IMG/VR virus record: IMGVR_UViG_3300025127_000014 | Source: an uncultured virus (IMG/VR IMGVR_UViG_3300025127_000014) | Taxonomy: Duplodnaviria > Heunggongvirae > Uroviricota > Caudoviricetes | DNA: 64,000 nt | Direction: 5' to 3' (one strand) | Shown: positions 1 to 64,000 of the stretch, one piece after another | Layout of the letters: every line of letters begins with the position of its first letter | How positions within the stretch are numbered: the stretch's first letter is position 1 | Position numbers and translations under genes: made by a program | Notes under the pieces: generated by a model | The model's input: only the letters and a program-made list of their open reading frames with translations | The model's database searches: none | What the model was told of the DNA's origin: nothing

Positions 1-2
1 CT

Positions 3-290
3 TGGAATGCGAATGAATACAATGATGATATCAGACATCAAATTTTGTACGGAATCGCTCACACCGGGACCGGCCCCTCAGATCCTGAGTTTTATTACTT
101 GCGTAGAATTCCCGGTTATGAAGATCTTTATAATTATAAAAATTATCAACAATGGCTAAGTGATTATGAAGCCGGAACTGTTAAAGAATCGGCTCCATGG
201 TCGACCGACTTCGAATCAACATATGTATCTGAAAGATTATTTGGCGAGGGAGTACTCCTTGATCTGGCAAGGAATAATTACGACGACTAA
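3..290 (+). CDS. Hypothetical protein, 5'-truncated by the window edge
   Basis: The frame of ORF 45..290 is open back to position 3. Confidence 0.7.
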   Translation, partial: WNANEYNDDIRHQILYGIAHTGTGPSDPEFYYLRRIPGYEDLYNYKNYQQWLSDYEAGTVKESAPWSTDFESTYVSERLFGEGVLLDLARNNYDD

Positions 291-320
291 TACAACAAAA
301 ACATGAGATATGTTAACTGC

Positions 321-328
321 ACTATTTA
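321..328 (+). promoter_or_regulatory. Putative late promoter box ACTATTTA
   Basis: Exact copy of the recurrent motif, upstream of the ATG at 347. Confidence 0.65.
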
Positions 329-346
329 CTGTAAAGGAATTACATA

Positions 347-985
347 ATGGCTAGACAAATAAAAGCAAAAACTTTAATTACTAAACAACTTTCACCAGCT
401 CCGCTAACCTCAACCGGTAAAAGAAGAATATCATGTTCTCGTTGTAAAAAAGGAACTGGCGCCAATAGAAGAGCGCAAGATATAAAAGAAATAAGATTAA
501 AAATGCAGCAGCAAAATTACATTCTAGAATCAAATGAAAATACTGGTGTTGTATTGGATTCAATATCTGTTTTAGCTGCTTTGGGTATTGGTGTTGTTAC
601 TGAAATTCCAACTCAGCCAAGTCCACGTTCTGAAGATAATACTGCCGTCAATGCTAAGGCAGATTTTTCACTTTTGAAAATTGAAACTGATGAAACTCAA
701 ATACCAAATGCTAAAATTATTGATAGAAAAAGTAAAATTTTAAAAAGGGGTATAAATAGATACGTTACAGCTGATCAAATTGCGCCTTTTGATGAGAATG
801 GATCATTTTTTAAACCAGATGAATTTGCTACGCGAAATCAGGCAAAAAATGCAGAAATCTTATCCGATACTTTACAGAAGAGAAATATGTCAGGTCTTGT
901 TCGTCAACTTGTAAAACAACAATCGAGGATTTCAAATAGATTAATGGAACCCCACTTTAAAAAAGCAATGGGGAAAGGACAATAA
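347..985 (+). CDS. Hypothetical protein (probable late gene)
   Basis: 212 aa ORF with AAGGA RBS, downstream of an ACTATTTA box; CxxC near the N-terminus. Confidence 0.75.
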   Translation: MARQIKAKTLITKQLSPAPLTSTGKRRISCSRCKKGTGANRRAQDIKEIRLKMQQQNYILESNENTGVVLDSISVLAALGIGVVTEIPTQPSPRSEDNTAVNAKADFSLLKIETDETQIPNAKIIDRKSKILKRGINRYVTADQIAPFDENGSFFKPDEFATRNQAKNAEILSDTLQKRNMSGLVRQLVKQQSRISNRLMEPHFKKAMGKGQ

Positions 986-990
986 TTTAA

Positions 991-2646
991 ATGCCAAGAC
1001 CAGATCGCGGAACAGATTTTGAAGAATTAACTTCAGCAAACAGAGATTTTAATGAGCCTGCACCCCCGAGGGTCGAAGGCTCAAGGCAAGATTTTCGCGC
1101 GACTGCTTGGGATGAGAGCGGAGCAGCTTGGGCTAATATAGATAAGACTGGTATTGATATAGCAGCAACAAACATACGCACTGTAGCTAATATGGCTTTA
1201 GCTTTTTATGCTGATGAAAAACCCAAGACAGCAATGCCTCCTGACGTCCCGCGCTTAGGTTTTTTGCCAACAGCCGCAACCTTACTAACTTTGTTTGATG
1301 AAAGCTCCAACGATTCAATTTTGATTGGAACTACCCTCAACTCTGTATATCAATTTGGCAACGCAACTCAATGGGTGTTTACTTATTATTCTATTGGTGG
1401 TACCGGCGGTCCATATATTTCTGTACAAAATTTTAATACCAATGGCGAAGATCCGCTCGGTGAGTTTTGGAAATGTTCAGAATCTGGTTATCGTCGTCAA
1501 AGAATTATGTCGTATGATGGTGTGTCGTTTTGTGTTCCACAGCAGGTTATAGCCTACGATTATGCATTTTCTAGGAATTTTTATGAATCGTTTACAGATG
1601 ATACAACAGCCCAAAATCGTGTTGGACTCTTAAATACTTTTTATAAAATGCTGAGTGAGATTGAAATTAGTAGAACCGGCAAAGATAAAAACCAAGTTGT
1701 ACAAGAATATGAACAACGTGCTATAGATTTGTATGGCGGTGTTGATGACCCTGCAGTTGATTTTAACTATGGCTTAATATCACACCGAGAGCTAATACTA
1801 GGAGCTATGCATTTTCCGGCACATGCAGATCATCGTACTGAAGTAATCAAAGTGCCATGGGAATCGGCCACACTTAAATTGTTAGATATTGGCTACGCCG
1901 GCCGCCCCCAAGGTATAACTATTACCGGTGGTGGAGATCGGTTGACTAGTAGAGCACAAATACAGATAACTAGTTTTTATGAAAATCTTGGTGCCGGCAC
2001 AGACCCTGCTTCGGTAGATGCTGACACTGCTGCTGAAATTGTGGCTGACTACGTGATAAAACCTTTTGACCAATATGCTGAATCTTTTCTTATTGAACAA
2101 TATGCTAGTAGTAATATTGCACGCGAATCAGAATATCAAGTACAATATGGAGAGTTAGAAGCTAGACGATTGAAATATTTGTATGGTTATGATGCATTCA
2201 GTTTAGGTGATATGTTAAATAATATTTATATGGGTACCGCACGATATCTTGCCTCAACGTTTTTACAAAGCGTTTATACGTTTAAAACAATTACGATGCC
2301 ACCTTTAACGCCACACAGCTTTGCACCTCCAACGTTAGCTGATGCTATATCATCCGCAGAAGTGGACGCATATAATATTGCTTCCACACCATTTAGCCCA
2401 GAGAGTTATTATGCTTCTGAATATGCAGAAGTAGAAGGTATGACAAGCCCAGCCGCGCCAAGCGCATTTGGTTTTGCAGTTGGGGAAGGTATCATGCTTT
2501 CCTCGCTTGGTGAATCTGAACTTACAACAGCGATGGCCAGCACAGGCCCAATTGATGTAGAATATGATTCAACATTTACTTTAGACCGACCGGTCGGTGC
2601 ATTACCATCAACTGGCGGTGGTTCAACTGGCGGTGGAGGATACTAA
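991..2646 (+). CDS. Hypothetical protein, probably virion-associated
   Basis: 551 aa ORF in the late operon; low-complexity Ser/Gly C-terminus. Confidence 0.75.
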   Translation: MPRPDRGTDFEELTSANRDFNEPAPPRVEGSRQDFRATAWDESGAAWANIDKTGIDIAATNIRTVANMALAFYADEKPKTAMPPDVPRLGFLPTAATLLTLFDESSNDSILIGTTLNSVYQFGNATQWVFTYYSIGGTGGPYISVQNFNTNGEDPLGEFWKCSESGYRRQRIMSYDGVSFCVPQQVIAYDYAFSRNFYESFTDDTTAQNRVGLLNTFYKMLSEIEISRTGKDKNQVVQEYEQRAIDLYGGVDDPAVDFNYGLISHRELILGAMHFPAHADHRTEVIKVPWESATLKLLDIGYAGRPQGITITGGGDRLTSRAQIQITSFYENLGAGTDPASVDADTAAEIVADYVIKPFDQYAESFLIEQYASSNIARESEYQVQYGELEARRLKYLYGYDAFSLGDMLNNIYMGTARYLASTFLQSVYTFKTITMPPLTPHSFAPPTLADAISSAEVDAYNIASTPFSPESYYASEYAEVEGMTSPAAPSAFGFAVGEGIMLSSLGESELTTAMASTGPIDVEYDSTFTLDRPVGALPSTGGGSTGGGGY

Positions 2647-5426
2647 TGAGCTACTATTCTAGAAATTTAAAATATTTTGACTCTGGCCTATTGTCGGGTT
2701 CTGGAGATCCTTTAAGAACAGCACTGGCATCAGGTTATATTGAAGAAACAGATCAACAAACGGGACAAACAAAATACATTTCTGAGTTTAAACCAATTTC
2801 TGCCACCACAACTGCGGCAGGAGAAACAGAAACTTATTCTGACACAATTAACGACTACATCGATTTCAGAACAGAATTTCCTACTTTTGGTGGTATAGTA
2901 GGAGATGTTAAATATTCTTCCGAAAGTCCAGTACCAATTTTAAAATATCCTATAAGAGTGTATGGTGATAATGAAACAGTCTATAGTGACTTACATTGGA
3001 AAAATTATTTTATTGGCGGCGCGTATCGCGATCAGGAATATGATGGCATATATTCAACAGATGAATTTACTGATCATATTTTTACGTATACGCTACCATA
3101 CTTGCCTAAAGTAGTCAAGCAGCATAATCCTGACATGATTGACGCATTTGATACCATTGATATAACATATGATTACAATTACTATTACAAGAATTATGAG
3201 GATTCAAATTTTTCAAAGTCTAATATTTTACAAATACCTAATGGATATGTTCTGCAAACTTTTAGTCGAACTGATGAATTAAGAAGTGCCATTGCACCAG
3301 ATATTACAACACCCATAGAAAAATTTAGCAACTCTTTACATGGTAATCAACTTGTTAATTTTGTCACAAGAGATGGAAAGTTTGATTATAATCAATATCA
3401 TGATTTTTTTGTGACAAACAAAGATTTTGATGATGCTGCAGCAATTGGTGAAGACATGTCGTGGCCTTCCGAGACTCCAAAAACTAAAAAATACTTTGAA
3501 TACTATTATCCTTATTACAACACTGGGCCCGACACAAATGAATTTACAAATATGAAATTCAAAAATCTTTTATTTGATCACAAATGTTTAGGTAACGAAT
3601 ACGAAGAACTTTTTAATAATAGAAAAGGCTTACCTTATTACACAAGAATATCACGGCCTCTTGCCAGTACTGGCGAAATGACCGAGGTTATGCAAAAAAG
3701 CGACGTCACAGGTAAATTTTTGTTAACTTTGAAAGATATATTTGTTGATAATTCACTAGAATCAAAACCTTCTGAGGCCACATTTAATATTCAAGAAACA
3801 GGCCACTTAAAACAAAATCTTGAAACTAACGAGCTATATCAAGGCACTGTTAGATTGATGCCTATGCTTGATTTTTTGACTGAAATGAGAACAAATTACA
3901 CAAGTAACTCAAATGATTTTCATTGTATTGGCAATCCATATGATACCTCAAGAAGAGCGTTATATGACAAATCAGGGGACTATAGGCACTTAAATACAAT
4001 TGGTGCGACTAAAGCTATTGTCAAAATGCTTGATATTATTGAGCGTGATGCATTTTTAGAAAAAATAAAAGCGCCATTTGGAAAGTCTAGCACAGTAGAA
4101 AAAGATAAAGAAACATTAGCATTCAGAATTGAAAAAATTGGTGGGGAACCTATTGGTGATTCTAATACACAAGAAACAATACAAAACTTTTTTATTTTTA
4201 ATGGTGATGATTTAAAGAATGATTTTATTGATACCCAAGTAAAATATGGCGAGGTATACACATACAAAATATTTGCCTATGTACTTGTTAACGGATACCG
4301 TTATCAAACTAGTGATTTAAGAGTTACTAGAAAAATTGCTGACATAACAAGACCGGAAGATCTTGAAGATATTAGTTGTCTCGAATTTTACGATCCTTAT
4401 ACTGGTGAAGCTAGAGATAGACTAGTCGACGATAATACTTTTGTTGAAAGAGATTTGAATAATGAATTTGCTAGCCAAGCACAAATAGCAAGTGCAAGGT
4501 ATAAATTTTTAGCTGATTTTAATGTAACTATTCAGCCATCGCCTATGCTTATAGAAATACCAATTGCTACAAATACTGTTAGAGTTTTAGATCATCCTGT
4601 TAATCGTCCCTCCGTAATCCCCTTTCAAATAAAAGATAACTCCCAAAGAATTGGTTTAGATATTCACTATTCTGCTTTTGAAAAATCAAAGTACCCACCA
4701 GCGTTGACCACAATGGAGCAAGATTTAAAAAGAAATTATTTGGACGCTAATTCAATTTTTGAAAATGAGCTGCTACAAAAAGAATCAATATCAAACGCTA
4801 GATATGTTGAAGTCTATAGAGTTGACAAAAGACCAACCAGTTATGAGGATTTTGAAAATCATAGGGTTCATATATCAGATTTGCTAATTGAACAAGATTA
4901 TTTACCTGCTGATGAAGATGGTATTCCTTTGCCGGTATCAGAAACTTGGTGGACATTAAAAAACAATCCAGTCTACAATAATTGTATTATTCGTGATACA
5001 ATACAGACAAATTTAACTTATTACTATACTGTTAGATTTTTAAATGAAAGACGTGAGCCGGGTTATTTTAGTCCAATATATGCTATTGAGCTTGTTAATG
5101 ATGGTGGTTATTTTTATCCAAGGTATAATACTATTTTTGAAAAAGATTTAAATCCCAACAAAGAGAAAAAAACATCCAAAAACTTTAAGAAACTACTTAA
5201 CATCGTGCCTAACCTTCAACATGTTATGTTCAATGATGATAATGTCGATTACACTAAATCAGCTTTTTCTCAAAAAGAATTTTTGCAAATTGGCCTAGAT
5301 GATCCAGCCAAAGCTGAAGTGAATGTTGATTCATTATGGGGTAAAACTTTTAAATTTAGATTTACTTCTAAGAAGACTGGCAAAAAAATCGATTTGAACA
5401 TTACTTATAACTTGTCAAGGTCATAA
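2646..5426 (+). CDS. Large hypothetical virion protein with fibronectin-III-like strand motifs
   Basis: 926 aa; FIDTQVKYGEVYTYKIFAY and IRDTIQTNLTYYYTVRF resemble FN3 Y-x-Y strands; start overlaps the upstream stop. Confidence 0.65.
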   Translation: MSYYSRNLKYFDSGLLSGSGDPLRTALASGYIEETDQQTGQTKYISEFKPISATTTAAGETETYSDTINDYIDFRTEFPTFGGIVGDVKYSSESPVPILKYPIRVYGDNETVYSDLHWKNYFIGGAYRDQEYDGIYSTDEFTDHIFTYTLPYLPKVVKQHNPDMIDAFDTIDITYDYNYYYKNYEDSNFSKSNILQIPNGYVLQTFSRTDELRSAIAPDITTPIEKFSNSLHGNQLVNFVTRDGKFDYNQYHDFFVTNKDFDDAAAIGEDMSWPSETPKTKKYFEYYYPYYNTGPDTNEFTNMKFKNLLFDHKCLGNEYEELFNNRKGLPYYTRISRPLASTGEMTEVMQKSDVTGKFLLTLKDIFVDNSLESKPSEATFNIQETGHLKQNLETNELYQGTVRLMPMLDFLTEMRTNYTSNSNDFHCIGNPYDTSRRALYDKSGDYRHLNTIGATKAIVKMLDIIERDAFLEKIKAPFGKSSTVEKDKETLAFRIEKIGGEPIGDSNTQETIQNFFIFNGDDLKNDFIDTQVKYGEVYTYKIFAYVLVNGYRYQTSDLRVTRKIADITRPEDLEDISCLEFYDPYTGEARDRLVDDNTFVERDLNNEFASQAQIASARYKFLADFNVTIQPSPMLIEIPIATNTVRVLDHPVNRPSVIPFQIKDNSQRIGLDIHYSAFEKSKYPPALTTMEQDLKRNYLDANSIFENELLQKESISNARYVEVYRVDKRPTSYEDFENHRVHISDLLIEQDYLPADEDGIPLPVSETWWTLKNNPVYNNCIIRDTIQTNLTYYYTVRFLNERREPGYFSPIYAIELVNDGGYFYPRYNTIFEKDLNPNKEKKTSKNFKKLLNIVPNLQHVMFNDDNVDYTKSAFSQKEFLQIGLDDPAKAEVNVDSLWGKTFKFRFTSKKTGKKIDLNITYNLSRS

Positions 5427-5438
5427 ACAATTTTGGCT

Positions 5439-5446
5439 ACTATTTA
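5439..5446 (+). promoter_or_regulatory. Putative late promoter box ACTATTTA
   Basis: Intergenic, upstream of the ATG at 5466. Confidence 0.65.
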
Positions 5447-5465
5447 TCAGGAGAGAGGAAAATAA

Positions 5466-6500
5466 ATGGCTTTTTTAGATAACAGCGGCGATATTATACT
5501 TGACGCCGTTTTAACAGATTTAGGTCGAAAAAGGATGGCAGAGGGTAATTTTAGAATTACACAATTTGCGCTTGGGGATGATGAGATTGATTATAGAATT
5601 TATAACAAAAACCACCCATCAGGTTCTGCTTATTATGACTTAGAAATTTTACAGACTCCTGTTCTTGAAGCTTTTGCTTCTTCGAACGCTAATATAAATT
5701 ATGGTCTTGTTAGTTTTGGTGGTAATTTAAATCTCCTTTATATGCCAAATATAAAAATTTGGGGAAATCCAAAAACAGTAGGTGTAGCCGATGGCAAGCA
5801 AATTTTAAGAGCGAGTGGCAGTGTATACTATATGTCTGCAAATACTGATACGTCGACGGCATTAGTTTCTGCATTTGATACTGATTATGGAACAGGAAAC
5901 GGTACCTTTTATTATTCTTCTGATGACAATGCCAATGTAATATTGCTTGAAACTGGTATAGATTCCCCCGGTGGTTTCCCACCTAGGACAGCGGATTTAA
6001 CAAATGAACGTGATAAGATAATTGCCAAAGGCTTAGCTGATGGCAATTTTGATGTTCATATTGACACGAATATTCTCACTAAAGTTGTAGGTATTAGTAA
6101 TATAGTTTGGGACATAAAAACTGACGGCACCGTTGAGACAGCCATTAGTGGACTCAACGCCATCGACGCTAATATATCAAGTGATCTTGGAATGGCTAAT
6201 TATGCCAAAGCCACAATTAGCGGCCACAGGACCAGAGTCCGCGCCACAACCGATGGCACCACAGCTACTTCTTATTCAGCTATTAATGGCCCTTCAGGAC
6301 AAATGGTAGCTTTTACACTTGAGCCTAATAGCAATCTCAAACAAAGTTCTGCGGATTATGCTAAATATGGTAAAACCGGACAAGATCTATTTGGGGACGG
6401 TAACACATATGATTATGTTGACACAACTGTGTATGTCGTAGGAAAATCTTCAGGTGTAACTGCACATGTGCCAGTTAGAGTAGTAAGAAAGGTAGTTTAA
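5466..6500 (+). CDS. Putative baseplate / tail-fibre attachment protein
   Basis: N-terminal DAVLTDLGRKRMAEGNFRITQFALGDDEIDY resembles the first half of tail-collar (P2 gpH N-terminal-like) domains; late box upstream. Confidence 0.55.
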   Translation: MAFLDNSGDIILDAVLTDLGRKRMAEGNFRITQFALGDDEIDYRIYNKNHPSGSAYYDLEILQTPVLEAFASSNANINYGLVSFGGNLNLLYMPNIKIWGNPKTVGVADGKQILRASGSVYYMSANTDTSTALVSAFDTDYGTGNGTFYYSSDDNANVILLETGIDSPGGFPPRTADLTNERDKIIAKGLADGNFDVHIDTNILTKVVGISNIVWDIKTDGTVETAISGLNAIDANISSDLGMANYAKATISGHRTRVRATTDGTTATSYSAINGPSGQMVAFTLEPNSNLKQSSADYAKYGKTGQDLFGDGNTYDYVDTTVYVVGKSSGVTAHVPVRVVRKVV

Positions 6501-6515
6501 TAATGGAGAAACATA

Positions 6516-7640
6516 ATGCCTAATCAATATCAACCGTTTAATGCTAGTAACGATATCATTTCAACAAAAACGCTTTTACACGAAGCGATTCCCATGACTA
6601 GCTCAATTTATAAGTTTGCCACGGGCTCTTATGTTGAAGAAAATATTAAAAACTTTAGCCATGGACAATTTCAATCTGTATACGATTATCCCTACTTAAG
6701 TTCATCTGCAAATCATATATTTGATATAGCGGTAGGATATGACGAAGGTTCTGTGTTATCAAGCTCTACGAGTATTCAAAACGCTAAGAAAATTAACATG
6801 TACAACTCAATGGCTCAAGTGCTTTTGGGTTATAGTAAAGATTCTGGCGAGTTCGTAGAAAGGTTTGAGTCAGATTTTGATCTTTCTGATAATAACAATC
6901 AAATGCTCTCAACCTTCTTTATCAACTTCTCTAGACTTTTGACAAAAGATCAGATTAAGAAAGGATCGTTTAGTATAACATTAGCTACCGGTTCTTGGGA
7001 AGATGCTGCGATCGCCGGCGAAGTTTTAACTTTGGCAGATCACGACGCTACAGCAGATAGCGGTTATAGAACAGTTGTCGGTGGAGATTATGGATTATTA
7101 TACACTGCCTCAGCTCCATCGGCCGACCTTGCGAATTCTCCCGCTTTTGGCTGCATTTTCTACCAAGCCGGCATTGCTGTTCTTACATCTTCATTGTTTC
7201 AAGCCACTGCATCCGCCGGCGAGGCGTTTGAGGACCATCCAGAGGGCGCAGGCCAAGACTTCTCACGACAACGTGGCGATTTGGGCGAAAGTTGCAAGTC
7301 GATGCTGGGGGTTTTGACTGGTTCATCAATCTCAGGTGCCTGTAACGCACTACGTCACAGAATTACTAACATCGCATTCAACAATACCACTGAGATTAAT
7401 TCTAAAATTTACTTCTGCAGGGTGCCTTGGAATAAATTCAATTATAGTACTAATCCAACATATGTGTCTGGTGGTGCTATAGTTGTTAAAAATGTCCCCG
7501 CTGATACTCCTATTACCTACATCACAACTATTGGACTTTACAATACTGCTGGTGAATTGATGGCAACTGCTAAACTTTCTGAGCCACTGCGTAAAGATCC
7601 AACAAACGAATTAACTCTCCGAGTTAGGCTGGATTACTAA
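6516..7640 (+). CDS. Putative baseplate / tail-fibre attachment protein
   Basis: C-terminal TYITTIGLYNTAGELMATAKLSEPLRK resembles the IGLFD..G.L.A strand of tail-collar domains; GGAG RBS. Confidence 0.55.
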   Translation: MPNQYQPFNASNDIISTKTLLHEAIPMTSSIYKFATGSYVEENIKNFSHGQFQSVYDYPYLSSSANHIFDIAVGYDEGSVLSSSTSIQNAKKINMYNSMAQVLLGYSKDSGEFVERFESDFDLSDNNNQMLSTFFINFSRLLTKDQIKKGSFSITLATGSWEDAAIAGEVLTLADHDATADSGYRTVVGGDYGLLYTASAPSADLANSPAFGCIFYQAGIAVLTSSLFQATASAGEAFEDHPEGAGQDFSRQRGDLGESCKSMLGVLTGSSISGACNALRHRITNIAFNNTTEINSKIYFCRVPWNKFNYSTNPTYVSGGAIVVKNVPADTPITYITTIGLYNTAGELMATAKLSEPLRKDPTNELTLRVRLDY

Positions 7641-7649
7641 GGGGGTAAT

Positions 7650-8969
7650 ATGTCCCTCAAGAAGTTTTCGGACAAAGATATCATAATCAACACCATGAGG
7701 ACTCATCCGCGGGTTGATTTCTTGATATTCGATAGTCGCGTATTTTATAACAATATTCCAGAGCAGTCTGGTGCTATTTCAAACGATGTTTATAATGTTC
7801 CAGAAGGGCACATTAGTCTTTATGAATATAACATTGATAGGGTTATTGATAGAGGCACAATCCCCGGCCGGCCATCTGATTCAAAATGTATATACCCTTT
7901 TATAACTAAACAATCTGCTAGGGCTAGCTTTCGCACAGCGTCTCCAACAAGTTACAGTAATGAATTTGTATATGGTGACATTATAACAAGTAGTTATCCA
8001 ATGTCTGCATCGATACACAGATATTATATGGCTAATGCGGGCGCCCGAGACACCGTTGTAAATGACAATACGGGCGAAAGAACATCAACCGGCAAACCTT
8101 TACACCCATTTTATTTTGCTTTAAAAAATAGATTAAATTTTTATGGTGCAACTAAAAGTAGACATTTTTTAATTGAGGATGCTGGTGGTGACACAGGATC
8201 TGCTGGGGCCACAACTCTTGCTGGTGATTACTGGGATTGGAATAAAGATAATCAGACTATAAACCTTATTTCAATACCTTCAATCTTTTATGGTACAAAA
8301 ATTAAGCCCGGCTCTGTTTCTTTGAAATGGTTGTTTACCGGTTCAGTGGTGGGCGAGTTAAGAGATTTAAAACAAAATGGCGAATTAATACAAATTGGCC
8401 CTTATGGTAGTGTTGGCTCCGGTTCTGTTGCTGGTGTTGTGATGTACGATGAAGGATTTGTACTTTTAACAGGTTCGTGGACTTTGGGTGATGGTGCACC
8501 AAGTATACCAATAAAAAGCGATGCGTCAAGCGATAGACCAAGATGGATTTATTTCGGCGCCGGGACTCTTGATGGAGTAAATCAAACAACAGCCGGCGCT
8601 GATTTTGTATCAGCATCATTTAACATGTCATTTAGAGGTCAAACTGATACTCAAATTGTAACGATGTTTGCTCATGCTAAGCGCGGTGAAGTCAATTATT
8701 CAAATAATCCAACGTTTATAAAGCACGGACAACGAAAAATAGAAATTTCATCGTCTACGATTTTTCAAGAAAATCCAAATAAGCTTATTGCTAATACTGT
8801 TTCATCAAGCTATCCGGATCATAATGCAGATTTTAAACGACAAGTTTATATATCAAGAATCGGTATATATGATGAAAATAAAAATTTAATTGGCTTGGCT
8901 ACTCTTGCCAATCCTATTTTGAAAGAAGAAGCGCAAGATTTTGCATTTAAGTTAAAGATAGATATATGA
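7650..8969 (+). CDS. Putative baseplate / tail-fibre attachment protein, paralog of the preceding gene
   Basis: C-terminal YSNNPTF...VYISRIGIYDENKNLIGLATLANPILK matches YSTNPTY...YITTIGLYN of 6516..7640. Confidence 0.55.
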   Translation: MSLKKFSDKDIIINTMRTHPRVDFLIFDSRVFYNNIPEQSGAISNDVYNVPEGHISLYEYNIDRVIDRGTIPGRPSDSKCIYPFITKQSARASFRTASPTSYSNEFVYGDIITSSYPMSASIHRYYMANAGARDTVVNDNTGERTSTGKPLHPFYFALKNRLNFYGATKSRHFLIEDAGGDTGSAGATTLAGDYWDWNKDNQTINLISIPSIFYGTKIKPGSVSLKWLFTGSVVGELRDLKQNGELIQIGPYGSVGSGSVAGVVMYDEGFVLLTGSWTLGDGAPSIPIKSDASSDRPRWIYFGAGTLDGVNQTTAGADFVSASFNMSFRGQTDTQIVTMFAHAKRGEVNYSNNPTFIKHGQRKIEISSSTIFQENPNKLIANTVSSSYPDHNADFKRQVYISRIGIYDENKNLIGLATLANPILKEEAQDFAFKLKIDI

Positions 8970-9310
8970 TAAAACCAATAGTAATAGTAGCACCAAAGTT
9001 TACAAAAGCAATATCATGGATTATAGATGTTGGTGCTATTACTTTATATCCATTTATTATCTCAAGAGACGAAATGTCTGAAGACGTTTTACGGCATGAA
9101 ACAATACATATTTTTCAACAAAAAGAATTATTTGTGTTATTATTTTATATATTATATGGTTGGGATTATTTAAGAGGTTTTATAAAATATAAAAATAAAG
9201 AAAAGGCTTATTTTAATATTAGATTTGAACAAGAGGCATATGAGCACATGTTTGAAAAAAACTACTTAGAAAACAGACCAAAATATAATTGGCGAAAATA
9301 TAGAGTGTAA
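8966..9310 (+). CDS. Small HExxH zinc-metallopeptidase-like protein
   Basis: AITLYPFI, RHETIH (HExxH) and a downstream FEQEAY candidate third-ligand motif. Confidence 0.55.
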   Translation: MIKPIVIVAPKFTKAISWIIDVGAITLYPFIISRDEMSEDVLRHETIHIFQQKELFVLLFYILYGWDYLRGFIKYKNKEKAYFNIRFEQEAYEHMFEKNYLENRPKYNWRKYRV

Positions 9311-9311
9311 A

Positions 9312-9869
9312 ATGGTTTTAGGAATTGATGTAAGCACTAGCATTACAGGCTTTGCTATTGTGGCTGATGAGCAAATAGTCTTTTATGATTCTGTTGATTT
9401 AAGAAAATTTAAAGATGTGTTTGATAAAGCAATTGCAATAAAAGAAAAGTTGCTCGATCTTTATGAGATGTATCAGTGCGATAACGACAGTTCAATGAGA
9501 ATAGGCAGCTCTCAGTTTCCAATTGAACACATTTATATTGAGCAACCTTTTACATTTTTTAATTCTGGCGGTTCATCAGCTAAAACTATGGCAGCACTTC
9601 AAAAATTTAACGGTATTGTATCTTGGAATGTTTTTGAACTATTCGAAATAAAACCAAAATTTATAGGTGCTACATCAGCTAGAAAATTAACAGGCATTAA
9701 AGTCCCACGTGGACAAAAAGCGAAGCAAGTTGTTTTAGAACATTTACTCAATACTGAGCCTGCTTTTAAAATTGAATACACTAAACATGGTAACCCTAAG
9801 CCCGAATCATATGATCGTGCTGACGCTATTATTATTGCAAAAGCAGGTTACCTTACAGAATATTCTTGA
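9312..9869 (+). CDS. RuvC-like Holliday junction resolvase / RNase H-fold nuclease
   Basis: VLGIDVSTSITGFA, YIEQP and DRADAIIIA give the D..E..DxxD acidic motifs. Confidence 0.8.
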   Translation: MVLGIDVSTSITGFAIVADEQIVFYDSVDLRKFKDVFDKAIAIKEKLLDLYEMYQCDNDSSMRIGSSQFPIEHIYIEQPFTFFNSGGSSAKTMAALQKFNGIVSWNVFELFEIKPKFIGATSARKLTGIKVPRGQKAKQVVLEHLLNTEPAFKIEYTKHGNPKPESYDRADAIIIAKAGYLTEYS

Positions 9870-9894
9870 CACCTTTAACGTTATGTGTTATTTT
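9866..9894 (+). promoter_or_regulatory. Sigma70-type promoter
   Basis: TTGACA-N17-TATTTT with TG extension, upstream of the FKBP gene. Confidence 0.65.
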
Positions 9895-9930
9895 ATACAT
9901 GATGTTCTTTCATCAACCTAGGAGATAAAA

Positions 9931-10500
9931 ATGAAAGTAGAAACGGGACACACAGTTAGTGTCCACTATAAGGGAACATTATTAGATGGTACCGAATTTG
10001 ATAACTCACGTATCCGCGGTCAAACGCTGAGATTTCAAGTTGGTTCAGGAATGATGATTCCCGGTTTTGATAATGCTGTTATTGGCATGATCGAGGGTGA
10101 AACAAAAACAGTCACCCTTACCCCTGAAGAAGGCTATGGTCCAAGATTGCCAGATGCCTTGAGGCCTGCTGCTAAGGATGCTTTTGGGCCTGATTTTGAA
10201 TTTGTTATTGGAGAAGTGGTTCAAGGCAATAGTGCCGATGGCAACTCCTTTTTAGCTAAAATTCATGAAGTTCAAGATGACGTTGTTATCTTAGACCTCA
10301 ATCACCCCTTAGCAGGCGAGCAACTAACATTTGAAATTCAAGTTATGAATATTGAGGGCGCCCAAACGTCTAATATTACCATGGCTAATTGGAATGCAAA
10401 AATGAAGAAGGCTGAACTTCTTGAGGTTGCAAAGTCGCGTGGCCTACCAGTTAATACAAAGTCTACCAAAGCGCAAATTATTGAAGCGCTCCAATCTTAA
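9931..10500 (+). CDS. FKBP-type peptidyl-prolyl isomerase (SlyD-like) with C-terminal HeH/Rho-N-like helical domain
   Basis: VSVHYKGTLLDGTEFDNS, MIPGFDNAVIGM, PEEGYG and DLNHPLAGEQLTF; tail MKKAELLEVAKSRGLPVNTKSTKAQIIEAL; AGGAG RBS. Confidence 0.92.
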   Translation: MKVETGHTVSVHYKGTLLDGTEFDNSRIRGQTLRFQVGSGMMIPGFDNAVIGMIEGETKTVTLTPEEGYGPRLPDALRPAAKDAFGPDFEFVIGEVVQGNSADGNSFLAKIHEVQDDVVILDLNHPLAGEQLTFEIQVMNIEGAQTSNITMANWNAKMKKAELLEVAKSRGLPVNTKSTKAQIIEALQS

Positions 10501-10502
10501 TT

Positions 10503-10527
10503 AAAGCCCCGCTTCGGCGGGGTTTTT
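10503..10527 (+). terminator. Rho-independent terminator
   Basis: GCCCCGC-TTCG-GCGGGGT hairpin followed by a T run. Confidence 0.9.
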
Positions 10528-10529
10528 AC

Positions 10530-10558
10530 TTGACAAAAACTTCTTATCATTATATTAT
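10530..10558 (+). promoter_or_regulatory. Sigma70-type promoter
   Basis: TTGACA-N17-TATTAT directly after the terminator and 8 nt before the primase ATG. Confidence 0.75.
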
Positions 10559-10566
10559 AGGGACGT

Positions 10567-11505
10567 ATGAATAAGAAAGAAGCTAAAAAGATTTTACATG
10601 AAACGTTTGGAAACTACATCGACAAAGGATCAGAACTTCTTTTCACGTGTCCGGCGTGCGGTCATCACAAGCGTAAATTCTCTGTTAATCTGGATAAAGG
10701 TGCTTATAAATGTTGGGTTTGCGATTATCGCGGTCGTAATATTAGGCGCGCTATTCGACGTTATGGTACGTATGTACAACTACAGAAATGGGACGAAGTT
10801 ACAAACAGGACAGATCTTCAAAGATTTTCTGACCTCTTTATGGAAGATCAGTGCGAAGAGAGGCGTGAAAAAGTACAACTACCAGAGGAATTCACAAGCC
10901 TCTGCTCAAAGAACGTACCAGCAACCGCCACATACGCCGTCAAATACTTACAAAAACGAGGACTGACAGAAGCTGATATTATCAAATGGAAGATTGGTTA
11001 CTGCTTCAGTGGAGAATATCGTAACAGAATTATTATACCGTCATTTGACCAAGATGGCGATTGTAGCTACTTTATTGCTAGATCTTATAATGGCGACTCT
11101 TATAAGTATAAAAATCCAAGAGCGTCTAAAGACATAGTATTCAATGAACTATATATTGACTGGAATAAAGACCTAATATTGGTCGAAGGAGTTTTTGATG
11201 CACTGGTCGCCGGAAATGCTGTTCCTATACTGGGTTCAACCCTACGGTCAGGGTCCGAACTATTACGAAAGATTGTACGGAACGACACCCCAATCTATAT
11301 CGCGCTCGACCCCGATGCCGCAGACAAAGAAAGAAGGATCATTCAAATGTTGCTGCGATATGATATTGAACTTTACAAAATTGATATTTCAGGGTATGAA
11401 GACGTAGGCTCAATGTCCAAAGATGTTTTCAATGAAAGGAAAAACAAAGCGTCGTTTATTGATCGTGACAACTATTTATTGCTAGATTTATTGTCGGCGG
11501 TATAG
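10567..11505 (+). CDS. DNA primase (zinc finger + Toprim)
   Basis: CPAC...CWVC zinc finger, YLQKRGL, RIIIPSFD, VEGVFDA and ALDPDA Toprim motifs. Confidence 0.9.
   Translation: MNKKEAKKILHETFGNYIDKGSELLFTCPACGHHKRKFSVNLDKGAYKCWVCDYRGRNIRRAIRRYGTYVQLQKWDEVTNRTDLQRFSDLFMEDQCEERREKVQLPEEFTSLCSKNVPATATYAVKYLQKRGLTEADIIKWKIGYCFSGEYRNRIIIPSFDQDGDCSYFIARSYNGDSYKYKNPRASKDIVFNELYIDWNKDLILVEGVFDALVAGNAVPILGSTLRSGSELLRKIVRNDTPIYIALDPDAADKERRIIQMLLRYDIELYKIDISGYEDVGSMSKDVFNERKNKASFIDRDNYLLLDLLSAV
11471..11478 (+). promoter_or_regulatory. Putative late promoter box ACTATTTA
   Basis: In the 3' end of primase, upstream of the ORF at 11505. Confidence 0.55.
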
Positions 11506-12560
11506 TGATGTTAATTTCAAATCATAGATTAAAACAAATTATTCGTGAAGAGATAAATAACAAAATTATAAAAAGAATTGCTACTGAAGAATTCAATAAA
11601 ATGATGCTTGGTGAAGCTTCAGGTAAATTAAAACCACCTACTAATGACGAGACACGTCCAATTAAAGATGATGTGATGTCAGCAATTCTAAGCATTACAG
11701 ATAAAAAAGAAATTAAGGAAGCTTCACATGAAGACGAACAAAAGCGCGGCATTGTCGACGATTTTCTTGATGATGATCAAAAGAAGCGCATACGAGCTGC
11801 TGTTGAAAAACTTGGTGGCGGTGCAGATGCGGTTGTAAAGGTTGCTAAATATTTAGGTGTTCCATTGGCCGTTATTAGTGGCTTGGTTGGCGGTGTTGGC
11901 GCTGGATTATATATGTCGACACCAGATACCGATACATCAACTCCTACTGAGTTTGATCAAACTGAATTGGTAGATGATACTTTGGTGCCTTCTGACATAT
12001 ACGGTACAGCATGGAATGATTTAGAAGGTGAATTCGCCGGCTTAAGCAACGCTGAAAAAATGGAGAAGAGTTGGTCACAATATGACAATATTGATACACC
12101 CCGTGCACCGGTAACAAGTCAATTCCAAATTTTTAAGTATTCACATATACCAGCAGACTCTATTACTGACGACAGTATTTTGCCACTTTCTGGAATGCAT
12201 GCTGACGATTATTATAATTATTGGAATCAAAAGGTTGAATCAAATCCATCTGTTGAATTGCCGTTACTTAAAAAAATGGTATTTGGAGATGTTGGCAAGT
12301 GGTCAGGTGGTTCAGGCAAGGATGCTAATTTTAAAAAAGCTGATGATGGCTCAAACTTATTGCCTCCAGATTGGACGGTCGCGTATACGGTTTATGCTGA
12401 TGCAGTCGAAAGTAAAATGTTTGATTTATACGACGCACTAGAAACTGCGTCACCAGAAGAAAAAAATGAAATTTATGATCAATTGCCAAATGTAAAAAGT
12501 GATGCTGATTTTGATAAGTTTATGTACGAAACTTTATACAGTGTTGGCAGATCGCAATAA
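11505..12560 (+). CDS. Putative internal head protein with LKQIIREE leader and one hydrophobic segment
   Basis: N-terminal ISNHRLKQIIREE; hydrophobic stretch YLGVPLAVISGLVGGVGAGLYM. Confidence 0.6.
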   Translation: MMLISNHRLKQIIREEINNKIIKRIATEEFNKMMLGEASGKLKPPTNDETRPIKDDVMSAILSITDKKEIKEASHEDEQKRGIVDDFLDDDQKKRIRAAVEKLGGGADAVVKVAKYLGVPLAVISGLVGGVGAGLYMSTPDTDTSTPTEFDQTELVDDTLVPSDIYGTAWNDLEGEFAGLSNAEKMEKSWSQYDNIDTPRAPVTSQFQIFKYSHIPADSITDDSILPLSGMHADDYYNYWNQKVESNPSVELPLLKKMVFGDVGKWSGGSGKDANFKKADDGSNLLPPDWTVAYTVYADAVESKMFDLYDALETASPEEKNEIYDQLPNVKSDADFDKFMYETLYSVGRSQ

Positions 12561-12566
12561 AAATGC

Positions 12567-12595
12567 TTGACACGTGTATCCTATAATGTTATAGT
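12567..12595 (+). promoter_or_regulatory. Sigma70-type promoter
   Basis: TTGACA-N17-TATAGT with TG extension. Confidence 0.75.
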
Positions 12596-12613
12596 ATTAA
12601 TACGGAGGCACTT

Positions 12614-12763
12614 ATGAAGTATGTAATGGCAATTATTTTTGGTTTCACTCTTGGGTTTGTTACATCTGTTTCATTTTCTGGTAATAATGTAGTAAATCTT
12701 GATGACAATATGCTTAACAATGAGAATATTGACGCGCTTATGAGTGTTGAATTACCAGAGTAA
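12614..12763 (+). CDS. Small membrane/secreted protein (49 aa, not in ORF track)
   Basis: GGAGG RBS at 12604; translates MKYVMAIIFGFTLGFVTSVSFSGNNVVNLDDNMLNNENIDALMSVELPE; fills the gap between promoter and SbcCD gene. Confidence 0.7.
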   Translation: MKYVMAIIFGFTLGFVTSVSFSGNNVVNLDDNMLNNENIDALMSVELPE

Positions 12764-12780
12764 TAACACATGGAGGGAAT

Positions 12781-15700
12781 GTGAAATTTGCTCACATAGC
12801 GGATACTCACATCAAAAATTTAAAGTATCACTACGAATACCGTATTGTTTTCGATCAATTGTATGATGAACTGCGAAAACAAGAGGTAGACTATATTATT
12901 CATTGCGGAGACATCGCACACACAAAAACTCAAATATCACCTGAGTTTGTTGAAATGTGTTCTGACTTCTTTCGCAATCTTGCGACCATCGCACCTACAT
13001 ATATTATTCTTGGAAACCATGATGGCAACCTTAAGAATAGCAGTCGTCAAGACGCGCTTACACCTATTGTAGAAGCGCTTGCACTTGATGATTTGCATCT
13101 GTTAAAAAACTCAGGCGAAACACACATTGATCATAAGTTTTGCTTAAACGTCCTATCAGTTTTTGATAGAGCCAATTGGATTAAACCAACGGATGATAGC
13201 AAGATTAATATTGCATTGTACCATGGCTCTATCTCTAACTGTAAGACTGACACAAATTGGACCATGGCTCATGGCGAAGATTCAATTTCTATATTTGATG
13301 ATCATGATTTTGCCATGCTTGGTGATATACATAGACGACAGTTCCTTGATGAACACGGCCGTGTTTGGTATGCTGGTTCCACTGTGCAACAAAATCATGG
13401 TGAAACAAATGACAAGGGTATTCTAATTTGGGAAATTAACTCTAAAGATGACTGGGATATAGAACCAATTGTGTTTAAAAATCCTAAGCCCTTTATAACA
13501 ATTGAGCTTACCAAGAAAGGTCGGATGCCAAAGAACACCTCGATTGCTTCAGGCGCTCGTCTTAGGATCGTAAGCAATAATAATTTGCCTCTTAATGTAA
13601 TGAAGAGAGCAGTTGATATAGCAAAGCACAGATTTAAGCCTGAAAGTATATCATTTTTAAACAGAGCATCTGGTGAACGCGGATCGGTTGAGGCTATTAC
13701 CGATGGGCTACAATCTGAAAACTTACGAGATATCAAGGTTCAAGAAGAACTGATTAGTGAATATCTTAAGGATTATCAAGCTTCTGATGAAATACTAGAG
13801 AATGTATATAATCTAAATAAAAAATACAATACTATAATTGAGAAAGATGAGGATATATCAAGAAATATTAATTGGAAGCTAGTAAATTTTGAATTTGACA
13901 ATCTTTTTAATTATGGTGATGACAATAATGTGAGCTTTGATAAGCTTGGCGGCATTGTTGGTGTTTTTGGTAAAAACTTTAGCGGTAAAAGCAGTATTGT
14001 AGATGGCATTCTGTGGACCTTGTTCAACACAACATCTAAAAATGAAAGAAAAAATTTAAATGTTATTAATCAAAACAGAGATGATTGTCACGGCAAGGTT
14101 ACAATCCAAATCAATGACTTGGTGTATACTGTAGAGAGAACCGCTAAGAAATATATTAAGAGGTTAAAGGGTGAAGAAACTCTAGAAGCTAAGACTGATC
14201 TAAATTTTGAAGTCTACAACCCAGTCACTGATGAGATTACATCGTTGAATGGCCTGACAAGAAATAATACCGATGCTAATATTCGAAAGCATTTCGGTAC
14301 AATAGAAGATTTTAGCGTCTCATCTCTGGCATCTCAGCATGGTTCATTAGCTTTTATTGACGAAGGCTCAACCAAGAGAAAGGAGATAATTGCTAAGTTT
14401 TTAGACCTTGAGATTTTTGATAAGAAGTTTAGGCTTGCAAAAGAAGAATCGATAGAAGCAAGAGCATATCTCAAGAAGCTTGAGGATAAGGATTACAATG
14501 TTGAAATTGAAGATGCTGAAATAAAATTAGAAAATTGTAAAAAGAAAGTCTTGAAGCATGAAAAGAAAATAGAAAATTACAAGAATACGCTTGAGATCAA
14601 CAAAGAAAAACTAAACGAGATAGACAGAAAAATTTCTGATATTCCTGCAAAGGCAATTAACATCTTTGATGTGTATCGTACGCTTGAAAAAAATCAAAAA
14701 CAAATTAGTCTCTTGTCTAATAAGATAATTGAAGATGCAAATATTCTTAGTAATGAAAAAAGTAGACTCGATAAGATTAACACTCTAATGGGACAACTTG
14801 ATTACAATGCTTTGTTAGAAAAACAAACAGAGATTCACGAAACCAATACTCGTTTAGCTGAGTTTACATCGATGATTGATTCTGCTGTTAGTAAAGAGAA
14901 ATTGTTGGATGGTATTCCCTGTGGCTCAACTTACCCCACATGTAAGTTTATAAAAGATGCACACGTTGCAGTGGCCACAATTCCAGAATTCAGGAATGAA
15001 GTAAAGGAACTAGAATCCGCTCTTTCTATGCTCGCACCTGAGCTAGTTGCTGATCATATTGAAAAATACAAAACGTTAAATACTAAAAAACAAGAAACTG
15101 AAATTTTAGTTAAAGATCTGAAAATGGGTATTGAACGAAACAATATCGCCTTGGAAAGAATTAACAATTCTGTTTTAGAACTTAATGATCAAAAAATGGC
15201 ATATGAACAAAACAAAGAGGCTATTGAAAATCTTGAAAAATTATTAAACGATAAATCAAAATATGAAAATGATATTAAGAAAATTACTGAAACTATTGAG
15301 TTTGATAAAATTAAAGTTTTGGAACTGTATAAAAAGGTTGGCTCATATGAACAGCAATTAGAAGACACCATCTCTCAACAAAAAGAATTTATCAAGCTAC
15401 AAGGCGAGTTTGCAGCCTATGATTTGTTTATGCGATGCATGCATTCTAACGGTATTGCTTATGACATAATTAAGAAAAAGATGCCAGTAATCAATCAAGA
15501 AGTCGCTAAGGTTCTTGCTAATATTGTTGATTTTGAAATTTTCTTTGACAGTTCTGGCAATAAGTTTGATATTTTTATTAAACATCCAAGTTATGACGAA
15601 CGACCTATTGAAATGGCTTCTGGTGCAGAAAAAACGATGGCGGCTATGGCTATTCGCTTGGCATTGCTTTCCGTCTCATCGTTGCCTAAATCTGACTTGT

Positions 15701-15888
15701 TCATCCTTGATGAACCCGGCACAGCACTGGACGAAGAAAATATGGAGGGTTTTATTCGTATATTAGAACTAATTAAAGTGTATTTCAAGAACGTTTTGTT
15801 GATCTCACACCTTGATTCGCTCAAAGATTGTGTTGATATGCAAATAGTAATAGAAAAGAAATCGGGATACGCTAGGGTAAATCAATAG
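12781..15888 (+). CDS. Fused Mre11/SbcD nuclease - Rad50/SbcC ATPase (T4 gp47-gp46-like)
   Basis: Phosphoesterase motifs ADTH, GD, GNHD, GDIH; Walker A GKNFSGKS; long coiled coil; ASGAE signature; ILDEP Walker B; ISH. Confidence 0.92.
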   Translation: MKFAHIADTHIKNLKYHYEYRIVFDQLYDELRKQEVDYIIHCGDIAHTKTQISPEFVEMCSDFFRNLATIAPTYIILGNHDGNLKNSSRQDALTPIVEALALDDLHLLKNSGETHIDHKFCLNVLSVFDRANWIKPTDDSKINIALYHGSISNCKTDTNWTMAHGEDSISIFDDHDFAMLGDIHRRQFLDEHGRVWYAGSTVQQNHGETNDKGILIWEINSKDDWDIEPIVFKNPKPFITIELTKKGRMPKNTSIASGARLRIVSNNNLPLNVMKRAVDIAKHRFKPESISFLNRASGERGSVEAITDGLQSENLRDIKVQEELISEYLKDYQASDEILENVYNLNKKYNTIIEKDEDISRNINWKLVNFEFDNLFNYGDDNNVSFDKLGGIVGVFGKNFSGKSSIVDGILWTLFNTTSKNERKNLNVINQNRDDCHGKVTIQINDLVYTVERTAKKYIKRLKGEETLEAKTDLNFEVYNPVTDEITSLNGLTRNNTDANIRKHFGTIEDFSVSSLASQHGSLAFIDEGSTKRKEIIAKFLDLEIFDKKFRLAKEESIEARAYLKKLEDKDYNVEIEDAEIKLENCKKKVLKHEKKIENYKNTLEINKEKLNEIDRKISDIPAKAINIFDVYRTLEKNQKQISLLSNKIIEDANILSNEKSRLDKINTLMGQLDYNALLEKQTEIHETNTRLAEFTSMIDSAVSKEKLLDGIPCGSTYPTCKFIKDAHVAVATIPEFRNEVKELESALSMLAPELVADHIEKYKTLNTKKQETEILVKDLKMGIERNNIALERINNSVLELNDQKMAYEQNKEAIENLEKLLNDKSKYENDIKKITETIEFDKIKVLELYKKVGSYEQQLEDTISQQKEFIKLQGEFAAYDLFMRCMHSNGIAYDIIKKKMPVINQEVAKVLANIVDFEIFFDSSGNKFDIFIKHPSYDERPIEMASGAEKTMAAMAIRLALLSVSSLPKSDLFILDEPGTALDEENMEGFIRILELIKVYFKNVLLISHLDSLKDCVDMQIVIEKKSGYARVNQ

Positions 15889-15899
15889 GAGATTACAAC

Positions 15900-16367
15900 A
15901 TGAAAATTACCAAGTCGCAACTTAAGCAAATTATTAGAGAAGAAGTAGAAGAAACTCTTGAGGAAGCGCCAAGTTGGCTTGCTAAGCTGTTTGGTGATAA
16001 AGATTCAACTCCGAAGGATGGAAGTTCTGGATATACTCCCCAATATGTCGATGACGAGCCGAGTGCTGATTCTGGTGACGATGAAGAAGAGCGCAAGTGT
16101 GGTGCGTTAAATGATAAATTTAACGGTGAGTATTATTTTTTCCGTGATGGCCGATGCGCCCCTTGCCCACGCGGTTATAATTATCACGGCAAAAGCGCCC
16201 TAGGCGAACCTGATTGTCGCGGCGGTTCCAGCAGTGGAAGCGGCAGATCTGGATACACTCCCGGTGAAGGTGGGTATGGTGGTTTCCGCGGCTACTCAGA
16301 GAGTCAAATTAAAGATATAGTCAAAGAAGCTTTACAAGAGCTTTATCCACATGATGGAGACGAGTAA
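15900..16367 (+). CDS. Putative internal head protein with MKITKSQLKQIIREE leader, Cys/Gly-rich
   Basis: AGGAG RBS; leader motif; four Cys; C-terminal SESQIKDIVKEALQE. Confidence 0.7.
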   Translation: MKITKSQLKQIIREEVEETLEEAPSWLAKLFGDKDSTPKDGSSGYTPQYVDDEPSADSGDDEEERKCGALNDKFNGEYYFFRDGRCAPCPRGYNYHGKSALGEPDCRGGSSSGSGRSGYTPGEGGYGGFRGYSESQIKDIVKEALQELYPHDGDE

Positions 16368-16368
16368 A

Positions 16369-17250
16369 ATGAAACTTTTAATGGAAGGCTGGCGTAAGTT
16401 TTTGAGAGAAGAAAAAGAGTTACAAGAACTTGATAAAGGAGCCGTTTACCGACTTAATGATCCAAATACCCCCTTGGCAACTTATGTAGCAGTACTTAAA
16501 AAGTATGCAGCTGATCCTAATTTTGATGCACTAGCTGTGGCAGGACAAACTGACGGTAACCCAAACGATGAGCAGGCTACTGTTAAACCGGCCGTAGTCA
16601 AAGCAGCTAGTTTAACAGCAACTCAAGCTGAAATTGGTTTTGGTAATAGCTTAGCTGATCAAGTACAAAATAAATATGACGCCACCAAGACCGCCCTCGG
16701 TTTGAACGGCACTCCTATTGTTATGAGTTCTAAGTCAGGACCAGTACCTATTCTTGTTTATAATGGTAAATATGTTTTAGACGGTCATCATCGATGGTCT
16801 CAGATCATGATGGTAAACCCAACGGGCGAAGTTAAGATTGATAATCTTACAGGGCCGGCAATTGACAATGAAGAGGAAGCACTTAAAACTATGCAGTTCG
16901 CCATAGCTGCTATGGCAGATAAAGTTGTAACAAAGCCTTTCGAAGGCGAAAATTTGATGCAAGCGAACGAACAACAAGTTGCAAACTTTGTTCTTAAGAA
17001 TGTTACAGATGAAGTATTACAGCTTCTTGTTCAAGCTCAAAAGATTGCAAAACCTGACAAGCAATTAGCAGCTAAGTATATTGCTGGTAATCTTTCTGTT
17101 ATCAAGAAAGCTGCTGGTAAATTTTCAAGAGAGAAAAGTATGCCACAAGCCGGTGATTCTGGGGTATCGCAAGATGCGGTCAATCAAGCGCTGGGTACTG
17201 GCAAAATTAATTTTGATGCTCCCAAGCCTTCTGATGTTAAAAGAGATTAA
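16369..17250 (+). CDS. ParB/Sulfiredoxin-like domain protein with WRKFLxE leader
   Basis: LTATQAEI...PILVYNGKYVLDGHHRW ParB-N-like motif; start moved to the ATG after the GGAG RBS (track start 16351). Confidence 0.7.
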   Translation: MKLLMEGWRKFLREEKELQELDKGAVYRLNDPNTPLATYVAVLKKYAADPNFDALAVAGQTDGNPNDEQATVKPAVVKAASLTATQAEIGFGNSLADQVQNKYDATKTALGLNGTPIVMSSKSGPVPILVYNGKYVLDGHHRWSQIMMVNPTGEVKIDNLTGPAIDNEEEALKTMQFAIAAMADKVVTKPFEGENLMQANEQQVANFVLKNVTDEVLQLLVQAQKIAKPDKQLAAKYIAGNLSVIKKAAGKFSREKSMPQAGDSGVSQDAVNQALGTGKINFDAPKPSDVKRD

Positions 17251-17252
17251 TT

Positions 17253-17723
17253 ATGAAGATCAACAAATCACATCTCAAGCAAATTATCAAAGAAGAACTT
17301 GAAACAGTTTTATCTGAAGTTGAAGACATGAGTCGTAAAGGTGATCCAAGTAAAGATTTTGCAATCCCTAGTGCCGCGTGGGATAGAGCATTTCGTAAGA
17401 ATAATATCATGATTTCATATCAAGGTCGCATGGGAGTTGAGAAAGATCAATGGAGCCCATACAGAGCACAAGAAGTCAGTGGTCTTACATACTGGCCCCT
17501 CTATCCAGTTAAGGGTGGCTACTTGGGTGCATATGGAAGAATATACAACGTACTTTCTGATAGTGGCGGAGGCCATGCTTTGAACCTTGTTGATGATGCT
17601 ATTGAAGAAGCTAAGAAGATGTGTGAAAAAGGCGAGTTTGTTAAAACAGGAAGATACGAAACGTCTGGCGTTACACCCGGCGGCTGTAAAAAAATGGGCT
17701 GGATGACACCAGCATCTGAATAA
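17253..17723 (+). CDS. Putative internal head protein with MKINKSHLKQIIKEE leader
   Basis: Shared leader motif followed by an unrelated body. Confidence 0.7.
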   Translation: MKINKSHLKQIIKEELETVLSEVEDMSRKGDPSKDFAIPSAAWDRAFRKNNIMISYQGRMGVEKDQWSPYRAQEVSGLTYWPLYPVKGGYLGAYGRIYNVLSDSGGGHALNLVDDAIEEAKKMCEKGEFVKTGRYETSGVTPGGCKKMGWMTPASE

Positions 17724-17734
17724 AGGATTAATAT

Positions 17735-18871
17735 ATGTCTGATAATGACAACAATGAATTTGATTTTCTGCCTCCCGCAGAACCACCACCCTCCTTCAAT
17801 CAGGAGAAAGACCACTATCACGAACAGGTAGATGCTGAAGATTTCGGTATGGTCGAGGATTTCGGATTACAGATGGAATACTCTGATGAAGATCTTCTCC
17901 CAGAAAACACGGCCCCCTCTTCGATAAACGTGGGCTTTGTTGGCGTCGGCGGCGGAGGCAACAAAATGGCGAACGCGTTCATTGAACTTGGTTTCAACAA
18001 AACGCTACTCGTAAATTCAACAGGAAAAGATATTCCTAAGAATGTTGAAGAAGATCACGTCGTTTTAATTCCTGATTCTGATGGAATCGGAAAGAATGTA
18101 GAATATGGAAAAGAGGTTTTAAGTCAAAATGGTGCAATTGTTGAAGATGCTCTCCGCATCAAACTCGGTAAGGTCGATTGGTTATTCGTCCTTGCTGGCG
18201 GTGGCGGTGGTACCGGTAGTTCTGTTACCGCTCTCCATCCTGTCTTTGAGCGTTACATGCGCTCTGTTCAGTCAAGCGGCAAAGTCGTTTATATAGTATC
18301 ATGGCCAACAGCACAAGAAAACCTTAACCCCACAATCGCTCGTAATGCGTTGACGCTGGCAAATGATGTTGCCAAGCACCCGCACATCGTTCTTGATAAC
18401 GAGCGCTCCACAAGATTACTGCGTGGTAGAATTGGCATGCTTGGTATGTACCCAGTAGCCAACACGCAATTTGCTAAGTCATTGGCTCAAGTTTTGAAAC
18501 TCTCCACTGAGGACTCACCGATCCAATCTTTTGATAGTAAGGATTTAGAAACTTGTTTGGGCAATGACGGTCGTGCCTTCATGGGCTCAACTATGATAAA
18601 AGATCCAAATACTGGAAAGCTTGGATCGGTGATCCTCCACAATTGTATGAACCGGTCAGCATGCCCTCCACCTAAAGGTAAGGCTGCTGCAGGTTCGTTA
18701 GTGCTGGTTGTGTCAGAAGAGATGGTAGCTGATCCAAAAGTCAGCAAGAATATTGAGTCGGCAATCGCTTATGTCGGCGGTCGATGCGAGACACTTTTTT
18801 CTGGCGTTTATGTCAGAAAGAATGTGCCCGGATTGATTGCGATACTAAGTATGAATGGATTAGCAACATGA
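17735..18871 (+). CDS. FtsZ/tubulin-family GTPase
   Basis: GFVGVGGGGNK (T1), SDGIGKN, LAGGGGGTGSS signature, VLDNE, SFDSKDL (T7-like); about 60 aa acidic N-terminal extension. Confidence 0.9.
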   Translation: MSDNDNNEFDFLPPAEPPPSFNQEKDHYHEQVDAEDFGMVEDFGLQMEYSDEDLLPENTAPSSINVGFVGVGGGGNKMANAFIELGFNKTLLVNSTGKDIPKNVEEDHVVLIPDSDGIGKNVEYGKEVLSQNGAIVEDALRIKLGKVDWLFVLAGGGGGTGSSVTALHPVFERYMRSVQSSGKVVYIVSWPTAQENLNPTIARNALTLANDVAKHPHIVLDNERSTRLLRGRIGMLGMYPVANTQFAKSLAQVLKLSTEDSPIQSFDSKDLETCLGNDGRAFMGSTMIKDPNTGKLGSVILHNCMNRSACPPPKGKAAAGSLVLVVSEEMVADPKVSKNIESAIAYVGGRCETLFSGVYVRKNVPGLIAILSMNGLAT

Positions 18872-19161
18872 ATTGGATTAAAACACTTTGGAATAAATTA
18901 GTAATTAAAACTTCCGTTTCCCCTACGACTGTGGTTGTAGAGGAAGTTGAAGAAACAGACCCGGAAGCCGTGGCGGCTATCTTTACACAATTGTGTATTG
19001 ATGCTGGCATAACAAGAAAGTGGGTTGTTAGATATGATATGGCAGCGGTATTTGTTGAATGGTATGATGGTCCTGCTGAGGTTGATGCTATCAGTAATTC
19101 AATAGCTGATTTTAAGCGAGCACGTCCAGATATGGCCCCTAACTTGGTGAGACTTAAGTAA
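18868..19161 (+). CDS. Hypothetical protein
   Basis: ATG overlaps the tubulin stop (ATGA); begins MNWIKTLWNKL. Confidence 0.65.
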   Translation: MNWIKTLWNKLVIKTSVSPTTVVVEEVEETDPEAVAAIFTQLCIDAGITRKWVVRYDMAAVFVEWYDGPAEVDAISNSIADFKRARPDMAPNLVRLK

Positions 19162-19341
19162 ATGCCCTATAAGCGTGTTGGTAAATGCGTTTATAAAAAA
19201 AAGCGCGATGGCTCTCAGGGAGAAAAGAAAGGCTGCTCCAAATCTGTAGCTATGGCTAAAAAGTATTTAAAAGCTCTTTATGCAGTTGACGAAGTTGTCA
19301 GAGAAGAGCTAAAAAGATTTTTAAAAGAGAGGCGTAAATGA
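19162..19341 (+). CDS. Small basic protein (59 aa, not in ORF track)
   Basis: MPYKRVGKCVYKKKRDGSQGEKKGCSKSVAMAKKYLKALYAVDEVVREELKRFLKERRK; fills the gap exactly and its stop overlaps the next ATG. Confidence 0.7.
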   Translation: MPYKRVGKCVYKKKRDGSQGEKKGCSKSVAMAKKYLKALYAVDEVVREELKRFLKERRK

Positions 19342-19538
19342 TGGCAAAAGCACAAGCATTTTTAGATTCATGGTTGGCAAAACTAACATCACGCAAACTT
19401 ATGGTTTGGTTGACAGCAACAGGCTTGACGCTAGCTGGACATGTGACCAGTGAAGATTGGGTAATTATCTCAGCAATTTATATTGGCGGTCAGACAGTGA
19501 TTGATGGTATTTCGAAACTAAGAGGCTACAATGATTAA
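19338..19538 (+). CDS. Small two-TM membrane protein, putative holin
   Basis: 66 aa; LTSRKLMVWLTATGLTLAG and WVIISAIYIGGQ hydrophobic segments; charged C-terminus. Confidence 0.55.
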   Translation: MMAKAQAFLDSWLAKLTSRKLMVWLTATGLTLAGHVTSEDWVIISAIYIGGQTVIDGISKLRGYND

Positions 19539-19914
19539 GGCAAAAGTTTTTGATTTTATTCTTAAAAATTGGAAAGTTTTACTTATTTTAATTTTGGCTG
19601 CTGTTGTATCCTTAAAAAGTAGATACGATTACCACCTTATGCAGCAGGCATACGAAGCACAAAATGAATCGCATCAAGCACAGATCGAAGGCTTAAAAGA
19701 AATACACAAGAAAGAGATTCGTGAAAAACAAAAATTAATGGAAAGTCATCTGGAATCCATAGCTGCAATTGAAGAAGACTACGAAGATGCACTAGAGATG
19801 ATTGACGAATTAAGAGAAGATAAGAAAGGTAAATATAGAAACAAATTTAATAGTGATCGAGAACAACTAATTAAAGATATAGAAGAGAAGTTTGGTATTC
19901 AGTATGTTCCTTAA
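19531..19914 (+). CDS. N-terminal TM + coiled-coil protein (i-spanin-like)
   Basis: WKVLLILILAAVVSL anchor followed by a charged heptad-rich helix; follows the holin-like gene. Confidence 0.5.
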   Translation: MIKAKVFDFILKNWKVLLILILAAVVSLKSRYDYHLMQQAYEAQNESHQAQIEGLKEIHKKEIREKQKLMESHLESIAAIEEDYEDALEMIDELREDKKGKYRNKFNSDREQLIKDIEEKFGIQYVP

Positions 19915-20323
19915 TCTTTTGCTAATGTTGACAATGGCAGTCGGAGCAACTGAGCCGGCCAAGTTTACAGTTTTAGAATATAAAGCACCCGCACCGTTTG
20001 CAGGTGTATTGTTCGATGAATACGCCATGGCACAAATTATGGCAGACTATGATATTTTAAAGTATTCTTGTGATATAAGAACTGATTATCAACTAAAAAT
20101 ACAAAAAGAAGAATATGAATTTAAATTAGAAAACCTGAGAATTGAGCATAAAGCCTTAACAGATGAGTATGATTTGTTTATAATGCAGAAAGATAAAGAA
20201 ATTGATTTATTGGCTAAAGCACTAAAAAAAACTTCACCCCGGCACAAATGGTTATATTTTGCTGGTGGGATCCTAGTTGGTACTGCGGCATCATATGGAG
20301 CATATAGAGCATTTAATGAGTAA
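19904..20323 (+). CDS. Signal peptide + coiled coil + C-terminal TM protein
   Basis: MFLNLLLMLTMAVGA signal-like N-terminus, APAPFAGVL, coiled coil, WLYFAGGILVGTAASYG. Confidence 0.6.
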   Translation: MFLNLLLMLTMAVGATEPAKFTVLEYKAPAPFAGVLFDEYAMAQIMADYDILKYSCDIRTDYQLKIQKEEYEFKLENLRIEHKALTDEYDLFIMQKDKEIDLLAKALKKTSPRHKWLYFAGGILVGTAASYGAYRAFNE

Positions 20324-20705
20324 AAATTATGATCAAATAGCTGCTGTTGAGAAAGCTATATCTGAGAAATACGGCGCCGAGGCTGTTCAGAATCCCAGAG
20401 CGAATTGGAACGAAGAAAAAGAGAAGGAATATCTTCAGCAAATGAAGGCCTTATATCGAAAAACTAAGCGAAATGATGAGTCTAGTGAGAAAATTGATGT
20501 AAATGGCATAAAGGTCAGTAAAAAACTACTTAATAGAGAATCCATTCAGTCTTGCCCAGTCTGCGGACAATTTCCTAAAAAATCTATGGATAATGTCTGC
20601 TTAGTTAAATTTGAATGTTGCCATGGTTGCTACATTAAATTTGTTGAAGGGCGTGAGGAAAGGTGGAGTAAAGGATGGCGCCCAGATGAAAATTACAAAA
20701 AATGA
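20316..20705 (+). CDS. Hypothetical zinc-binding protein
   Basis: CPVC and CCHGC motifs; start reassigned to the ATG at 20316. Confidence 0.65.
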   Translation: MSKNYDQIAAVEKAISEKYGAEAVQNPRANWNEEKEKEYLQQMKALYRKTKRNDESSEKIDVNGIKVSKKLLNRESIQSCPVCGQFPKKSMDNVCLVKFECCHGCYIKFVEGREERWSKGWRPDENYKK

Positions 20706-21264
20706 TATCAAGAAAGCTATTTTAGAATCTCTTGAAGAACAAAGCCCGTTAGACGTAAAAAAAGATCGTACTAGCGCAGGTGTTGGTAAAGCTACTAAAC
20801 AAACGCGTGATGCTACCAAGGCAACAGCCGGCGAAATTAGCCCGCAAGAACGCAACATAGCTGCAAAAGTTTACGAGTATATGCTTCAGTTGGCCGCCGA
20901 AGAAGGTATGGATTTAAATACAAAAAGAAATGTGATACAAATTGTTTTTGATCTGCTTGATAAAAGACTGAAGCCCGGCGGTGCAAGCGCAGATTCAGCT
21001 CCCGCTGATGGCGAAACCGTTACAACTGAAGGCTGCGGCCCTGTTACTCCTGAACCTCGCCAGATGTCACAGGATTATGATGATGAGTCTCAAATGGCCA
21101 AATCACAACTATATAGAACCGCTGAGTATGCTTCTGAATTAGAACAGATGATACAAGATGGTGAACAATTGGATGCGTGGGTTCAGTCTAAAATCACCAA
21201 AGCGTCTGATTACCTTTCTTCAGTTAAACACTATTTATATTACAAGAATGTCAAAGGAGACTAG
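20686..21264 (+). CDS. Putative internal head protein with MKITKNDIKKAILE leader
   Basis: Leader variant; C-terminal ESQMAKSQL...DAWVQSKITKASDYLSSVKHYL helical domain; start reassigned to 20686. Confidence 0.7.
   Translation: MKITKNDIKKAILESLEEQSPLDVKKDRTSAGVGKATKQTRDATKATAGEISPQERNIAAKVYEYMLQLAAEEGMDLNTKRNVIQIVFDLLDKRLKPGGASADSAPADGETVTTEGCGPVTPEPRQMSQDYDDESQMAKSQLYRTAEYASELEQMIQDGEQLDAWVQSKITKASDYLSSVKHYLYYKNVKGD
21230..21237 (+). promoter_or_regulatory. Putative late promoter box ACTATTTA
   Basis: About 30 nt upstream of the ATG at 21267. Confidence 0.55.
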
Positions 21265-21266
21265 TA

Positions 21267-21815
21267 ATGGCAACAGTTTACGAAATTATACAAGGTTTAT
21301 CACAAGCCGCAGCTAATGCATACGATGGAGCATTAGACGAAAATGGGGAGCCTGTGGTAGCAGGTCTTCGGCGTGAAGAGGGTAGGCCCCTAATTGACAA
21401 AAGAGTTATGGATGGCTTTAATATTAATTTCAATGGAAACATGATGTGTCTCGGGTTTCACTCAGAAGTGCAACTTCGTGAAGTTTACGCTAATGGTTTT
21501 GAACAAGAAATTGAGCAAAGAATTGCCGATGTTGTAAAATTTTTAAAGAAAGAGTACAAAAAGATTACTGGCTCAGGCGTCACACTTACTAAGCATGGTG
21601 AAGTAGATGTTCGTGTTGAGAATTCATCTAGAGTCAGAAGCTGGGTTACAGCTAAGATGTATTATAAAGTTGGTGGATTATCTGAGGATATGGCACACAA
21701 TGTCGCGTCCGAAGATCGCCTTGAAGATAATTTTAGAAAGTTTCTTGACCAAGGTGGCTGGAACGGCGATGGAGGCAAGCGTCCACAAAACGATACCAGA
21801 AAAAAGGAATCGTAA
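21267..21815 (+). CDS. Hypothetical protein (head morphogenesis cluster)
   Basis: 182 aa ORF with AGGAG RBS; FRKFLD motif near the C-terminus. Confidence 0.75.
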   Translation: MATVYEIIQGLSQAAANAYDGALDENGEPVVAGLRREEGRPLIDKRVMDGFNINFNGNMMCLGFHSEVQLREVYANGFEQEIEQRIADVVKFLKKEYKKITGSGVTLTKHGEVDVRVENSSRVRSWVTAKMYYKVGGLSEDMAHNVASEDRLEDNFRKFLDQGGWNGDGGKRPQNDTRKKES

Positions 21816-21816
21816 A

Positions 21817-22203
21817 ATGAAAATCGCAAAGTCAAGACTGAAGCAAATTATTAAAGAAGAATTGCAAAGTGATCCTGCTCTCACCAAAGCAATTGATAAA
21901 TTGGCCGACAAGATTGACAGTCTTGATGTTAGCATTGACTTTCTATCTGCTGCAATTGTGGGCGGTGATCCAATTGCAATCTCTACCGGTCAACGAGCCC
22001 GTGGAAGAGCGTATAAACCTACAGCCAATATTTCAGCTAAATTAAATGAAAGTGAATATGCTGGAGCAAGTTGTCAAGACATTGAACAAAAGTTGGAAAC
22101 ATTGAAAAGCGATTCTAACAATTCTGATGATGATTTAAAAATTCAAAATGAGATAGATGTTTTATCAAATCTTTTGACAATCAAAGGTTGTAAGGGTTTG
22201 TAG
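21817..22203 (+). CDS. Putative internal head protein with MKIAKSRLKQIIKEE leader
   Basis: AAGGA RBS; start reassigned from 21607 to 21817. Confidence 0.7.
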   Translation: MKIAKSRLKQIIKEELQSDPALTKAIDKLADKIDSLDVSIDFLSAAIVGGDPIAISTGQRARGRAYKPTANISAKLNESEYAGASCQDIEQKLETLKSDSNNSDDDLKIQNEIDVLSNLLTIKGCKGL

Positions 22204-22206
22204 ACA

Positions 22207-22647
22207 ATGAAATTGACTAAATCTCAAATTAAAAAAATTATTATTGAGGAATACCTAAAAGAGACTTTTATAACTGAAGCCATGAGTAGAGAAAAGGCTG
22301 ACGAAGTTATTGCTTGGATTAAAGGCGATGCCCCTAGGCCAAGCTGGTTAACTGATGATTACGGTAAGAGTGGAGCACCAAAGTCTGGTCAATCTCCGCA
22401 TGATGCAGAAGTTGACAGGGCGGCGGATACAATGCCCTTTGGTATGGATTCAGAACCACAGTCCAGTTTAGGTTCGGTACAAGATCAAGTCACAGCTTTA
22501 GTACAAGACATGCAGCCAGACGAGATGGTTGATTTGTTTACCTCCGTGATTGAAAAATTAGCACCTGATTATATTGAGCCTCCACGTAGACAAATTGGGT
22601 TTAGAGAAATCAAGTCTATGGTTGAAGAGGCACTGAAAGATGTATGA
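22207..22647 (+). CDS. Putative internal head protein with MKLTKSQIKKIIIEE leader
   Basis: Leader motif plus C-terminal EIKSMVEEALKD. Confidence 0.7.
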   Translation: MKLTKSQIKKIIIEEYLKETFITEAMSREKADEVIAWIKGDAPRPSWLTDDYGKSGAPKSGQSPHDAEVDRAADTMPFGMDSEPQSSLGSVQDQVTALVQDMQPDEMVDLFTSVIEKLAPDYIEPPRRQIGFREIKSMVEEALKDV

Positions 22648-24227
22648 GCTTCAAATTAACAAAAAAACAAATATTAAAAGAAGTAGTTAAATGCGGCAAA
22701 GACCCCTCGTACTTTCTTAAAACTTACGCACGTATATCTCATCCGATGCATGGGCTAATTCTTTTTAATACTTTTGATTATCAAGATGAGCTGTTAAAAG
22801 ATTTTAACGATTATCGGTTTAATATAATTAACAAAGGCCGGCAGCTTGGTATATCTACTCTAACTGCTGGATACATTGTTTGGATGATGTTGTTTCATCG
22901 CGATAAGTCTATCCTTGTTATGGCTACTAAGTTTGAAACAGCTGGGAACCTTGTGCGTAAAGTCAAAAGCATCATGAAGAATTTACCAGACTGGATTCGG
23001 ATTGCTGAGATTTCAACAGACAATCGCACATCATTTGAACTGTCAAACGGCTCAACAATTAAGGCTGCATCAACATCTGGTGATGCAGGTCGATCAGAAG
23101 CTCTGTCACTTTTGGTTTTGGATGAGGCTGCACATATCGACGGCCTTGAAGATTTGTGGACTGGTTTGTATCCTACACTTTCTACTGGTGGTCGATGCAT
23201 CGCGATATCTACCCCCAATGGTGTTGGTAATTGGTTTCACAAAAATTGTATTGGCGCTGAGACTAAAGAAAATAATTTTAACCTTACAACACTAATGTGG
23301 GATGTACACCCAGAGCGAGATGAGGAATGGTTTAAAAAAGAAACCAAAAATATGTCACGCAGACAAATCGCTCAAGAACTTGAATGCAATTTCAACACAT
23401 CGGGTGAGACTGTGATTGATCCGGGTGCTTTAGAGTGGATTACTTCAAACATTACTGAGCCTAAGTATAGAACCGCATTTGATCGCAATTTTTGGATTTG
23501 GGAAGAGTATGACCCATCATCTACATATTTACTGACTGCTGATGTGGCCCGCGGTGATGGCGCCGACTACTCTACATTCCACATAATTAAGCTAGAAACT
23601 TTGCAAGTAGTGGGAGAGTATCAAGGTAAACCAACACCTGATTTGTATGCCAATATGTTAAATCAGATTGGAAGAGAGTTTGGAAATGCTATGGTTGTAA
23701 TTGAAAATAATAGTATTGGATATACTGTGCTAGACAAGTTAGTTGACTATGCATATCCTAATATATATTATTCTGTGAAGTCAACACATGAATACATAGA
23801 GCAGCACATGGCTGAACACAGAACGTCTGCAGTGGCCGGTTTTACAACATCATCTAAGACTAGGCCGCTTGTAGTTGCTAAATTAGAAGAGTTTATAAGA
23901 AACAAACTAATTACTACGTATTCATCCCGTTTGGCAAATGAATTGAGAACATTTATTTGGACAAATGGTAAACCCCAAGCATTAAAAGGATATAACGATG
24001 ATTTAGTTATGGCATTAGCAATCGCCTGTTGGGTTAGAGACACTGCCCTGCAAACAAATCAAAGAGATTTGAACTACAAGAAGGCTTTTGTTGATGCTAT
24101 AATAACATCACGAACCAGTTTTGACACAAAAATTAAAGGACAGATCGGCTATAAAGAGGATGGCGTTTTAGATAAAATGTCAGATGCCGAGAACATGTAC
24201 AAAGAATTTATGTGGATTATAAAGTGA
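22644..24227 (+). CDS. terL: Terminase large subunit (T4 gp17-like)
   Basis: KGRQLGIS Walker A variant, LVLDEAAH Walker B, ISTPNG coupling motif; nuclease motifs ADVARGDGADYS, IENN and NDDLVMA. Confidence 0.95.
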   Translation: MSFKLTKKQILKEVVKCGKDPSYFLKTYARISHPMHGLILFNTFDYQDELLKDFNDYRFNIINKGRQLGISTLTAGYIVWMMLFHRDKSILVMATKFETAGNLVRKVKSIMKNLPDWIRIAEISTDNRTSFELSNGSTIKAASTSGDAGRSEALSLLVLDEAAHIDGLEDLWTGLYPTLSTGGRCIAISTPNGVGNWFHKNCIGAETKENNFNLTTLMWDVHPERDEEWFKKETKNMSRRQIAQELECNFNTSGETVIDPGALEWITSNITEPKYRTAFDRNFWIWEEYDPSSTYLLTADVARGDGADYSTFHIIKLETLQVVGEYQGKPTPDLYANMLNQIGREFGNAMVVIENNSIGYTVLDKLVDYAYPNIYYSVKSTHEYIEQHMAEHRTSAVAGFTTSSKTRPLVVAKLEEFIRNKLITTYSSRLANELRTFIWTNGKPQALKGYNDDLVMALAIACWVRDTALQTNQRDLNYKKAFVDAIITSRTSFDTKIKGQIGYKEDGVLDKMSDAENMYKEFMWIIK

Positions 24228-24235
24228 GAATTTAA

Positions 24236-26227
24236 ATGGCACCCAACAACCCAAGAAAAGGCAAAAACCCAGCGAATCAAGAATCAGAGCTTTTTAAAAG
24301 ACTAACCCGTCTTTTTTCCGGCCCAATCGTTAATTACCGTTCTCAATCAGGCCGGAAAATTAGAAGACAACATTTAGATAAGTTTTCATCTAGATTTAAA
24401 TCAGCTTCTGGTCAACAGTTTAAGAAATCAACTTACAACCCTCTAGATCAAATTGCTGCAAATGCTATTGGTAACCAAAGAAGAAGTGAGAGATATATTG
24501 ATTTTGATCAGATGGAGTATATGCCAGAGATTGCTTCATCGCTTGATATCTATGCTGATGAAATGACCACCTTTTCTGCACTCCGTCCTATGTTGAACAT
24601 CAACTGTTCAAATGAAGAGATTAAAGCTGTGCTTGATCTTTTGTATCACAATGTTTTAAATATTGAATATAATCTTTTTGGCTGGTGTAGAACAATGTGC
24701 AAGTACGGTGACTTTATGTTGTACTTAGATATCGATGATAAAATGGGCGTACAATCTACTATTGCTCTACCACTTCAAGAAGTTGAAAGATTAGAAGGCA
24801 TGGATGCCACTAATCCTAACTATGTTCAATATCAATGGAATTCTGCTGGCATGACTTTTGAAAATTGGCAGGTGGCGCATTTTCGAATTTTAGGCAATGA
24901 CAAATACTCTCCGTATGGCACATCTGTCCTCGAACCGGCCCGTCGAATATGGAGGCAATTGACACTAATGGAAGATGCGATGATGGCATATCGTGTTGTT
25001 CGTTCATCGGAGCGTCGTGTGTTTAAGATTGATGTCGGGGCTGTGCCTCCGCAAGATGTTGAGGGATATATGCAGAAAATTGTTACACAGTTGAAGCGAC
25101 ACTCAATTGTTAATAAGGATACAGGTCGAGTTGATTTAAGGTATAACCCACTTTCAATCGAAGAAGATTACTACATTCCGGTGCGTGCAGGCTCAGCAAC
25201 TGATATACAAAACCTTGCCGGTGGGTCAAACACTACTGAAATTGATGACATTAAATATTTGAGAGACAAATTATTCTCAGCCCTTAAGGTGCCTCAGTCA
25301 TACTTGTCGATGGGCGAAGGTGCCACCGAAGATAAAACAACGCTAGCGCAGAAAGATATTCGCTTTGCGCGCACAGTGCAGAGATTACAAAGGACTGTTA
25401 TACATGAACTCGAAAAAATTGGAATCATCCATCTTTATACTCTTGGTTTCCGTGGAGATGATCTTATTAATTTCAAACTTGCTTTGAACAATCCATCTAA
25501 GATTGCGGAGCTACAAGAGCTTGAACATTGGAAAGCCAAGTTCGATATCGCCGGCGCTGCTACAGAAGGCTACTTCTCTAGGCGCTGGGTGTCTGATAAC
25601 ATCTTTAACATGTCACATGAAGAATTTGTAAGATGTCAAAGAGAATTGTATTACGATCGTAAACATGATGCATCTCTTCAGGCTGTGGCCGAGGGTCAAG
25701 CGGCCGCTGGCGCTGGTGGAGGTGGTGGCTTAGATCTTGGTGGTGATACTGGTGGCGGAGGTCTTGACCTCGGTGGTGATGCCGGCGGTGACGCCGGCGG
25801 CGGCTTAGATCTCGGTGGTGATGATACTCCTGCTGCAGATGCTGGAGGCGGAGATGACGCCGGCGGTGGAGATGACACATTGTTAGCCGCGCCACCGGGC
25901 ACTCGCAACGCTCCAAGGATAACACCCGGCGCCAAGGGTAAAGTTTACTATCCACAAAAAACAGATTCTAGACCATCGGGCGCCCGTACAAGAAATTACT
26001 CAAAGATTGCAACGCCTGAAACCAACACATATAGAACTAACAATTTAGGTGGCTCAGAACTTAGATCACTATCAAGAGGCATTTATGAGGAAGAAGAGCC
26101 TATTTACTCACTGAGAGAGAGAAATGAAGAACAAAAATTATTACAAGTTGATAATTCTATTCTAAGTTTGCTTGAAGATTTACAAAACAAAAAAGACTTG
26201 ATTACGGAGCAAAATGATGAAAGTTAA
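24236..26227 (+). CDS. Portal protein (T4 gp20-like)
   Basis: PEIASSLDIYADE, QLTLMEDAMMAYRVVRSSERRVFKIDVG, EEDYYIP and DDIKYLRDKLFSALKVP; follows terminase. Confidence 0.93.
   Translation: MAPNNPRKGKNPANQESELFKRLTRLFSGPIVNYRSQSGRKIRRQHLDKFSSRFKSASGQQFKKSTYNPLDQIAANAIGNQRRSERYIDFDQMEYMPEIASSLDIYADEMTTFSALRPMLNINCSNEEIKAVLDLLYHNVLNIEYNLFGWCRTMCKYGDFMLYLDIDDKMGVQSTIALPLQEVERLEGMDATNPNYVQYQWNSAGMTFENWQVAHFRILGNDKYSPYGTSVLEPARRIWRQLTLMEDAMMAYRVVRSSERRVFKIDVGAVPPQDVEGYMQKIVTQLKRHSIVNKDTGRVDLRYNPLSIEEDYYIPVRAGSATDIQNLAGGSNTTEIDDIKYLRDKLFSALKVPQSYLSMGEGATEDKTTLAQKDIRFARTVQRLQRTVIHELEKIGIIHLYTLGFRGDDLINFKLALNNPSKIAELQELEHWKAKFDIAGAATEGYFSRRWVSDNIFNMSHEEFVRCQRELYYDRKHDASLQAVAEGQAAAGAGGGGGLDLGGDTGGGGLDLGGDAGGDAGGGLDLGGDDTPAADAGGGDDAGGGDDTLLAAPPGTRNAPRITPGAKGKVYYPQKTDSRPSGARTRNYSKIATPETNTYRTNNLGGSELRSLSRGIYEEEEPIYSLRERNEEQKLLQVDNSILSLLEDLQNKKDLITEQNDES
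25715..25875 (+). repeat. Gly/Asp-rich coding repeat (GGGLDLGGD x3) in the portal C-terminal tail
   Basis: Three imperfect copies of GGCTTAGATCTTGGTGGTGAT followed by AGGGDD x2. Confidence 0.8.
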
Positions 26228-27047
26228 ACACAACAAAAAACGTAATACAGCGTTTGTATATGAAGCTTTAATTAATGAAGCAACTGTTGCTGTACTGAAA
26301 GATGATCACAAAAGAAGTAAAAAGGCGGTTGACTTGGTTCGTAAGCATTTTAGCAGCGATTCAAATTTGAAAAGAGACTTAGAGTGCTATAGATCTCTTT
26401 ACGAAAATCAAAATCTTGATATAGAAATTAGTAAACAAATATTAAAAGAAGCAAATATCTCAAAAAGACTAATCGATCCAGTCGGATTATTCGATGAACA
26501 AACCGATATTATTAATGATGTCAATAAAAATTTGTCACCTTCTGTTTTCAATAATTTTGTTCCAAATTATAAATCACTTGCTACTATTAATAAAATGTTT
26601 AACACTACATCTCCAAAGGAAAAAGTTATTTTAGAATCAAAAATAGTTGAAAACATGTCTACTTCATCTGAATTAGATCATGAGCATCCTGTTGTAGATA
26701 ATCTTGTTTATAAAACTTTTGTTGATAAGTTTAACAAAAAATACCAAGATGACTTATTAGAAGAGCAAAAATATTTGTTGTCACATTATATCTCGTCATT
26801 TGCTGACAATTCAATTGAACTAAAAATCTTCTTAAATGAAGAGATAGGCCGGCTAAAAGAAAAATTAGAAGAGGCCAAAAATCTGGATGAGATCAAGACC
26901 GACGCGTCAATGTCTGACAAGACCGAAATGATTATTAGTAAACTTAATTCATATTCGAAAGAAACAATTAGCGAAAATGTAATTATGACTGTACTTAAGA
27001 CACAACAACTTGTAAAGGAAATACACGAAGATGGCAGTAGTAGTTAA
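26214..27047 (+). CDS. Hypothetical helical protein, possible prohead core component
   Basis: 277 aa beginning KHNKKRNT; lies between portal and protease. Confidence 0.65.
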   Translation: MMKVKHNKKRNTAFVYEALINEATVAVLKDDHKRSKKAVDLVRKHFSSDSNLKRDLECYRSLYENQNLDIEISKQILKEANISKRLIDPVGLFDEQTDIINDVNKNLSPSVFNNFVPNYKSLATINKMFNTTSPKEKVILESKIVENMSTSSELDHEHPVVDNLVYKTFVDKFNKKYQDDLLEEQKYLLSHYISSFADNSIELKIFLNEEIGRLKEKLEEAKNLDEIKTDASMSDKTEMIISKLNSYSKETISENVIMTVLKTQQLVKEIHEDGSSS

Positions 27048-27609
27048 TCTTATACCTTCAGATGAGCCAATTAAAATTAAAGTTGGTTCAGCGGCTATTA
27101 AGCCTACACCTTCTGTAAAGCTTGAGTTGAATATCCGCAAAAGTTTGAATGGAGACTTGATGATTTTTGATCATGCTGATATTGATATTGTCATGTCATC
27201 GCGAACAAACAAGATTACTGCCTTTCCAAAAGAGACTATGAGTGATATGACATATGGTGCTCAAAATAGGCTATTTAATTATTTAAGAAAAAAAGGTATA
27301 ATAGTTGCTGAATCGGTCCAAGGCGGGTCGTACTACGGTGCTATAGAGGGTACACTACAAGAAGCATATGATGACAAGATTAACTCTGCTAAGTTCGCAC
27401 TTATTAATATTAGCAAATTTATTGAAGAAGAGCGCCCATACTTTGAAAACGTTGAGGCTATTGTTGCCGGCGTTGATGATGATTTCATTGACCCAGACAA
27501 AGCGGATTCAACAGAGCTTGGTGAAGTACCTCAGCAAGTGCAGCAAGGCTCCTTGCGCCCCGGATATGTCAGAGATCCATATCGCTATTCCTACATGTAC
27601 ACTATCTAA
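27031..27609 (+). CDS. Hypothetical protein
   Basis: 192 aa ORF in the head cluster. Confidence 0.75.
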   Translation: MAVVVNLIPSDEPIKIKVGSAAIKPTPSVKLELNIRKSLNGDLMIFDHADIDIVMSSRTNKITAFPKETMSDMTYGAQNRLFNYLRKKGIIVAESVQGGSYYGAIEGTLQEAYDDKINSAKFALINISKFIEEERPYFENVEAIVAGVDDDFIDPDKADSTELGEVPQQVQQGSLRPGYVRDPYRYSYMYTI

Positions 27610-27620
27610 GGAGAGCCCAG

Positions 27621-28127
27621 ATGTCTGAAATGAAAACTATATTAGAAAGATGGGATAGGTATCTGATTCTCGAAAAGAACAATCTTGAGAATGTCAAAAA
27701 CAATCCTCAAGACGTAAAAGCTTTGGGTAATGAACTAGTCAAAGCTGACAAACAAAAATTACAAGGCTTTCTTGATATTGTTTCAAATGATCCAGAAATA
27801 ATGGATTTAATAAAATCATTTGAAGAAATGTCAGATCTTATTGATCAAGATTTACAAGAAAATATACTTGACCAACTCGGTGCCACAGCTTATGTAAAAG
27901 CTCAAAATTTCTTTGAATCTGATTTGGGTCAAAAAATTAAAACTTATGGTGCCCCTGCTGCTGCGATTGCCTATCTTGCTTTTCAACTGACACAAGGTGG
28001 GGACATCGATCCGGAAATTACAAAAGATGCCTTTGAGATTTTAGCTAAAGGTAAAAATCTTAAGGCTGCTGATGTTGTCGGTATGGCTACCGGAATGGAA
28101 ACCGGTATGGTAGAACAGGAAAACTAA
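27621..28127 (+). CDS. Putative internal head protein with MKTILERWDRYLILE leader
   Basis: AAGGAG RBS; leader similar to 16369 and 29115; hydrophobic stretch YGAPAAAIAYLAFQL. Confidence 0.65.
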   Translation: MSEMKTILERWDRYLILEKNNLENVKNNPQDVKALGNELVKADKQKLQGFLDIVSNDPEIMDLIKSFEEMSDLIDQDLQENILDQLGATAYVKAQNFFESDLGQKIKTYGAPAAAIAYLAFQLTQGGDIDPEITKDAFEILAKGKNLKAADVVGMATGMETGMVEQEN

Positions 28128-28492
28128 TGGAATTATTAACTTTTATATTATGTGCTTACGGGCTTACACAAATTTTGGTGTATAGTGACTTACCTCTGTT
28201 GAAAAGATGGCGCCCATCAAAAGACTTCGGTGGTGGTTACGGTAAAGTGTTTCACTGCCCAATGTGTATGGGATTTCACGTTGGGTGGTTTTTAATGCTG
28301 CTTTCTCCATTCACGGAACTATTTAGCTATGATGTTACAGTAGCAAACTTTTTCCTTCTTGGTTGGTTGTCTTCTGGCACATCCTATGTAATGAACATGG
28401 TATTCGGAGATAATGGAGTTAAACATGAACACAAACACGCAAACGAACAGTCTTGCCACTTGGACAAGAAAGTGGATGCTTCAGCCAGTTAG
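28127..28492 (+). CDS. Membrane protein with CxxC (DUF1360-like)
   Basis: Three hydrophobic segments and FHCPMCMGFHVGW. Confidence 0.6.
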   Translation: MELLTFILCAYGLTQILVYSDLPLLKRWRPSKDFGGGYGKVFHCPMCMGFHVGWFLMLLSPFTELFSYDVTVANFFLLGWLSSGTSYVMNMVFGDNGVKHEHKHANEQSCHLDKKVDASAS

Positions 28493-28514
28493 ACACTGCT
28501 GTAAAGGGTCTTAG
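28425..28514 (+). CDS. Candidate 29 aa overlapping microprotein
   Basis: GGAG RBS at 28415; MNTNTQTNSLATWTRKWMLQPVRHCCKGS; stop lies 2 nt before the protease ATG. Confidence 0.45.
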   Translation: MNTNTQTNSLATWTRKWMLQPVRHCCKGS

Positions 28515-28516
28515 CT

Positions 28517-29122
28517 ATGGGTCAGAAGCTACTTAGAGAATTTTATGAGCTGTGCGAAGGCGGCGTATGCCAAGACCTTCTTACTGAGGATGAAAAACGT
28601 TATGTTGCCAACGGCGGCATGATGTTGACTGGTAAGCTCCAAGAGGCTGATGTGCTCAACGGTAATCAGCGCGTATATCCATATAAAGTTTTGGCTAGAG
28701 AAGTTAAGAACTACAAAAAACTTGTTGGTGAAAATAGAGCACTAGGTGAGTTAGATCACCCAGATGATTCAGTTATTAACCTTAAGAATGCTTCGCATCT
28801 TGTGACCGATATTTGGATGGAAGATAAATCTGTGATGGGCAAGGTCAAGGTTTTGAACACTCCGTCAGGTAAGGTTTTACAATCGCTTGTCGAAAGTGGC
28901 GTCAAGCTTGGCATCTCTAGTCGTGGTATGGGCTCTGTTTCTGAATCAAATGACACAACCGTTGTTCAAGAAGATTTCCAATTAATATGTTTTGACTTTG
29001 TTTCTGAACCTTCGACACCAAATGCTTTCATGATGAAAGAAGCAAAAGACTACAACAATCAAGTATTCACCAAAGCCGATCGTATTAACAGACTGTTAAA
29101 CGAGGTTTTGGATAGTGAATAA
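28517..29122 (+). CDS. Prohead protease (T4 gp21-like)
   Basis: NGNQRVYP, RALGELDHP, NASH, LGISSRGMGS and DFVSEPSTPNA motifs. Confidence 0.95.
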   Translation: MGQKLLREFYELCEGGVCQDLLTEDEKRYVANGGMMLTGKLQEADVLNGNQRVYPYKVLAREVKNYKKLVGENRALGELDHPDDSVINLKNASHLVTDIWMEDKSVMGKVKVLNTPSGKVLQSLVESGVKLGISSRGMGSVSESNDTTVVQEDFQLICFDFVSEPSTPNAFMMKEAKDYNNQVFTKADRINRLLNEVLDSE

Positions 29123-30845
29123 TCAAAAACAAATAAATAAAAATTGGCAAGAGTTTCTAGCCGAAGCTAAATATGATTTTAAACCCGGGTACACCCGAGC
29201 ATATACTAAAGCCGACCCTTTAAATAAACTTCCTAGACACCTAGCTAAAACTATAAGAAACCATGCTGAGTACTTTGCACAGCGTATGATTGAAGACAAA
29301 GATGTCAAACAGATGGCTGCATTTGCAACAGCTGTGCGGGCCACCGGGATAAAAGCGAAAAGCGACCAGATGTATTATGTTTTTATGAAAGACGATGACA
29401 CTTACCTTGATCCTTTTGGCCAAGACGCCTTGACCCAAACCGGTAATGGATACTATGCGTGGCGTGAATCTCTCCCCTCCGGTGTTCCAGAGCCTTCTGC
29501 AGCCTTAGCAGATGCATTTGAGAAAGAAGTGGTAATGAATCTTGAAAAAATGTTAGGCCAAGAGTTGACCATAACTTGGTTTTCCGATAAATTTCCATCA
29601 CTTTTTAGCAGTCTTAAAAATGATCCTGAATTCCTTGAACCTTTTGATACAGATAACGATGAAACCCTTAGTGACGATGAATTAAATCAAATCCCTCTCG
29701 ATGATATACCTGAACTTGAGCCGCTTGTGCCAGATTTATCGGATTTTGATTTTGACCCAAACCCATTGCCAGTTGTAGCTAAACCGGCCGACGAGCCAGA
29801 ACAAACACCTGAGCCAGAAAGCGAGCCGGAATATGAACCAGATGATCAGGATAAGGTTGTTGCTGGTATTAACAGCGATGTGTACCCTGACTCTTTGATG
29901 AACATACTTAAGCCTATTGATTTTCTTACAAAAGATGAGAAAGGCCAGCTATTGTTATTAATGCTGAAAGCAACAGAAGAAGACGATGTTGTATTAGAAG
30001 CAATCGGAGATTCTGATCGAGGACCCCGTACTTTCTCGCCAAACACCACAAGAGAATTAAACGATCTTATAGCTTCATTTGGTCTTGAGTCTCAAAATCA
30101 AAAAAAGCTTGAGAGAACTATTCAAAAGTGGGCCAGAATGAATACAGTTAAGTTCAGCGCTCCACCGAAAGAGCCTGATATGGACTTTGAATTGCCGCCT
30201 GAAGCTCCGGTAGATGATGAAACAGAACCTGAAGACGAAGAAAGTGGCATTGTTGATAAAGCCATGGATACTGTAAAGCAAAAAGCGCAAGATTTAGGAG
30301 TTGAGATCCCAGATGTGGAGCAAGTAAAGTTTGCGCTTGATGCAATTAGTGTTGCCGGCGTTACGGGCGCCGGAGAAATTGTAGCAACCCCTGCCACGAT
30401 AGCCTCACTGGCTCTTAACATAGCAACAAAAGACTGGGACGATGCTCTAATAGATGTTATCTCGCTTTTACCAGTAGCCGGCAAAGCTTTTAAACTGAGC
30501 GCCAAAGGCGCCAAAGCAGCTAAAGCTGTAAAAACAATTGACCGCGCCGCCAAGATAGCTGATGTGGTCAAAAAAGGAAAAGCCACGGGTAATGTTGCGA
30601 AAAATCTTGGTATGATGTTGGGCTCGCGACTTGATAAGAAAGAATTGCAACAAGTAGCAAACATTAAAGATTTCATTGCTAAACTTGCAGACTCTGGAGT
30701 GTTTGGTGACGCAGCCGATAAATTATCAGAACCGTTTCTTGACATGATGGCAGCTGCAAAGAAGGCGCAACGAGATAAAAACAACGTAACAGAGTCATTT
30801 GACCGTTTACAAACTTTAGCTGGAATTAAAAAGAGGATATTATGA
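29115..30845 (+). CDS. Large acidic putative internal/ejected head protein
   Basis: NWQEFLAE leader, EF-hand-like loop, Pro/Glu linkers, hydrophobic hairpin and C-terminal ESFDRLQTLAGI. Confidence 0.65.
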   Translation: MNNQKQINKNWQEFLAEAKYDFKPGYTRAYTKADPLNKLPRHLAKTIRNHAEYFAQRMIEDKDVKQMAAFATAVRATGIKAKSDQMYYVFMKDDDTYLDPFGQDALTQTGNGYYAWRESLPSGVPEPSAALADAFEKEVVMNLEKMLGQELTITWFSDKFPSLFSSLKNDPEFLEPFDTDNDETLSDDELNQIPLDDIPELEPLVPDLSDFDFDPNPLPVVAKPADEPEQTPEPESEPEYEPDDQDKVVAGINSDVYPDSLMNILKPIDFLTKDEKGQLLLLMLKATEEDDVVLEAIGDSDRGPRTFSPNTTRELNDLIASFGLESQNQKKLERTIQKWARMNTVKFSAPPKEPDMDFELPPEAPVDDETEPEDEESGIVDKAMDTVKQKAQDLGVEIPDVEQVKFALDAISVAGVTGAGEIVATPATIASLALNIATKDWDDALIDVISLLPVAGKAFKLSAKGAKAAKAVKTIDRAAKIADVVKKGKATGNVAKNLGMMLGSRLDKKELQQVANIKDFIAKLADSGVFGDAADKLSEPFLDMMAAAKKAQRDKNNVTESFDRLQTLAGIKKRIL

Positions 30846-31294
30846 AAAAAGCTGACTTAAAAAAATTAATTAAACCTTTGGTGAAGGAATGTATTCACGA
30901 AGTGCTTATTGAAGAAGGCGTCTTATCGAACGTTGTTTCTGAGGTTGCAAAAGGAATGCAAACTAATATTGTTGTCGAGAACACAAAACAAGTCAAAAAA
31001 CAAGAAAACCGCCTATTTAATGAGGACTTACAAATGAAGCGAAGTCAAAAAGAAGGCCGATTGAAGCTACAGGAACACAGAAAAAAATTACTTGAAGCTG
31101 TTAGTACTAATGCCTACAATGGAGTTGATTTATTCGAAGGCACTGAACCTATGTCTTCTTATGAAGCTACCGACCAAGGCGGCGGCGCCTCTGTTGATTT
31201 AGGTAACCCAAGTGACTCTGGTGTTGATATTAGCTCTCTTCTTGGTGGCGCTTCACAAGTATGGGACCAAATGAATAGGAAAAGAAATGGGTAG
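30842..31294 (+). CDS. Putative prohead-associated protein with LKKLIK...VLIEE leader
   Basis: MKKADLKKLIKPLVKECIHEVLIEE; GAGG RBS. Confidence 0.7.
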   Translation: MKKADLKKLIKPLVKECIHEVLIEEGVLSNVVSEVAKGMQTNIVVENTKQVKKQENRLFNEDLQMKRSQKEGRLKLQEHRKKLLEAVSTNAYNGVDLFEGTEPMSSYEATDQGGGASVDLGNPSDSGVDISSLLGGASQVWDQMNRKRNG

Positions 31295-31526
31295 TAATGT
31301 TGTAGTTAAATCAAAAGAGTGCCGCGGCAATCACGAAAGAATGATTAGACGTTTTATTAAAAAATGTAAAAAAGAGAGAATAATCGAAGAGTACAAAGAT
31401 AGGCGAAGATACAAAAAGCCTTCTGAAAAAAAGCGTGATAAAAGAGCCCGGGCCCAACGAGAAAGAAAAAGACAGGAATTGAAAAGACAAAGACTGTTAG
31501 AAAAACGTAGTAGAAGAAAAAATTAG
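31287..31526 (+). CDS. rpsU: Phage-encoded ribosomal protein bS21
   Basis: 79 aa, very basic; ERMIRRFIKKCKKERIIEEYKDRRRYKKPSEKKR matches the bS21 pattern (RRFK+...E...R..Y.KPS..R). Confidence 0.85.
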   Translation: MGSNVVVKSKECRGNHERMIRRFIKKCKKERIIEEYKDRRRYKKPSEKKRDKRARAQRERKRQELKRQRLLEKRSRRKN

Positions 31527-31528
31527 AT

Positions 31529-31536
31529 ACTATTTA
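31529..31536 (+). promoter_or_regulatory. Putative late promoter box ACTATTTA
   Basis: Intergenic, upstream of the ATG at 31568. Confidence 0.65.
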
Positions 31537-31567
31537 CTACGAATGATATAAATTTTGGAGAATTAAG

Positions 31568-32032
31568 ATGTCAAATTGGAAAGACCCTTCTTGGGCAATG
31601 CGGGTGGGAATCAACCATGTTCCTGCTTTTCAAACTAGCGGCCGCCCTTTTGCATCGGGAGGTATTGATGCCACTTTTGATCAGTGTGTTGTCAACTTTC
31701 CTTATGTCACAAGATGGATTCAGGTTATTAATGATGGCTCAGGCTCAGTAAAGGTTGGTTTTGGACCAAACGCCTTCCTTCCTGATAATAAAAACTTTTT
31801 TATTGTGCCCTCTGGTTCGGCTTCGGAGCGCATGGAAGTAAAGGTAAATAGAATTTATGTAAAGGGTGGTGATAATGTCACGCTTACTCCAAGTGAGTCC
31901 CCAATTTCTGTTGTTGCTGGTCTTACAAGTATTGAAACAAACCGGGTTGACTTTCCTACTGGCTCTAAGGATCAGTGGCATTTGGATCAAAACGCAATTA
32001 GCTGGTCAGGTTCATATAACGGAGTCGGCTAA
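31568..32032 (+). CDS. Putative virion structural protein
   Basis: Beta-rich 154 aa with SGS motifs; late box and GGAG RBS. Confidence 0.6.
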   Translation: MSNWKDPSWAMRVGINHVPAFQTSGRPFASGGIDATFDQCVVNFPYVTRWIQVINDGSGSVKVGFGPNAFLPDNKNFFIVPSGSASERMEVKVNRIYVKGGDNVTLTPSESPISVVAGLTSIETNRVDFPTGSKDQWHLDQNAISWSGSYNGVG

Positions 32033-32035
32033 TAT

Positions 32036-32767
32036 ATGTCAAGATTTGGATGGGCATATGTAAACTGCACCGAAGGTGGCTCTACTACTAACTCTGATGG
32101 TGTTACCGGCTCTGTCATGTTTATGACTGGAGCCGGCGGTATATCTGGATCCGACTTTTTCATGTATAATTTTGATGGCTCTGTTCCCGGTGCTGGGGGC
32201 ACAACTAGCAGTCTCATCCTGACCGGTACGTTCTTTATCTCCGGTGCAATCTCCGCTAGTAGCTATCATTTCGAAGATATAACTAGGATTGAAGCAAGTG
32301 GCTCAACAAGGTTTGGTAATACAAATGACGACCAACATGTCAGAACGGGTAGCTTAACAATTGGTCGAACAAACGTTGTTACATTTCATGTAGATTCAGA
32401 AAATAGACAAATCAGCATGCCGCATGGTGTCAAATACGGATACACCACTGTTTCGGGTGGTACAGGCGTGATAACTTACGCCTCATCTTCTAACACAAAT
32501 CACATTATAGGTGTGAAGGGGCAATGCCCAGTTGAAATCAGATTACACTCTGCTGCTGATTCAGTCGGTGTCGCTATGACGGGCTCGGTACTAGTAATTA
32601 AAGATGAATTTACAGGTGAGCGCATGCCAATTGACGGAGTTCCTGCCTCAATTGTTCTGTCTGGATCCGGTGGAGAAACAATTGATGGCGAGCAGTATTA
32701 CGAAATGACAGGTACAATGACTGCAATATCTGTTTATTCTAATGGCTCTAATTGGTTTGTCTTCTAA
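32036..32767 (+). CDS. Fibre/decoration-like virion protein 1
   Basis: Ser/Gly/Thr-rich; C-terminal IKDE...TIDG...SVYSNGSNWFVF domain shared with the next three genes. Confidence 0.65.
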   Translation: MSRFGWAYVNCTEGGSTTNSDGVTGSVMFMTGAGGISGSDFFMYNFDGSVPGAGGTTSSLILTGTFFISGAISASSYHFEDITRIEASGSTRFGNTNDDQHVRTGSLTIGRTNVVTFHVDSENRQISMPHGVKYGYTTVSGGTGVITYASSSNTNHIIGVKGQCPVEIRLHSAADSVGVAMTGSVLVIKDEFTGERMPIDGVPASIVLSGSGGETIDGEQYYEMTGTMTAISVYSNGSNWFVF

Positions 32768-32803
32768 TTATAATTGTATAATTATATTAGAGGGCTGATG
32801 TAG

Positions 32804-33583
32804 ATGGGATACAATGTCTTATCGGGAAACGTATTACTTCCCGGTCAATTGCTGGCTGATGGGCAAGTTTCTTCTAGTGCTTTTGTAGGTGACGGCAAAG
32901 AGTTAGAGCATGTTTTAAAAATTACATCTAATCCAGATCAATATAATTTAACAACTATTGGAGCAGATGCTTATAAATTAACTGGCGAATCAAATCTTAC
33001 ATTTAATGGCGGTACAAACACGCTGACCGTTACAGGTGAAATTTCAGCTAGTGTCGGAATATCATCATCGTTTTTTATTGGAGATGGTAGGTTTTTGACG
33101 AATGTGCCTGTTAGGGGTGGGATATTCAATGAATTAACTAACAACCTAGCAGCGACCACAAGCAGTATTGCTGTTGGCGGAAGTACAGCCCCTGACCATG
33201 CTGTTGCCGTTAGTGGTGCAATGTCAGCCAGCTTAAATGTTTCTGCCTCTGGATTTGTGGGCGGCAGATTACATATATCAGGTGCGGTTGTTTATCATCA
33301 CAAAACTTCAACCGCAACTATGACTGCTTCAGTGGATGATTTTTATATTGGAATGGATTCAACAGCAGGTGCTATAGAACTAAGATTGCCTGATGCCGCT
33401 GTTTTGACAGACGGTCATACTTACATAATTAAAGATGAGGGTGGCGAAGCAGGTACGAATAATATAACAATTTTAGCCTCTGGATCTCAAACAATCGACG
33501 GTGAAAATTCACTAGTTTTGGAGTCGTCTTATGCATCTCTTTCGCTTTATTGTAATGGCTTCGATCGGTACTATGTTTACTGA
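32804..33583 (+). CDS. Fibre/decoration-like virion protein 2
   Basis: C-terminal LRLP...IKDEGG...TIDG...SLYCNG domain; GESNLTF motif. Confidence 0.65.
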   Translation: MGYNVLSGNVLLPGQLLADGQVSSSAFVGDGKELEHVLKITSNPDQYNLTTIGADAYKLTGESNLTFNGGTNTLTVTGEISASVGISSSFFIGDGRFLTNVPVRGGIFNELTNNLAATTSSIAVGGSTAPDHAVAVSGAMSASLNVSASGFVGGRLHISGAVVYHHKTSTATMTASVDDFYIGMDSTAGAIELRLPDAAVLTDGHTYIIKDEGGEAGTNNITILASGSQTIDGENSLVLESSYASLSLYCNGFDRYYVY

Positions 33584-33633
33584 GTAATTTTGCACCTATT
33601 TATGAGCAACAGGCATCTTGTGTGTCTGTTTAA

Positions 33634-33641
33634 ACTATTTA
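33634..33641 (+). promoter_or_regulatory. Putative late promoter box ACTATTTA (variant CCTATTTA also at 33595)
   Basis: Intergenic, upstream of the ATG at 33672. Confidence 0.65.
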
Positions 33642-33671
33642 AAAATCAATTTTATATGGAGGGTTTTATAA

Positions 33672-35294
33672 ATGGCTTATAAATTTCAATTTGGTACCAC
33701 CAAACTCAGCGGTTCAACGACATTCGAAGAAGCGCTAGTTGGTGAGTCCACAATCTCAGGTTCAGGAAGACTTTCTGGTAAAGAACTTATTCTTGACGCT
33801 GCAGGTGTTATTGGTACTAGCGCTGACGCTGATCTCATAACACTTACCACCGACAAAGTTACTGTTGCCGGTGATCTTTCAGCCTCTATTGATCTTCAGG
33901 CTGAATCTGTTGTAATTAAACAAAATGGTAGACTTGGTGTCCGAGGCGACATCGACCTTATAACGCTTTCCCCTAACAACGTTGTGGTTGCTGGTGCTCT
34001 TTCAGGCTCTGGCGCTGGCTCTATTGGCGGTGCTCTTAAGGTTGGTGCTGGAACAAGTGGTGTTATCGGAATCGAAGATGATTCAGATCTCTTAACTTTG
34101 TCAGCAGATCTTCTTACGGTCGCTGGTGGCGTCAAAGGCACTACGCTTTCTGGCTCTAGCACTTTAAGTGTTGTTGGAGCTTCTACATTCGGTCCCGGCG
34201 AACTCGCTAAGATTTCTGCTGCCGGTGTTTTCTCAGGTTCTGGTGTTTCTACACTTAGTGGCCTGACTGCTGACGCAGTTACAGTCGGCACTGCTACAAT
34301 TAGTGGTGGTACTCTTTCAGGCTCAGTTGTTTCTGGTGCTGCTGGTCACTTCCTTGACCTTTTTGCTGGCGACCTTACCGTCGACGGTGCATTCGCTGCA
34401 TCAACTCTTTCAGCTTCTCTCGGTATTACCGGTAGCTCGTTAGAGATCTACGCTGAAGGCGGTGGCGGAGTGCCATTCTTCGAAGCACAGAACGGTATCC
34501 TTTCTGCTTCTGGTGTCTCCACACTTTACAGTGTAACTTCTGATGCACTTATTGCTCAAACTGCTGACATTAATGGGGGTACTCTTGATGACGTTATTAT
34601 TGGTGGATCTAACACAGCTTCTGCTAAGTTCACAACTCTTTCAGCTTCAAGCACTTTAAACGTTGTTGGTGCTTCTAACTTTGGTCCTGAAAACAAGGTT
34701 CAGATCTCTGCTGCTGGTGTTGTTTCTGGTTCTGGCGACTCGACACTTCACAAGTTGTCCTCTAACCAGCTTGTCTATGGCTCCGCTTCTCTTAACGGAC
34801 CACAGTACATTAACAAGTTGGCTACTTCGGTCGACGAGATCATGGGCTTAACCACTGGTAGTATTCTCTACCACGATGAAGCGACTGGCTTACAGAAGCT
34901 TGGTTCATTCTCAAGCTATGCTTTGGCTCTTGCGGGTACAGGTATTACTGCTACTGACGGTGTTCTTTCTGTTGATACCACCGGTGGTGACAGTGTTTCT
35001 GCTACTCACATCCCAGAAGCTGCCTATGGTAACCATACGCTTACTGTTGGACTTAACTTCATGACTGTGGCAGCAACTGGCTCTTGTAGCTTCTTGCTTC
35101 CTTCCGGCTCTGCTGGTGATGTTGTCATTGTTAAGACAGCTGCTGATGTTAGCTCAACTAACTTCGTTAAAATCTCATCTTCTGTTGCTACTGGCGACGA
35201 AATTGATGGTTTCTCTGAAGCACGTATCGAATCACCATTCGGTGCTGTATCGTTGATTTACTCTAACTCTGATGGCAAGTGGGTCATCTACTAG
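33672..35294 (+). CDS. Fibre/decoration-like virion protein 3 with internal repeats
   Basis: Three DL(I/L)TL...VAG repeats, two TTLS(G/A)SSTL.VVGAS.FGP repeats and the shared C-terminal IDG...W domain. Confidence 0.7.
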   Translation: MAYKFQFGTTKLSGSTTFEEALVGESTISGSGRLSGKELILDAAGVIGTSADADLITLTTDKVTVAGDLSASIDLQAESVVIKQNGRLGVRGDIDLITLSPNNVVVAGALSGSGAGSIGGALKVGAGTSGVIGIEDDSDLLTLSADLLTVAGGVKGTTLSGSSTLSVVGASTFGPGELAKISAAGVFSGSGVSTLSGLTADAVTVGTATISGGTLSGSVVSGAAGHFLDLFAGDLTVDGAFAASTLSASLGITGSSLEIYAEGGGGVPFFEAQNGILSASGVSTLYSVTSDALIAQTADINGGTLDDVIIGGSNTASAKFTTLSASSTLNVVGASNFGPENKVQISAAGVVSGSGDSTLHKLSSNQLVYGSASLNGPQYINKLATSVDEIMGLTTGSILYHDEATGLQKLGSFSSYALALAGTGITATDGVLSVDTTGGDSVSATHIPEAAYGNHTLTVGLNFMTVAATGSCSFLLPSGSAGDVVIVKTAADVSSTNFVKISSSVATGDEIDGFSEARIESPFGAVSLIYSNSDGKWVIY

Positions 35295-35322
35295 GCCGAG
35301 ATTGTTTTACAATTTCTTTTTT

Positions 35323-35356
35323 GGATGTCTCCCGAAAGGGGGGCATCCTTTTTTTT
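35323..35356 (+). terminator. Rho-independent terminator
   Basis: GGATGTCTCCC-GAAA-GGGGGGCATCC hairpin followed by a T run. Confidence 0.9.
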
Positions 35357-35358
35357 GT

Positions 35359-35366
35359 ACTATTTA
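35359..35366 (+). promoter_or_regulatory. Putative late promoter box ACTATTTA
   Basis: Immediately after the terminator, upstream of the ATG at 35386. Confidence 0.7.
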
Positions 35367-35385
35367 ATGTGAGGAACATAAAAAT

Positions 35386-37404
35386 ATGGCTTATAACATC
35401 ATCAAAGGTAAAGTAGAGTTCTCCAACTCAACAACCGGCTCAGTCGAAAGTTTAGTAGATATCTGGAGAAATCAAACAATTGGAGGCACTAAAACTTTTA
35501 CTAGTAACATTACATCTAGTGGTTACTGGGATTCAACTCGCAATGCAAAATTAGAACCTTTATCTACATTGATTGCCGCTGACGGAGCGGATCGGGTCTT
35601 AACTTCTGATGGCGACGGAACGCTCACAGCTGAGTCAAGTGTGACTATTACGACGGCTGCTAGTGCTACAAGCTTAAGCGTGGATGGCCATATAACCGGC
35701 TCAACTTTCTCTGGCTCTGCTCATGGTTTAACCGGAATTATATTAAATAAAGATCATCTTGCAACAATTAATTACGATGGCTTGGCCAACAGATTATCAG
35801 CATCAAATATTGTTTTGGGTCTTGGTATTTCTAGTAGCGTTGATCCCGCCGGCCTTGGTCATGGTTCTGAATTACAGGTTACCGGCGGTCAAGGTATTGC
35901 TGTTGACACAGAAGGTGTCCGTGTTTTGACCGCTTCAAATGGTGGATTAGCATTCACAGGTTTAACTTTACAGGTGGATGCTTCTAAGACTTCAAACAAA
36001 GGCGGAGGTCCATCTAACAATGATGCATTTATAATTGCTGACTCCGGTGACAGCAGTGCAATTAAGAATCTAACATATAGTCAAATTAAAACAGCAATTA
36101 CTGATAGTATCTCATCGGCGGCTATCACAAGTTATACTAACAGCGGCAACGATAGGCTCGTGACGTCAGTAAACAGCACAACTGTTAATGGTGAAGCAAA
36201 TCTTACTTTTGATGGTAGCGTTCTTTCTGTAAGTGGAAATTTAAGTGTTAGTGGTGCCACCGATACACCTACGTTATTTGTAAAACCGGGTGGTGCTAGT
36301 TTTGGTAAAGTAGGTATTAATAACGATGATCTGGGTGTTACACTGACGGTTACAGACAATGGTGCGCCAGCCACACTTGGATTACATAGAACATCTTCAG
36401 CTTTCTATATTGATGGAGATGATATCGGTGATGTTGCCTTTGTTGGTTCTGCACTTGGAGAAGTTTTATCGGTTTCGTCCAGAATCAGAGTCGAAGCCGA
36501 CGGTTCAGAGTGGAACAATGAATCATATCCAACTCGTATGTCATTTTGGACAACCTTAACAGGAACCTCTACACCCGTACAACACATGGTAATTAACAAT
36601 TCTGGTAATGTTGGTATTGGTATAACTGGCTCTGCTCCAAATAGTAAACTGCACCTCTCTGGCAATTTAACAATACAAGCAACAAATCCAAATATACATT
36701 TTAGTAGTAGTACTGGTGAAGATTTAGCTGAAATTGGTGTCAACGACTCTGATAATATTTTAATTCAAAACAACACTACAAATAAACACATTGTGTTTAA
36801 GACCAATGACGCTGGTTCAATGAAAGAGGGTCTTCGGATTGATGGTGCTGTGCCGGAAGTTGTTGTTAACCAAGGCTCGGATTCATTGATTGATTTCCGT
36901 GTAGAGAGTAATAACAATACTCACATGCTTATGGTTGATGGTTCCGGTGATAAAGTTGGTATTAATGTCGACGTACCAACACATACATTGACTGTGGTTG
37001 GTGACGCCTCGATATCTGGCCATTTAACTGCTTCCGTAGGTTTGGTTGTTACTGGTTCGTCGTTGGTAAGTGGTTCTGTGAGAACAAGTTATAAACTCAG
37101 AGAATCAGCAGGATCTTATAATGTTCCAGAAGATACAAGTGTTATAGTATTTAATAACGGCTCATCGCACACAGCGGTCCTGCCACCAATTACAAATATA
37201 AACGATGGGATACAATATTATTTTAAAAACATCGGATCTGGCGGTGTAACAATTACTGGCTCGACAATAGCTGCAGCAGGAAATGAACAATTTATTGATG
37301 GCCAGCAAACATTTGCAATCACGCAGGGTGAAGCTGTAAAACTTATAGGCTTCAAACTTCTTGGCGCATTTGAGTGGGCGGTATTATCTTTTAGAGACGT
37401 ATAA
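35386..37404 (+). CDS. Fibre-like virion protein 4
   Basis: GNVGIG/KVGIN fibre-shaft repeats, GEANLTFDG and the shared C-terminal LP...KN...IDG...W domain. Confidence 0.7.
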   Translation: MAYNIIKGKVEFSNSTTGSVESLVDIWRNQTIGGTKTFTSNITSSGYWDSTRNAKLEPLSTLIAADGADRVLTSDGDGTLTAESSVTITTAASATSLSVDGHITGSTFSGSAHGLTGIILNKDHLATINYDGLANRLSASNIVLGLGISSSVDPAGLGHGSELQVTGGQGIAVDTEGVRVLTASNGGLAFTGLTLQVDASKTSNKGGGPSNNDAFIIADSGDSSAIKNLTYSQIKTAITDSISSAAITSYTNSGNDRLVTSVNSTTVNGEANLTFDGSVLSVSGNLSVSGATDTPTLFVKPGGASFGKVGINNDDLGVTLTVTDNGAPATLGLHRTSSAFYIDGDDIGDVAFVGSALGEVLSVSSRIRVEADGSEWNNESYPTRMSFWTTLTGTSTPVQHMVINNSGNVGIGITGSAPNSKLHLSGNLTIQATNPNIHFSSSTGEDLAEIGVNDSDNILIQNNTTNKHIVFKTNDAGSMKEGLRIDGAVPEVVVNQGSDSLIDFRVESNNNTHMLMVDGSGDKVGINVDVPTHTLTVVGDASISGHLTASVGLVVTGSSLVSGSVRTSYKLRESAGSYNVPEDTSVIVFNNGSSHTAVLPPITNINDGIQYYFKNIGSGGVTITGSTIAAAGNEQFIDGQQTFAITQGEAVKLIGFKLLGAFEWAVLSFRDV

Positions 37405-37437
37405 TAATATTAAAAATGGTTTTTGTAAATAAAGCAC

Positions 37438-37445
37438 ACTATTTA
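37438..37445 (+). promoter_or_regulatory. Putative late promoter box ACTATTTA
   Basis: Upstream of the scaffold-capsid operon. Confidence 0.7.
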
Positions 37446-37477
37446 CAGTGAATTACTGTTTTATAGGAGTTTATTAC

Positions 37478-38797
37478 ATGTCATCTTTACTTGAGCAAGC
37501 ATTCGTAGATGCTAAGGCACTTAAGGAGGCAGCCTTGAAAAATGCCGAGGCTACGATTGTCGAAAAGTATTCGACTGAGGTTAAAGAAACCTTAGAAAAA
37601 ATTCTTGAACAAGATGGATTAGAATTAGGCGCAGGCCCCCCTGATATGGGCGCCTCAATGGGCGCTGCTCCTGCTGGAGATGCTGCTGAAGATGTTCCTC
37701 TTGGTGCTGCTGAGGGTGAAGATTTGTGTCCTTGCGATGAAGAAGGTGAAGAATCAGAAATTAAAATTAATTTTGATGAGTTAGCAGAAACTCTGAATAG
37801 ACTTGAAGAAGAATTAGAAATGTCTACTCTTGACGAAGATGATGAAATTGATCTTAATGAAGAAGATTTAACCGCTCTTGCTGAAGATGATGATGTCAAG
37901 GGTGAAGAAGGCGAAAGCCCCGTAGAGGCCGCAGCCGATCAAGATGAAGAGGCTATGAAGGGCATGGAAGAAAGCATGAACCTTGATTCACTCGTAGATG
38001 CAATTATGGAAAAACTGTCTTTAGATGAAGAAGAAGATCTTGAAGAAGCTAAAGACGGTTCCGATGGCAAATACGATGATGGCGATGGTAAAGCTGAAAA
38101 ATGCGATTACGTAGACTGTGAAGGTGACGGTGAGAAAAAAGATGATAAGGACAAAGACGATTCTAAGAAAGAATCAATTGACGCTGACTCACTTGTAGAC
38201 GCTATCATGGAAAAACTTACTGTAGATATGGGCGCTGATCTTGCCGGCTGGGCCGGTAGACGTGCCGAAGACAAAAAATATGAGATGGAGAAGGAACTCG
38301 CGTCACGTAGATCCACTCAATCACAAGATGCTCACTTGGAAGAGGAAGAGACTGACACATCAGCCACCGACACCAAGACTGAGCTAGACGATTTGAAACA
38401 AGCTCAAGAAGAGTTGGTTTTCGAAAATAACCAACTCAAAGAGAAACTTCAAAACTACGCAAACGTAGTTGAGCAATTAAAAGAAAGCGTCACTGACGTT
38501 AATCTTTCTAATGCTCGTTTATTATACACGAACCGTGTGTTAAGAAATACCTCCTTAAATGAGCGGCAAAAACAAAAGATTGCCGAAGCGATTTCTAAAG
38601 CTGGTTCTGTTCCGGAAGCAAAGACAATTTTTGAAACGCTTCAAAGCACAGTGGAGTCAACGCCTAAGCGTGGACCACAATCACTGAGCGAAACGATCAA
38701 CCGTCGTTCTTCCATTCTTCGTGCTAGCAGCCGCAGTGAGGCGAAACCCGTCGATCCGCTGTCTGATAGAATGAAGAAACTAGCAGGTATTAATTAA
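37478..38797 (+). CDS. Prohead core / scaffolding protein
   Basis: Very acidic coiled-coil protein directly upstream of the capsid gene; VNLSNARLLYTN; C-terminal RMKKLAGI; start reassigned to the ATG after AGGAG. Confidence 0.8.
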   Translation: MSSLLEQAFVDAKALKEAALKNAEATIVEKYSTEVKETLEKILEQDGLELGAGPPDMGASMGAAPAGDAAEDVPLGAAEGEDLCPCDEEGEESEIKINFDELAETLNRLEEELEMSTLDEDDEIDLNEEDLTALAEDDDVKGEEGESPVEAAADQDEEAMKGMEESMNLDSLVDAIMEKLSLDEEEDLEEAKDGSDGKYDDGDGKAEKCDYVDCEGDGEKKDDKDKDDSKKESIDADSLVDAIMEKLTVDMGADLAGWAGRRAEDKKYEMEKELASRRSTQSQDAHLEEEETDTSATDTKTELDDLKQAQEELVFENNQLKEKLQNYANVVEQLKESVTDVNLSNARLLYTNRVLRNTSLNERQKQKIAEAISKAGSVPEAKTIFETLQSTVESTPKRGPQSLSETINRRSSILRASSRSEAKPVDPLSDRMKKLAGIN

Positions 38798-38815
38798 TAT
38801 AAGGAGAAATTAAAA

Positions 38816-40702
38816 ATGGCTGGTATTATTGAAAGATTGACCGAAGGTGTTGTCAATCGTGATATGCGTGCCGAAGGTCACGCCCTACTGTCAAAGTGGG
38901 AAAAGACCGGACTCTTAGAGGGTCTCGATAACGAGCGTTCCAAAAACGGTATGGCTCGTCTTCTTGAGAACCAAGCTAAGGAGCTTCTTCGCGAAGCAAG
39001 CGCAATGAACGCTGGAGATGTACAAGGTTTCGCATCTGTCGCATTCCCTATCGTTCGTCGTGTATTCGCAGGCTTGATCGCAAACGATCTTGTTTCTGTT
39101 CAACCCATGAGCCTCCCAAGTGGACTCATCTTCTTCCTTGACTTTACGTTCTCGGGAGATCTCGGTGTTGGTTCTCAAGACGGTAAGTTTGGAAACCTTG
39201 CTGGACAGTCCATTTATGGTACTGATCGTGTTGGTGCTGCAATCACTGGTGGTGTCGATCTTGTAAGTGCTGCTGGTGCTGACCTTTCTGGTCCACGCGC
39301 ATCGGCCCGTGGTTACTCGTATGGTTCGCCATCTGGCTCGACTCACTTGAGAAGTACTTTTGTTACTGCTTCTAGCATCTCGTTAGCAATGACTGACAGA
39401 GACAAAAAGAACATCCAATACGATCCAGATCTTCTGGCTCTTGGTGCTGATTCTCTTTCGTTCGCAAACGCTACACATGCTTATGCGATTATTCGTGTTT
39501 CTGCATCGTTATTGGATCAACTTGATCTTAACAACCTTTCTGCAATCACATCGTCTGCAGCTGCCCTTAAAGGCTTCTCTGCTATTGGTACTGTAGGTGA
39601 CGATGCTGTTTGTACTAAGGGAGCACAAATGGTTCGTCGCTTGACGCGCCCACTTCCGTTGAGTGGTGATGCCGATCTTGGTTCTCAAGACCGTCACGGC
39701 AACATGGTGCTGCTTACTATCGTTGGTCAAACCGGTTCGACGGGTGCTGATGAAGTTCGTGCCGCAGGTGTTGAGTACGGTGGAGTGGTTCCGCGATTTG
39801 ACCATACTGCTTCTGCTGCGCATGGTCTTAGCCTTGAGTTCCCACAAACTGATGACTTTGCTAATGGCGACAATGCTATTGGTTCTATCCAAGGTCAAAC
39901 TGTTTGGGGTCTTGAAGGTCAGCCGGGTATCCCCGAGATTGACATCAAGGTTGACAGTATCGCTGTTACCGCTCAAACTAAGAAGCTCAAGGCTAAGTGG
40001 ACTCCGGAGTTAGGCCAAGACCTTAACGCCTACCACAACCTTGACGCTGAGGTCGAGTTGACCAGCATCCTTTCGGAGCAAATCGCTCTCGAAATTGATC
40101 GTGAGATTGTTGCTGATCTTGTCAACGGTGCTACTGCTGCTACCTACTACTGGTCGCGCTCCCCCGGTCTTTTCGTAGATAAGACTAGCGGAGTCGAGCT
40201 TGGTGCATCTGCAGCTGCTCCTGACTTCACCGGTACTGTATCCGAGTGGTATGAGACTCTTGTTGAGACAATCAACGATGTGTCTGCGCAAATTCATCGC
40301 AAGACTCTTCGTGGTGGTGCTAACTTCATCGTCTGTGGACCTGAAGTTGCCAACATCCTTGAGTTCACCGCTGGATTCCGTGCTAGCGTAACCGCTGATG
40401 CAGAGACTGGTTCAATCGGTGCTGTAAATGTTGGCTCACTGAGCAAGAAGTTCGATGTTATCGTCGATCCATACTTCCTGCGTAACGTGATCCTCGTTGG
40501 TCGTCGCGGATCCTCTTTCCTTGAGAGCGGATATGTGTACGCACCATACGTGCCACTGCAAACCACTCCTACGATCTTCGGACCAGAAGACTTCGTACCA
40601 CGTAAGGGTGTCATGACCCGTTACGCGAAGAAGATGGTTCGTCCAGATATGTACGGACTCGTGATTTGTCGCGGACTGTTGGGTGAATCTGGCGGTACTT
40701 GA
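38816..40702 (+). CDS. Major capsid protein (T4 gp23-like)
   Basis: LLENQ, FPIVRRVF, VSVQPM, KLKAKWTPELGQDLNAYH, EIDREI, GYVYAPYVPL and GVMTRY; strong RBS and biased codons. Confidence 0.97.
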   Translation: MAGIIERLTEGVVNRDMRAEGHALLSKWEKTGLLEGLDNERSKNGMARLLENQAKELLREASAMNAGDVQGFASVAFPIVRRVFAGLIANDLVSVQPMSLPSGLIFFLDFTFSGDLGVGSQDGKFGNLAGQSIYGTDRVGAAITGGVDLVSAAGADLSGPRASARGYSYGSPSGSTHLRSTFVTASSISLAMTDRDKKNIQYDPDLLALGADSLSFANATHAYAIIRVSASLLDQLDLNNLSAITSSAAALKGFSAIGTVGDDAVCTKGAQMVRRLTRPLPLSGDADLGSQDRHGNMVLLTIVGQTGSTGADEVRAAGVEYGGVVPRFDHTASAAHGLSLEFPQTDDFANGDNAIGSIQGQTVWGLEGQPGIPEIDIKVDSIAVTAQTKKLKAKWTPELGQDLNAYHNLDAEVELTSILSEQIALEIDREIVADLVNGATAATYYWSRSPGLFVDKTSGVELGASAAAPDFTGTVSEWYETLVETINDVSAQIHRKTLRGGANFIVCGPEVANILEFTAGFRASVTADAETGSIGAVNVGSLSKKFDVIVDPYFLRNVILVGRRGSSFLESGYVYAPYVPLQTTPTIFGPEDFVPRKGVMTRYAKKMVRPDMYGLVICRGLLGESGGT

Positions 40703-40758
40703 TATATAAGCTTTTAGCATATATTTGGTAAAAAACCAAGATAAACACAACACAGAAA

Positions 40759-40792
40759 GCCCTCACCTTGAAAAAGGTGGGGGCCTTCTTTT
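40759..40792 (+). terminator. Rho-independent terminator after the capsid gene
   Basis: GCCCTCACCTT-GAAA-AAGGTGGGGGC hairpin followed by CTTCTTTT. Confidence 0.85.
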
Positions 40793-40872
40793 ATGCTTGA
40801 ACTAATTAATGGCGAGGCTATAAAGTCTCAACCATATGTTTTTGACATGATTATAAATGGAGGGTTTTAAAC

Positions 40873-41484
40873 ATGGGAAGTAAAAGAGTTGGTCTCGCGA
40901 GAATCGAGGCCCTATTGGAAAATTTAAAAAGAGAAATCAAACTTGGCGCCGGATCGAGCTGGGTAACAGATAAATTGATTCTGTCTGAATCTGGTACTTC
41001 AGTCTTAAGTGAGACTGTTTCTACCGGAACATCTGGCACAATTGCTGTCACTAAAAATGTAAATAACAGCATTGAAATTTCACAGCCCGCGGGAACTTAT
41101 ATAAAAGAATTAGTATGTATTCCGGCCGGTAACATTGTTACTGCTGGCAGTTCAGGTGATGATTTTGATGTTAGTATCGGTACGTCCGAACACGGAGAGC
41201 AAATTTTGGCTCTTAAAGCACTTTTGGATGACGGTGGCTCTGCTGTTACTTGGGCAGCCAACACACCACTTCAACTTATTGCAAACGGCAAAGGTAAAGG
41301 GTCAAATCACTTTGCCACTATTCCGGGTGGTCCAGCTACAAATGAAGCATTAGATCTTGCCGCTACCACTTATAGTGGGAGTGCTAGAACGTTATACTTA
41401 AACTTTAAAGCTCCTAACAGTGGAAGCAACTTAGCTACTGCTGCTACGACAATTAAAGTAATTGCTGTATTCCACACAATCTAA
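40873..41484 (+). CDS. Putative capsid decoration protein
   Basis: Beta-rich 203 aa immediately after the capsid gene; ACTAATTA variant box at 40801, GGAGG RBS, own terminator. Confidence 0.55.
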   Translation: MGSKRVGLARIEALLENLKREIKLGAGSSWVTDKLILSESGTSVLSETVSTGTSGTIAVTKNVNNSIEISQPAGTYIKELVCIPAGNIVTAGSSGDDFDVSIGTSEHGEQILALKALLDDGGSAVTWAANTPLQLIANGKGKGSNHFATIPGGPATNEALDLAATTYSGSARTLYLNFKAPNSGSNLATAATTIKVIAVFHTI

Positions 41485-41507
41485 ACTAAAATATTTATAC
41501 ATATTTT

Positions 41508-41538
41508 ACCCCTTCTTTTTGAGGGGGTTTTTCTTTTT
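41508..41538 (+). terminator. Rho-independent terminator
   Basis: ACCCCTTC-TTTTT-GAGGGGGT hairpin followed by T runs. Confidence 0.75.
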
Positions 41539-41604
41539 CAAAATAGAGATCTGCTAAAAAATTTCGGAGCCAATTTTTCCAGATTTTCGTTTTGTTAATT
41601 TAAA

Positions 41605-41612
41605 ACTATTTA
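41605..41612 (+). promoter_or_regulatory. Putative late promoter box ACTATTTA
   Basis: Upstream of the ATG at 41643. Confidence 0.65.
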
Positions 41613-41642
41613 GTATTACAGGTTTAACAGAGAGGATATATC

Positions 41643-41954
41643 ATGAACCCACGTAGAAGATTAGCTTTAAAACTTAAAGCAAGAGCAGCCCGAACACAGG
41701 CAGTTAATGAGGCAGACACGCCCACCACTGAAAAAACAGTTTTAAAAGCTGAAGAGGTGATTACTGAAACTTTAAAATCAGAAACTGCCGAAACATCAGT
41801 CCAAGCAGCACCTGAAACCCCAAAAGTTACCAAAAAATCAAAAACTACCCCAACTCCAACTTTGAAAGCAAAAACAACCAAAAAAACGACTGTTAAAAAG
41901 ACAACTAAGCCGCAAAAGACCACAAAAACTAAGACAACTAAGAAGACTTCGTAA
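41643..41954 (+). CDS. Small Lys/Thr-rich low-complexity protein (histone H1-like tail)
   Basis: C-terminal KTTKKTTVKKTTKPQKTTKTKTTKKTS; GAGG RBS. Confidence 0.7.
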   Translation: MNPRRRLALKLKARAARTQAVNEADTPTTEKTVLKAEEVITETLKSETAETSVQAAPETPKVTKKSKTTPTPTLKAKTTKKTTVKKTTKPQKTTKTKTTKKTS

Positions 41955-41990
41955 ATATCTTATATAAGTGACTGTCTTTGGCTGTGTTCA

Positions 41991-41998
41991 ACTATTTA
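41991..41998 (+). promoter_or_regulatory. Putative late promoter box ACTATTTA
   Basis: Upstream of the GTG at 42019. Confidence 0.65.
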
Positions 41999-42018
41999 GT
42001 TAATAGGAGGGTCTGTGT

Positions 42019-43296
42019 GTGCCTACAAATTTAAGTCCAAAATCACAAACAAGTGCGATTATCCTTACATCGACTGGTTCTGCAGAAGAAGTTGTATCAG
42101 CCGTACCATTTGGCATGTACACAGGCTCGGCAGCATTTCGCAGTGGCGCGTCTGATCAAGTAGCTTACGTATATAAAAAGCTCGGCGGCGACGTTGTTGA
42201 TATTGAATTGACCCCGGCTAATGTTTATGCGGCATATGAAGAAGCAGTGCTTGAATATTCGTATATATTTAATCTTCACCAAGGTAAAAATGTTATTTCA
42301 GATGCCTTGGGTGATGTGACTGGCACATTTAATCACTTAGGCCAACGCACTTCAGGGCCTGCCAGCGCGAGTTTGAGATTCCCTCGAATTGAGGCTAATT
42401 ACACTAATAAAATTGCCGATGGTATGGCCACAATGGCTGGTGTTGGTGGGACCACTACAATTTATTCAGGCTCGTTTACAACCACTAAGAATCAACAAGA
42501 TTATGATTTGCAAAAAATTATTTCAGACTCATCAGCGTCTGGACTAAACGACAACGGTGATGCCGTTGATTATTCAGGAAAAGTCACAGACAAAAGAATT
42601 ATTATAGATAAAGTATATTATCGTTCGCCAATAGCAATGTGGCGATTTTACGGCTACTACGGGGGCGTAGGTGTTGTGGGCAACTACCAGACTTATGGAC
42701 AATACGCAGATGATACTACATTTGAAATTGTTCCAACATGGCAAAACAAACTTCAAGCTATTATGTATGAAGATTCTTTGTACACAAGAGTTTCACACTA
42801 TTCATATGAATTAATAAACAATAAATTAAGACTATATCCTGCTCCAAGGGGAGAAGACAATTTTGCTGGCTACTTGGACAGAATTTGGTTTAAATTTAGA
42901 ATAAAATCTAGTATTTTTGAAGAAGAAGGTGATACAGATACGGGTATTGAAGGAATCAACAACCTTAACACACTTCCATTTGACAATATTCCTTATGAAA
43001 ATATCAATGCTATTGGTAAGCAGTGGATCAGGAAATATGCATTAGCTCTTTGCAAGGAAATGTTGGGCCAGATTAGAGGTAAATTTACAACAATTCCGAT
43101 TCCCGGTGAAAGCGTGACTCTAAACCATTCTGAGTTGTTATCTCAAGCAAAAGAAGAACAACAACAGTTAAAAGATAAGCTAATGGAAATTCTTAAAGAA
43201 GTTGAGTACCCAGAATTAGCCAAAAAAGATCAGGAGAAGGTCACTGCAGCAGAAGAAACCTTACGCCGTTCACCGCTGCCAATATTTGTAGGATAG
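42019..43296 (+). CDS. Neck / head-tail adaptor protein (T4 gp13-like)
   Basis: KKLGGDVVDIELT, WIRKYALALCKEMLGQIRGKF and IPGESVTLN; position after the capsid gene. Confidence 0.85.
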   Translation: MPTNLSPKSQTSAIILTSTGSAEEVVSAVPFGMYTGSAAFRSGASDQVAYVYKKLGGDVVDIELTPANVYAAYEEAVLEYSYIFNLHQGKNVISDALGDVTGTFNHLGQRTSGPASASLRFPRIEANYTNKIADGMATMAGVGGTTTIYSGSFTTTKNQQDYDLQKIISDSSASGLNDNGDAVDYSGKVTDKRIIIDKVYYRSPIAMWRFYGYYGGVGVVGNYQTYGQYADDTTFEIVPTWQNKLQAIMYEDSLYTRVSHYSYELINNKLRLYPAPRGEDNFAGYLDRIWFKFRIKSSIFEEEGDTDTGIEGINNLNTLPFDNIPYENINAIGKQWIRKYALALCKEMLGQIRGKFTTIPIPGESVTLNHSELLSQAKEEQQQLKDKLMEILKEVEYPELAKKDQEKVTAAEETLRRSPLPIFVG

Positions 43297-43306
43297 GAGT
43301 GAATAA

Positions 43307-43801
43307 ATGTCAGACGATAACAAATGGTCAAATCCTGATGCTCCGCCTCCACCGTTGTTTTTAGGTAAAAAAGAAAGAGATTTAGTAAAACAAGTAAACG
43401 ATGAATTAATTGAAAAAGTCATCGGACAGCAAATATTATATTATTCTATTGATTTAAGAGCAACCAAGTTTCATGAATTATACGGCGAAGCCATAAAAAA
43501 GACATATTTGCCACCTGTAAGGGTTTATGCTCTTGTGGAATTTACAGACTACTCCACTGAATATATGGAAAATGCCGGAATTGATAAATCATGGGAAATT
43601 ATGGTACATTTTCATAAAAGACGCCTTGAAGAAGATCAAGATCTCTATGTAAGAGAAGGAGACTTTGTTTTGTACGGTGATTATTATTATGAAATTGTAA
43701 TGTTGTCTGAACCAACACTGTTGTTTGGTCAGGCTAACCGTGAGTTTGAAATCGCTGCACGTTGTCGCCGCGCAAGAAAGGGTTTATTTGATGCTTCCTG
43801 A
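43307..43801 (+). CDS. Head closure / neck protein (T4 gp14-like)
   Basis: ELIEKVIGQQILYY, ELYGEA and VREGDFVLYG; follows the gp13-like gene. Confidence 0.75.
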   Translation: MSDDNKWSNPDAPPPPLFLGKKERDLVKQVNDELIEKVIGQQILYYSIDLRATKFHELYGEAIKKTYLPPVRVYALVEFTDYSTEYMENAGIDKSWEIMVHFHKRRLEEDQDLYVREGDFVLYGDYYYEIVMLSEPTLLFGQANREFEIAARCRRARKGLFDAS

Positions 43802-44663
43802 TAATTTTGACTTTGCACAGATTCCAATGAATTCAGAATTAACTTTAAAAGAGGTAGGGATGCTTGCATCTGATATTGAAAATATAGATTACTCTTTAAT
43901 GTCTTGGATGAAAAAAGATTTAGATTTAAAAGCTAGTACAAATGAAGGATTTGTAAATGTACCTGTATTATGGCAAACTCCAGAACGTTCCTTTCAGATT
44001 AAAAATGAAAAAGAATTAAGAGATGATGCAGGTGCCCTTAAATTACCTCTGATAAGCGTTGAAAGGACTAACATCACTAAAGATCCAGAAAGAAAAGGCT
44101 CATATCAAGCACACTTATATTCAACGGACTATAATGGTCGTGTGGGCCGCATGATTTTAGCTAAAAAAATCAAGCAAGACAAAACGCGCAATTTTGCTGT
44201 TGTTGAAGCCACTAGAAATGACACTACTGGCGTAAATCAAAAGTTTTTTCCAAGAACAAACAAAAAAATTGTTATTCAAACTTTATCAATACCAATTCCT
44301 GTTTATGTTAATGTTGAATATAAAATTGTAATCAAATGTGAATACCAACAACAAATGAATGAAATGATGGCGCCATTTATTACAAGAACAGGCCAAATCA
44401 ATTCATTTACGATGAAAAGAAATGGACACTCTTATGAAGCCTTTATTGATCAAAGTTTCACACATAACAATAATGTATCAAACTTGAATGAAGAAATGAG
44501 AATGTTTTCTTCCGAAATCAATATAAGAGTTTTAGGGTATCTTATGGGCGAAGGAGAAAACGACGACAGGCCTATTGTGCGTGTTGATGAGAATATTGTT
44601 GAGGTTTCTTTTCCTCGTGAGCATACCCCGTTACCCGGCGCCGAAGACTTTTTTGGCTCATAA
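43791..44663 (+). CDS. Tail terminator / sheath stabiliser (T4 gp15-like)
   Basis: Between neck and sheath; VPVLWQTPER, LPLISVER and IPVYVNVEY; start reassigned to 43791. Confidence 0.65.
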   Translation: MLPDNFDFAQIPMNSELTLKEVGMLASDIENIDYSLMSWMKKDLDLKASTNEGFVNVPVLWQTPERSFQIKNEKELRDDAGALKLPLISVERTNITKDPERKGSYQAHLYSTDYNGRVGRMILAKKIKQDKTRNFAVVEATRNDTTGVNQKFFPRTNKKIVIQTLSIPIPVYVNVEYKIVIKCEYQQQMNEMMAPFITRTGQINSFTMKRNGHSYEAFIDQSFTHNNNVSNLNEEMRMFSSEINIRVLGYLMGEGENDDRPIVRVDENIVEVSFPREHTPLPGAEDFFGS

Positions 44664-44696
44664 AACACTTCCTGAAGTGTGTTTGAGATTAAAAAT

Positions 44697-44704
44697 ACTA
44701 TTTA
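44697..44704 (+). promoter_or_regulatory. Putative late promoter box ACTATTTA
   Basis: Upstream of sheath 1. Confidence 0.65.
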
Positions 44705-44755
44705 TTTTTGATTGCGTAAGCATTTAGAACGTTATATCATTAAGAGGGACGTAGA

Positions 44756-47722
44756 ATGTCAGTTAAAAGTTTTAAGTTTGTATCCCCCGGCGTCTTTATC
44801 AATGAGATTGATAACTCATTTATTCCAAGACAGCCAGATGCGATTGGTCCAGTAATTATTGGTAGATCAGCCCGAGGTCTTGCATTGCAGCCGACTAAGG
44901 TTGAATCCTACTCTGAATTCGTGACTCAATTCGGAGATACGGTTGCCGGTGCAGGCGGCGGAGATGTCTATAGAGACGGTAATTACCAGTCTCCAATGTA
45001 TGGTACATACGCCGCAAAAGCGTTTCTGGATGCAAAAATTGCACCTGTTACATTTATCAGGCTATTAGGGCACCAAACAACCGCCGGTAGTGCGGCTGGT
45101 GGTGCTGCAGCTTGTGGTTGGAATCTAAGTGGTAGTGCCACAACTGATCCAAACACAAATGGTGGCGCATATGGTTTATTTATTGCTGCATCTGGTGCTT
45201 CTGGTGATCAGAGAAACATGGGTAATCTGTATCAGGCAGCTACCTTTTACTTAAATTCTGGTAAGATGTTCTTAAGCGGCGCAGTGGTCTCGGGTTCAGG
45301 CGAATCGACTGCTGTCTCCAACACGGCTATGGGTACTCACACAGTTATTGAGTGTGGGGGTGATGGTATATTTACAATGGTGATTTCATCAAGCGCTGAA
45401 GGCAAGTCGGATGGCGTGTCAAAGCTGGAAACCATCAAATTTACTTTAGATCCAAATAGCGATGATCACTTACGTAAAAAATTCAACACTAACCCGCAAT
45501 TAGCTAGTGCAAATGTTACAAGTTTTTATCCCGCTGCAACCCGCAAAACTTATTGGCTTGGGGAGTCATTTGACCAAGCAATAAGGGCTCAGGGTCTTCA
45601 TGCAACAGGTAAAAAGCGTGCTATTTTAATCCCAATTGGAAGAAACACGACTGCTCAAAACCCTAGCTACATGAAAGGCCAAGCATCGAATGAGGGCCGC
45701 GCTGGATGGTTTATTGGTCAGGACACAGGTGAGTCCGGTGTTTATGAGCCTGAAAACATGCAAAAACTTTTCCGTTTAATTGGTAGAGGACATGGCGAAT
45801 GGCTTCACAAAAACTGCAAAGTCTCTATTGAGAAAATAAGACAATCAACAACTCCTAGCACGAATCCATACGGTTCCTTTTCAGTTGTAATTCGTGATCT
45901 TTACGACACTGACGCAAACGTGACTGTTTTAGAAAGATTTGACCGCTGTAATTTAGATCCTGCATCTCCAAATTATATTGCTCGCAAGATTGGAAATCAA
46001 TATGCGGAATGGAATGATGCGGAAAAAAGACTTAGAGTTTATGGCGAATATCCAAATCAATCAAAGTATGTTTATGTTGATATGAACGAGGATGTTGAAA
46101 ATGGTTCTACTGGATATCCTGAACTGCTGCCATTTGGTTATTTTGGTCCACCTAAGCCAAGAGATATGATAAGCGTAACAGGTTCAGGGCCCATGACTGG
46201 CGAAGATTGGTTTACACCCGGTCAACAAACTGTTTTAGCTCCACAAGGCACAGGTAGTAATAAAGCCGGCATTTTTAAAGAGCAAGCATTTACTGCATTC
46301 TTGTCCGGTAATATTGGCTCTAATAATGGACCGCCGGCCGCGCTAGCTAACGGCGAGTTGACAGGTTCGTTTATTTTCCCGTCTTCGTCGCTTAGAATTT
46401 CGGCATCAGATGGAGGGCTTAGAAATCCAAAACGTGCCTACTTCGGCTTTAGCTCTAACCAGAGCCCTAGCAAAAATGTCGCTGATAGAAGTGTCGCTGA
46501 TTTCCATAGACTACCGTTCGCGGGCTATTTTGGTGATCCGACTACTGAGCTTCATATTAAAAATGGAGTCGAAGGTTGGTCTTATGTCTTCTCACTTGAT
46601 GACATTAACGCAAATTACGCGTACCAGTCAGGTTCAAGAAAAATTGGAGAATCAAAAACTTCAGGCTCCTATACTGATATTTTAAATGCCGGCTACAATA
46701 AGTTTACGGCACCGTTCTGGGGTGGTTTCGACGGATTTGATATTTTCCACCCTGATCCACTTTATAATGGAGCACTGTCTACATTGTCAACTGAAGACAA
46801 TAGCTATGTGTACGCCACATGGCGCCGAGCGATTGACACAGTTTCTGATCCTGAACAACTTGATATGAATCTTTTGGTAGCCCCCGGTTTGACTAACGAC
46901 AGTCTTACTGAGCGTATGGTTGACGTGTGCCAAGAACGCGCTGATTGCTTGGCTCTAATTGATCTACCAGATGTATATATTCCTCCACATGAGCAATACT
47001 ACTCTGATAAAAAGAGCAGAATTGGCACCACCCCACGCGGTGCTGCGCGTCAACTCCGCGACAGAAGGATTGATTCATCATATGGAGCAACGTTCTATCC
47101 TTGGGTACAAACAAGGGATGAAAACACAGGACAATTAGTATGGATCCCACCATCTGTGGCTGTACTTGGTGTTCTCGCTAGCTCAGAAGCTAAAACTGAT
47201 GTATGGTTTGCACCAGCCGGCTTCAACCGCGGCGGTATTGGCCAAGGTGCTGCTGGAATTCCAATAAGCAAAGTAAGTCAAAAATTGACTTCCAAAGATA
47301 GAGATGTTTTATATGAATATAACATTAACCCAATTGCATCATTCCCAAGTTCTGGAATTGTGCTCTTTGGCCAAAAAACGCTTCAAGAAAGACAGTCTGC
47401 ATTAGATAGAATTAATGTTAGAAGACTAGTGATTTACTTGAAAAAACAAATTTCTATTTTGTCAACTCAAGTTCTTTTTGAGCAAAATGTTCAAGCAACT
47501 TGGAATCGTTTTAAGGGATTAGTTGAACCATTCCTGTCAAATGTAAAGACTAGATTCGGTATTACAGACTACCGTTTAATTCTCGACGAAACGACAACTA
47601 CCCCTGACTTGATTGACCAAAATATCATGTACGCAAAAATTATGATTAAGCCGGCTAGAGCCATTGAGTTTGTTGCCATCGATTTCGTAATTCTCAACAC
47701 TGGTGCTTCATTCGATGATTGA
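44756..47722 (+). CDS. Contractile tail sheath protein 1 (gp18-like)
   Basis: SPGVFINEID N-terminus; WFAPAGFNRG, INPIASFP, GQKTLQ, DRINVRRL and KPARAIEFVAIDF. Confidence 0.95.
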   Translation: MSVKSFKFVSPGVFINEIDNSFIPRQPDAIGPVIIGRSARGLALQPTKVESYSEFVTQFGDTVAGAGGGDVYRDGNYQSPMYGTYAAKAFLDAKIAPVTFIRLLGHQTTAGSAAGGAAACGWNLSGSATTDPNTNGGAYGLFIAASGASGDQRNMGNLYQAATFYLNSGKMFLSGAVVSGSGESTAVSNTAMGTHTVIECGGDGIFTMVISSSAEGKSDGVSKLETIKFTLDPNSDDHLRKKFNTNPQLASANVTSFYPAATRKTYWLGESFDQAIRAQGLHATGKKRAILIPIGRNTTAQNPSYMKGQASNEGRAGWFIGQDTGESGVYEPENMQKLFRLIGRGHGEWLHKNCKVSIEKIRQSTTPSTNPYGSFSVVIRDLYDTDANVTVLERFDRCNLDPASPNYIARKIGNQYAEWNDAEKRLRVYGEYPNQSKYVYVDMNEDVENGSTGYPELLPFGYFGPPKPRDMISVTGSGPMTGEDWFTPGQQTVLAPQGTGSNKAGIFKEQAFTAFLSGNIGSNNGPPAALANGELTGSFIFPSSSLRISASDGGLRNPKRAYFGFSSNQSPSKNVADRSVADFHRLPFAGYFGDPTTELHIKNGVEGWSYVFSLDDINANYAYQSGSRKIGESKTSGSYTDILNAGYNKFTAPFWGGFDGFDIFHPDPLYNGALSTLSTEDNSYVYATWRRAIDTVSDPEQLDMNLLVAPGLTNDSLTERMVDVCQERADCLALIDLPDVYIPPHEQYYSDKKSRIGTTPRGAARQLRDRRIDSSYGATFYPWVQTRDENTGQLVWIPPSVAVLGVLASSEAKTDVWFAPAGFNRGGIGQGAAGIPISKVSQKLTSKDRDVLYEYNINPIASFPSSGIVLFGQKTLQERQSALDRINVRRLVIYLKKQISILSTQVLFEQNVQATWNRFKGLVEPFLSNVKTRFGITDYRLILDETTTTPDLIDQNIMYAKIMIKPARAIEFVAIDFVILNTGASFDD

Positions 47723-47745
47723 TGATTCACTAGTATTTTTAAGAC

Positions 47746-47753
47746 ACTATTTA
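47746..47753 (+). promoter_or_regulatory. Putative late promoter box ACTATTTA
   Basis: Between the two sheath genes. Confidence 0.7.
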
Positions 47754-47776
47754 AAATATAAAAGGATAAACCCAAA

Positions 47777-50764
47777 ATGTCAGTAAAAAGCTTCAAATTT
47801 GTATCCCCCGGAGTTTTCATCAACGAGATTGATAACTCGTTCATACCTAGAAGACCAGAGGCAATAGGGCCTGTAGTTATTGGCCGCGCTCGTAGAGGTC
47901 TTGCTATGACACCAGTAACATTAGAATCATATTCTGACTTTGTTACTGAGTTTGGCGAAACAGTTGCTGGTGCTGGTGGCGGTGACATTTATCGCGATGG
48001 TAATTACCAATCACCAATGTATGGCACATACGCTGCAAAAGCATTCTTGCGTTCTAATGTTGCGCCGGTCACATTTGTTAGACTATTGGGACACCAAACA
48101 AATACTGGTAAATCAGTTGGTGGTGACGCCGCGGCCGGCTGGAAAACTTCAAACCAGCCAAATGCTTCTGTTGGTTCAAATGGTGGTGCGTTTGGTCTTT
48201 GGATTTTTCATTCTGGAGCTACCAGTGATATAGGAACTGGAAGATTGGCTGCTGTTTGGTACTTAAATAAAGGAAAAATGTTTTTAAGTGGAAATATTGC
48301 TTGTGTAGACGGTGCTCCATCAACAGATCGAGGTGCCAAAGGAAATCATACTGTTATTGAGTCTGATGCTCAAGGCCATTTCAATCTTTTCATATCAGGC
48401 ACCATGCCAGAAGAGGCTATATCTTTTGGATTTGATGACACACAAGAATCGTTCTTGCGCAAAAGATTTAACACTAATCCACAGGTTGCATCAGACTCAA
48501 CATCGTTATTCTTCCCTGCCTCTGCTAGAAAAGATTATTGGCTTGGTGAGTCTTTTGAGCAGGCCTTGAGAAGAGACGGATTTACTTCAACAACAAATCT
48601 TTTTGGTGTTCTAGTACCATTAGGTGGCCACTCAGCAGCCGGCGGCCAAGATACTGATCTTGACCCTAGTAATATGAAAGCTCAAGAAGCAAGAGAGGGT
48701 GTGGCCGGCTGGTTCATTGGACAAGATTTAGGAGACGCAGGTTCTTACGAGCCTCAAAATGCACAAAAATTATTCCGGCTTCGAGGCCGCGGCCATGGTG
48801 AGTGGCTTCACAAAAACTGTAAAGTTTCAATTGAAAAAGTAAGGCAGTCTACAACTACTAGCAGCCCTTATGGTTCATTCTCAGTTGTTATAAGAGACAT
48901 AAAAGACACAGACAGCAGGGTCGTGGTCCTAGAGCGTTTTGATAATTGCAATCTGGACCCGAGATCTCCAAACTACGTTGGCCGTAAAATCGGTACCGAG
49001 TATGTAGAGTTTGATAAAACAGAAAAGCGATTAAAAACTTACGGCGATTATCCTAATCAATCTAAATACGTATATGTTGAAATGAATGATGACGTTGAAG
49101 CTGGCGCAACAGATTCGACGCTCATACCTTTTGGTTACTATGGTCCTCCAAAGCCCGCTGATTTCACTGTTTCAGGATCCAGCCTTGGCTCTATTCATGT
49201 GGCTGTAGCTCAAGAAAGGTTTGTCTTAGATGGAAGGTATATTGTTGCTGGCGACAAAAACGATGTAGCTCAAGGTGTGGATGCGTCTGGTAACTGGCCA
49301 GCCTTCTTGTCGGCTAGTGTTGGTGCTGGATCACCCGGCGAAGGGGCTGTCGATGCTCAAACAGCGGACGGTGCTCAAGATGGTAATGCTTTGACTGGAA
49401 CGCTTGCGTTTCCAAGTTCATCGATTAGAATATCAGCTTCTGATGGTGGCCTTAGAGACCCAACTAATGCATACTGGGGATTTTCATCAACAAGACTGGC
49501 TTCGTCAACACGACCAGACGCGAGTTTAGCTGATTTCCATAGATTACCGTATGCAAATTTTGCTAATGATCCAACAACCGAAGCTTTCAACAAAAATGGA
49601 ATTCAAGCATGGTCATACATATTCTCAATGGATGATGTTACCTTGTCGGGATCTGCATACTACTATTTGTCCGGCTCTCGTAAAAATGGAGCGTCTGCTA
49701 CAAGTTCGTCATATACTGATATTTTAAACGCTGGTTATAACAAGTTTACGGCACCATTCTGGGGCGGATTTGATGGCTTTGATATTACCAAGCCAGATCC
49801 AACTTTCAATGCCGGAATGACTGCGACATCGAATGAAGATAATAACTATATTTATCACACTTGGAGACGCGCGATTGATATTGTTTCTGATTCTGAAGAC
49901 TATAACATGAACGTTTTGACTGCACCGGGCTTAACTCAAGAAGGGTTAACTGCTCACATGATTGACGTTTGTGAAGAAAGAGGCGACTCGTTAGCGCTCA
50001 TTGATCTTCCAGATGTTTATATTCCACCACACGAAGCTTATCACGCTTCTAAAAAGGATCGACTTGGCACTACTGTTGATGGAGTATCTAGACAATTAAG
50101 TGATAGAAGGCTTGATTCATCATACGGTGCAACTTTCTACCCATGGGTTCAGACTAGAGACGAAAACACAGGACAATTAGTGTGGATTCCGCCTAGTGTT
50201 GCTGTGTTGGGAGTGCTTGGAACTTCTGAAGCTAAAACTGATGTTTGGTTTGCTCCTGCTGGATTCAACCGCGGAAGCCTGACGGCTGGAGCGGCCGGTA
50301 TTCCGATTGTCAACGTTACTGAGAGATTAACTTCGGATGATCGCGACACACTTTATGAGTACAATATCAATCCAATTGCTTCCTTCCCAAGCTCTGGAAT
50401 TGTGTTATTCGGACAGAAAACTCTTCAAGAACGCGAATCCGCCCTCGATAGAATTAATGTACGTAGATTGGTTATTTACTTGAAGAAGCAAATTTCAATT
50501 CTTTCGACTGAGGTTCTTTTTGAACAAAATGTTCAAGCGACTTGGAACAGATTCAAGGGTCTTGTAGAGCCATTCCTTTCGAATGTCAAAACAAGATTCG
50601 GAATCACAGATTACAGGCTTATCCTCGATGAGTCTACCACAACCCCTGATCTTATTGATCAGAACATTATGTATGCGAAGATAATGATTAAACCAGCAAG
50701 AGCTATCGAATTCATTGCCATTGATTTCGTGATTCTTAACACTGGCGCGTCATTTGATGACTAA
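47777..50764 (+). CDS. Contractile tail sheath protein 2 (gp18-like)
   Basis: Same motifs as sheath 1; collinear full-length paralog. Confidence 0.95.
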   Translation: MSVKSFKFVSPGVFINEIDNSFIPRRPEAIGPVVIGRARRGLAMTPVTLESYSDFVTEFGETVAGAGGGDIYRDGNYQSPMYGTYAAKAFLRSNVAPVTFVRLLGHQTNTGKSVGGDAAAGWKTSNQPNASVGSNGGAFGLWIFHSGATSDIGTGRLAAVWYLNKGKMFLSGNIACVDGAPSTDRGAKGNHTVIESDAQGHFNLFISGTMPEEAISFGFDDTQESFLRKRFNTNPQVASDSTSLFFPASARKDYWLGESFEQALRRDGFTSTTNLFGVLVPLGGHSAAGGQDTDLDPSNMKAQEAREGVAGWFIGQDLGDAGSYEPQNAQKLFRLRGRGHGEWLHKNCKVSIEKVRQSTTTSSPYGSFSVVIRDIKDTDSRVVVLERFDNCNLDPRSPNYVGRKIGTEYVEFDKTEKRLKTYGDYPNQSKYVYVEMNDDVEAGATDSTLIPFGYYGPPKPADFTVSGSSLGSIHVAVAQERFVLDGRYIVAGDKNDVAQGVDASGNWPAFLSASVGAGSPGEGAVDAQTADGAQDGNALTGTLAFPSSSIRISASDGGLRDPTNAYWGFSSTRLASSTRPDASLADFHRLPYANFANDPTTEAFNKNGIQAWSYIFSMDDVTLSGSAYYYLSGSRKNGASATSSSYTDILNAGYNKFTAPFWGGFDGFDITKPDPTFNAGMTATSNEDNNYIYHTWRRAIDIVSDSEDYNMNVLTAPGLTQEGLTAHMIDVCEERGDSLALIDLPDVYIPPHEAYHASKKDRLGTTVDGVSRQLSDRRLDSSYGATFYPWVQTRDENTGQLVWIPPSVAVLGVLGTSEAKTDVWFAPAGFNRGSLTAGAAGIPIVNVTERLTSDDRDTLYEYNINPIASFPSSGIVLFGQKTLQERESALDRINVRRLVIYLKKQISILSTEVLFEQNVQATWNRFKGLVEPFLSNVKTRFGITDYRLILDESTTTPDLIDQNIMYAKIMIKPARAIEFIAIDFVILNTGASFDD

Positions 50765-50790
50765 AACTAAGGGGGAAAACATTTTCCCTC

Positions 50791-50798
50791 ACTATTTA
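50791..50798 (+). promoter_or_regulatory. Putative late promoter box ACTATTTA
   Basis: After a GGGAAAA/TTTTCCC hairpin, upstream of the tube gene. Confidence 0.7.
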
Positions 50799-50823
50799 AT
50801 TTTATAACAGGAGAACTTAAACA

Positions 50824-51408
50824 ATGCCATTTTGGTCAACAAACTTCGGAGAGGACACCAGCCTCAAAGATCCGAAGAGAAATTTTAGATTTACCGTAGA
50901 ATTCCAAGGAATTCAAGCTGAACAAGGAGGGGCCCTTGCTTGGTATGCTAAAAGCACAAATAAGCCTGCTTTTACTGTTGAAAATGTTGAACATGCGTAT
51001 TTGAACCACAAGTTCTACTATCCCGGTGCTGTTACATGGAACACAGTTACTGTTGAAATGGTCGATCCTGTTAGCCCTGATGTCACCGCAACGTTCTCCG
51101 ATATTTTAAGACTTTCTGGCTATTCTCCCCCTGCTAACGCTACGTCTCTTGGCTCAATTTCCAAAGCCAAAGCTGCCGGCGCGCTTGGTACTGTGATTAT
51201 TACTCAGATTGATTCTGATGGTCGACCACTTGAAACTTGGACCCTTTGGAATGCCTTTGTTAAAGACTTCCAGCTTGGCCAGCTTTCGTATGGTGACGAT
51301 GATCTTACCACTGCTACAGTCGAGCTTATGTATGACTGGGCCCGTGTAGAAACTGCGAATCCATCCGTTGCTGTTGCCGGTGGTGGAAATGCTTTCTTCA
51401 ACACATGA
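50824..51408 (+). CDS. Tail tube protein (gp19-like)
   Basis: DPKRNFRF, YYPGAVTW, VDPVSP, ETWTLWNAF and LMYDWA; follows the sheaths. Confidence 0.9.
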   Translation: MPFWSTNFGEDTSLKDPKRNFRFTVEFQGIQAEQGGALAWYAKSTNKPAFTVENVEHAYLNHKFYYPGAVTWNTVTVEMVDPVSPDVTATFSDILRLSGYSPPANATSLGSISKAKAAGALGTVIITQIDSDGRPLETWTLWNAFVKDFQLGQLSYGDDDLTTATVELMYDWARVETANPSVAVAGGGNAFFNT

Positions 51409-51435
51409 TGACAATAAAAAAACGAGAGGTGTACA

Positions 51436-52287
51436 TTGTCTAGAAATCAAGACCGCCTAGGTGGCGTTCAACAACAAGATACTTCCCCGCCTGTTCAGGC
51501 AATGAACGAAGGGACGGGAGGTTTCTCATTTGTAATTCCTACGGAATTTGTGGAATTACCAACAGGCGGCAGATATTACCCGCCCGGACACCCTCTTCAC
51601 AATCAATCTGCCATTGAAATCAAGCAGATGACTGCTAAGGAAGAGGATATGCTCACATCTAGAACATTGCTTAAAAAAGGCGTTGCTCTGGATAGAGTTA
51701 TCAGTAGCTTAATTGTAAACAAAGCAATTGATCCTGATTCACTGTTTATTGGTGACAGAAATGCTATTTTGGTTGCCACCAGAGTTTCAGGCTATGGTAA
51801 CGATTACCAAACTAAAGTAACATGCCCCGCATGCGGTGCTAATCAAGAGTATTCTTTTGATTTAAACGACGCTGATATTTTTTGCGGTGACGAAGGTAAC
51901 CCAATGAATGTTACGGACAACCACAATGGCACATTTAATGTTACATTGCCAAAAACTAATGTAATTGTTACTTTTAAGCTGTTAACTGGAATTGACGAAA
52001 AGCGCCTTGTGGCTGGCGTCGAAGCAGACAAGAAAAAACGTATAGATCGTGGCATTACAAGACAGCTTGCTTCCATGATTATAGCTGTAAACGAAGATGA
52101 CAGTATTGACGCTATTAAATACTTGGTTGAGAACATACCTTCGTCTGATTCGCGTCATCTTAGGTTGGCCTATAAGGTTACAGCACCAAATGTTGATTTA
52201 ACACAACATTTTGAATGTGGTGAGTGTGGTCACGAACAGGACATGGAGGTCCCGCTTAACGCGGACTTTTTTTGGCCTGACCGATGA
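51436..52287 (+). CDS. Tail/baseplate-hub assembly chaperone (T4 gp26-like)
   Basis: VELPTGG, MTAKEEDML, GDRNAILVATRVSGYG, two CxxC and C-terminal FFWP; TTG start with GAGGTG RBS. Confidence 0.8.
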   Translation: MSRNQDRLGGVQQQDTSPPVQAMNEGTGGFSFVIPTEFVELPTGGRYYPPGHPLHNQSAIEIKQMTAKEEDMLTSRTLLKKGVALDRVISSLIVNKAIDPDSLFIGDRNAILVATRVSGYGNDYQTKVTCPACGANQEYSFDLNDADIFCGDEGNPMNVTDNHNGTFNVTLPKTNVIVTFKLLTGIDEKRLVAGVEADKKKRIDRGITRQLASMIIAVNEDDSIDAIKYLVENIPSSDSRHLRLAYKVTAPNVDLTQHFECGECGHEQDMEVPLNADFFWPDR

Positions 52288-52546
52288 ATACATGGAAAGC
52301 GTGTACGAACAGTTTTTCTTCCTAAAATATTCAGGAGGCTGGTCGTTTAGCGAAGCATACAATTTGCCGATCGGTCTTCGCTCGTGGTTCACACAACGTT
52401 TGATAAAACAACTTGAGATGGAAAAAGAAGCTATTGAAAATGCTTCCAAGAGTGGTAGTAGTAAAAATGCTAGCACATACACCTTAACACCAGATAATGA
52501 GCCAAGCATACCTCCACAGTTTGCCCCGTTTCAGGGACAGAAATAA
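52268..52546 (+). CDS. Second tail chaperone segment (gp51/GT-like), probably reached by frameshift
   Basis: +1 frame entered at the T7 run: FFGLTDEYMESVYEQFFFLKYSGGWSFSEAYNLPIGLRSWF; no clear RBS before the internal ATG at 52292. Confidence 0.7.
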   Translation, partial: FFGLTDEYMESVYEQFFFLKYSGGWSFSEAYNLPIGLRSWFTQRLIKQLEMEKEAIENASKSGSSKNASTYTLTPDNEPSIPPQFAPFQGQK

Positions 52547-52571
52547 CGGCACTCTTGTTTTTTAGTATAAA

Positions 52572-52579
52572 ACTATTTA
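52572..52579 (+). promoter_or_regulatory. Putative late promoter box ACTATTTA
   Basis: Upstream of the GTG at 52598. Confidence 0.65.
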
Positions 52580-52597
52580 CTTTCAGAGGATTTTATT

Positions 52598-55150
52598 GTG
52601 GCCACCGAAGAAGAAGTAAAATTAGCCGAAAAATTAGATAAATTACAAGCTGATATTAATAATGGTAAGGCCGAAGAAGAAAGATTATCAGAAGAAATTA
52701 AAAAGCTGTCAGAAGACCAAATTAAAAGTCTTTTACAAATGTCGGGCATCCGAGACACGATAAAAGCTCAACTTAAACAACAGTTAGTAAACGAACAAGA
52801 GTTGGCTGACAGACTTGAAAAAAGACTCACAGATCAAAAAATTCTTAACGATTTTCTCAAAGATGCAGTTAAAATTTCTCAATCAAGTTACTCTCAAGCG
52901 GTTATGACCGAAGAGTTACAGAAGGGCATAGTTGAGGCCCGCCGACTTGAGATTAGAATGCTTAAGCAGCAAATGAAAGAAGAAGGCGAACTTCTCGGCG
53001 CCGCAGCCAAAAGATTAGCTGATTTACAAGAATTAGAAAGCAGGCTGGAAACATTTGGTAGTGCTGCTAGCGATATTGCTCAAGGCTTGTTCAGTGGTGA
53101 TGCTAGCGGCATTCAAAGTGCTTTAAGTGGAATTGCTAGCAGTATGAAAGGCGAGCTATCTCAGGGCATACAGCAAGCTGTTATGGGCTCCGAAAGCCTA
53201 GGCGAAGGTCTTCAAGCTGCTGGTAAAAAGATGGGTGCTTTGGCTCTTTTTACTTTAATTGAGCAAACTATAACATTGGCCGTTACACTAGGTGATGCAG
53301 AAAATGCATTTATGAAGGCTACAGGGGCCTCAGAGGACTTTGCGCGTTCTATTTCGAGAACTTATGAGGAAGGCCGTAAATTCACTGCCACAGCGGAAGA
53401 CATGTCCAAATCTGCCACATCGTTATTTAATACTTTCACAGATTTTACATTTCAAGACCAACAAACCAGAGATGGCTTAATTAAAACAGGTGCTGTTTTG
53501 GATAAACTTGGTGTTTCTAATGAAAACTTTGCTCAAGGTATCCAAATAGCAACAAAAGGACTGTCAATGAGCGCAGAAGACGCCAGCCAGTCGATGTTGG
53601 ATTTACAAAAATTTGCCGAAGAGCTTGGTGTTGCTCCAGACATGCTTGCTGGTCAATTTGCCGAAGCAGGTGATACATTAATGAAATTAGGTGAAAACGG
53701 TGATGAAGCGTTTAGAGATTTGGCTGCAGCTGCTAAGGTCACTGGCTTACAGGTCAACAAGTTGCTTAACATTGTAAACCAATTTGATACTTTTGAAGGT
53801 GCAGCTAGACAAGCTGGCAAACTGAACGCTGCTCTTGGCGGCAACTTTGTCAATGCTATGGATCTTATGATGGAGACTGATCCAACTGCTAGATTCGAAC
53901 AAATAAGAGATGCTATTTTGGATACTGGGTTATCGTTCGATGACATGTCGTATTATCAGAAGAACTTTTACAAAGATGCTTTAGGGCTTGATAGTGTTGG
54001 CGATTTAGCGCTAGCTTTGAGTGGTAATATGGACGCAGTCTCGGAAGAAACTAAGAAAACATCACAAGATTTTCAAGAAGCTGCTGAAAGAGCTAAAACA
54101 CTTGCTTCATTTCAGGAGCAATTAAACGCTGTATTTGCCCAAATGATCCCAATACTTACCCCTTTAATTGATGCATTCAGGGGTTTATTAACGTTTGTTT
54201 CGGATAATATAGGAATGCTCAAACTATTAGGCGGTACGCTTTTAGTTGTTTTTGGTGGTGTTCCGGGAATCGTGATAGCGGTTATGGGGCTTTTGGATGC
54301 TATGAAAATGGGAGAAGAAAGAGTTTCGGTGTTATCGGCTCTTCTTCAGGGTCTTTTTTATCCAATTTCTGCAATTGGGGATTTATTCACCTTTTTAAAA
54401 GAGCAATTAGTTGGCGCTTTCGGTGGCACAGAACAATTTGCAGCGGCGACTGAAAAACTTATACCCTTTGTTAAATTTCTTGGCGCTGCCATCGGCATCG
54501 GCTTGCTGATACCGCTAGCTAAAGTAATTGGTGTTGCCTCAGCTGTGACGATTGCAATAGTTGGTATAGGAACAGCAATTGCGAAATTGATGGGTGCGTT
54601 TAAAAAGAAAAATTCACCAAGCTTCTTTGATATGTTTACTGGCGGCTTGCTAGCCAAAGCAATCGAAACCCTGATGATTCCGTTTGACAAATTTAAGGGA
54701 ATGTTAGAAACAATTGGCGGCATATTTAGTTCAATTATGGGCGGTGTGGTTGCGTTTTTCACTGCGCTCACAGATCCCACGGCCGCAGCAAATATCGAAA
54801 AAATCGCTGCTGCTATAGCTGAAGTGCCTGTAACAAATGCGTTTGCTTTAGGTAGTGCCATGACTGATGTAGGTGAAGCACTGCAAATACAGGCATCTGT
54901 TGGCAATAATGATGTAATGAACAGATCAATGGAAGTTGCATCTGGATTAAGTGAAGCCACTTTTAACAGGACTGCAGCGCCGATAGCCGCCAACACTAAT
55001 ATTTCCCAAAACTCTTCAAAAACCACATATGTTAATAGCGGGCCCGAGACAGCAGTCTTCGATGTTAGGATCGGTGATGAAAAACTTGGTAGAGTTGTAC
55101 AGAAAATTTCAGACAAGACCATATCTAATAGTATGACAGGGAGAAACTAA
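52598..55150 (+). CDS. Tape measure protein
   Basis: 850 aa Ala/Gly/Leu-rich helical protein with a hydrophobic C-terminal half, directly after the chaperone genes. Confidence 0.8.
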   Translation: MATEEEVKLAEKLDKLQADINNGKAEEERLSEEIKKLSEDQIKSLLQMSGIRDTIKAQLKQQLVNEQELADRLEKRLTDQKILNDFLKDAVKISQSSYSQAVMTEELQKGIVEARRLEIRMLKQQMKEEGELLGAAAKRLADLQELESRLETFGSAASDIAQGLFSGDASGIQSALSGIASSMKGELSQGIQQAVMGSESLGEGLQAAGKKMGALALFTLIEQTITLAVTLGDAENAFMKATGASEDFARSISRTYEEGRKFTATAEDMSKSATSLFNTFTDFTFQDQQTRDGLIKTGAVLDKLGVSNENFAQGIQIATKGLSMSAEDASQSMLDLQKFAEELGVAPDMLAGQFAEAGDTLMKLGENGDEAFRDLAAAAKVTGLQVNKLLNIVNQFDTFEGAARQAGKLNAALGGNFVNAMDLMMETDPTARFEQIRDAILDTGLSFDDMSYYQKNFYKDALGLDSVGDLALALSGNMDAVSEETKKTSQDFQEAAERAKTLASFQEQLNAVFAQMIPILTPLIDAFRGLLTFVSDNIGMLKLLGGTLLVVFGGVPGIVIAVMGLLDAMKMGEERVSVLSALLQGLFYPISAIGDLFTFLKEQLVGAFGGTEQFAAATEKLIPFVKFLGAAIGIGLLIPLAKVIGVASAVTIAIVGIGTAIAKLMGAFKKKNSPSFFDMFTGGLLAKAIETLMIPFDKFKGMLETIGGIFSSIMGGVVAFFTALTDPTAAANIEKIAAAIAEVPVTNAFALGSAMTDVGEALQIQASVGNNDVMNRSMEVASGLSEATFNRTAAPIAANTNISQNSSKTTYVNSGPETAVFDVRIGDEKLGRVVQKISDKTISNSMTGRN

Positions 55151-55152
55151 TA

Positions 55153-56343
55153 ATGGCCGATAACTCAGATGAAATAGGTTCTGCAGCAGATTTTTATAAT
55201 CAAATCTTTGATGCTCATCGTTATAAGAAAAATAGAGTAGGCAGAAAAGATGATGTTTTTTATGCAGATGGATCTGATGGATTAGCTAATCTTAAAAAGC
55301 TTTATCTTTCTTTTCAACACGTGGGTTCTGAAAAAAGTGTATATTTTAAAGCTTTTATAACTGCTTTTAATGAATCTTACACATCAAATTGGAATACGGA
55401 AACTGTTTTTGGTCGCGGAGACCCAATTCATACTTTTACACAGACCACAAAACAAATTCAATTAAGTTTTGTAATTCCTGCTGCCAGTGAAAGCGAGGCA
55501 TTTGAAAATTTAGGCAAAGTCCAAAGTTTAAGTCAGTTTTTGTATCCAAATTATCACAATGTACAACAGGCTCAGACAATCGCCCAAGGTCCGCTCGTGA
55601 GACTTAAAGTTATGAACTTATTGCAGAACATGGCTAACAGCTCAACAACTGACGGCGGTCAGGCAAATTTCAGAAACTTGAAAACCAAATCAACTTATTT
55701 TAAAGAATATAAATCCAAAGGTTTATCGCCGGGTTTTGGACAACTAGGATTTATCTCATCCTTAACTGTCAACCATAATTTAGAAAATAGAGAATCTGGT
55801 GTTTTTGAAAAATTAGATCCTGACACAAATCAAACTGTGCAAAACACTATTTTACCTAAAGTTATTGAAGTTGTTATCTCGTTCACACCAATTCACGAGC
55901 ATGCTCTTGGTTGGGATGCCAATGGAAACTTCTCAGAAAAAATGTTTCCGTATGGTGTATCGCTTTATGACGCGGGCCAAAACGATTCTAACGCTGAGGG
56001 CGCGACTTGGCAACAAGCAGTGCAATCAGAATCCGATCGTGTTAAGCTTGAGCAAGCTCGTCAAGCTGCTGAAGCTAGATATTCTGGAATGTTTGGCAAA
56101 AAAGGATTATTTGGAATAGGTGGTGGCCGGCTTGCTAGAGATCAACGCAGGTTGTCCGCCAAGGAAGGCGAAAAGGGTTATATTAAAAACGATGCTAAGC
56201 GAGCCTATATCGCCAGCGCAGTCGCCGGCGAAGCAATGACTGAAAGAGGCTATAGTGATTCTGAAGGCACAGTAAAGGGCGACAGAGAACGCGTCCAAGA
56301 TATGGAAACAATTGGTGATGAGGGCGGCTATACGCCGGGGTAA
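55153..56343 (+). CDS. Putative baseplate / tube-initiator protein
   Basis: FNESYTSNWNTETVFGRGDPIHTFTQTTKQIQLSF, LYPNY, PLVRL and GFISSLTV resemble tube-fold baseplate proteins. Confidence 0.65.
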   Translation: MADNSDEIGSAADFYNQIFDAHRYKKNRVGRKDDVFYADGSDGLANLKKLYLSFQHVGSEKSVYFKAFITAFNESYTSNWNTETVFGRGDPIHTFTQTTKQIQLSFVIPAASESEAFENLGKVQSLSQFLYPNYHNVQQAQTIAQGPLVRLKVMNLLQNMANSSTTDGGQANFRNLKTKSTYFKEYKSKGLSPGFGQLGFISSLTVNHNLENRESGVFEKLDPDTNQTVQNTILPKVIEVVISFTPIHEHALGWDANGNFSEKMFPYGVSLYDAGQNDSNAEGATWQQAVQSESDRVKLEQARQAAEARYSGMFGKKGLFGIGGGRLARDQRRLSAKEGEKGYIKNDAKRAYIASAVAGEAMTERGYSDSEGTVKGDRERVQDMETIGDEGGYTPG

Positions 56344-56349
56344 TAAATT

Positions 56350-56685
56350 ATGTCAAGATATGATGGATATAAAAAATTTAGAAATGATAGCGAGTATTAC
56401 GCTCCGTTAAGAAAATCACGAAAACTGAAAAGCATTGTTCAATATGGTACGGCTCTGTTGTATCACCCAAACATTTTTGAAAGAGCTGCCTTGCAGAGAG
56501 ACACTCACATATGGAAATACGGCGATAGGTTTTACAATCTTGCGGATAAGTATTATAATAATCCTGATCTTTGGTGGATTATTGCTTGGTATAACGGATA
56601 TCCAACAGAGGCTCACATTCAAAAAGGCGACGTTATTGAAATACCTGTCAGTTTAGAAGAAGTCAGCAGTATTTTAGGAGTATAA
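56350..56685 (+). CDS. LysM-like baseplate wedge protein (gp53 / P2 gpX-like)
   Basis: GDRFYNLADKYYNNPDLWWIIAWYN...GDVIEIP. Confidence 0.8.
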   Translation: MSRYDGYKKFRNDSEYYAPLRKSRKLKSIVQYGTALLYHPNIFERAALQRDTHIWKYGDRFYNLADKYYNNPDLWWIIAWYNGYPTEAHIQKGDVIEIPVSLEEVSSILGV

Positions 56686-56686
56686 T

Positions 56687-59600
56687 ATGGCAGAACAGGT
56701 TAATCATAAATGTTCAGTTGAAGGCGTTGACTCATCTAATTCTAATAGTAGATTTTTAAACAAATCTTTGGCTAAAAATTGTGGACCTCTATTGGAATCT
56801 GCACAATGTGTTAAAGCTGGTGCTAAAGAATATGATGCTAAACAATCAAAAGTCACGGAAATTGAAACTGAACTTTTGACTTTGATGGAGTCAGCACCAC
56901 GTGATGCGGACGTCAATGATAATTTTAAAAGTAGTCTCAAAGCTTACCTTAGAGACTCCGGCCCATTGTTTGGTGAGCCAATGACTGGTGGCGAGGTTTC
57001 GAAACAGCAATTAGATGCCTTAACAACTAAAGTTGGACTTTTTCACGAAGATGCGAAGGCTGCTGAAGCCGCCCGCCGCGGCGATCAGTACGGTGACAAG
57101 TCAGTGCGCACCGTAAAAGTGAACAGCCTGACCAAGTTCCGTGACAACGCCGTAAACAAATTTAAAAAGAGTTCTTACTATACAGATAATAAAGAAAAAT
57201 TCGATCCTGTTTTCGAAAAATACTCTAAAGCACGACAAGAAGCAGTATCTGTTTTGCAAGGACCTGCTCTAGGTCCCAGTGGTAAGAAAAGTTGCGCAGA
57301 TACAATGGATAACGCACTGGACGCAATCCATAGTGCTGCTGGAACTGACGCAGGTATATTGGTTAGCCAACACGCATATAAAGGAATAACACCACAAGAT
57401 GCTGCTAAAGGGGCCCAAGACCGTCTTAATAATACCGCTGCTGGTTCAATAAAAATTAATGTTGTTTATGATCTACAATTCAAAGAACAATGCATTCTTT
57501 TAAGCCAAGTATCAGCTTTGGCGGACTATAGTTATGCTTTGGACAACGTTAAAATGCAGCTTGAAGACGAAGACGACACCGGTGCTGCTAAGCTAAGGAG
57601 AACATTGCCATACACGCCCCGGGGAGCCGGCAATTCACCTTTAGTCGTAAATGGGGAGTCTTTTGGATTTATCAATAAGTTGACTCAGCCTGTTGGTATG
57701 GCTCCGTTCTACAACATGACAACTGCTGAAATATCATCATTGCAGCCCCTTATCAGACTATATAGGGTTGAAAATGCCAATAAAAAGGGAGCTAGTATTA
57801 AGGAAACTGAAATATTTTTTGATTCTAATTTACTTGATTCAAAAAGCGTTCTGATGGACAAAACTAAAAGAGGATTTGGTGTTGGCATACAATCATTAAA
57901 TATCGCTTTTGAAGGTCAAGATATGTTTGCTCAAAAACGATGTATTAAGGCAAATCTAACTTTGTTTGCGCATGATTTTGGAGAACTTCTAAAAGATAGG
58001 GGAGGATTCCGCTACATTGATCTGGCTCTAAAGACTGGTAAGAATATTAAACAACAAGCTAAAACCATAAAATCTAATGATGATTTAAATTTTAGATTAA
58101 AAGCTGTTTTTGGGTGGACAATGCCACCAAACAATAGCCCTGCATCGCATTTACAAAATGTACTTAAAGATACTTTTGTTAGTGTTAATCTTACTCCGGT
58201 AACACATACTTTTGATTTTGATGAATTTGGTCGGGTTAAATTTAATATTGAATATCTAGCTTATATTGAAGAACATTGTGCAAAAAATAATTATAATATT
58301 TTTACCGATGCTGAAACTTATAGCACAATTTTAAGACGAAAATTAGCTTTTGAATCTGCTAACAGGACACTTAATTGTGAAAAAGCTGATGACTTGAAAA
58401 AAACCGTGAAGGATATAAAGGCCAGCGACAAAGACGCTATAAAACTTGAAAAACAAACAATGCATGCTCATTTAATAAAAGAACTATTTTTACAAGGCTT
58501 TATACATCACTTGAATTTTAATCGTGAAGACCTTGAATCGGTAATAAAACTTGGTCCTTCACACGATTTAGTTTCGAACAAAGTACGCCGCGGCCCCGGT
58601 AGCATGAACGCAAGCCTATCAAAAGATCTGCAAGATTCGTTTGTATCGGAATTAAACAAATCTTCAGCAGACAAAGATGTTAAAAAAGAAATGGCATCTG
58701 CGCTTTTAAGTGCTGGTGGCGACTCCATTCAAATTCCCTTCTTTTATCTTGGTGATTTAATTAATTTAATTGTTGCAAGTATGGACAATTTTTTGACCAA
58801 AACCGAGCAATTAGTCAAATCACCCGGTAACTACATGGGTATAACAATTGAGCCAGACATCTTGGAAGCTGAAACAATTGCTTTAAAAAGAGCGTCGGAA
58901 GAATTTAAAAAATTTCGACTTGTCTTGGGGCCATTAGAGATCGTTGACCATAAAAATGAAAACGTAAAGTATATTAATTTCGCTGATGTTCCAATATCGG
59001 TTAAGTATTTTTCAGAATGGTTAACCTCCAAACTTCTTAAAAAAGATCAAGCTCTTTATTCTTTAACTCAATTCTTGAAAGATTTGTTTAACGATTTAAT
59101 AAAAAATTATCTCAATGATGATTCGTGCTTTTCGTTCTCTATTAAGCAAAAAGTAAGACTGTTTGAAGGTGTTGTTACATCGTATCCTCAAGGCTCAAGA
59201 GATGAGATTACAAGTCAAATAATTTCTTCAAGAAATGGCCACAATCGTCTCAATATCAATACGGCAAGGATGCCTGTTTTAAATATCAAAGGCAGATCGA
59301 TCTATGACAAGCCAAACCCCGGAATTAATAATGAAATTAATTATTTTATTTTTTATGCTGGTCGAACTCAGCCGATAGAAGAGATGATGGGTATAAGATC
59401 AGAGGATGAAAGTAAAGGCATTTATCATTATCTTTTAGGAAAGGACAAAGGGCTAATCAAAAATATATCATTAAATAAAACAGATTCTCCCGGCTTAAAA
59501 GAAGTTAGATTCGAGCAAGAAGGGTATGATGGATTACATCAACTTAGAGAATTGTATGATGTTGAAATCGATTCCTATGCAAATATGACCGCCTTCCCGG

Positions 59601-60043
59601 GAAATTATATTTTTGTAGATCCTCTCGGGTTTGCTCCAAATTTAGTGCCGTTTAGTAGAGATAATTTTGACTTGACTGATTTAGGTGTCGGGGGCTACTA
59701 TATGGTGACAAGAGCGTCACACGAACTCGGCCCGGGCTTCGCAAACACAAAATTAAACGCTGTTTGGGTCGCCTCGCAAGCAGGAGCTGAATCAGGAGCT
59801 ATTGTTGAAACTGGTCGAGGTGCAAATGAAATGAAAGCTGCCAAATGTGCCTCCAAACAAGCCAAACAGGGCAAAATAGGCACCAGTGCCGCCATCGGTG
59901 ACTTTGAATTTTCAGGACAAGCCCCACCACTTTCAGGTTTGGACGATAATCCTGAAGCCCCGCCATCAGTAGTTGACCCAATACCGCCAAGTGAGCCGGG
60001 TGAAACTATGAGTATTGGATTTGGCGCCGGCAGCAAACTTTAA
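56687..60043 (+). CDS. Large putative baseplate hub protein
   Basis: 1118 aa after the LysM gene; C-terminal FPGNYIFVDP...LGVGGYYMVTRASHEL resembles the end of hub (gp27/gpD-like) proteins. Confidence 0.55.
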   Translation: MAEQVNHKCSVEGVDSSNSNSRFLNKSLAKNCGPLLESAQCVKAGAKEYDAKQSKVTEIETELLTLMESAPRDADVNDNFKSSLKAYLRDSGPLFGEPMTGGEVSKQQLDALTTKVGLFHEDAKAAEAARRGDQYGDKSVRTVKVNSLTKFRDNAVNKFKKSSYYTDNKEKFDPVFEKYSKARQEAVSVLQGPALGPSGKKSCADTMDNALDAIHSAAGTDAGILVSQHAYKGITPQDAAKGAQDRLNNTAAGSIKINVVYDLQFKEQCILLSQVSALADYSYALDNVKMQLEDEDDTGAAKLRRTLPYTPRGAGNSPLVVNGESFGFINKLTQPVGMAPFYNMTTAEISSLQPLIRLYRVENANKKGASIKETEIFFDSNLLDSKSVLMDKTKRGFGVGIQSLNIAFEGQDMFAQKRCIKANLTLFAHDFGELLKDRGGFRYIDLALKTGKNIKQQAKTIKSNDDLNFRLKAVFGWTMPPNNSPASHLQNVLKDTFVSVNLTPVTHTFDFDEFGRVKFNIEYLAYIEEHCAKNNYNIFTDAETYSTILRRKLAFESANRTLNCEKADDLKKTVKDIKASDKDAIKLEKQTMHAHLIKELFLQGFIHHLNFNREDLESVIKLGPSHDLVSNKVRRGPGSMNASLSKDLQDSFVSELNKSSADKDVKKEMASALLSAGGDSIQIPFFYLGDLINLIVASMDNFLTKTEQLVKSPGNYMGITIEPDILEAETIALKRASEEFKKFRLVLGPLEIVDHKNENVKYINFADVPISVKYFSEWLTSKLLKKDQALYSLTQFLKDLFNDLIKNYLNDDSCFSFSIKQKVRLFEGVVTSYPQGSRDEITSQIISSRNGHNRLNINTARMPVLNIKGRSIYDKPNPGINNEINYFIFYAGRTQPIEEMMGIRSEDESKGIYHYLLGKDKGLIKNISLNKTDSPGLKEVRFEQEGYDGLHQLRELYDVEIDSYANMTAFPGNYIFVDPLGFAPNLVPFSRDNFDLTDLGVGGYYMVTRASHELGPGFANTKLNAVWVASQAGAESGAIVETGRGANEMKAAKCASKQAKQGKIGTSAAIGDFEFSGQAPPLSGLDDNPEAPPSVVDPIPPSEPGETMSIGFGAGSKL

Positions 60044-60055
60044 GGAATATTTATA

Positions 60056-61306
60056 ATGTCAGACAAATTTTATATTAAAGAAAACGATGACGGCGCCACA
60101 ATAACTTATAGTAAAAGAATATTATACAATTTTTTAGCCGAAACCGATCAAGACGAATACATGAACTTAGTAGATTTTAACTTGGGGGAAAAGTTTTTTT
60201 ATGGTCGTGTTAGTAGAAATTTTGTGCCCATGTTTGCAAATGTTCAAAGACTCAGGGGCTTGGGAACCTTTAATGGAGCACACCAAGATACATCACAAGT
60301 TGTGGCCTTTGATTTTGTTGTGCAAGCATTTCAAGATTTACAAAACCAATTTGATAAACAAGTGGCAGCACGTAAAATTAATGCTAACCTTGATTTTTTG
60401 AGTAATTTAAAAATTTACAAATCTTATCTTGACCCCATAGATCTATTTATCGAGCACCAAGATATCTATACAGCACAGATTACACAACACTTCAGCGACA
60501 AAAATATACAAGTTGAAAACTTTTCTGAGTTTGTGTCACATTTTATGAAAATAATCAGCAAGTCTGCTAACAGATTTCCGTTCACGTTTTCAGGTTATGT
60601 GAAAAGTAAATATTGCCCAATCAACACTAGTGGTTTAGTGATAGAAATAGCTGATGAAGATTATTTTAATGATCTCAGTAAAGTTGAACAATTTATAAAC
60701 AGCCCTAATTGGTTATTTTACTTGAATGCATGTCGTTCCTATGGCTTTTTAGTTGATAGAAACATACCATGGCGTCTTGTTGCAAATATTGCATCGCCTG
60801 AGATGTTAGAATACAGTAGAAATTTTGCTATTACGAATACGGACGAAATTCTTAATCTTTATTACGATAGGACCGACAATATATATTTTAATAAATTAAG
60901 ATTATACTTGCACAAGTTGTATCATGATGTTATAGTAGACGAGGACGGCCGCGTGAAGAGAATAACTTTTTTTGAAGATTGCAATGGTAGAACAAAAACA
61001 AGAATTGTACACCCACAAAAATATAGTATTGAAAAATTAGAAAAATTATTTGATGATAGAAAGCTGTTGAAAATGTATTTTGATATTAGAATCATGGAAG
61101 AGGAAATAGAGTTGACCGACAGTCAAAAAAATAGATTATACAGAGACTGTCTATCAATCCAATCTTATAAAAACACCAATGAAGCACTATTCAATTTTGA
61201 AACTATTATTAATCATCCATTTGACTACAACGGTTCCTTGAGTTATCATCTTGACAGAACTAAGAAAGGTTACGGGGGCAAAATTGTACTTCCAGACATT
61301 AGATGA
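60056..61306 (+). CDS. Hypothetical protein
   Basis: 416 aa with AAGGA RBS; YGFLVDRNIPWRLVANI. Confidence 0.75.
   Translation: MSDKFYIKENDDGATITYSKRILYNFLAETDQDEYMNLVDFNLGEKFFYGRVSRNFVPMFANVQRLRGLGTFNGAHQDTSQVVAFDFVVQAFQDLQNQFDKQVAARKINANLDFLSNLKIYKSYLDPIDLFIEHQDIYTAQITQHFSDKNIQVENFSEFVSHFMKIISKSANRFPFTFSGYVKSKYCPINTSGLVIEIADEDYFNDLSKVEQFINSPNWLFYLNACRSYGFLVDRNIPWRLVANIASPEMLEYSRNFAITNTDEILNLYYDRTDNIYFNKLRLYLHKLYHDVIVDEDGRVKRITFFEDCNGRTKTRIVHPQKYSIEKLEKLFDDRKLLKMYFDIRIMEEEIELTDSQKNRLYRDCLSIQSYKNTNEALFNFETIINHPFDYNGSLSYHLDRTKKGYGGKIVLPDIR
61221..61249 (+). promoter_or_regulatory. Sigma70-type promoter
   Basis: TTGACT-N17-TATCAT upstream of the polymerase gene. Confidence 0.55.
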
Positions 61307-62468
61307 TAAAAGCGAGTGCGTTGGAGTGTATACTAATGGTGAATTGTTTTTTGATTCATTGCCCACAGGGATATCACGAACATGGCGCCATTCCGGTGCC
61401 TTGAGAGATAACAATATTGAGTATGCATGGCTTTACACAGGCGGAAAAAATTTACAACAAGTGTGTCCTGATAAATACTCAAAGCAACTTTTGGCATCTC
61501 AAGCAAAATTTAGAGCATATCTTAAATCATTCAAGATTGCCAAGATAAATTTGCGTGAGTTATGCTTTTTTGACTTAGTACCACACGATTTCTTGCTGGA
61601 ATTTTGCGAAGTTAAAAACAAGATAACACAACACGTTTTTGAAACTTTCGACAGACCGGAAAATTATGCTTATTTGTCAGATGTACACAGGCTTCTCCAC
61701 AAAATAAAATTTAATGATCTTTTTCTAGATACTAAAAATTCGAGAAATTTGCTAACAAACACAAACGATAGAAACCGGATTAAAAAACTACTTTCGGGAC
61801 CGAAGCATATTGATTACAATCTTTTTGGTACAACAACAGGTCGTCTTACAACTTATACGAACTCTTTTCCTATGCTTACACTTAAGAGAGAATTACGTCA
61901 AATTGTAAAGCCTAAAAATGATTGGTTCGTGAGCTTAGACTACAATGGTGCTGAAATTAGAACCGTGCTGGCTCTATCAGATGAGCCTCAGCCTGAACAT
62001 GATATACATTTGTGGAATTGTGAAAATGTCTTTGGAGGCTCAATTGGTCGCTCCGAGGCCAAAGAGAAATTTTTTGCTTGGCTTTATAATCCCGAATCAA
62101 AAGAGATAGAAAATGATTTTTATAATCGTGATTCACTATTAGAGCAGTATTATTCTAATGGCTGCATTTCTACACCATTTGGCAGAGTTATCGAAGTTGA
62201 AAAAAGAAAAGCGTTTAATTACTTGATCCAGAGCACAACGTCTGATATAGTGTTAAAACAGGCGGTTAAGTTGGATCAGTTTTTGCATGGTAAAAAATCA
62301 TTTATATCTCATATCGTCCATGACGAAATAGTAATCGATTTGGATGACAGCGAACGTAATATTGTACCACTGATGCGCAATATATTTGAAAACAATATTT
62401 TTGGCTCTTTTGTGTCAAATGTCAATGCAGGCAAAAATTACTACGATTTGAAGGAGCTTAATTTATGA
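61284..62468 (+). CDS. Minimal family-A DNA polymerase domain protein
   Basis: TTGRLT; motif A SLDYNGAEIR; motif B RSEAKEKFFAWLY; NYLIQST; motif C IVHDEI. Start set at TTG 61284 after GGGGG (track start 61251). Confidence 0.8.
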   Translation: MYFQTLDDKSECVGVYTNGELFFDSLPTGISRTWRHSGALRDNNIEYAWLYTGGKNLQQVCPDKYSKQLLASQAKFRAYLKSFKIAKINLRELCFFDLVPHDFLLEFCEVKNKITQHVFETFDRPENYAYLSDVHRLLHKIKFNDLFLDTKNSRNLLTNTNDRNRIKKLLSGPKHIDYNLFGTTTGRLTTYTNSFPMLTLKRELRQIVKPKNDWFVSLDYNGAEIRTVLALSDEPQPEHDIHLWNCENVFGGSIGRSEAKEKFFAWLYNPESKEIENDFYNRDSLLEQYYSNGCISTPFGRVIEVEKRKAFNYLIQSTTSDIVLKQAVKLDQFLHGKKSFISHIVHDEIVIDLDDSERNIVPLMRNIFENNIFGSFVSNVNAGKNYYDLKELNL

Positions 62469-63328
62469 TTTCATTGTTAGGCATTGGTACAGCCGGCGAA
62501 AATATAGTTGAATGTTTTCAAAACAATAAAGAATACGATTGTTATGTTATTTCAGACAACATTGAAAGATCAAGCAAATATCGTAGAAAAATCAAGAGGC
62601 AAGAAAACCTTGAAGATTACGAAACTTCAATTCCAAATCTTAAAAAATTTTTTACTAATATTAATGATCATGTGCAAGTGTTTGTGTGCGGCGCTGGGCG
62701 TACAGCAAACGCTACTCTGGCGATTCTGCAGTATTTACAAGATAAGAAGATTGATATTTTCTACATACAGCCAGATGTTGATCTTTTAATGGGCGTCAAT
62801 AAACTTCAGGAAAGAGCGATTTTTGGTGTTCTGCAAGAATATGCCAGATCGGGCATTTTTAATTCTTTCACCGCTTTCAGCAATCCTATTTTGGAAGATT
62901 CTATCGGCTCAGTCCCAATTAAAAAGTACTTTGAAACGATAAATAAAACTATTTATTATTGCGTACACTACAAAAATCTTTTTGATTATACATCGCCTAT
63001 AATTGGCAATCTATCGCCCCCTCCGGAGGTACAAAGACTCCGCGCCTTGGGGCGTGTGGATCCGTATAGTCTTGAAGAAAATTGGTATTTTAATCTTGAC
63101 AATTCCCGTGACGTATGTTACTATATCTGCATATCTACAGAAAAACTTGAGAAAGATGGAGATTTACACAAAAAAATTATTAAGAATCTTAAAGATAAAC
63201 CTCGCAATGCATTCAAAAACGTGTCGTATGCCGTTTATGAATCGCCATTCGAAACAGACTTTGGGTTTTGCGTTGCCCATACCAACGTAATTCAACAAAA
63301 AACTCTTGACAAGCTAGAACAAGAGTGA
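62465..63328 (+). CDS. Divergent FtsZ/tubulin-like protein
   Basis: N-terminal LLGIGTAGENI (T1-like); signature loop degenerate (CGAGRTANA); LQEYARSG; ATGA overlap with the polymerase gene. Confidence 0.55.
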   Translation: MISLLGIGTAGENIVECFQNNKEYDCYVISDNIERSSKYRRKIKRQENLEDYETSIPNLKKFFTNINDHVQVFVCGAGRTANATLAILQYLQDKKIDIFYIQPDVDLLMGVNKLQERAIFGVLQEYARSGIFNSFTAFSNPILEDSIGSVPIKKYFETINKTIYYCVHYKNLFDYTSPIIGNLSPPPEVQRLRALGRVDPYSLEENWYFNLDNSRDVCYYICISTEKLEKDGDLHKKIIKNLKDKPRNAFKNVSYAVYESPFETDFGFCVAHTNVIQQKTLDKLEQE

Positions 63329-63334
63329 TACATT
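63306..63334 (+). promoter_or_regulatory. Sigma70-type promoter
   Basis: TTGACA-N17-TACATT with TG extension, upstream of the SSB gene. Confidence 0.65.
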
Positions 63335-63388
63335 AGATGCTGTGGAACGCACAGTATACTTTATAACAACAAATAGGAGAAAATACTA

Positions 63389-64000
63389 ATGTCAATCAAT
63401 ATGGAACTAATGAGGCAAAAACTTGCTTCCCTTCGTGGTGAAGGAAATGGTGATAGAGGGCCGTCTGTCTGGTTCAAGCCAGATGAAGGCGATCAAGATA
63501 TTCGGATCGTACCAACTGCTGATGGCGATCCGTTGAAGGAGATGTTCTTCCACTATAATGTGGGTGATCATAAGGGTGGTGTGCTTTGCCCCAAGCGCAA
63601 CTTCGGTGAGCGCTGCCCTGTATGCGATTTCGCGTCATCTTTGTGGCGCGAGGGCACTGAGAATAACGATGAGGAAAGCAAGAAGCTGGCAAAGTCACTT
63701 TTTGTTCGTCAACGTTACTTCTCTCCGGTTGTGGTACGCGGCCGTGAGGACGAAGGTGTTAAGGTCTATGGTTACGGAAAGACCGCGTATGAGTTGCTTT
63801 TGGGCTATATTTTAGATCCAGAGTACGGTGATATCACAGATTCTGTTGAAGGAACAGATATTACATTAACTTATACGAAACCCACACGTCCCGGTGCGTA
63901 TCCTCAAACCAACTTAAAGATGCGTCGGAACACTAGCCCCCTCCTAAGTGATCCCGATGCAATCCCCGGGCTTCTTCAAAATATGCCCGATTTTGACACT
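63389..64000 (+). CDS. Single-stranded DNA-binding protein (T4 gp32-like), 3'-truncated; not in ORF track
   Basis: AGGAG RBS; WFKP...IRIVP...FHYN...CPKRNFGERCPVC...RYFSPVVVRG...GVKVYGYGK...DPEYGDITD..EGTDI; frame open to the window end. Confidence 0.85.
   Translation, partial: MSINMELMRQKLASLRGEGNGDRGPSVWFKPDEGDQDIRIVPTADGDPLKEMFFHYNVGDHKGGVLCPKRNFGERCPVCDFASSLWREGTENNDEESKKLAKSLFVRQRYFSPVVVRGREDEGVKVYGYGKTAYELLLGYILDPEYGDITDSVEGTDITLTYTKPTRPGAYPQTNLKMRRNTSPLLSDPDAIPGLLQNMPDFDT

Follow-up and report, generated by a model that had tools for sequence, protein, structure and literature searches.

What accounts for the abundance of the tripeptide [S/T]-[G/A]-S in virion proteins encoded by the window, the whole 64,000-nt stretch of DNA analysed here? 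Over all 57 window proteins the motif occurs 93 times, against 39 expected. When all tripeptides in these proteins are ranked, SGS comes first (35 occurrences against 11.4) and TGS second (27 against 9.3), and each has a lower p than the most significant tripeptide seen across 100 shuffled proteomes; TAS, taken singly, is not enriched in the window (rank 2042). Permuted versions of the word are flat, with [ST][GA]T occurring 30 times against 33 and S[ST][GA] 41 times against 40. Local and strand-parity shuffles give 24–29 motif sites (maximum 43) where the real sequence has 84, and those 84 sites comprise 68 distinct 9-mers, which rules out a DNA-level repeat as the source. On the basis of the 9-mer diversity, the flat permuted words and the shuffles we conclude that the motif is a protein-level, order-specific feature. 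The possibility that composition explains the excess, raised in the preliminary description, is refuted by the shuffled proteomes and by the local and parity shuffles. None of the papers searched mentions the motif.

The sites are spread over proteins of the baseplate region, fibres, capsid, neck and sheaths (Table 1); in non-virion window proteins the motif is not depleted (8 against 9.3). A recount bears out the preliminary description, which gave hand counts for the 540-aa fibre-like protein (17), the sheaths (8 and 5), the neck protein (5) and the capsid protein (6), and reported zero sites in the SbcCD, terminase, tail tube and tape measure proteins. Its statement that the conserved C-terminal sheath domain is motif-free also holds: the last sites fall at residues 636 and 632, and the Pfam sheath domains begin at 694 and 703. 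The proteins encoded between 5466 and 8969 had been called motif-rich as a set, which is true of the second and third genes; for the first the count is not significant. Homologues of that first protein in immuto lie between baseplate wedge and tail fibre/spike genes; atlas matches to the second are unnamed viral clusters.

Table 1. Motif-bearing proteins of the window and their [S/T]-[G/A]-S sites.
Feature	Coordinates	Strand	Sites	Expected	Remarks
Baseplate-region protein	5466..6500	+	2		p 0.2, singly non-significant; no match in family search
Baseplate-region protein	6516..7640	+	5	1.3	structural role inferred from synteny
Baseplate-region protein	7650..8969	+	7	1.1	
Small putative decoration/fibre protein	31568..32032	+	5	0.4	role inferred from head-module position
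Putative short fibre	32036..32767	+	7	1.4	
Fibre-like protein	32804..33583	+	5	1.3	PHROG 972 tail fibre, E 3e-5
540-aa fibre-like protein	33672..35294	+	17	4.8	no match in family search
672-aa fibre	35386..37404	+	10	3.7	PHROG 9942 tail fibre, E 4e-9
Major capsid protein (gp23)	38816..40702	+	6	1.7	
Capsid insertion	39332-39814	+	5		residues 173-331; sixth capsid site at residue 531
Putative decoration protein	40873..41484	+	2		non-significant
Neck/head-tail adaptor (gp13-like)	42019..43296	+	5	0.7	
Tail sheath 1	44756..47722	+	8	2.4	all N-terminal of conserved sheath domains
Tail sheath 2	47777..50764	+	5	2.6	residues 466-632; singly p 0.11, non-significant

By its sequence the window phage is a Far-T4 (RM378/immuto-like) myophage. 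It has a T4-like gp23/gp20/gp17 module and a long capsid insertion, and its capsid is closest to the RM378 type: of 2588 records with a capsid match, the seven best belong to Mel-JY01, immuto (4 records), LR756508 and RM378, and the Far-T4 node receives 99% on a quick tree. Many core genes have no family match, and GroEL-like genes are common to relatives. The motif is clade-wide, three cultured phages included; the spike gp101 of immuto alone contains 53 sites. Its proteome ratio is 1.44–2.35 in all nine clade members (the window plus eight genomes bearing the glycosyltransferase pair described below) and 0.79–1.33 in six T4-like phages that lack the pair; control words reach ratios of up to 1.3. 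XacN1, which lacks the pair, has a ratio of 1.30 overall and 1.69 in its S/G/T/A-rich proteins.

Within individual proteins the placement of sites is strongly uneven. In 75 diverse capsid proteins the insertion holds 218 motifs against 75 and the core 24 against 34; a further 62 capsid proteins give 252 against 57 and 10 against 36, respectively. Among 35 sheath homologues the N-terminal part contains 274 against 95 and the C-terminal part 5 against 15. In both proteins the motif sits on the outward parts, the capsid insertion and the N-terminal sheath region, whose exposure is suggested by domain position, and is scarce in the conserved cores. Individual sites turn over: 245 capsid sites are distributed across 58 alignment columns, a single one of which is occupied in half of the sequences, and 12 of the 75 diverse insertions have zero sites; one insertion site, at window residues 173-175, is kept in 61 of 70 capsid proteins. 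In conserved columns S and T, and G and A, swap freely, but position 3 is serine 466 times against 76 for threonine. In an alignment-based capsid model of medium confidence (pLDDT 62, against 32 for single-sequence AlphaFold), which Foldseek matches to T4 gp23 at low TM, four of the five insertion sites lie inside beta strands or at strand termini.

The preliminary description proposed that a phage enzyme encoded outside the window modifies the motif, having seen no such enzyme inside it. Family searches likewise show no glycosyltransferase gene in the 64,000 nt. Relatives possess a fixed, adjacent pair of GT4 genes (GT-a and GT-b) at the head of a hypervariable, soluble sugar cluster. At loci anchored on an independent PD-(D/E)XK nuclease gene, which GT-a follows, the pair is found in 57 of 60 cases, the other three being truncated; the two genes are adjacent in 72 of 76 loci (one non-adjacent, three truncated). 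The pair is present in all six long records chosen by capsid alone, and in the cultured phages immuto, Mel-JY01 and RM378. For both proteins the top PDB match is the chlorovirus glycosyltransferase B736L (GT-a, E 8e-14 over nearly the full length; GT-b, E 1e-6), and both retain the E-x7-E signature. Downstream lie nucleotide-sugar epimerases, GDP-mannose dehydratase, aminotransferases, methyl-, formyl- and sulfotransferases, and further glycosyltransferases of families GT2, GT4 and GT15.

That part of the proposal which concerns enzymes outside the window is borne out in relatives, where the glycosyltransferases co-occur with the motif; their presence in the window's own genome, and the modification itself, we infer. 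Synteny with one relative, G002, suggests that the pair lies about 50 kb upstream of the window. A metagenomic contig (L427) that overlaps the window by 146 bases, 145 of them identical, extends 10 kb upstream and carries three genes, all structural, and no glycosyltransferase; one has 10 motif sites against 2.9 expected. Two scans of viral contigs for the window's upstream DNA gave no match. G030, G031 and G032–G037 were rejected as upstream extensions, G035 being identical yet lying inside the window.

Because motif and genes are both inherited, the co-occurrence test rests on two independent losses (quick tree). In two lineages loss of the pair accompanies loss or change of the motif, and T4-like outgroups lack both. 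The first is a nested jumbo subclade, in which the pair occurs in none of 12 records. In two complete genomes of this subclade [ST][GA]S[^T] has ratios of 1.09 and 1.04, and [ST]GxT ratios of 2.3 and 3.2. The second is LR756508, which keeps GT-a and has largely lost the motif; its ratio of 1.39 is diffuse, no single protein being enriched. A distant GT-a-like gene (E 8e-4) persists in G019, as do GT-c homologues. Among close relatives the nuclease-anchored loci yielded no loss of the pair, and so no short-range replicate; a search for loci of the motif-less capsid P0021 returned none.

Given its over-use on outward proteins and its tracking of the pair, the motif is probably the address of a self-made sugar coat. 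We consider it likely, from the association of motif and genes, that [S/T]-[G/A]-S serves as a sequon at which a phage-made glycan is O-linked to the virion. From the observed motif, its domain position and turnover, the gene pair and their co-occurrence we infer a soluble, phage-encoded cytoplasmic system that reads the motif, usually after a hydrophobic residue. GT-a and GT-b, predicted to adopt the GT-B fold, would attach the first sugar or sugars to a motif hydroxyl, most likely that of the near-invariant serine at position 3; the fast-changing downstream cluster would assemble a strain-specific outer glycan. The outcome would be a sugar coat over capsid, neck, sheath, baseplate and fibres.

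Could the tripeptide instead be a structural idiom, a beta-strand or turn cap that the fibre and insertion folds of this clade favour, with the sugar cluster merely co-inherited and serving another role? Most of the motif excess follows a hydrophobic residue at −1 (62 against 15), sites fall at strand ends in the capsid model, some are fully conserved (residue 150 of the neck protein in 60 of 60 homologues), and the independent losses number just two. However, the motif spans unrelated folds, and S/G/T/A-rich proteins of T4, Melnitz, P-SSM2 and Cr30 have ratios of only 0.8–1.2. Threonine suits beta strands, yet it is not enriched at position 3. Moreover, the jumbo-subclade homologues of the window's baseplate proteins change to [ST]GxT, the neck and sheaths of LR756508 have 0, 1 and 0 sites, and the parity shuffle gives 29 sites against the real 84. 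A structural idiom is therefore unlikely.

It is also improbable that the motif is read by something other than the GT4 pair, be it a kinase, a transferase of acyl groups or phosphosugars, an O-glycosylation enzyme of the host, or the phage chaperonin. GT-a without a clear motif in LR756508, the GroEL-like genes and the unmatched core genes would accord with such a reader. Against it, the motif is constant across widely differing recorded hosts (Flavobacterium, Rhodothermus, Microcystis), and other modification words are flat in the window: D-[ST]-x, a Bacteroidota word, occurs 63 times against 72, and the N-glycosylation word N-[^P]-[ST] 152 times against 154.

That the cluster acts on phage DNA or the host surface, with the motif unrelated, would fit the DNA or serotype targets of most characterised phage glycosyltransferases (accessible part of PMC12619734), the position of GT-a behind a nuclease gene and the weak GT4-conflict matches of both proteins, but is highly improbable: it leaves the motif unexplained, a scan of 22 G002 cluster proteins matched none of the families of flippases, polymerases or undecaprenyl-phosphate transferases, and four of five genomes lack a thymidylate-synthase-family gene, the fifth having immuto's annotated ThyA. 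LC-MS of immuto DNA gave only dA, dC, dT and fdPreQ1, and the available text reports no sugar-modified nucleoside (10.1101/2023.04.13.536721); T4-type DNA glucosylation would call for such a glycosylated base and for a hydroxymethyl-pyrimidine synthesis gene, and neither was seen. A Tet_JBP search was negative in all five, as was its control.

Several known systems resemble the predicted O-glycosylation. GtfA and GtfB, an adjacent GT4 pair, O-glycosylate serine-rich repeat adhesins at a Ser-rich acceptor word, and variable glycosyltransferases lie downstream. The Far-T4 loci share the adjacent GT4 genes, the Ser-rich word and the variable downstream genes; their candidate acceptors, however, are dispersed sites in folded domains rather than repeats, and neither GT-a nor GT-b belongs to these families by sequence (no NCBIfam match at cut-off; PDB matches to Gtf1 weak, E 0.001–0.007). 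The E-x7-E signature kept by both Far-T4 proteins is a further difference. Mycobacteriophages, tailed phages too, glycosylate their virions with phage-encoded glycosyltransferases (Freeman et al. 2023), placing the glycans on the C-terminal ends of capsid and tail tube subunits (both as cited in the part of PMC12619734 available). The predicted Far-T4 sites are instead many, internal and defined by a short word, cover capsid insertion, neck, sheath, baseplate and fibres with none in the tail tube, and are accompanied by the relatives' own sugar pathways. Chloroviruses likewise use soluble virus-encoded enzymes on their capsids (B736L/A546L), but they are eukaryotic viruses with N-glycans, and the match to B736L, whose acceptor is not established in the accessible sections of PMC9614988, is distant. 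Moraphages combine a T4-like structural module with four core glycosyltransferase orthogroups; no motif is named in the text of PMC12619734 at hand. Far-T4 phages themselves are described as having a T4-like structural module and long, variable insertions in the capsid protein that modelling places on the exterior, and the available text of PMC4360716 contains no occurrence of 'glycos'.

A stronger version, to which we give even weight for and against, is that these phages carry complete, host-independent, sequon-directed O-glycosylation, in which an initiating core GT4 pair reads the motif and the hypervariable cluster lends every strain a 'serotype' of its own, with thousands of glycans on each particle, and that lineages replacing the initiating enzymes rewrite the sequon throughout their structural proteins, as [ST]-G-x-T in the jumbo subclade. 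If the sequon reading is true, a common aquatic phage group bears a glycan coat whose code is a legible three-letter word, and its glycosylation sites would be predictable from sequence. It would give a purpose to large sugar clusters usually classed as host-manipulation or DNA-modification genes, and would provide a soluble enzyme that O-glycosylates proteins at a short sequon, of which RM378 would offer a thermophilic form.

The preliminary description had counted the tripeptide [S/T]-[G/A]-S (SGS, SAS, TGS or TAS) in virion proteins and proposed it as a candidate glycosylation sequon; all of its counts proved correct on recount. To avoid choosing a motif after the fact, all tripeptides were ranked over 57 window proteins against per-protein shuffles. 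The comparison with shuffled proteins, which the preliminary description had itself suggested, placed SGS first, TGS second and SAS 20th, and the four words together occur 93 times against 39 expected. Related words occur about as often as expected ([ST][GA]T 30 vs 33; S[ST][GA] 41 vs 40; [ST]S[GA] 40 vs 39), and N-x-[ST] is not enriched in the same proteins (152 vs 154). The 13 proteins classed as outer hold 84 sites (23 expected), 11 inner virion proteins 1 (6.8 expected) and 33 others 8 (9.3 expected), a grouping made with the counts already seen and in which at least six of the outer proteins were assigned by synteny only. Shuffling within windows of 10–50 residues, or with strand parity kept, gave 24–29 sites (maximum 43) in place of 84; a first-order Markov model, which itself includes the motif, gave 41. 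With 68 different 9-mers among the 84 sites, the signal lies at the level of protein.

A family scan of open reading frames identified the 64 kb window as the module for the structural proteins of a T4-like myophage, with genes for terminase, portal, prohead protease, gp23 capsid, neck adaptor, two sheaths, tube and hub; SbcCD, primase, a tubulin-like protein and a fragment of PolA are encoded there too. The capsid was compared with 50,697 annotated phage records, and its best matches, Mel-JY01, Flavobacterium phage immuto, LR756508 and Rhodothermus phage RM378, make the phage a member of the Far-T4 group. LR756508 also has two sheath genes; G002, the closest complete relative found (194 kb; capsid 79% and neck 89% identical), has one. 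The tubulin/FtsZ gene shares 86–90% DNA identity with four relatives (adjoining genes, ~70–80%), which suggests recent exchange or strong constraint. The PolA-like protein probably corresponds to divPolA1, a divergent form reported from phages related to immuto (10.1101/2024.04.26.591309). A leader like K-I-T-K-S-Q-L-K-Q-I-I-R/K-E-E is common to unrelated small proteins between 15900 and 22647, with many more copies in G002, and is a candidate capsid-targeting tag.

Features of the window (nucleotide positions)
Feature	Position
Two tandem full-length tail sheath genes	44756-50764
Tubulin/FtsZ-family gene	17735-18871
Short PolA-like protein	61251-62468
ORF with glycine-rich start resembling that of the tubulin/FtsZ gene; no family match	62465-63328
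Leader-bearing ORFs (starts)	15900, 17253, 20611, 21607, 22207
ORFs with similar starts	11505, 16351

The capsid insertion corresponds in place to the T4 gp23 insertion domain, and when PDB 8GMO is aligned its engineered acidic loop falls inside this insertion, in a part where the alignment is weak; Far-T4 capsid insertions have been modelled on the outside (PMC4360716). Across 75 capsids, the representatives of 50%-identity clusters left when the shorter of 150 retrieved were discarded, sites number 218 in the insertion against 75 expected and 24 in the core against 34; in 12 of the 75 the insertion has none. A further 62 capsid proteins gave 252 vs 57 and 10 vs 36, and 35 sheath homologues 274 vs 95 in the N-terminal and 5 vs 15 in the C-terminal part, although these related sequences do not yield independent counts. 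An AlphaFold model built from 66 sequences (pLDDT 62; 55–87 for most insertion blocks) places four of five capsid-insertion sites within strands or at strand ends.

The excess extends to relatives, with 1680 sites against 690 in the 80 closest loci and 1518 against 609 in 80 immuto-branch loci. The [S/T]-[G/A]-S feature is genuine and holds across the clade. A small number of sites are fixed (neck residue 150 in 60/60, capsid 173 in 51/60) and most are gained and lost: capsid sites occupy 58 columns, 48 of them in ≤10% of sequences, and sheath sites spread over 90. In conserved columns the first position is T 299/S 238, the second G 384/A 151 and the third S 466/T 76. Exchange at the first two positions with mostly serine at the third is the pattern expected of a sequon, and the third-position serine would be the likely acceptor.

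No glycosyltransferase family was matched among 58 window ORFs scanned. In G002 two adjacent GT4 glycosyltransferase genes, GT-a and GT-b, stand at the head of 22 kb of clustered genes for nucleotide-sugar enzymes and glycosyltransferases; among five complete genomes compared the pair is kept and the remaining genes vary. (Elsewhere in G002, 36–42.5 kb and 132.5–136 kb (L086/L087, L091/L092) hold no convincing ORFs, the rest being dense.) GT-b immediately follows GT-a in 72 of 76 loci. When an upstream nuclease gene is taken as an independent anchor, 57 of 60 loci carry both, the three exceptions being cut off within 2.6 kb. Both are likewise present in all six long records chosen by capsid alone. 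Strong GT-a matches make up seven of the 13 matching annotated-phage records, identical with the top seven capsid matches. GT-b is strongly matched in immuto and Mel-JY01, and distantly (E 3e-10) yet adjacent to GT-a in RM378. For both profiles the best PDB match is chlorovirus B736L, a proposed mannosyltransferase (PMC9614988). By synteny the pair would be expected ~50 kb upstream of the window; the 10 kb of upstream DNA reached is syntenic with G002.

Eight genomes with the pair have whole-proteome motif ratios of 1.44–2.19, and the window has 2.35; control words span 1.0–1.3. Neither gene was found in T4 (0.79), Melnitz (1.12), P-SSM2 (1.15; 248 of 252 kb), Cr30 (0.92; 134 of 156 kb), XacN1 (1.30; 191 of 385 kb) or LR756511 (1.33; 50 of 595 kb). 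Caulobacter phage Cr30 (L260-L266) has its own leading tripeptides, SNT (37 vs 13), ANT (27 vs 9) and NTA (24 vs 9), which may be a further lineage-specific motif, here in a phage that has been cultured. Within Far-T4, a subclade with 100% support in a quick capsid-core tree is almost without sites, and both genes are missing from 12 of its long records, three of them complete. In this nested jumbo subclade (G019 and G020, L508-L545; L287-L366) [ST]-G-x-T replaces [ST]-[GA]-S: over 80 loci [ST][GA]S[^T] stands at 1.2 and [ST][GA][^S]T at 2.3, and two complete genomes give 1.09 and 1.04 for [ST][GA]S[^T] and 2.3 and 3.2 for [ST]GxT, the latter word appearing on proteins homologous to those of the window's baseplate. 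LR756508, placed close to Mel-JY01 in the tree, carries GT-a without GT-b and has a proteome ratio of 1.39, with no enriched proteins (neck 0, sheaths 1 and 0, capsid 1). Behind its lone GT-a lies a large sugar cluster (307–325 kb, L102), in a genome without clear [ST][GA]S excess. Against a link between pair and motif, a gene distantly resembling GT-a occurs in G019 along with homologues of a further glycosyltransferase (GT-c), S/G/T/A-rich proteins of XacN1 reach 1.69, and there are only two losses (the nested subclade and LR756508). The main rival explanation, that the motif is a structural idiom, leaves unexplained both why homologous proteins change from one word to another and why the motif is absent from the fibres of other phages.

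The cluster might instead serve conversion of the host surface, but no membrane assembly genes were detected among 22 cluster proteins scanned. Glycosylation of DNA is an unlikely role, given that LC-MS of immuto DNA is reported to have yielded dA, dC, dT and fdPreQ1 (10.1101/2023.04.13.536721) and that immuto ThyA is the sole thymidylate-synthase-family gene found in five genomes.

A full-text search that covered few subscription papers returned no report of a sequon or virion glycan in the Far-T4 group and no paper joining 'Far-T4' with 'glycosyltransferase'. We consider it probable that [S/T]-[G/A]-S is a glycosylation sequon. The Far-T4 feature belongs neither to the virion glycosylation of mycobacteriophages nor to the GtfA/B system but would work in a manner similar to phage-encoded virion glycosylation.
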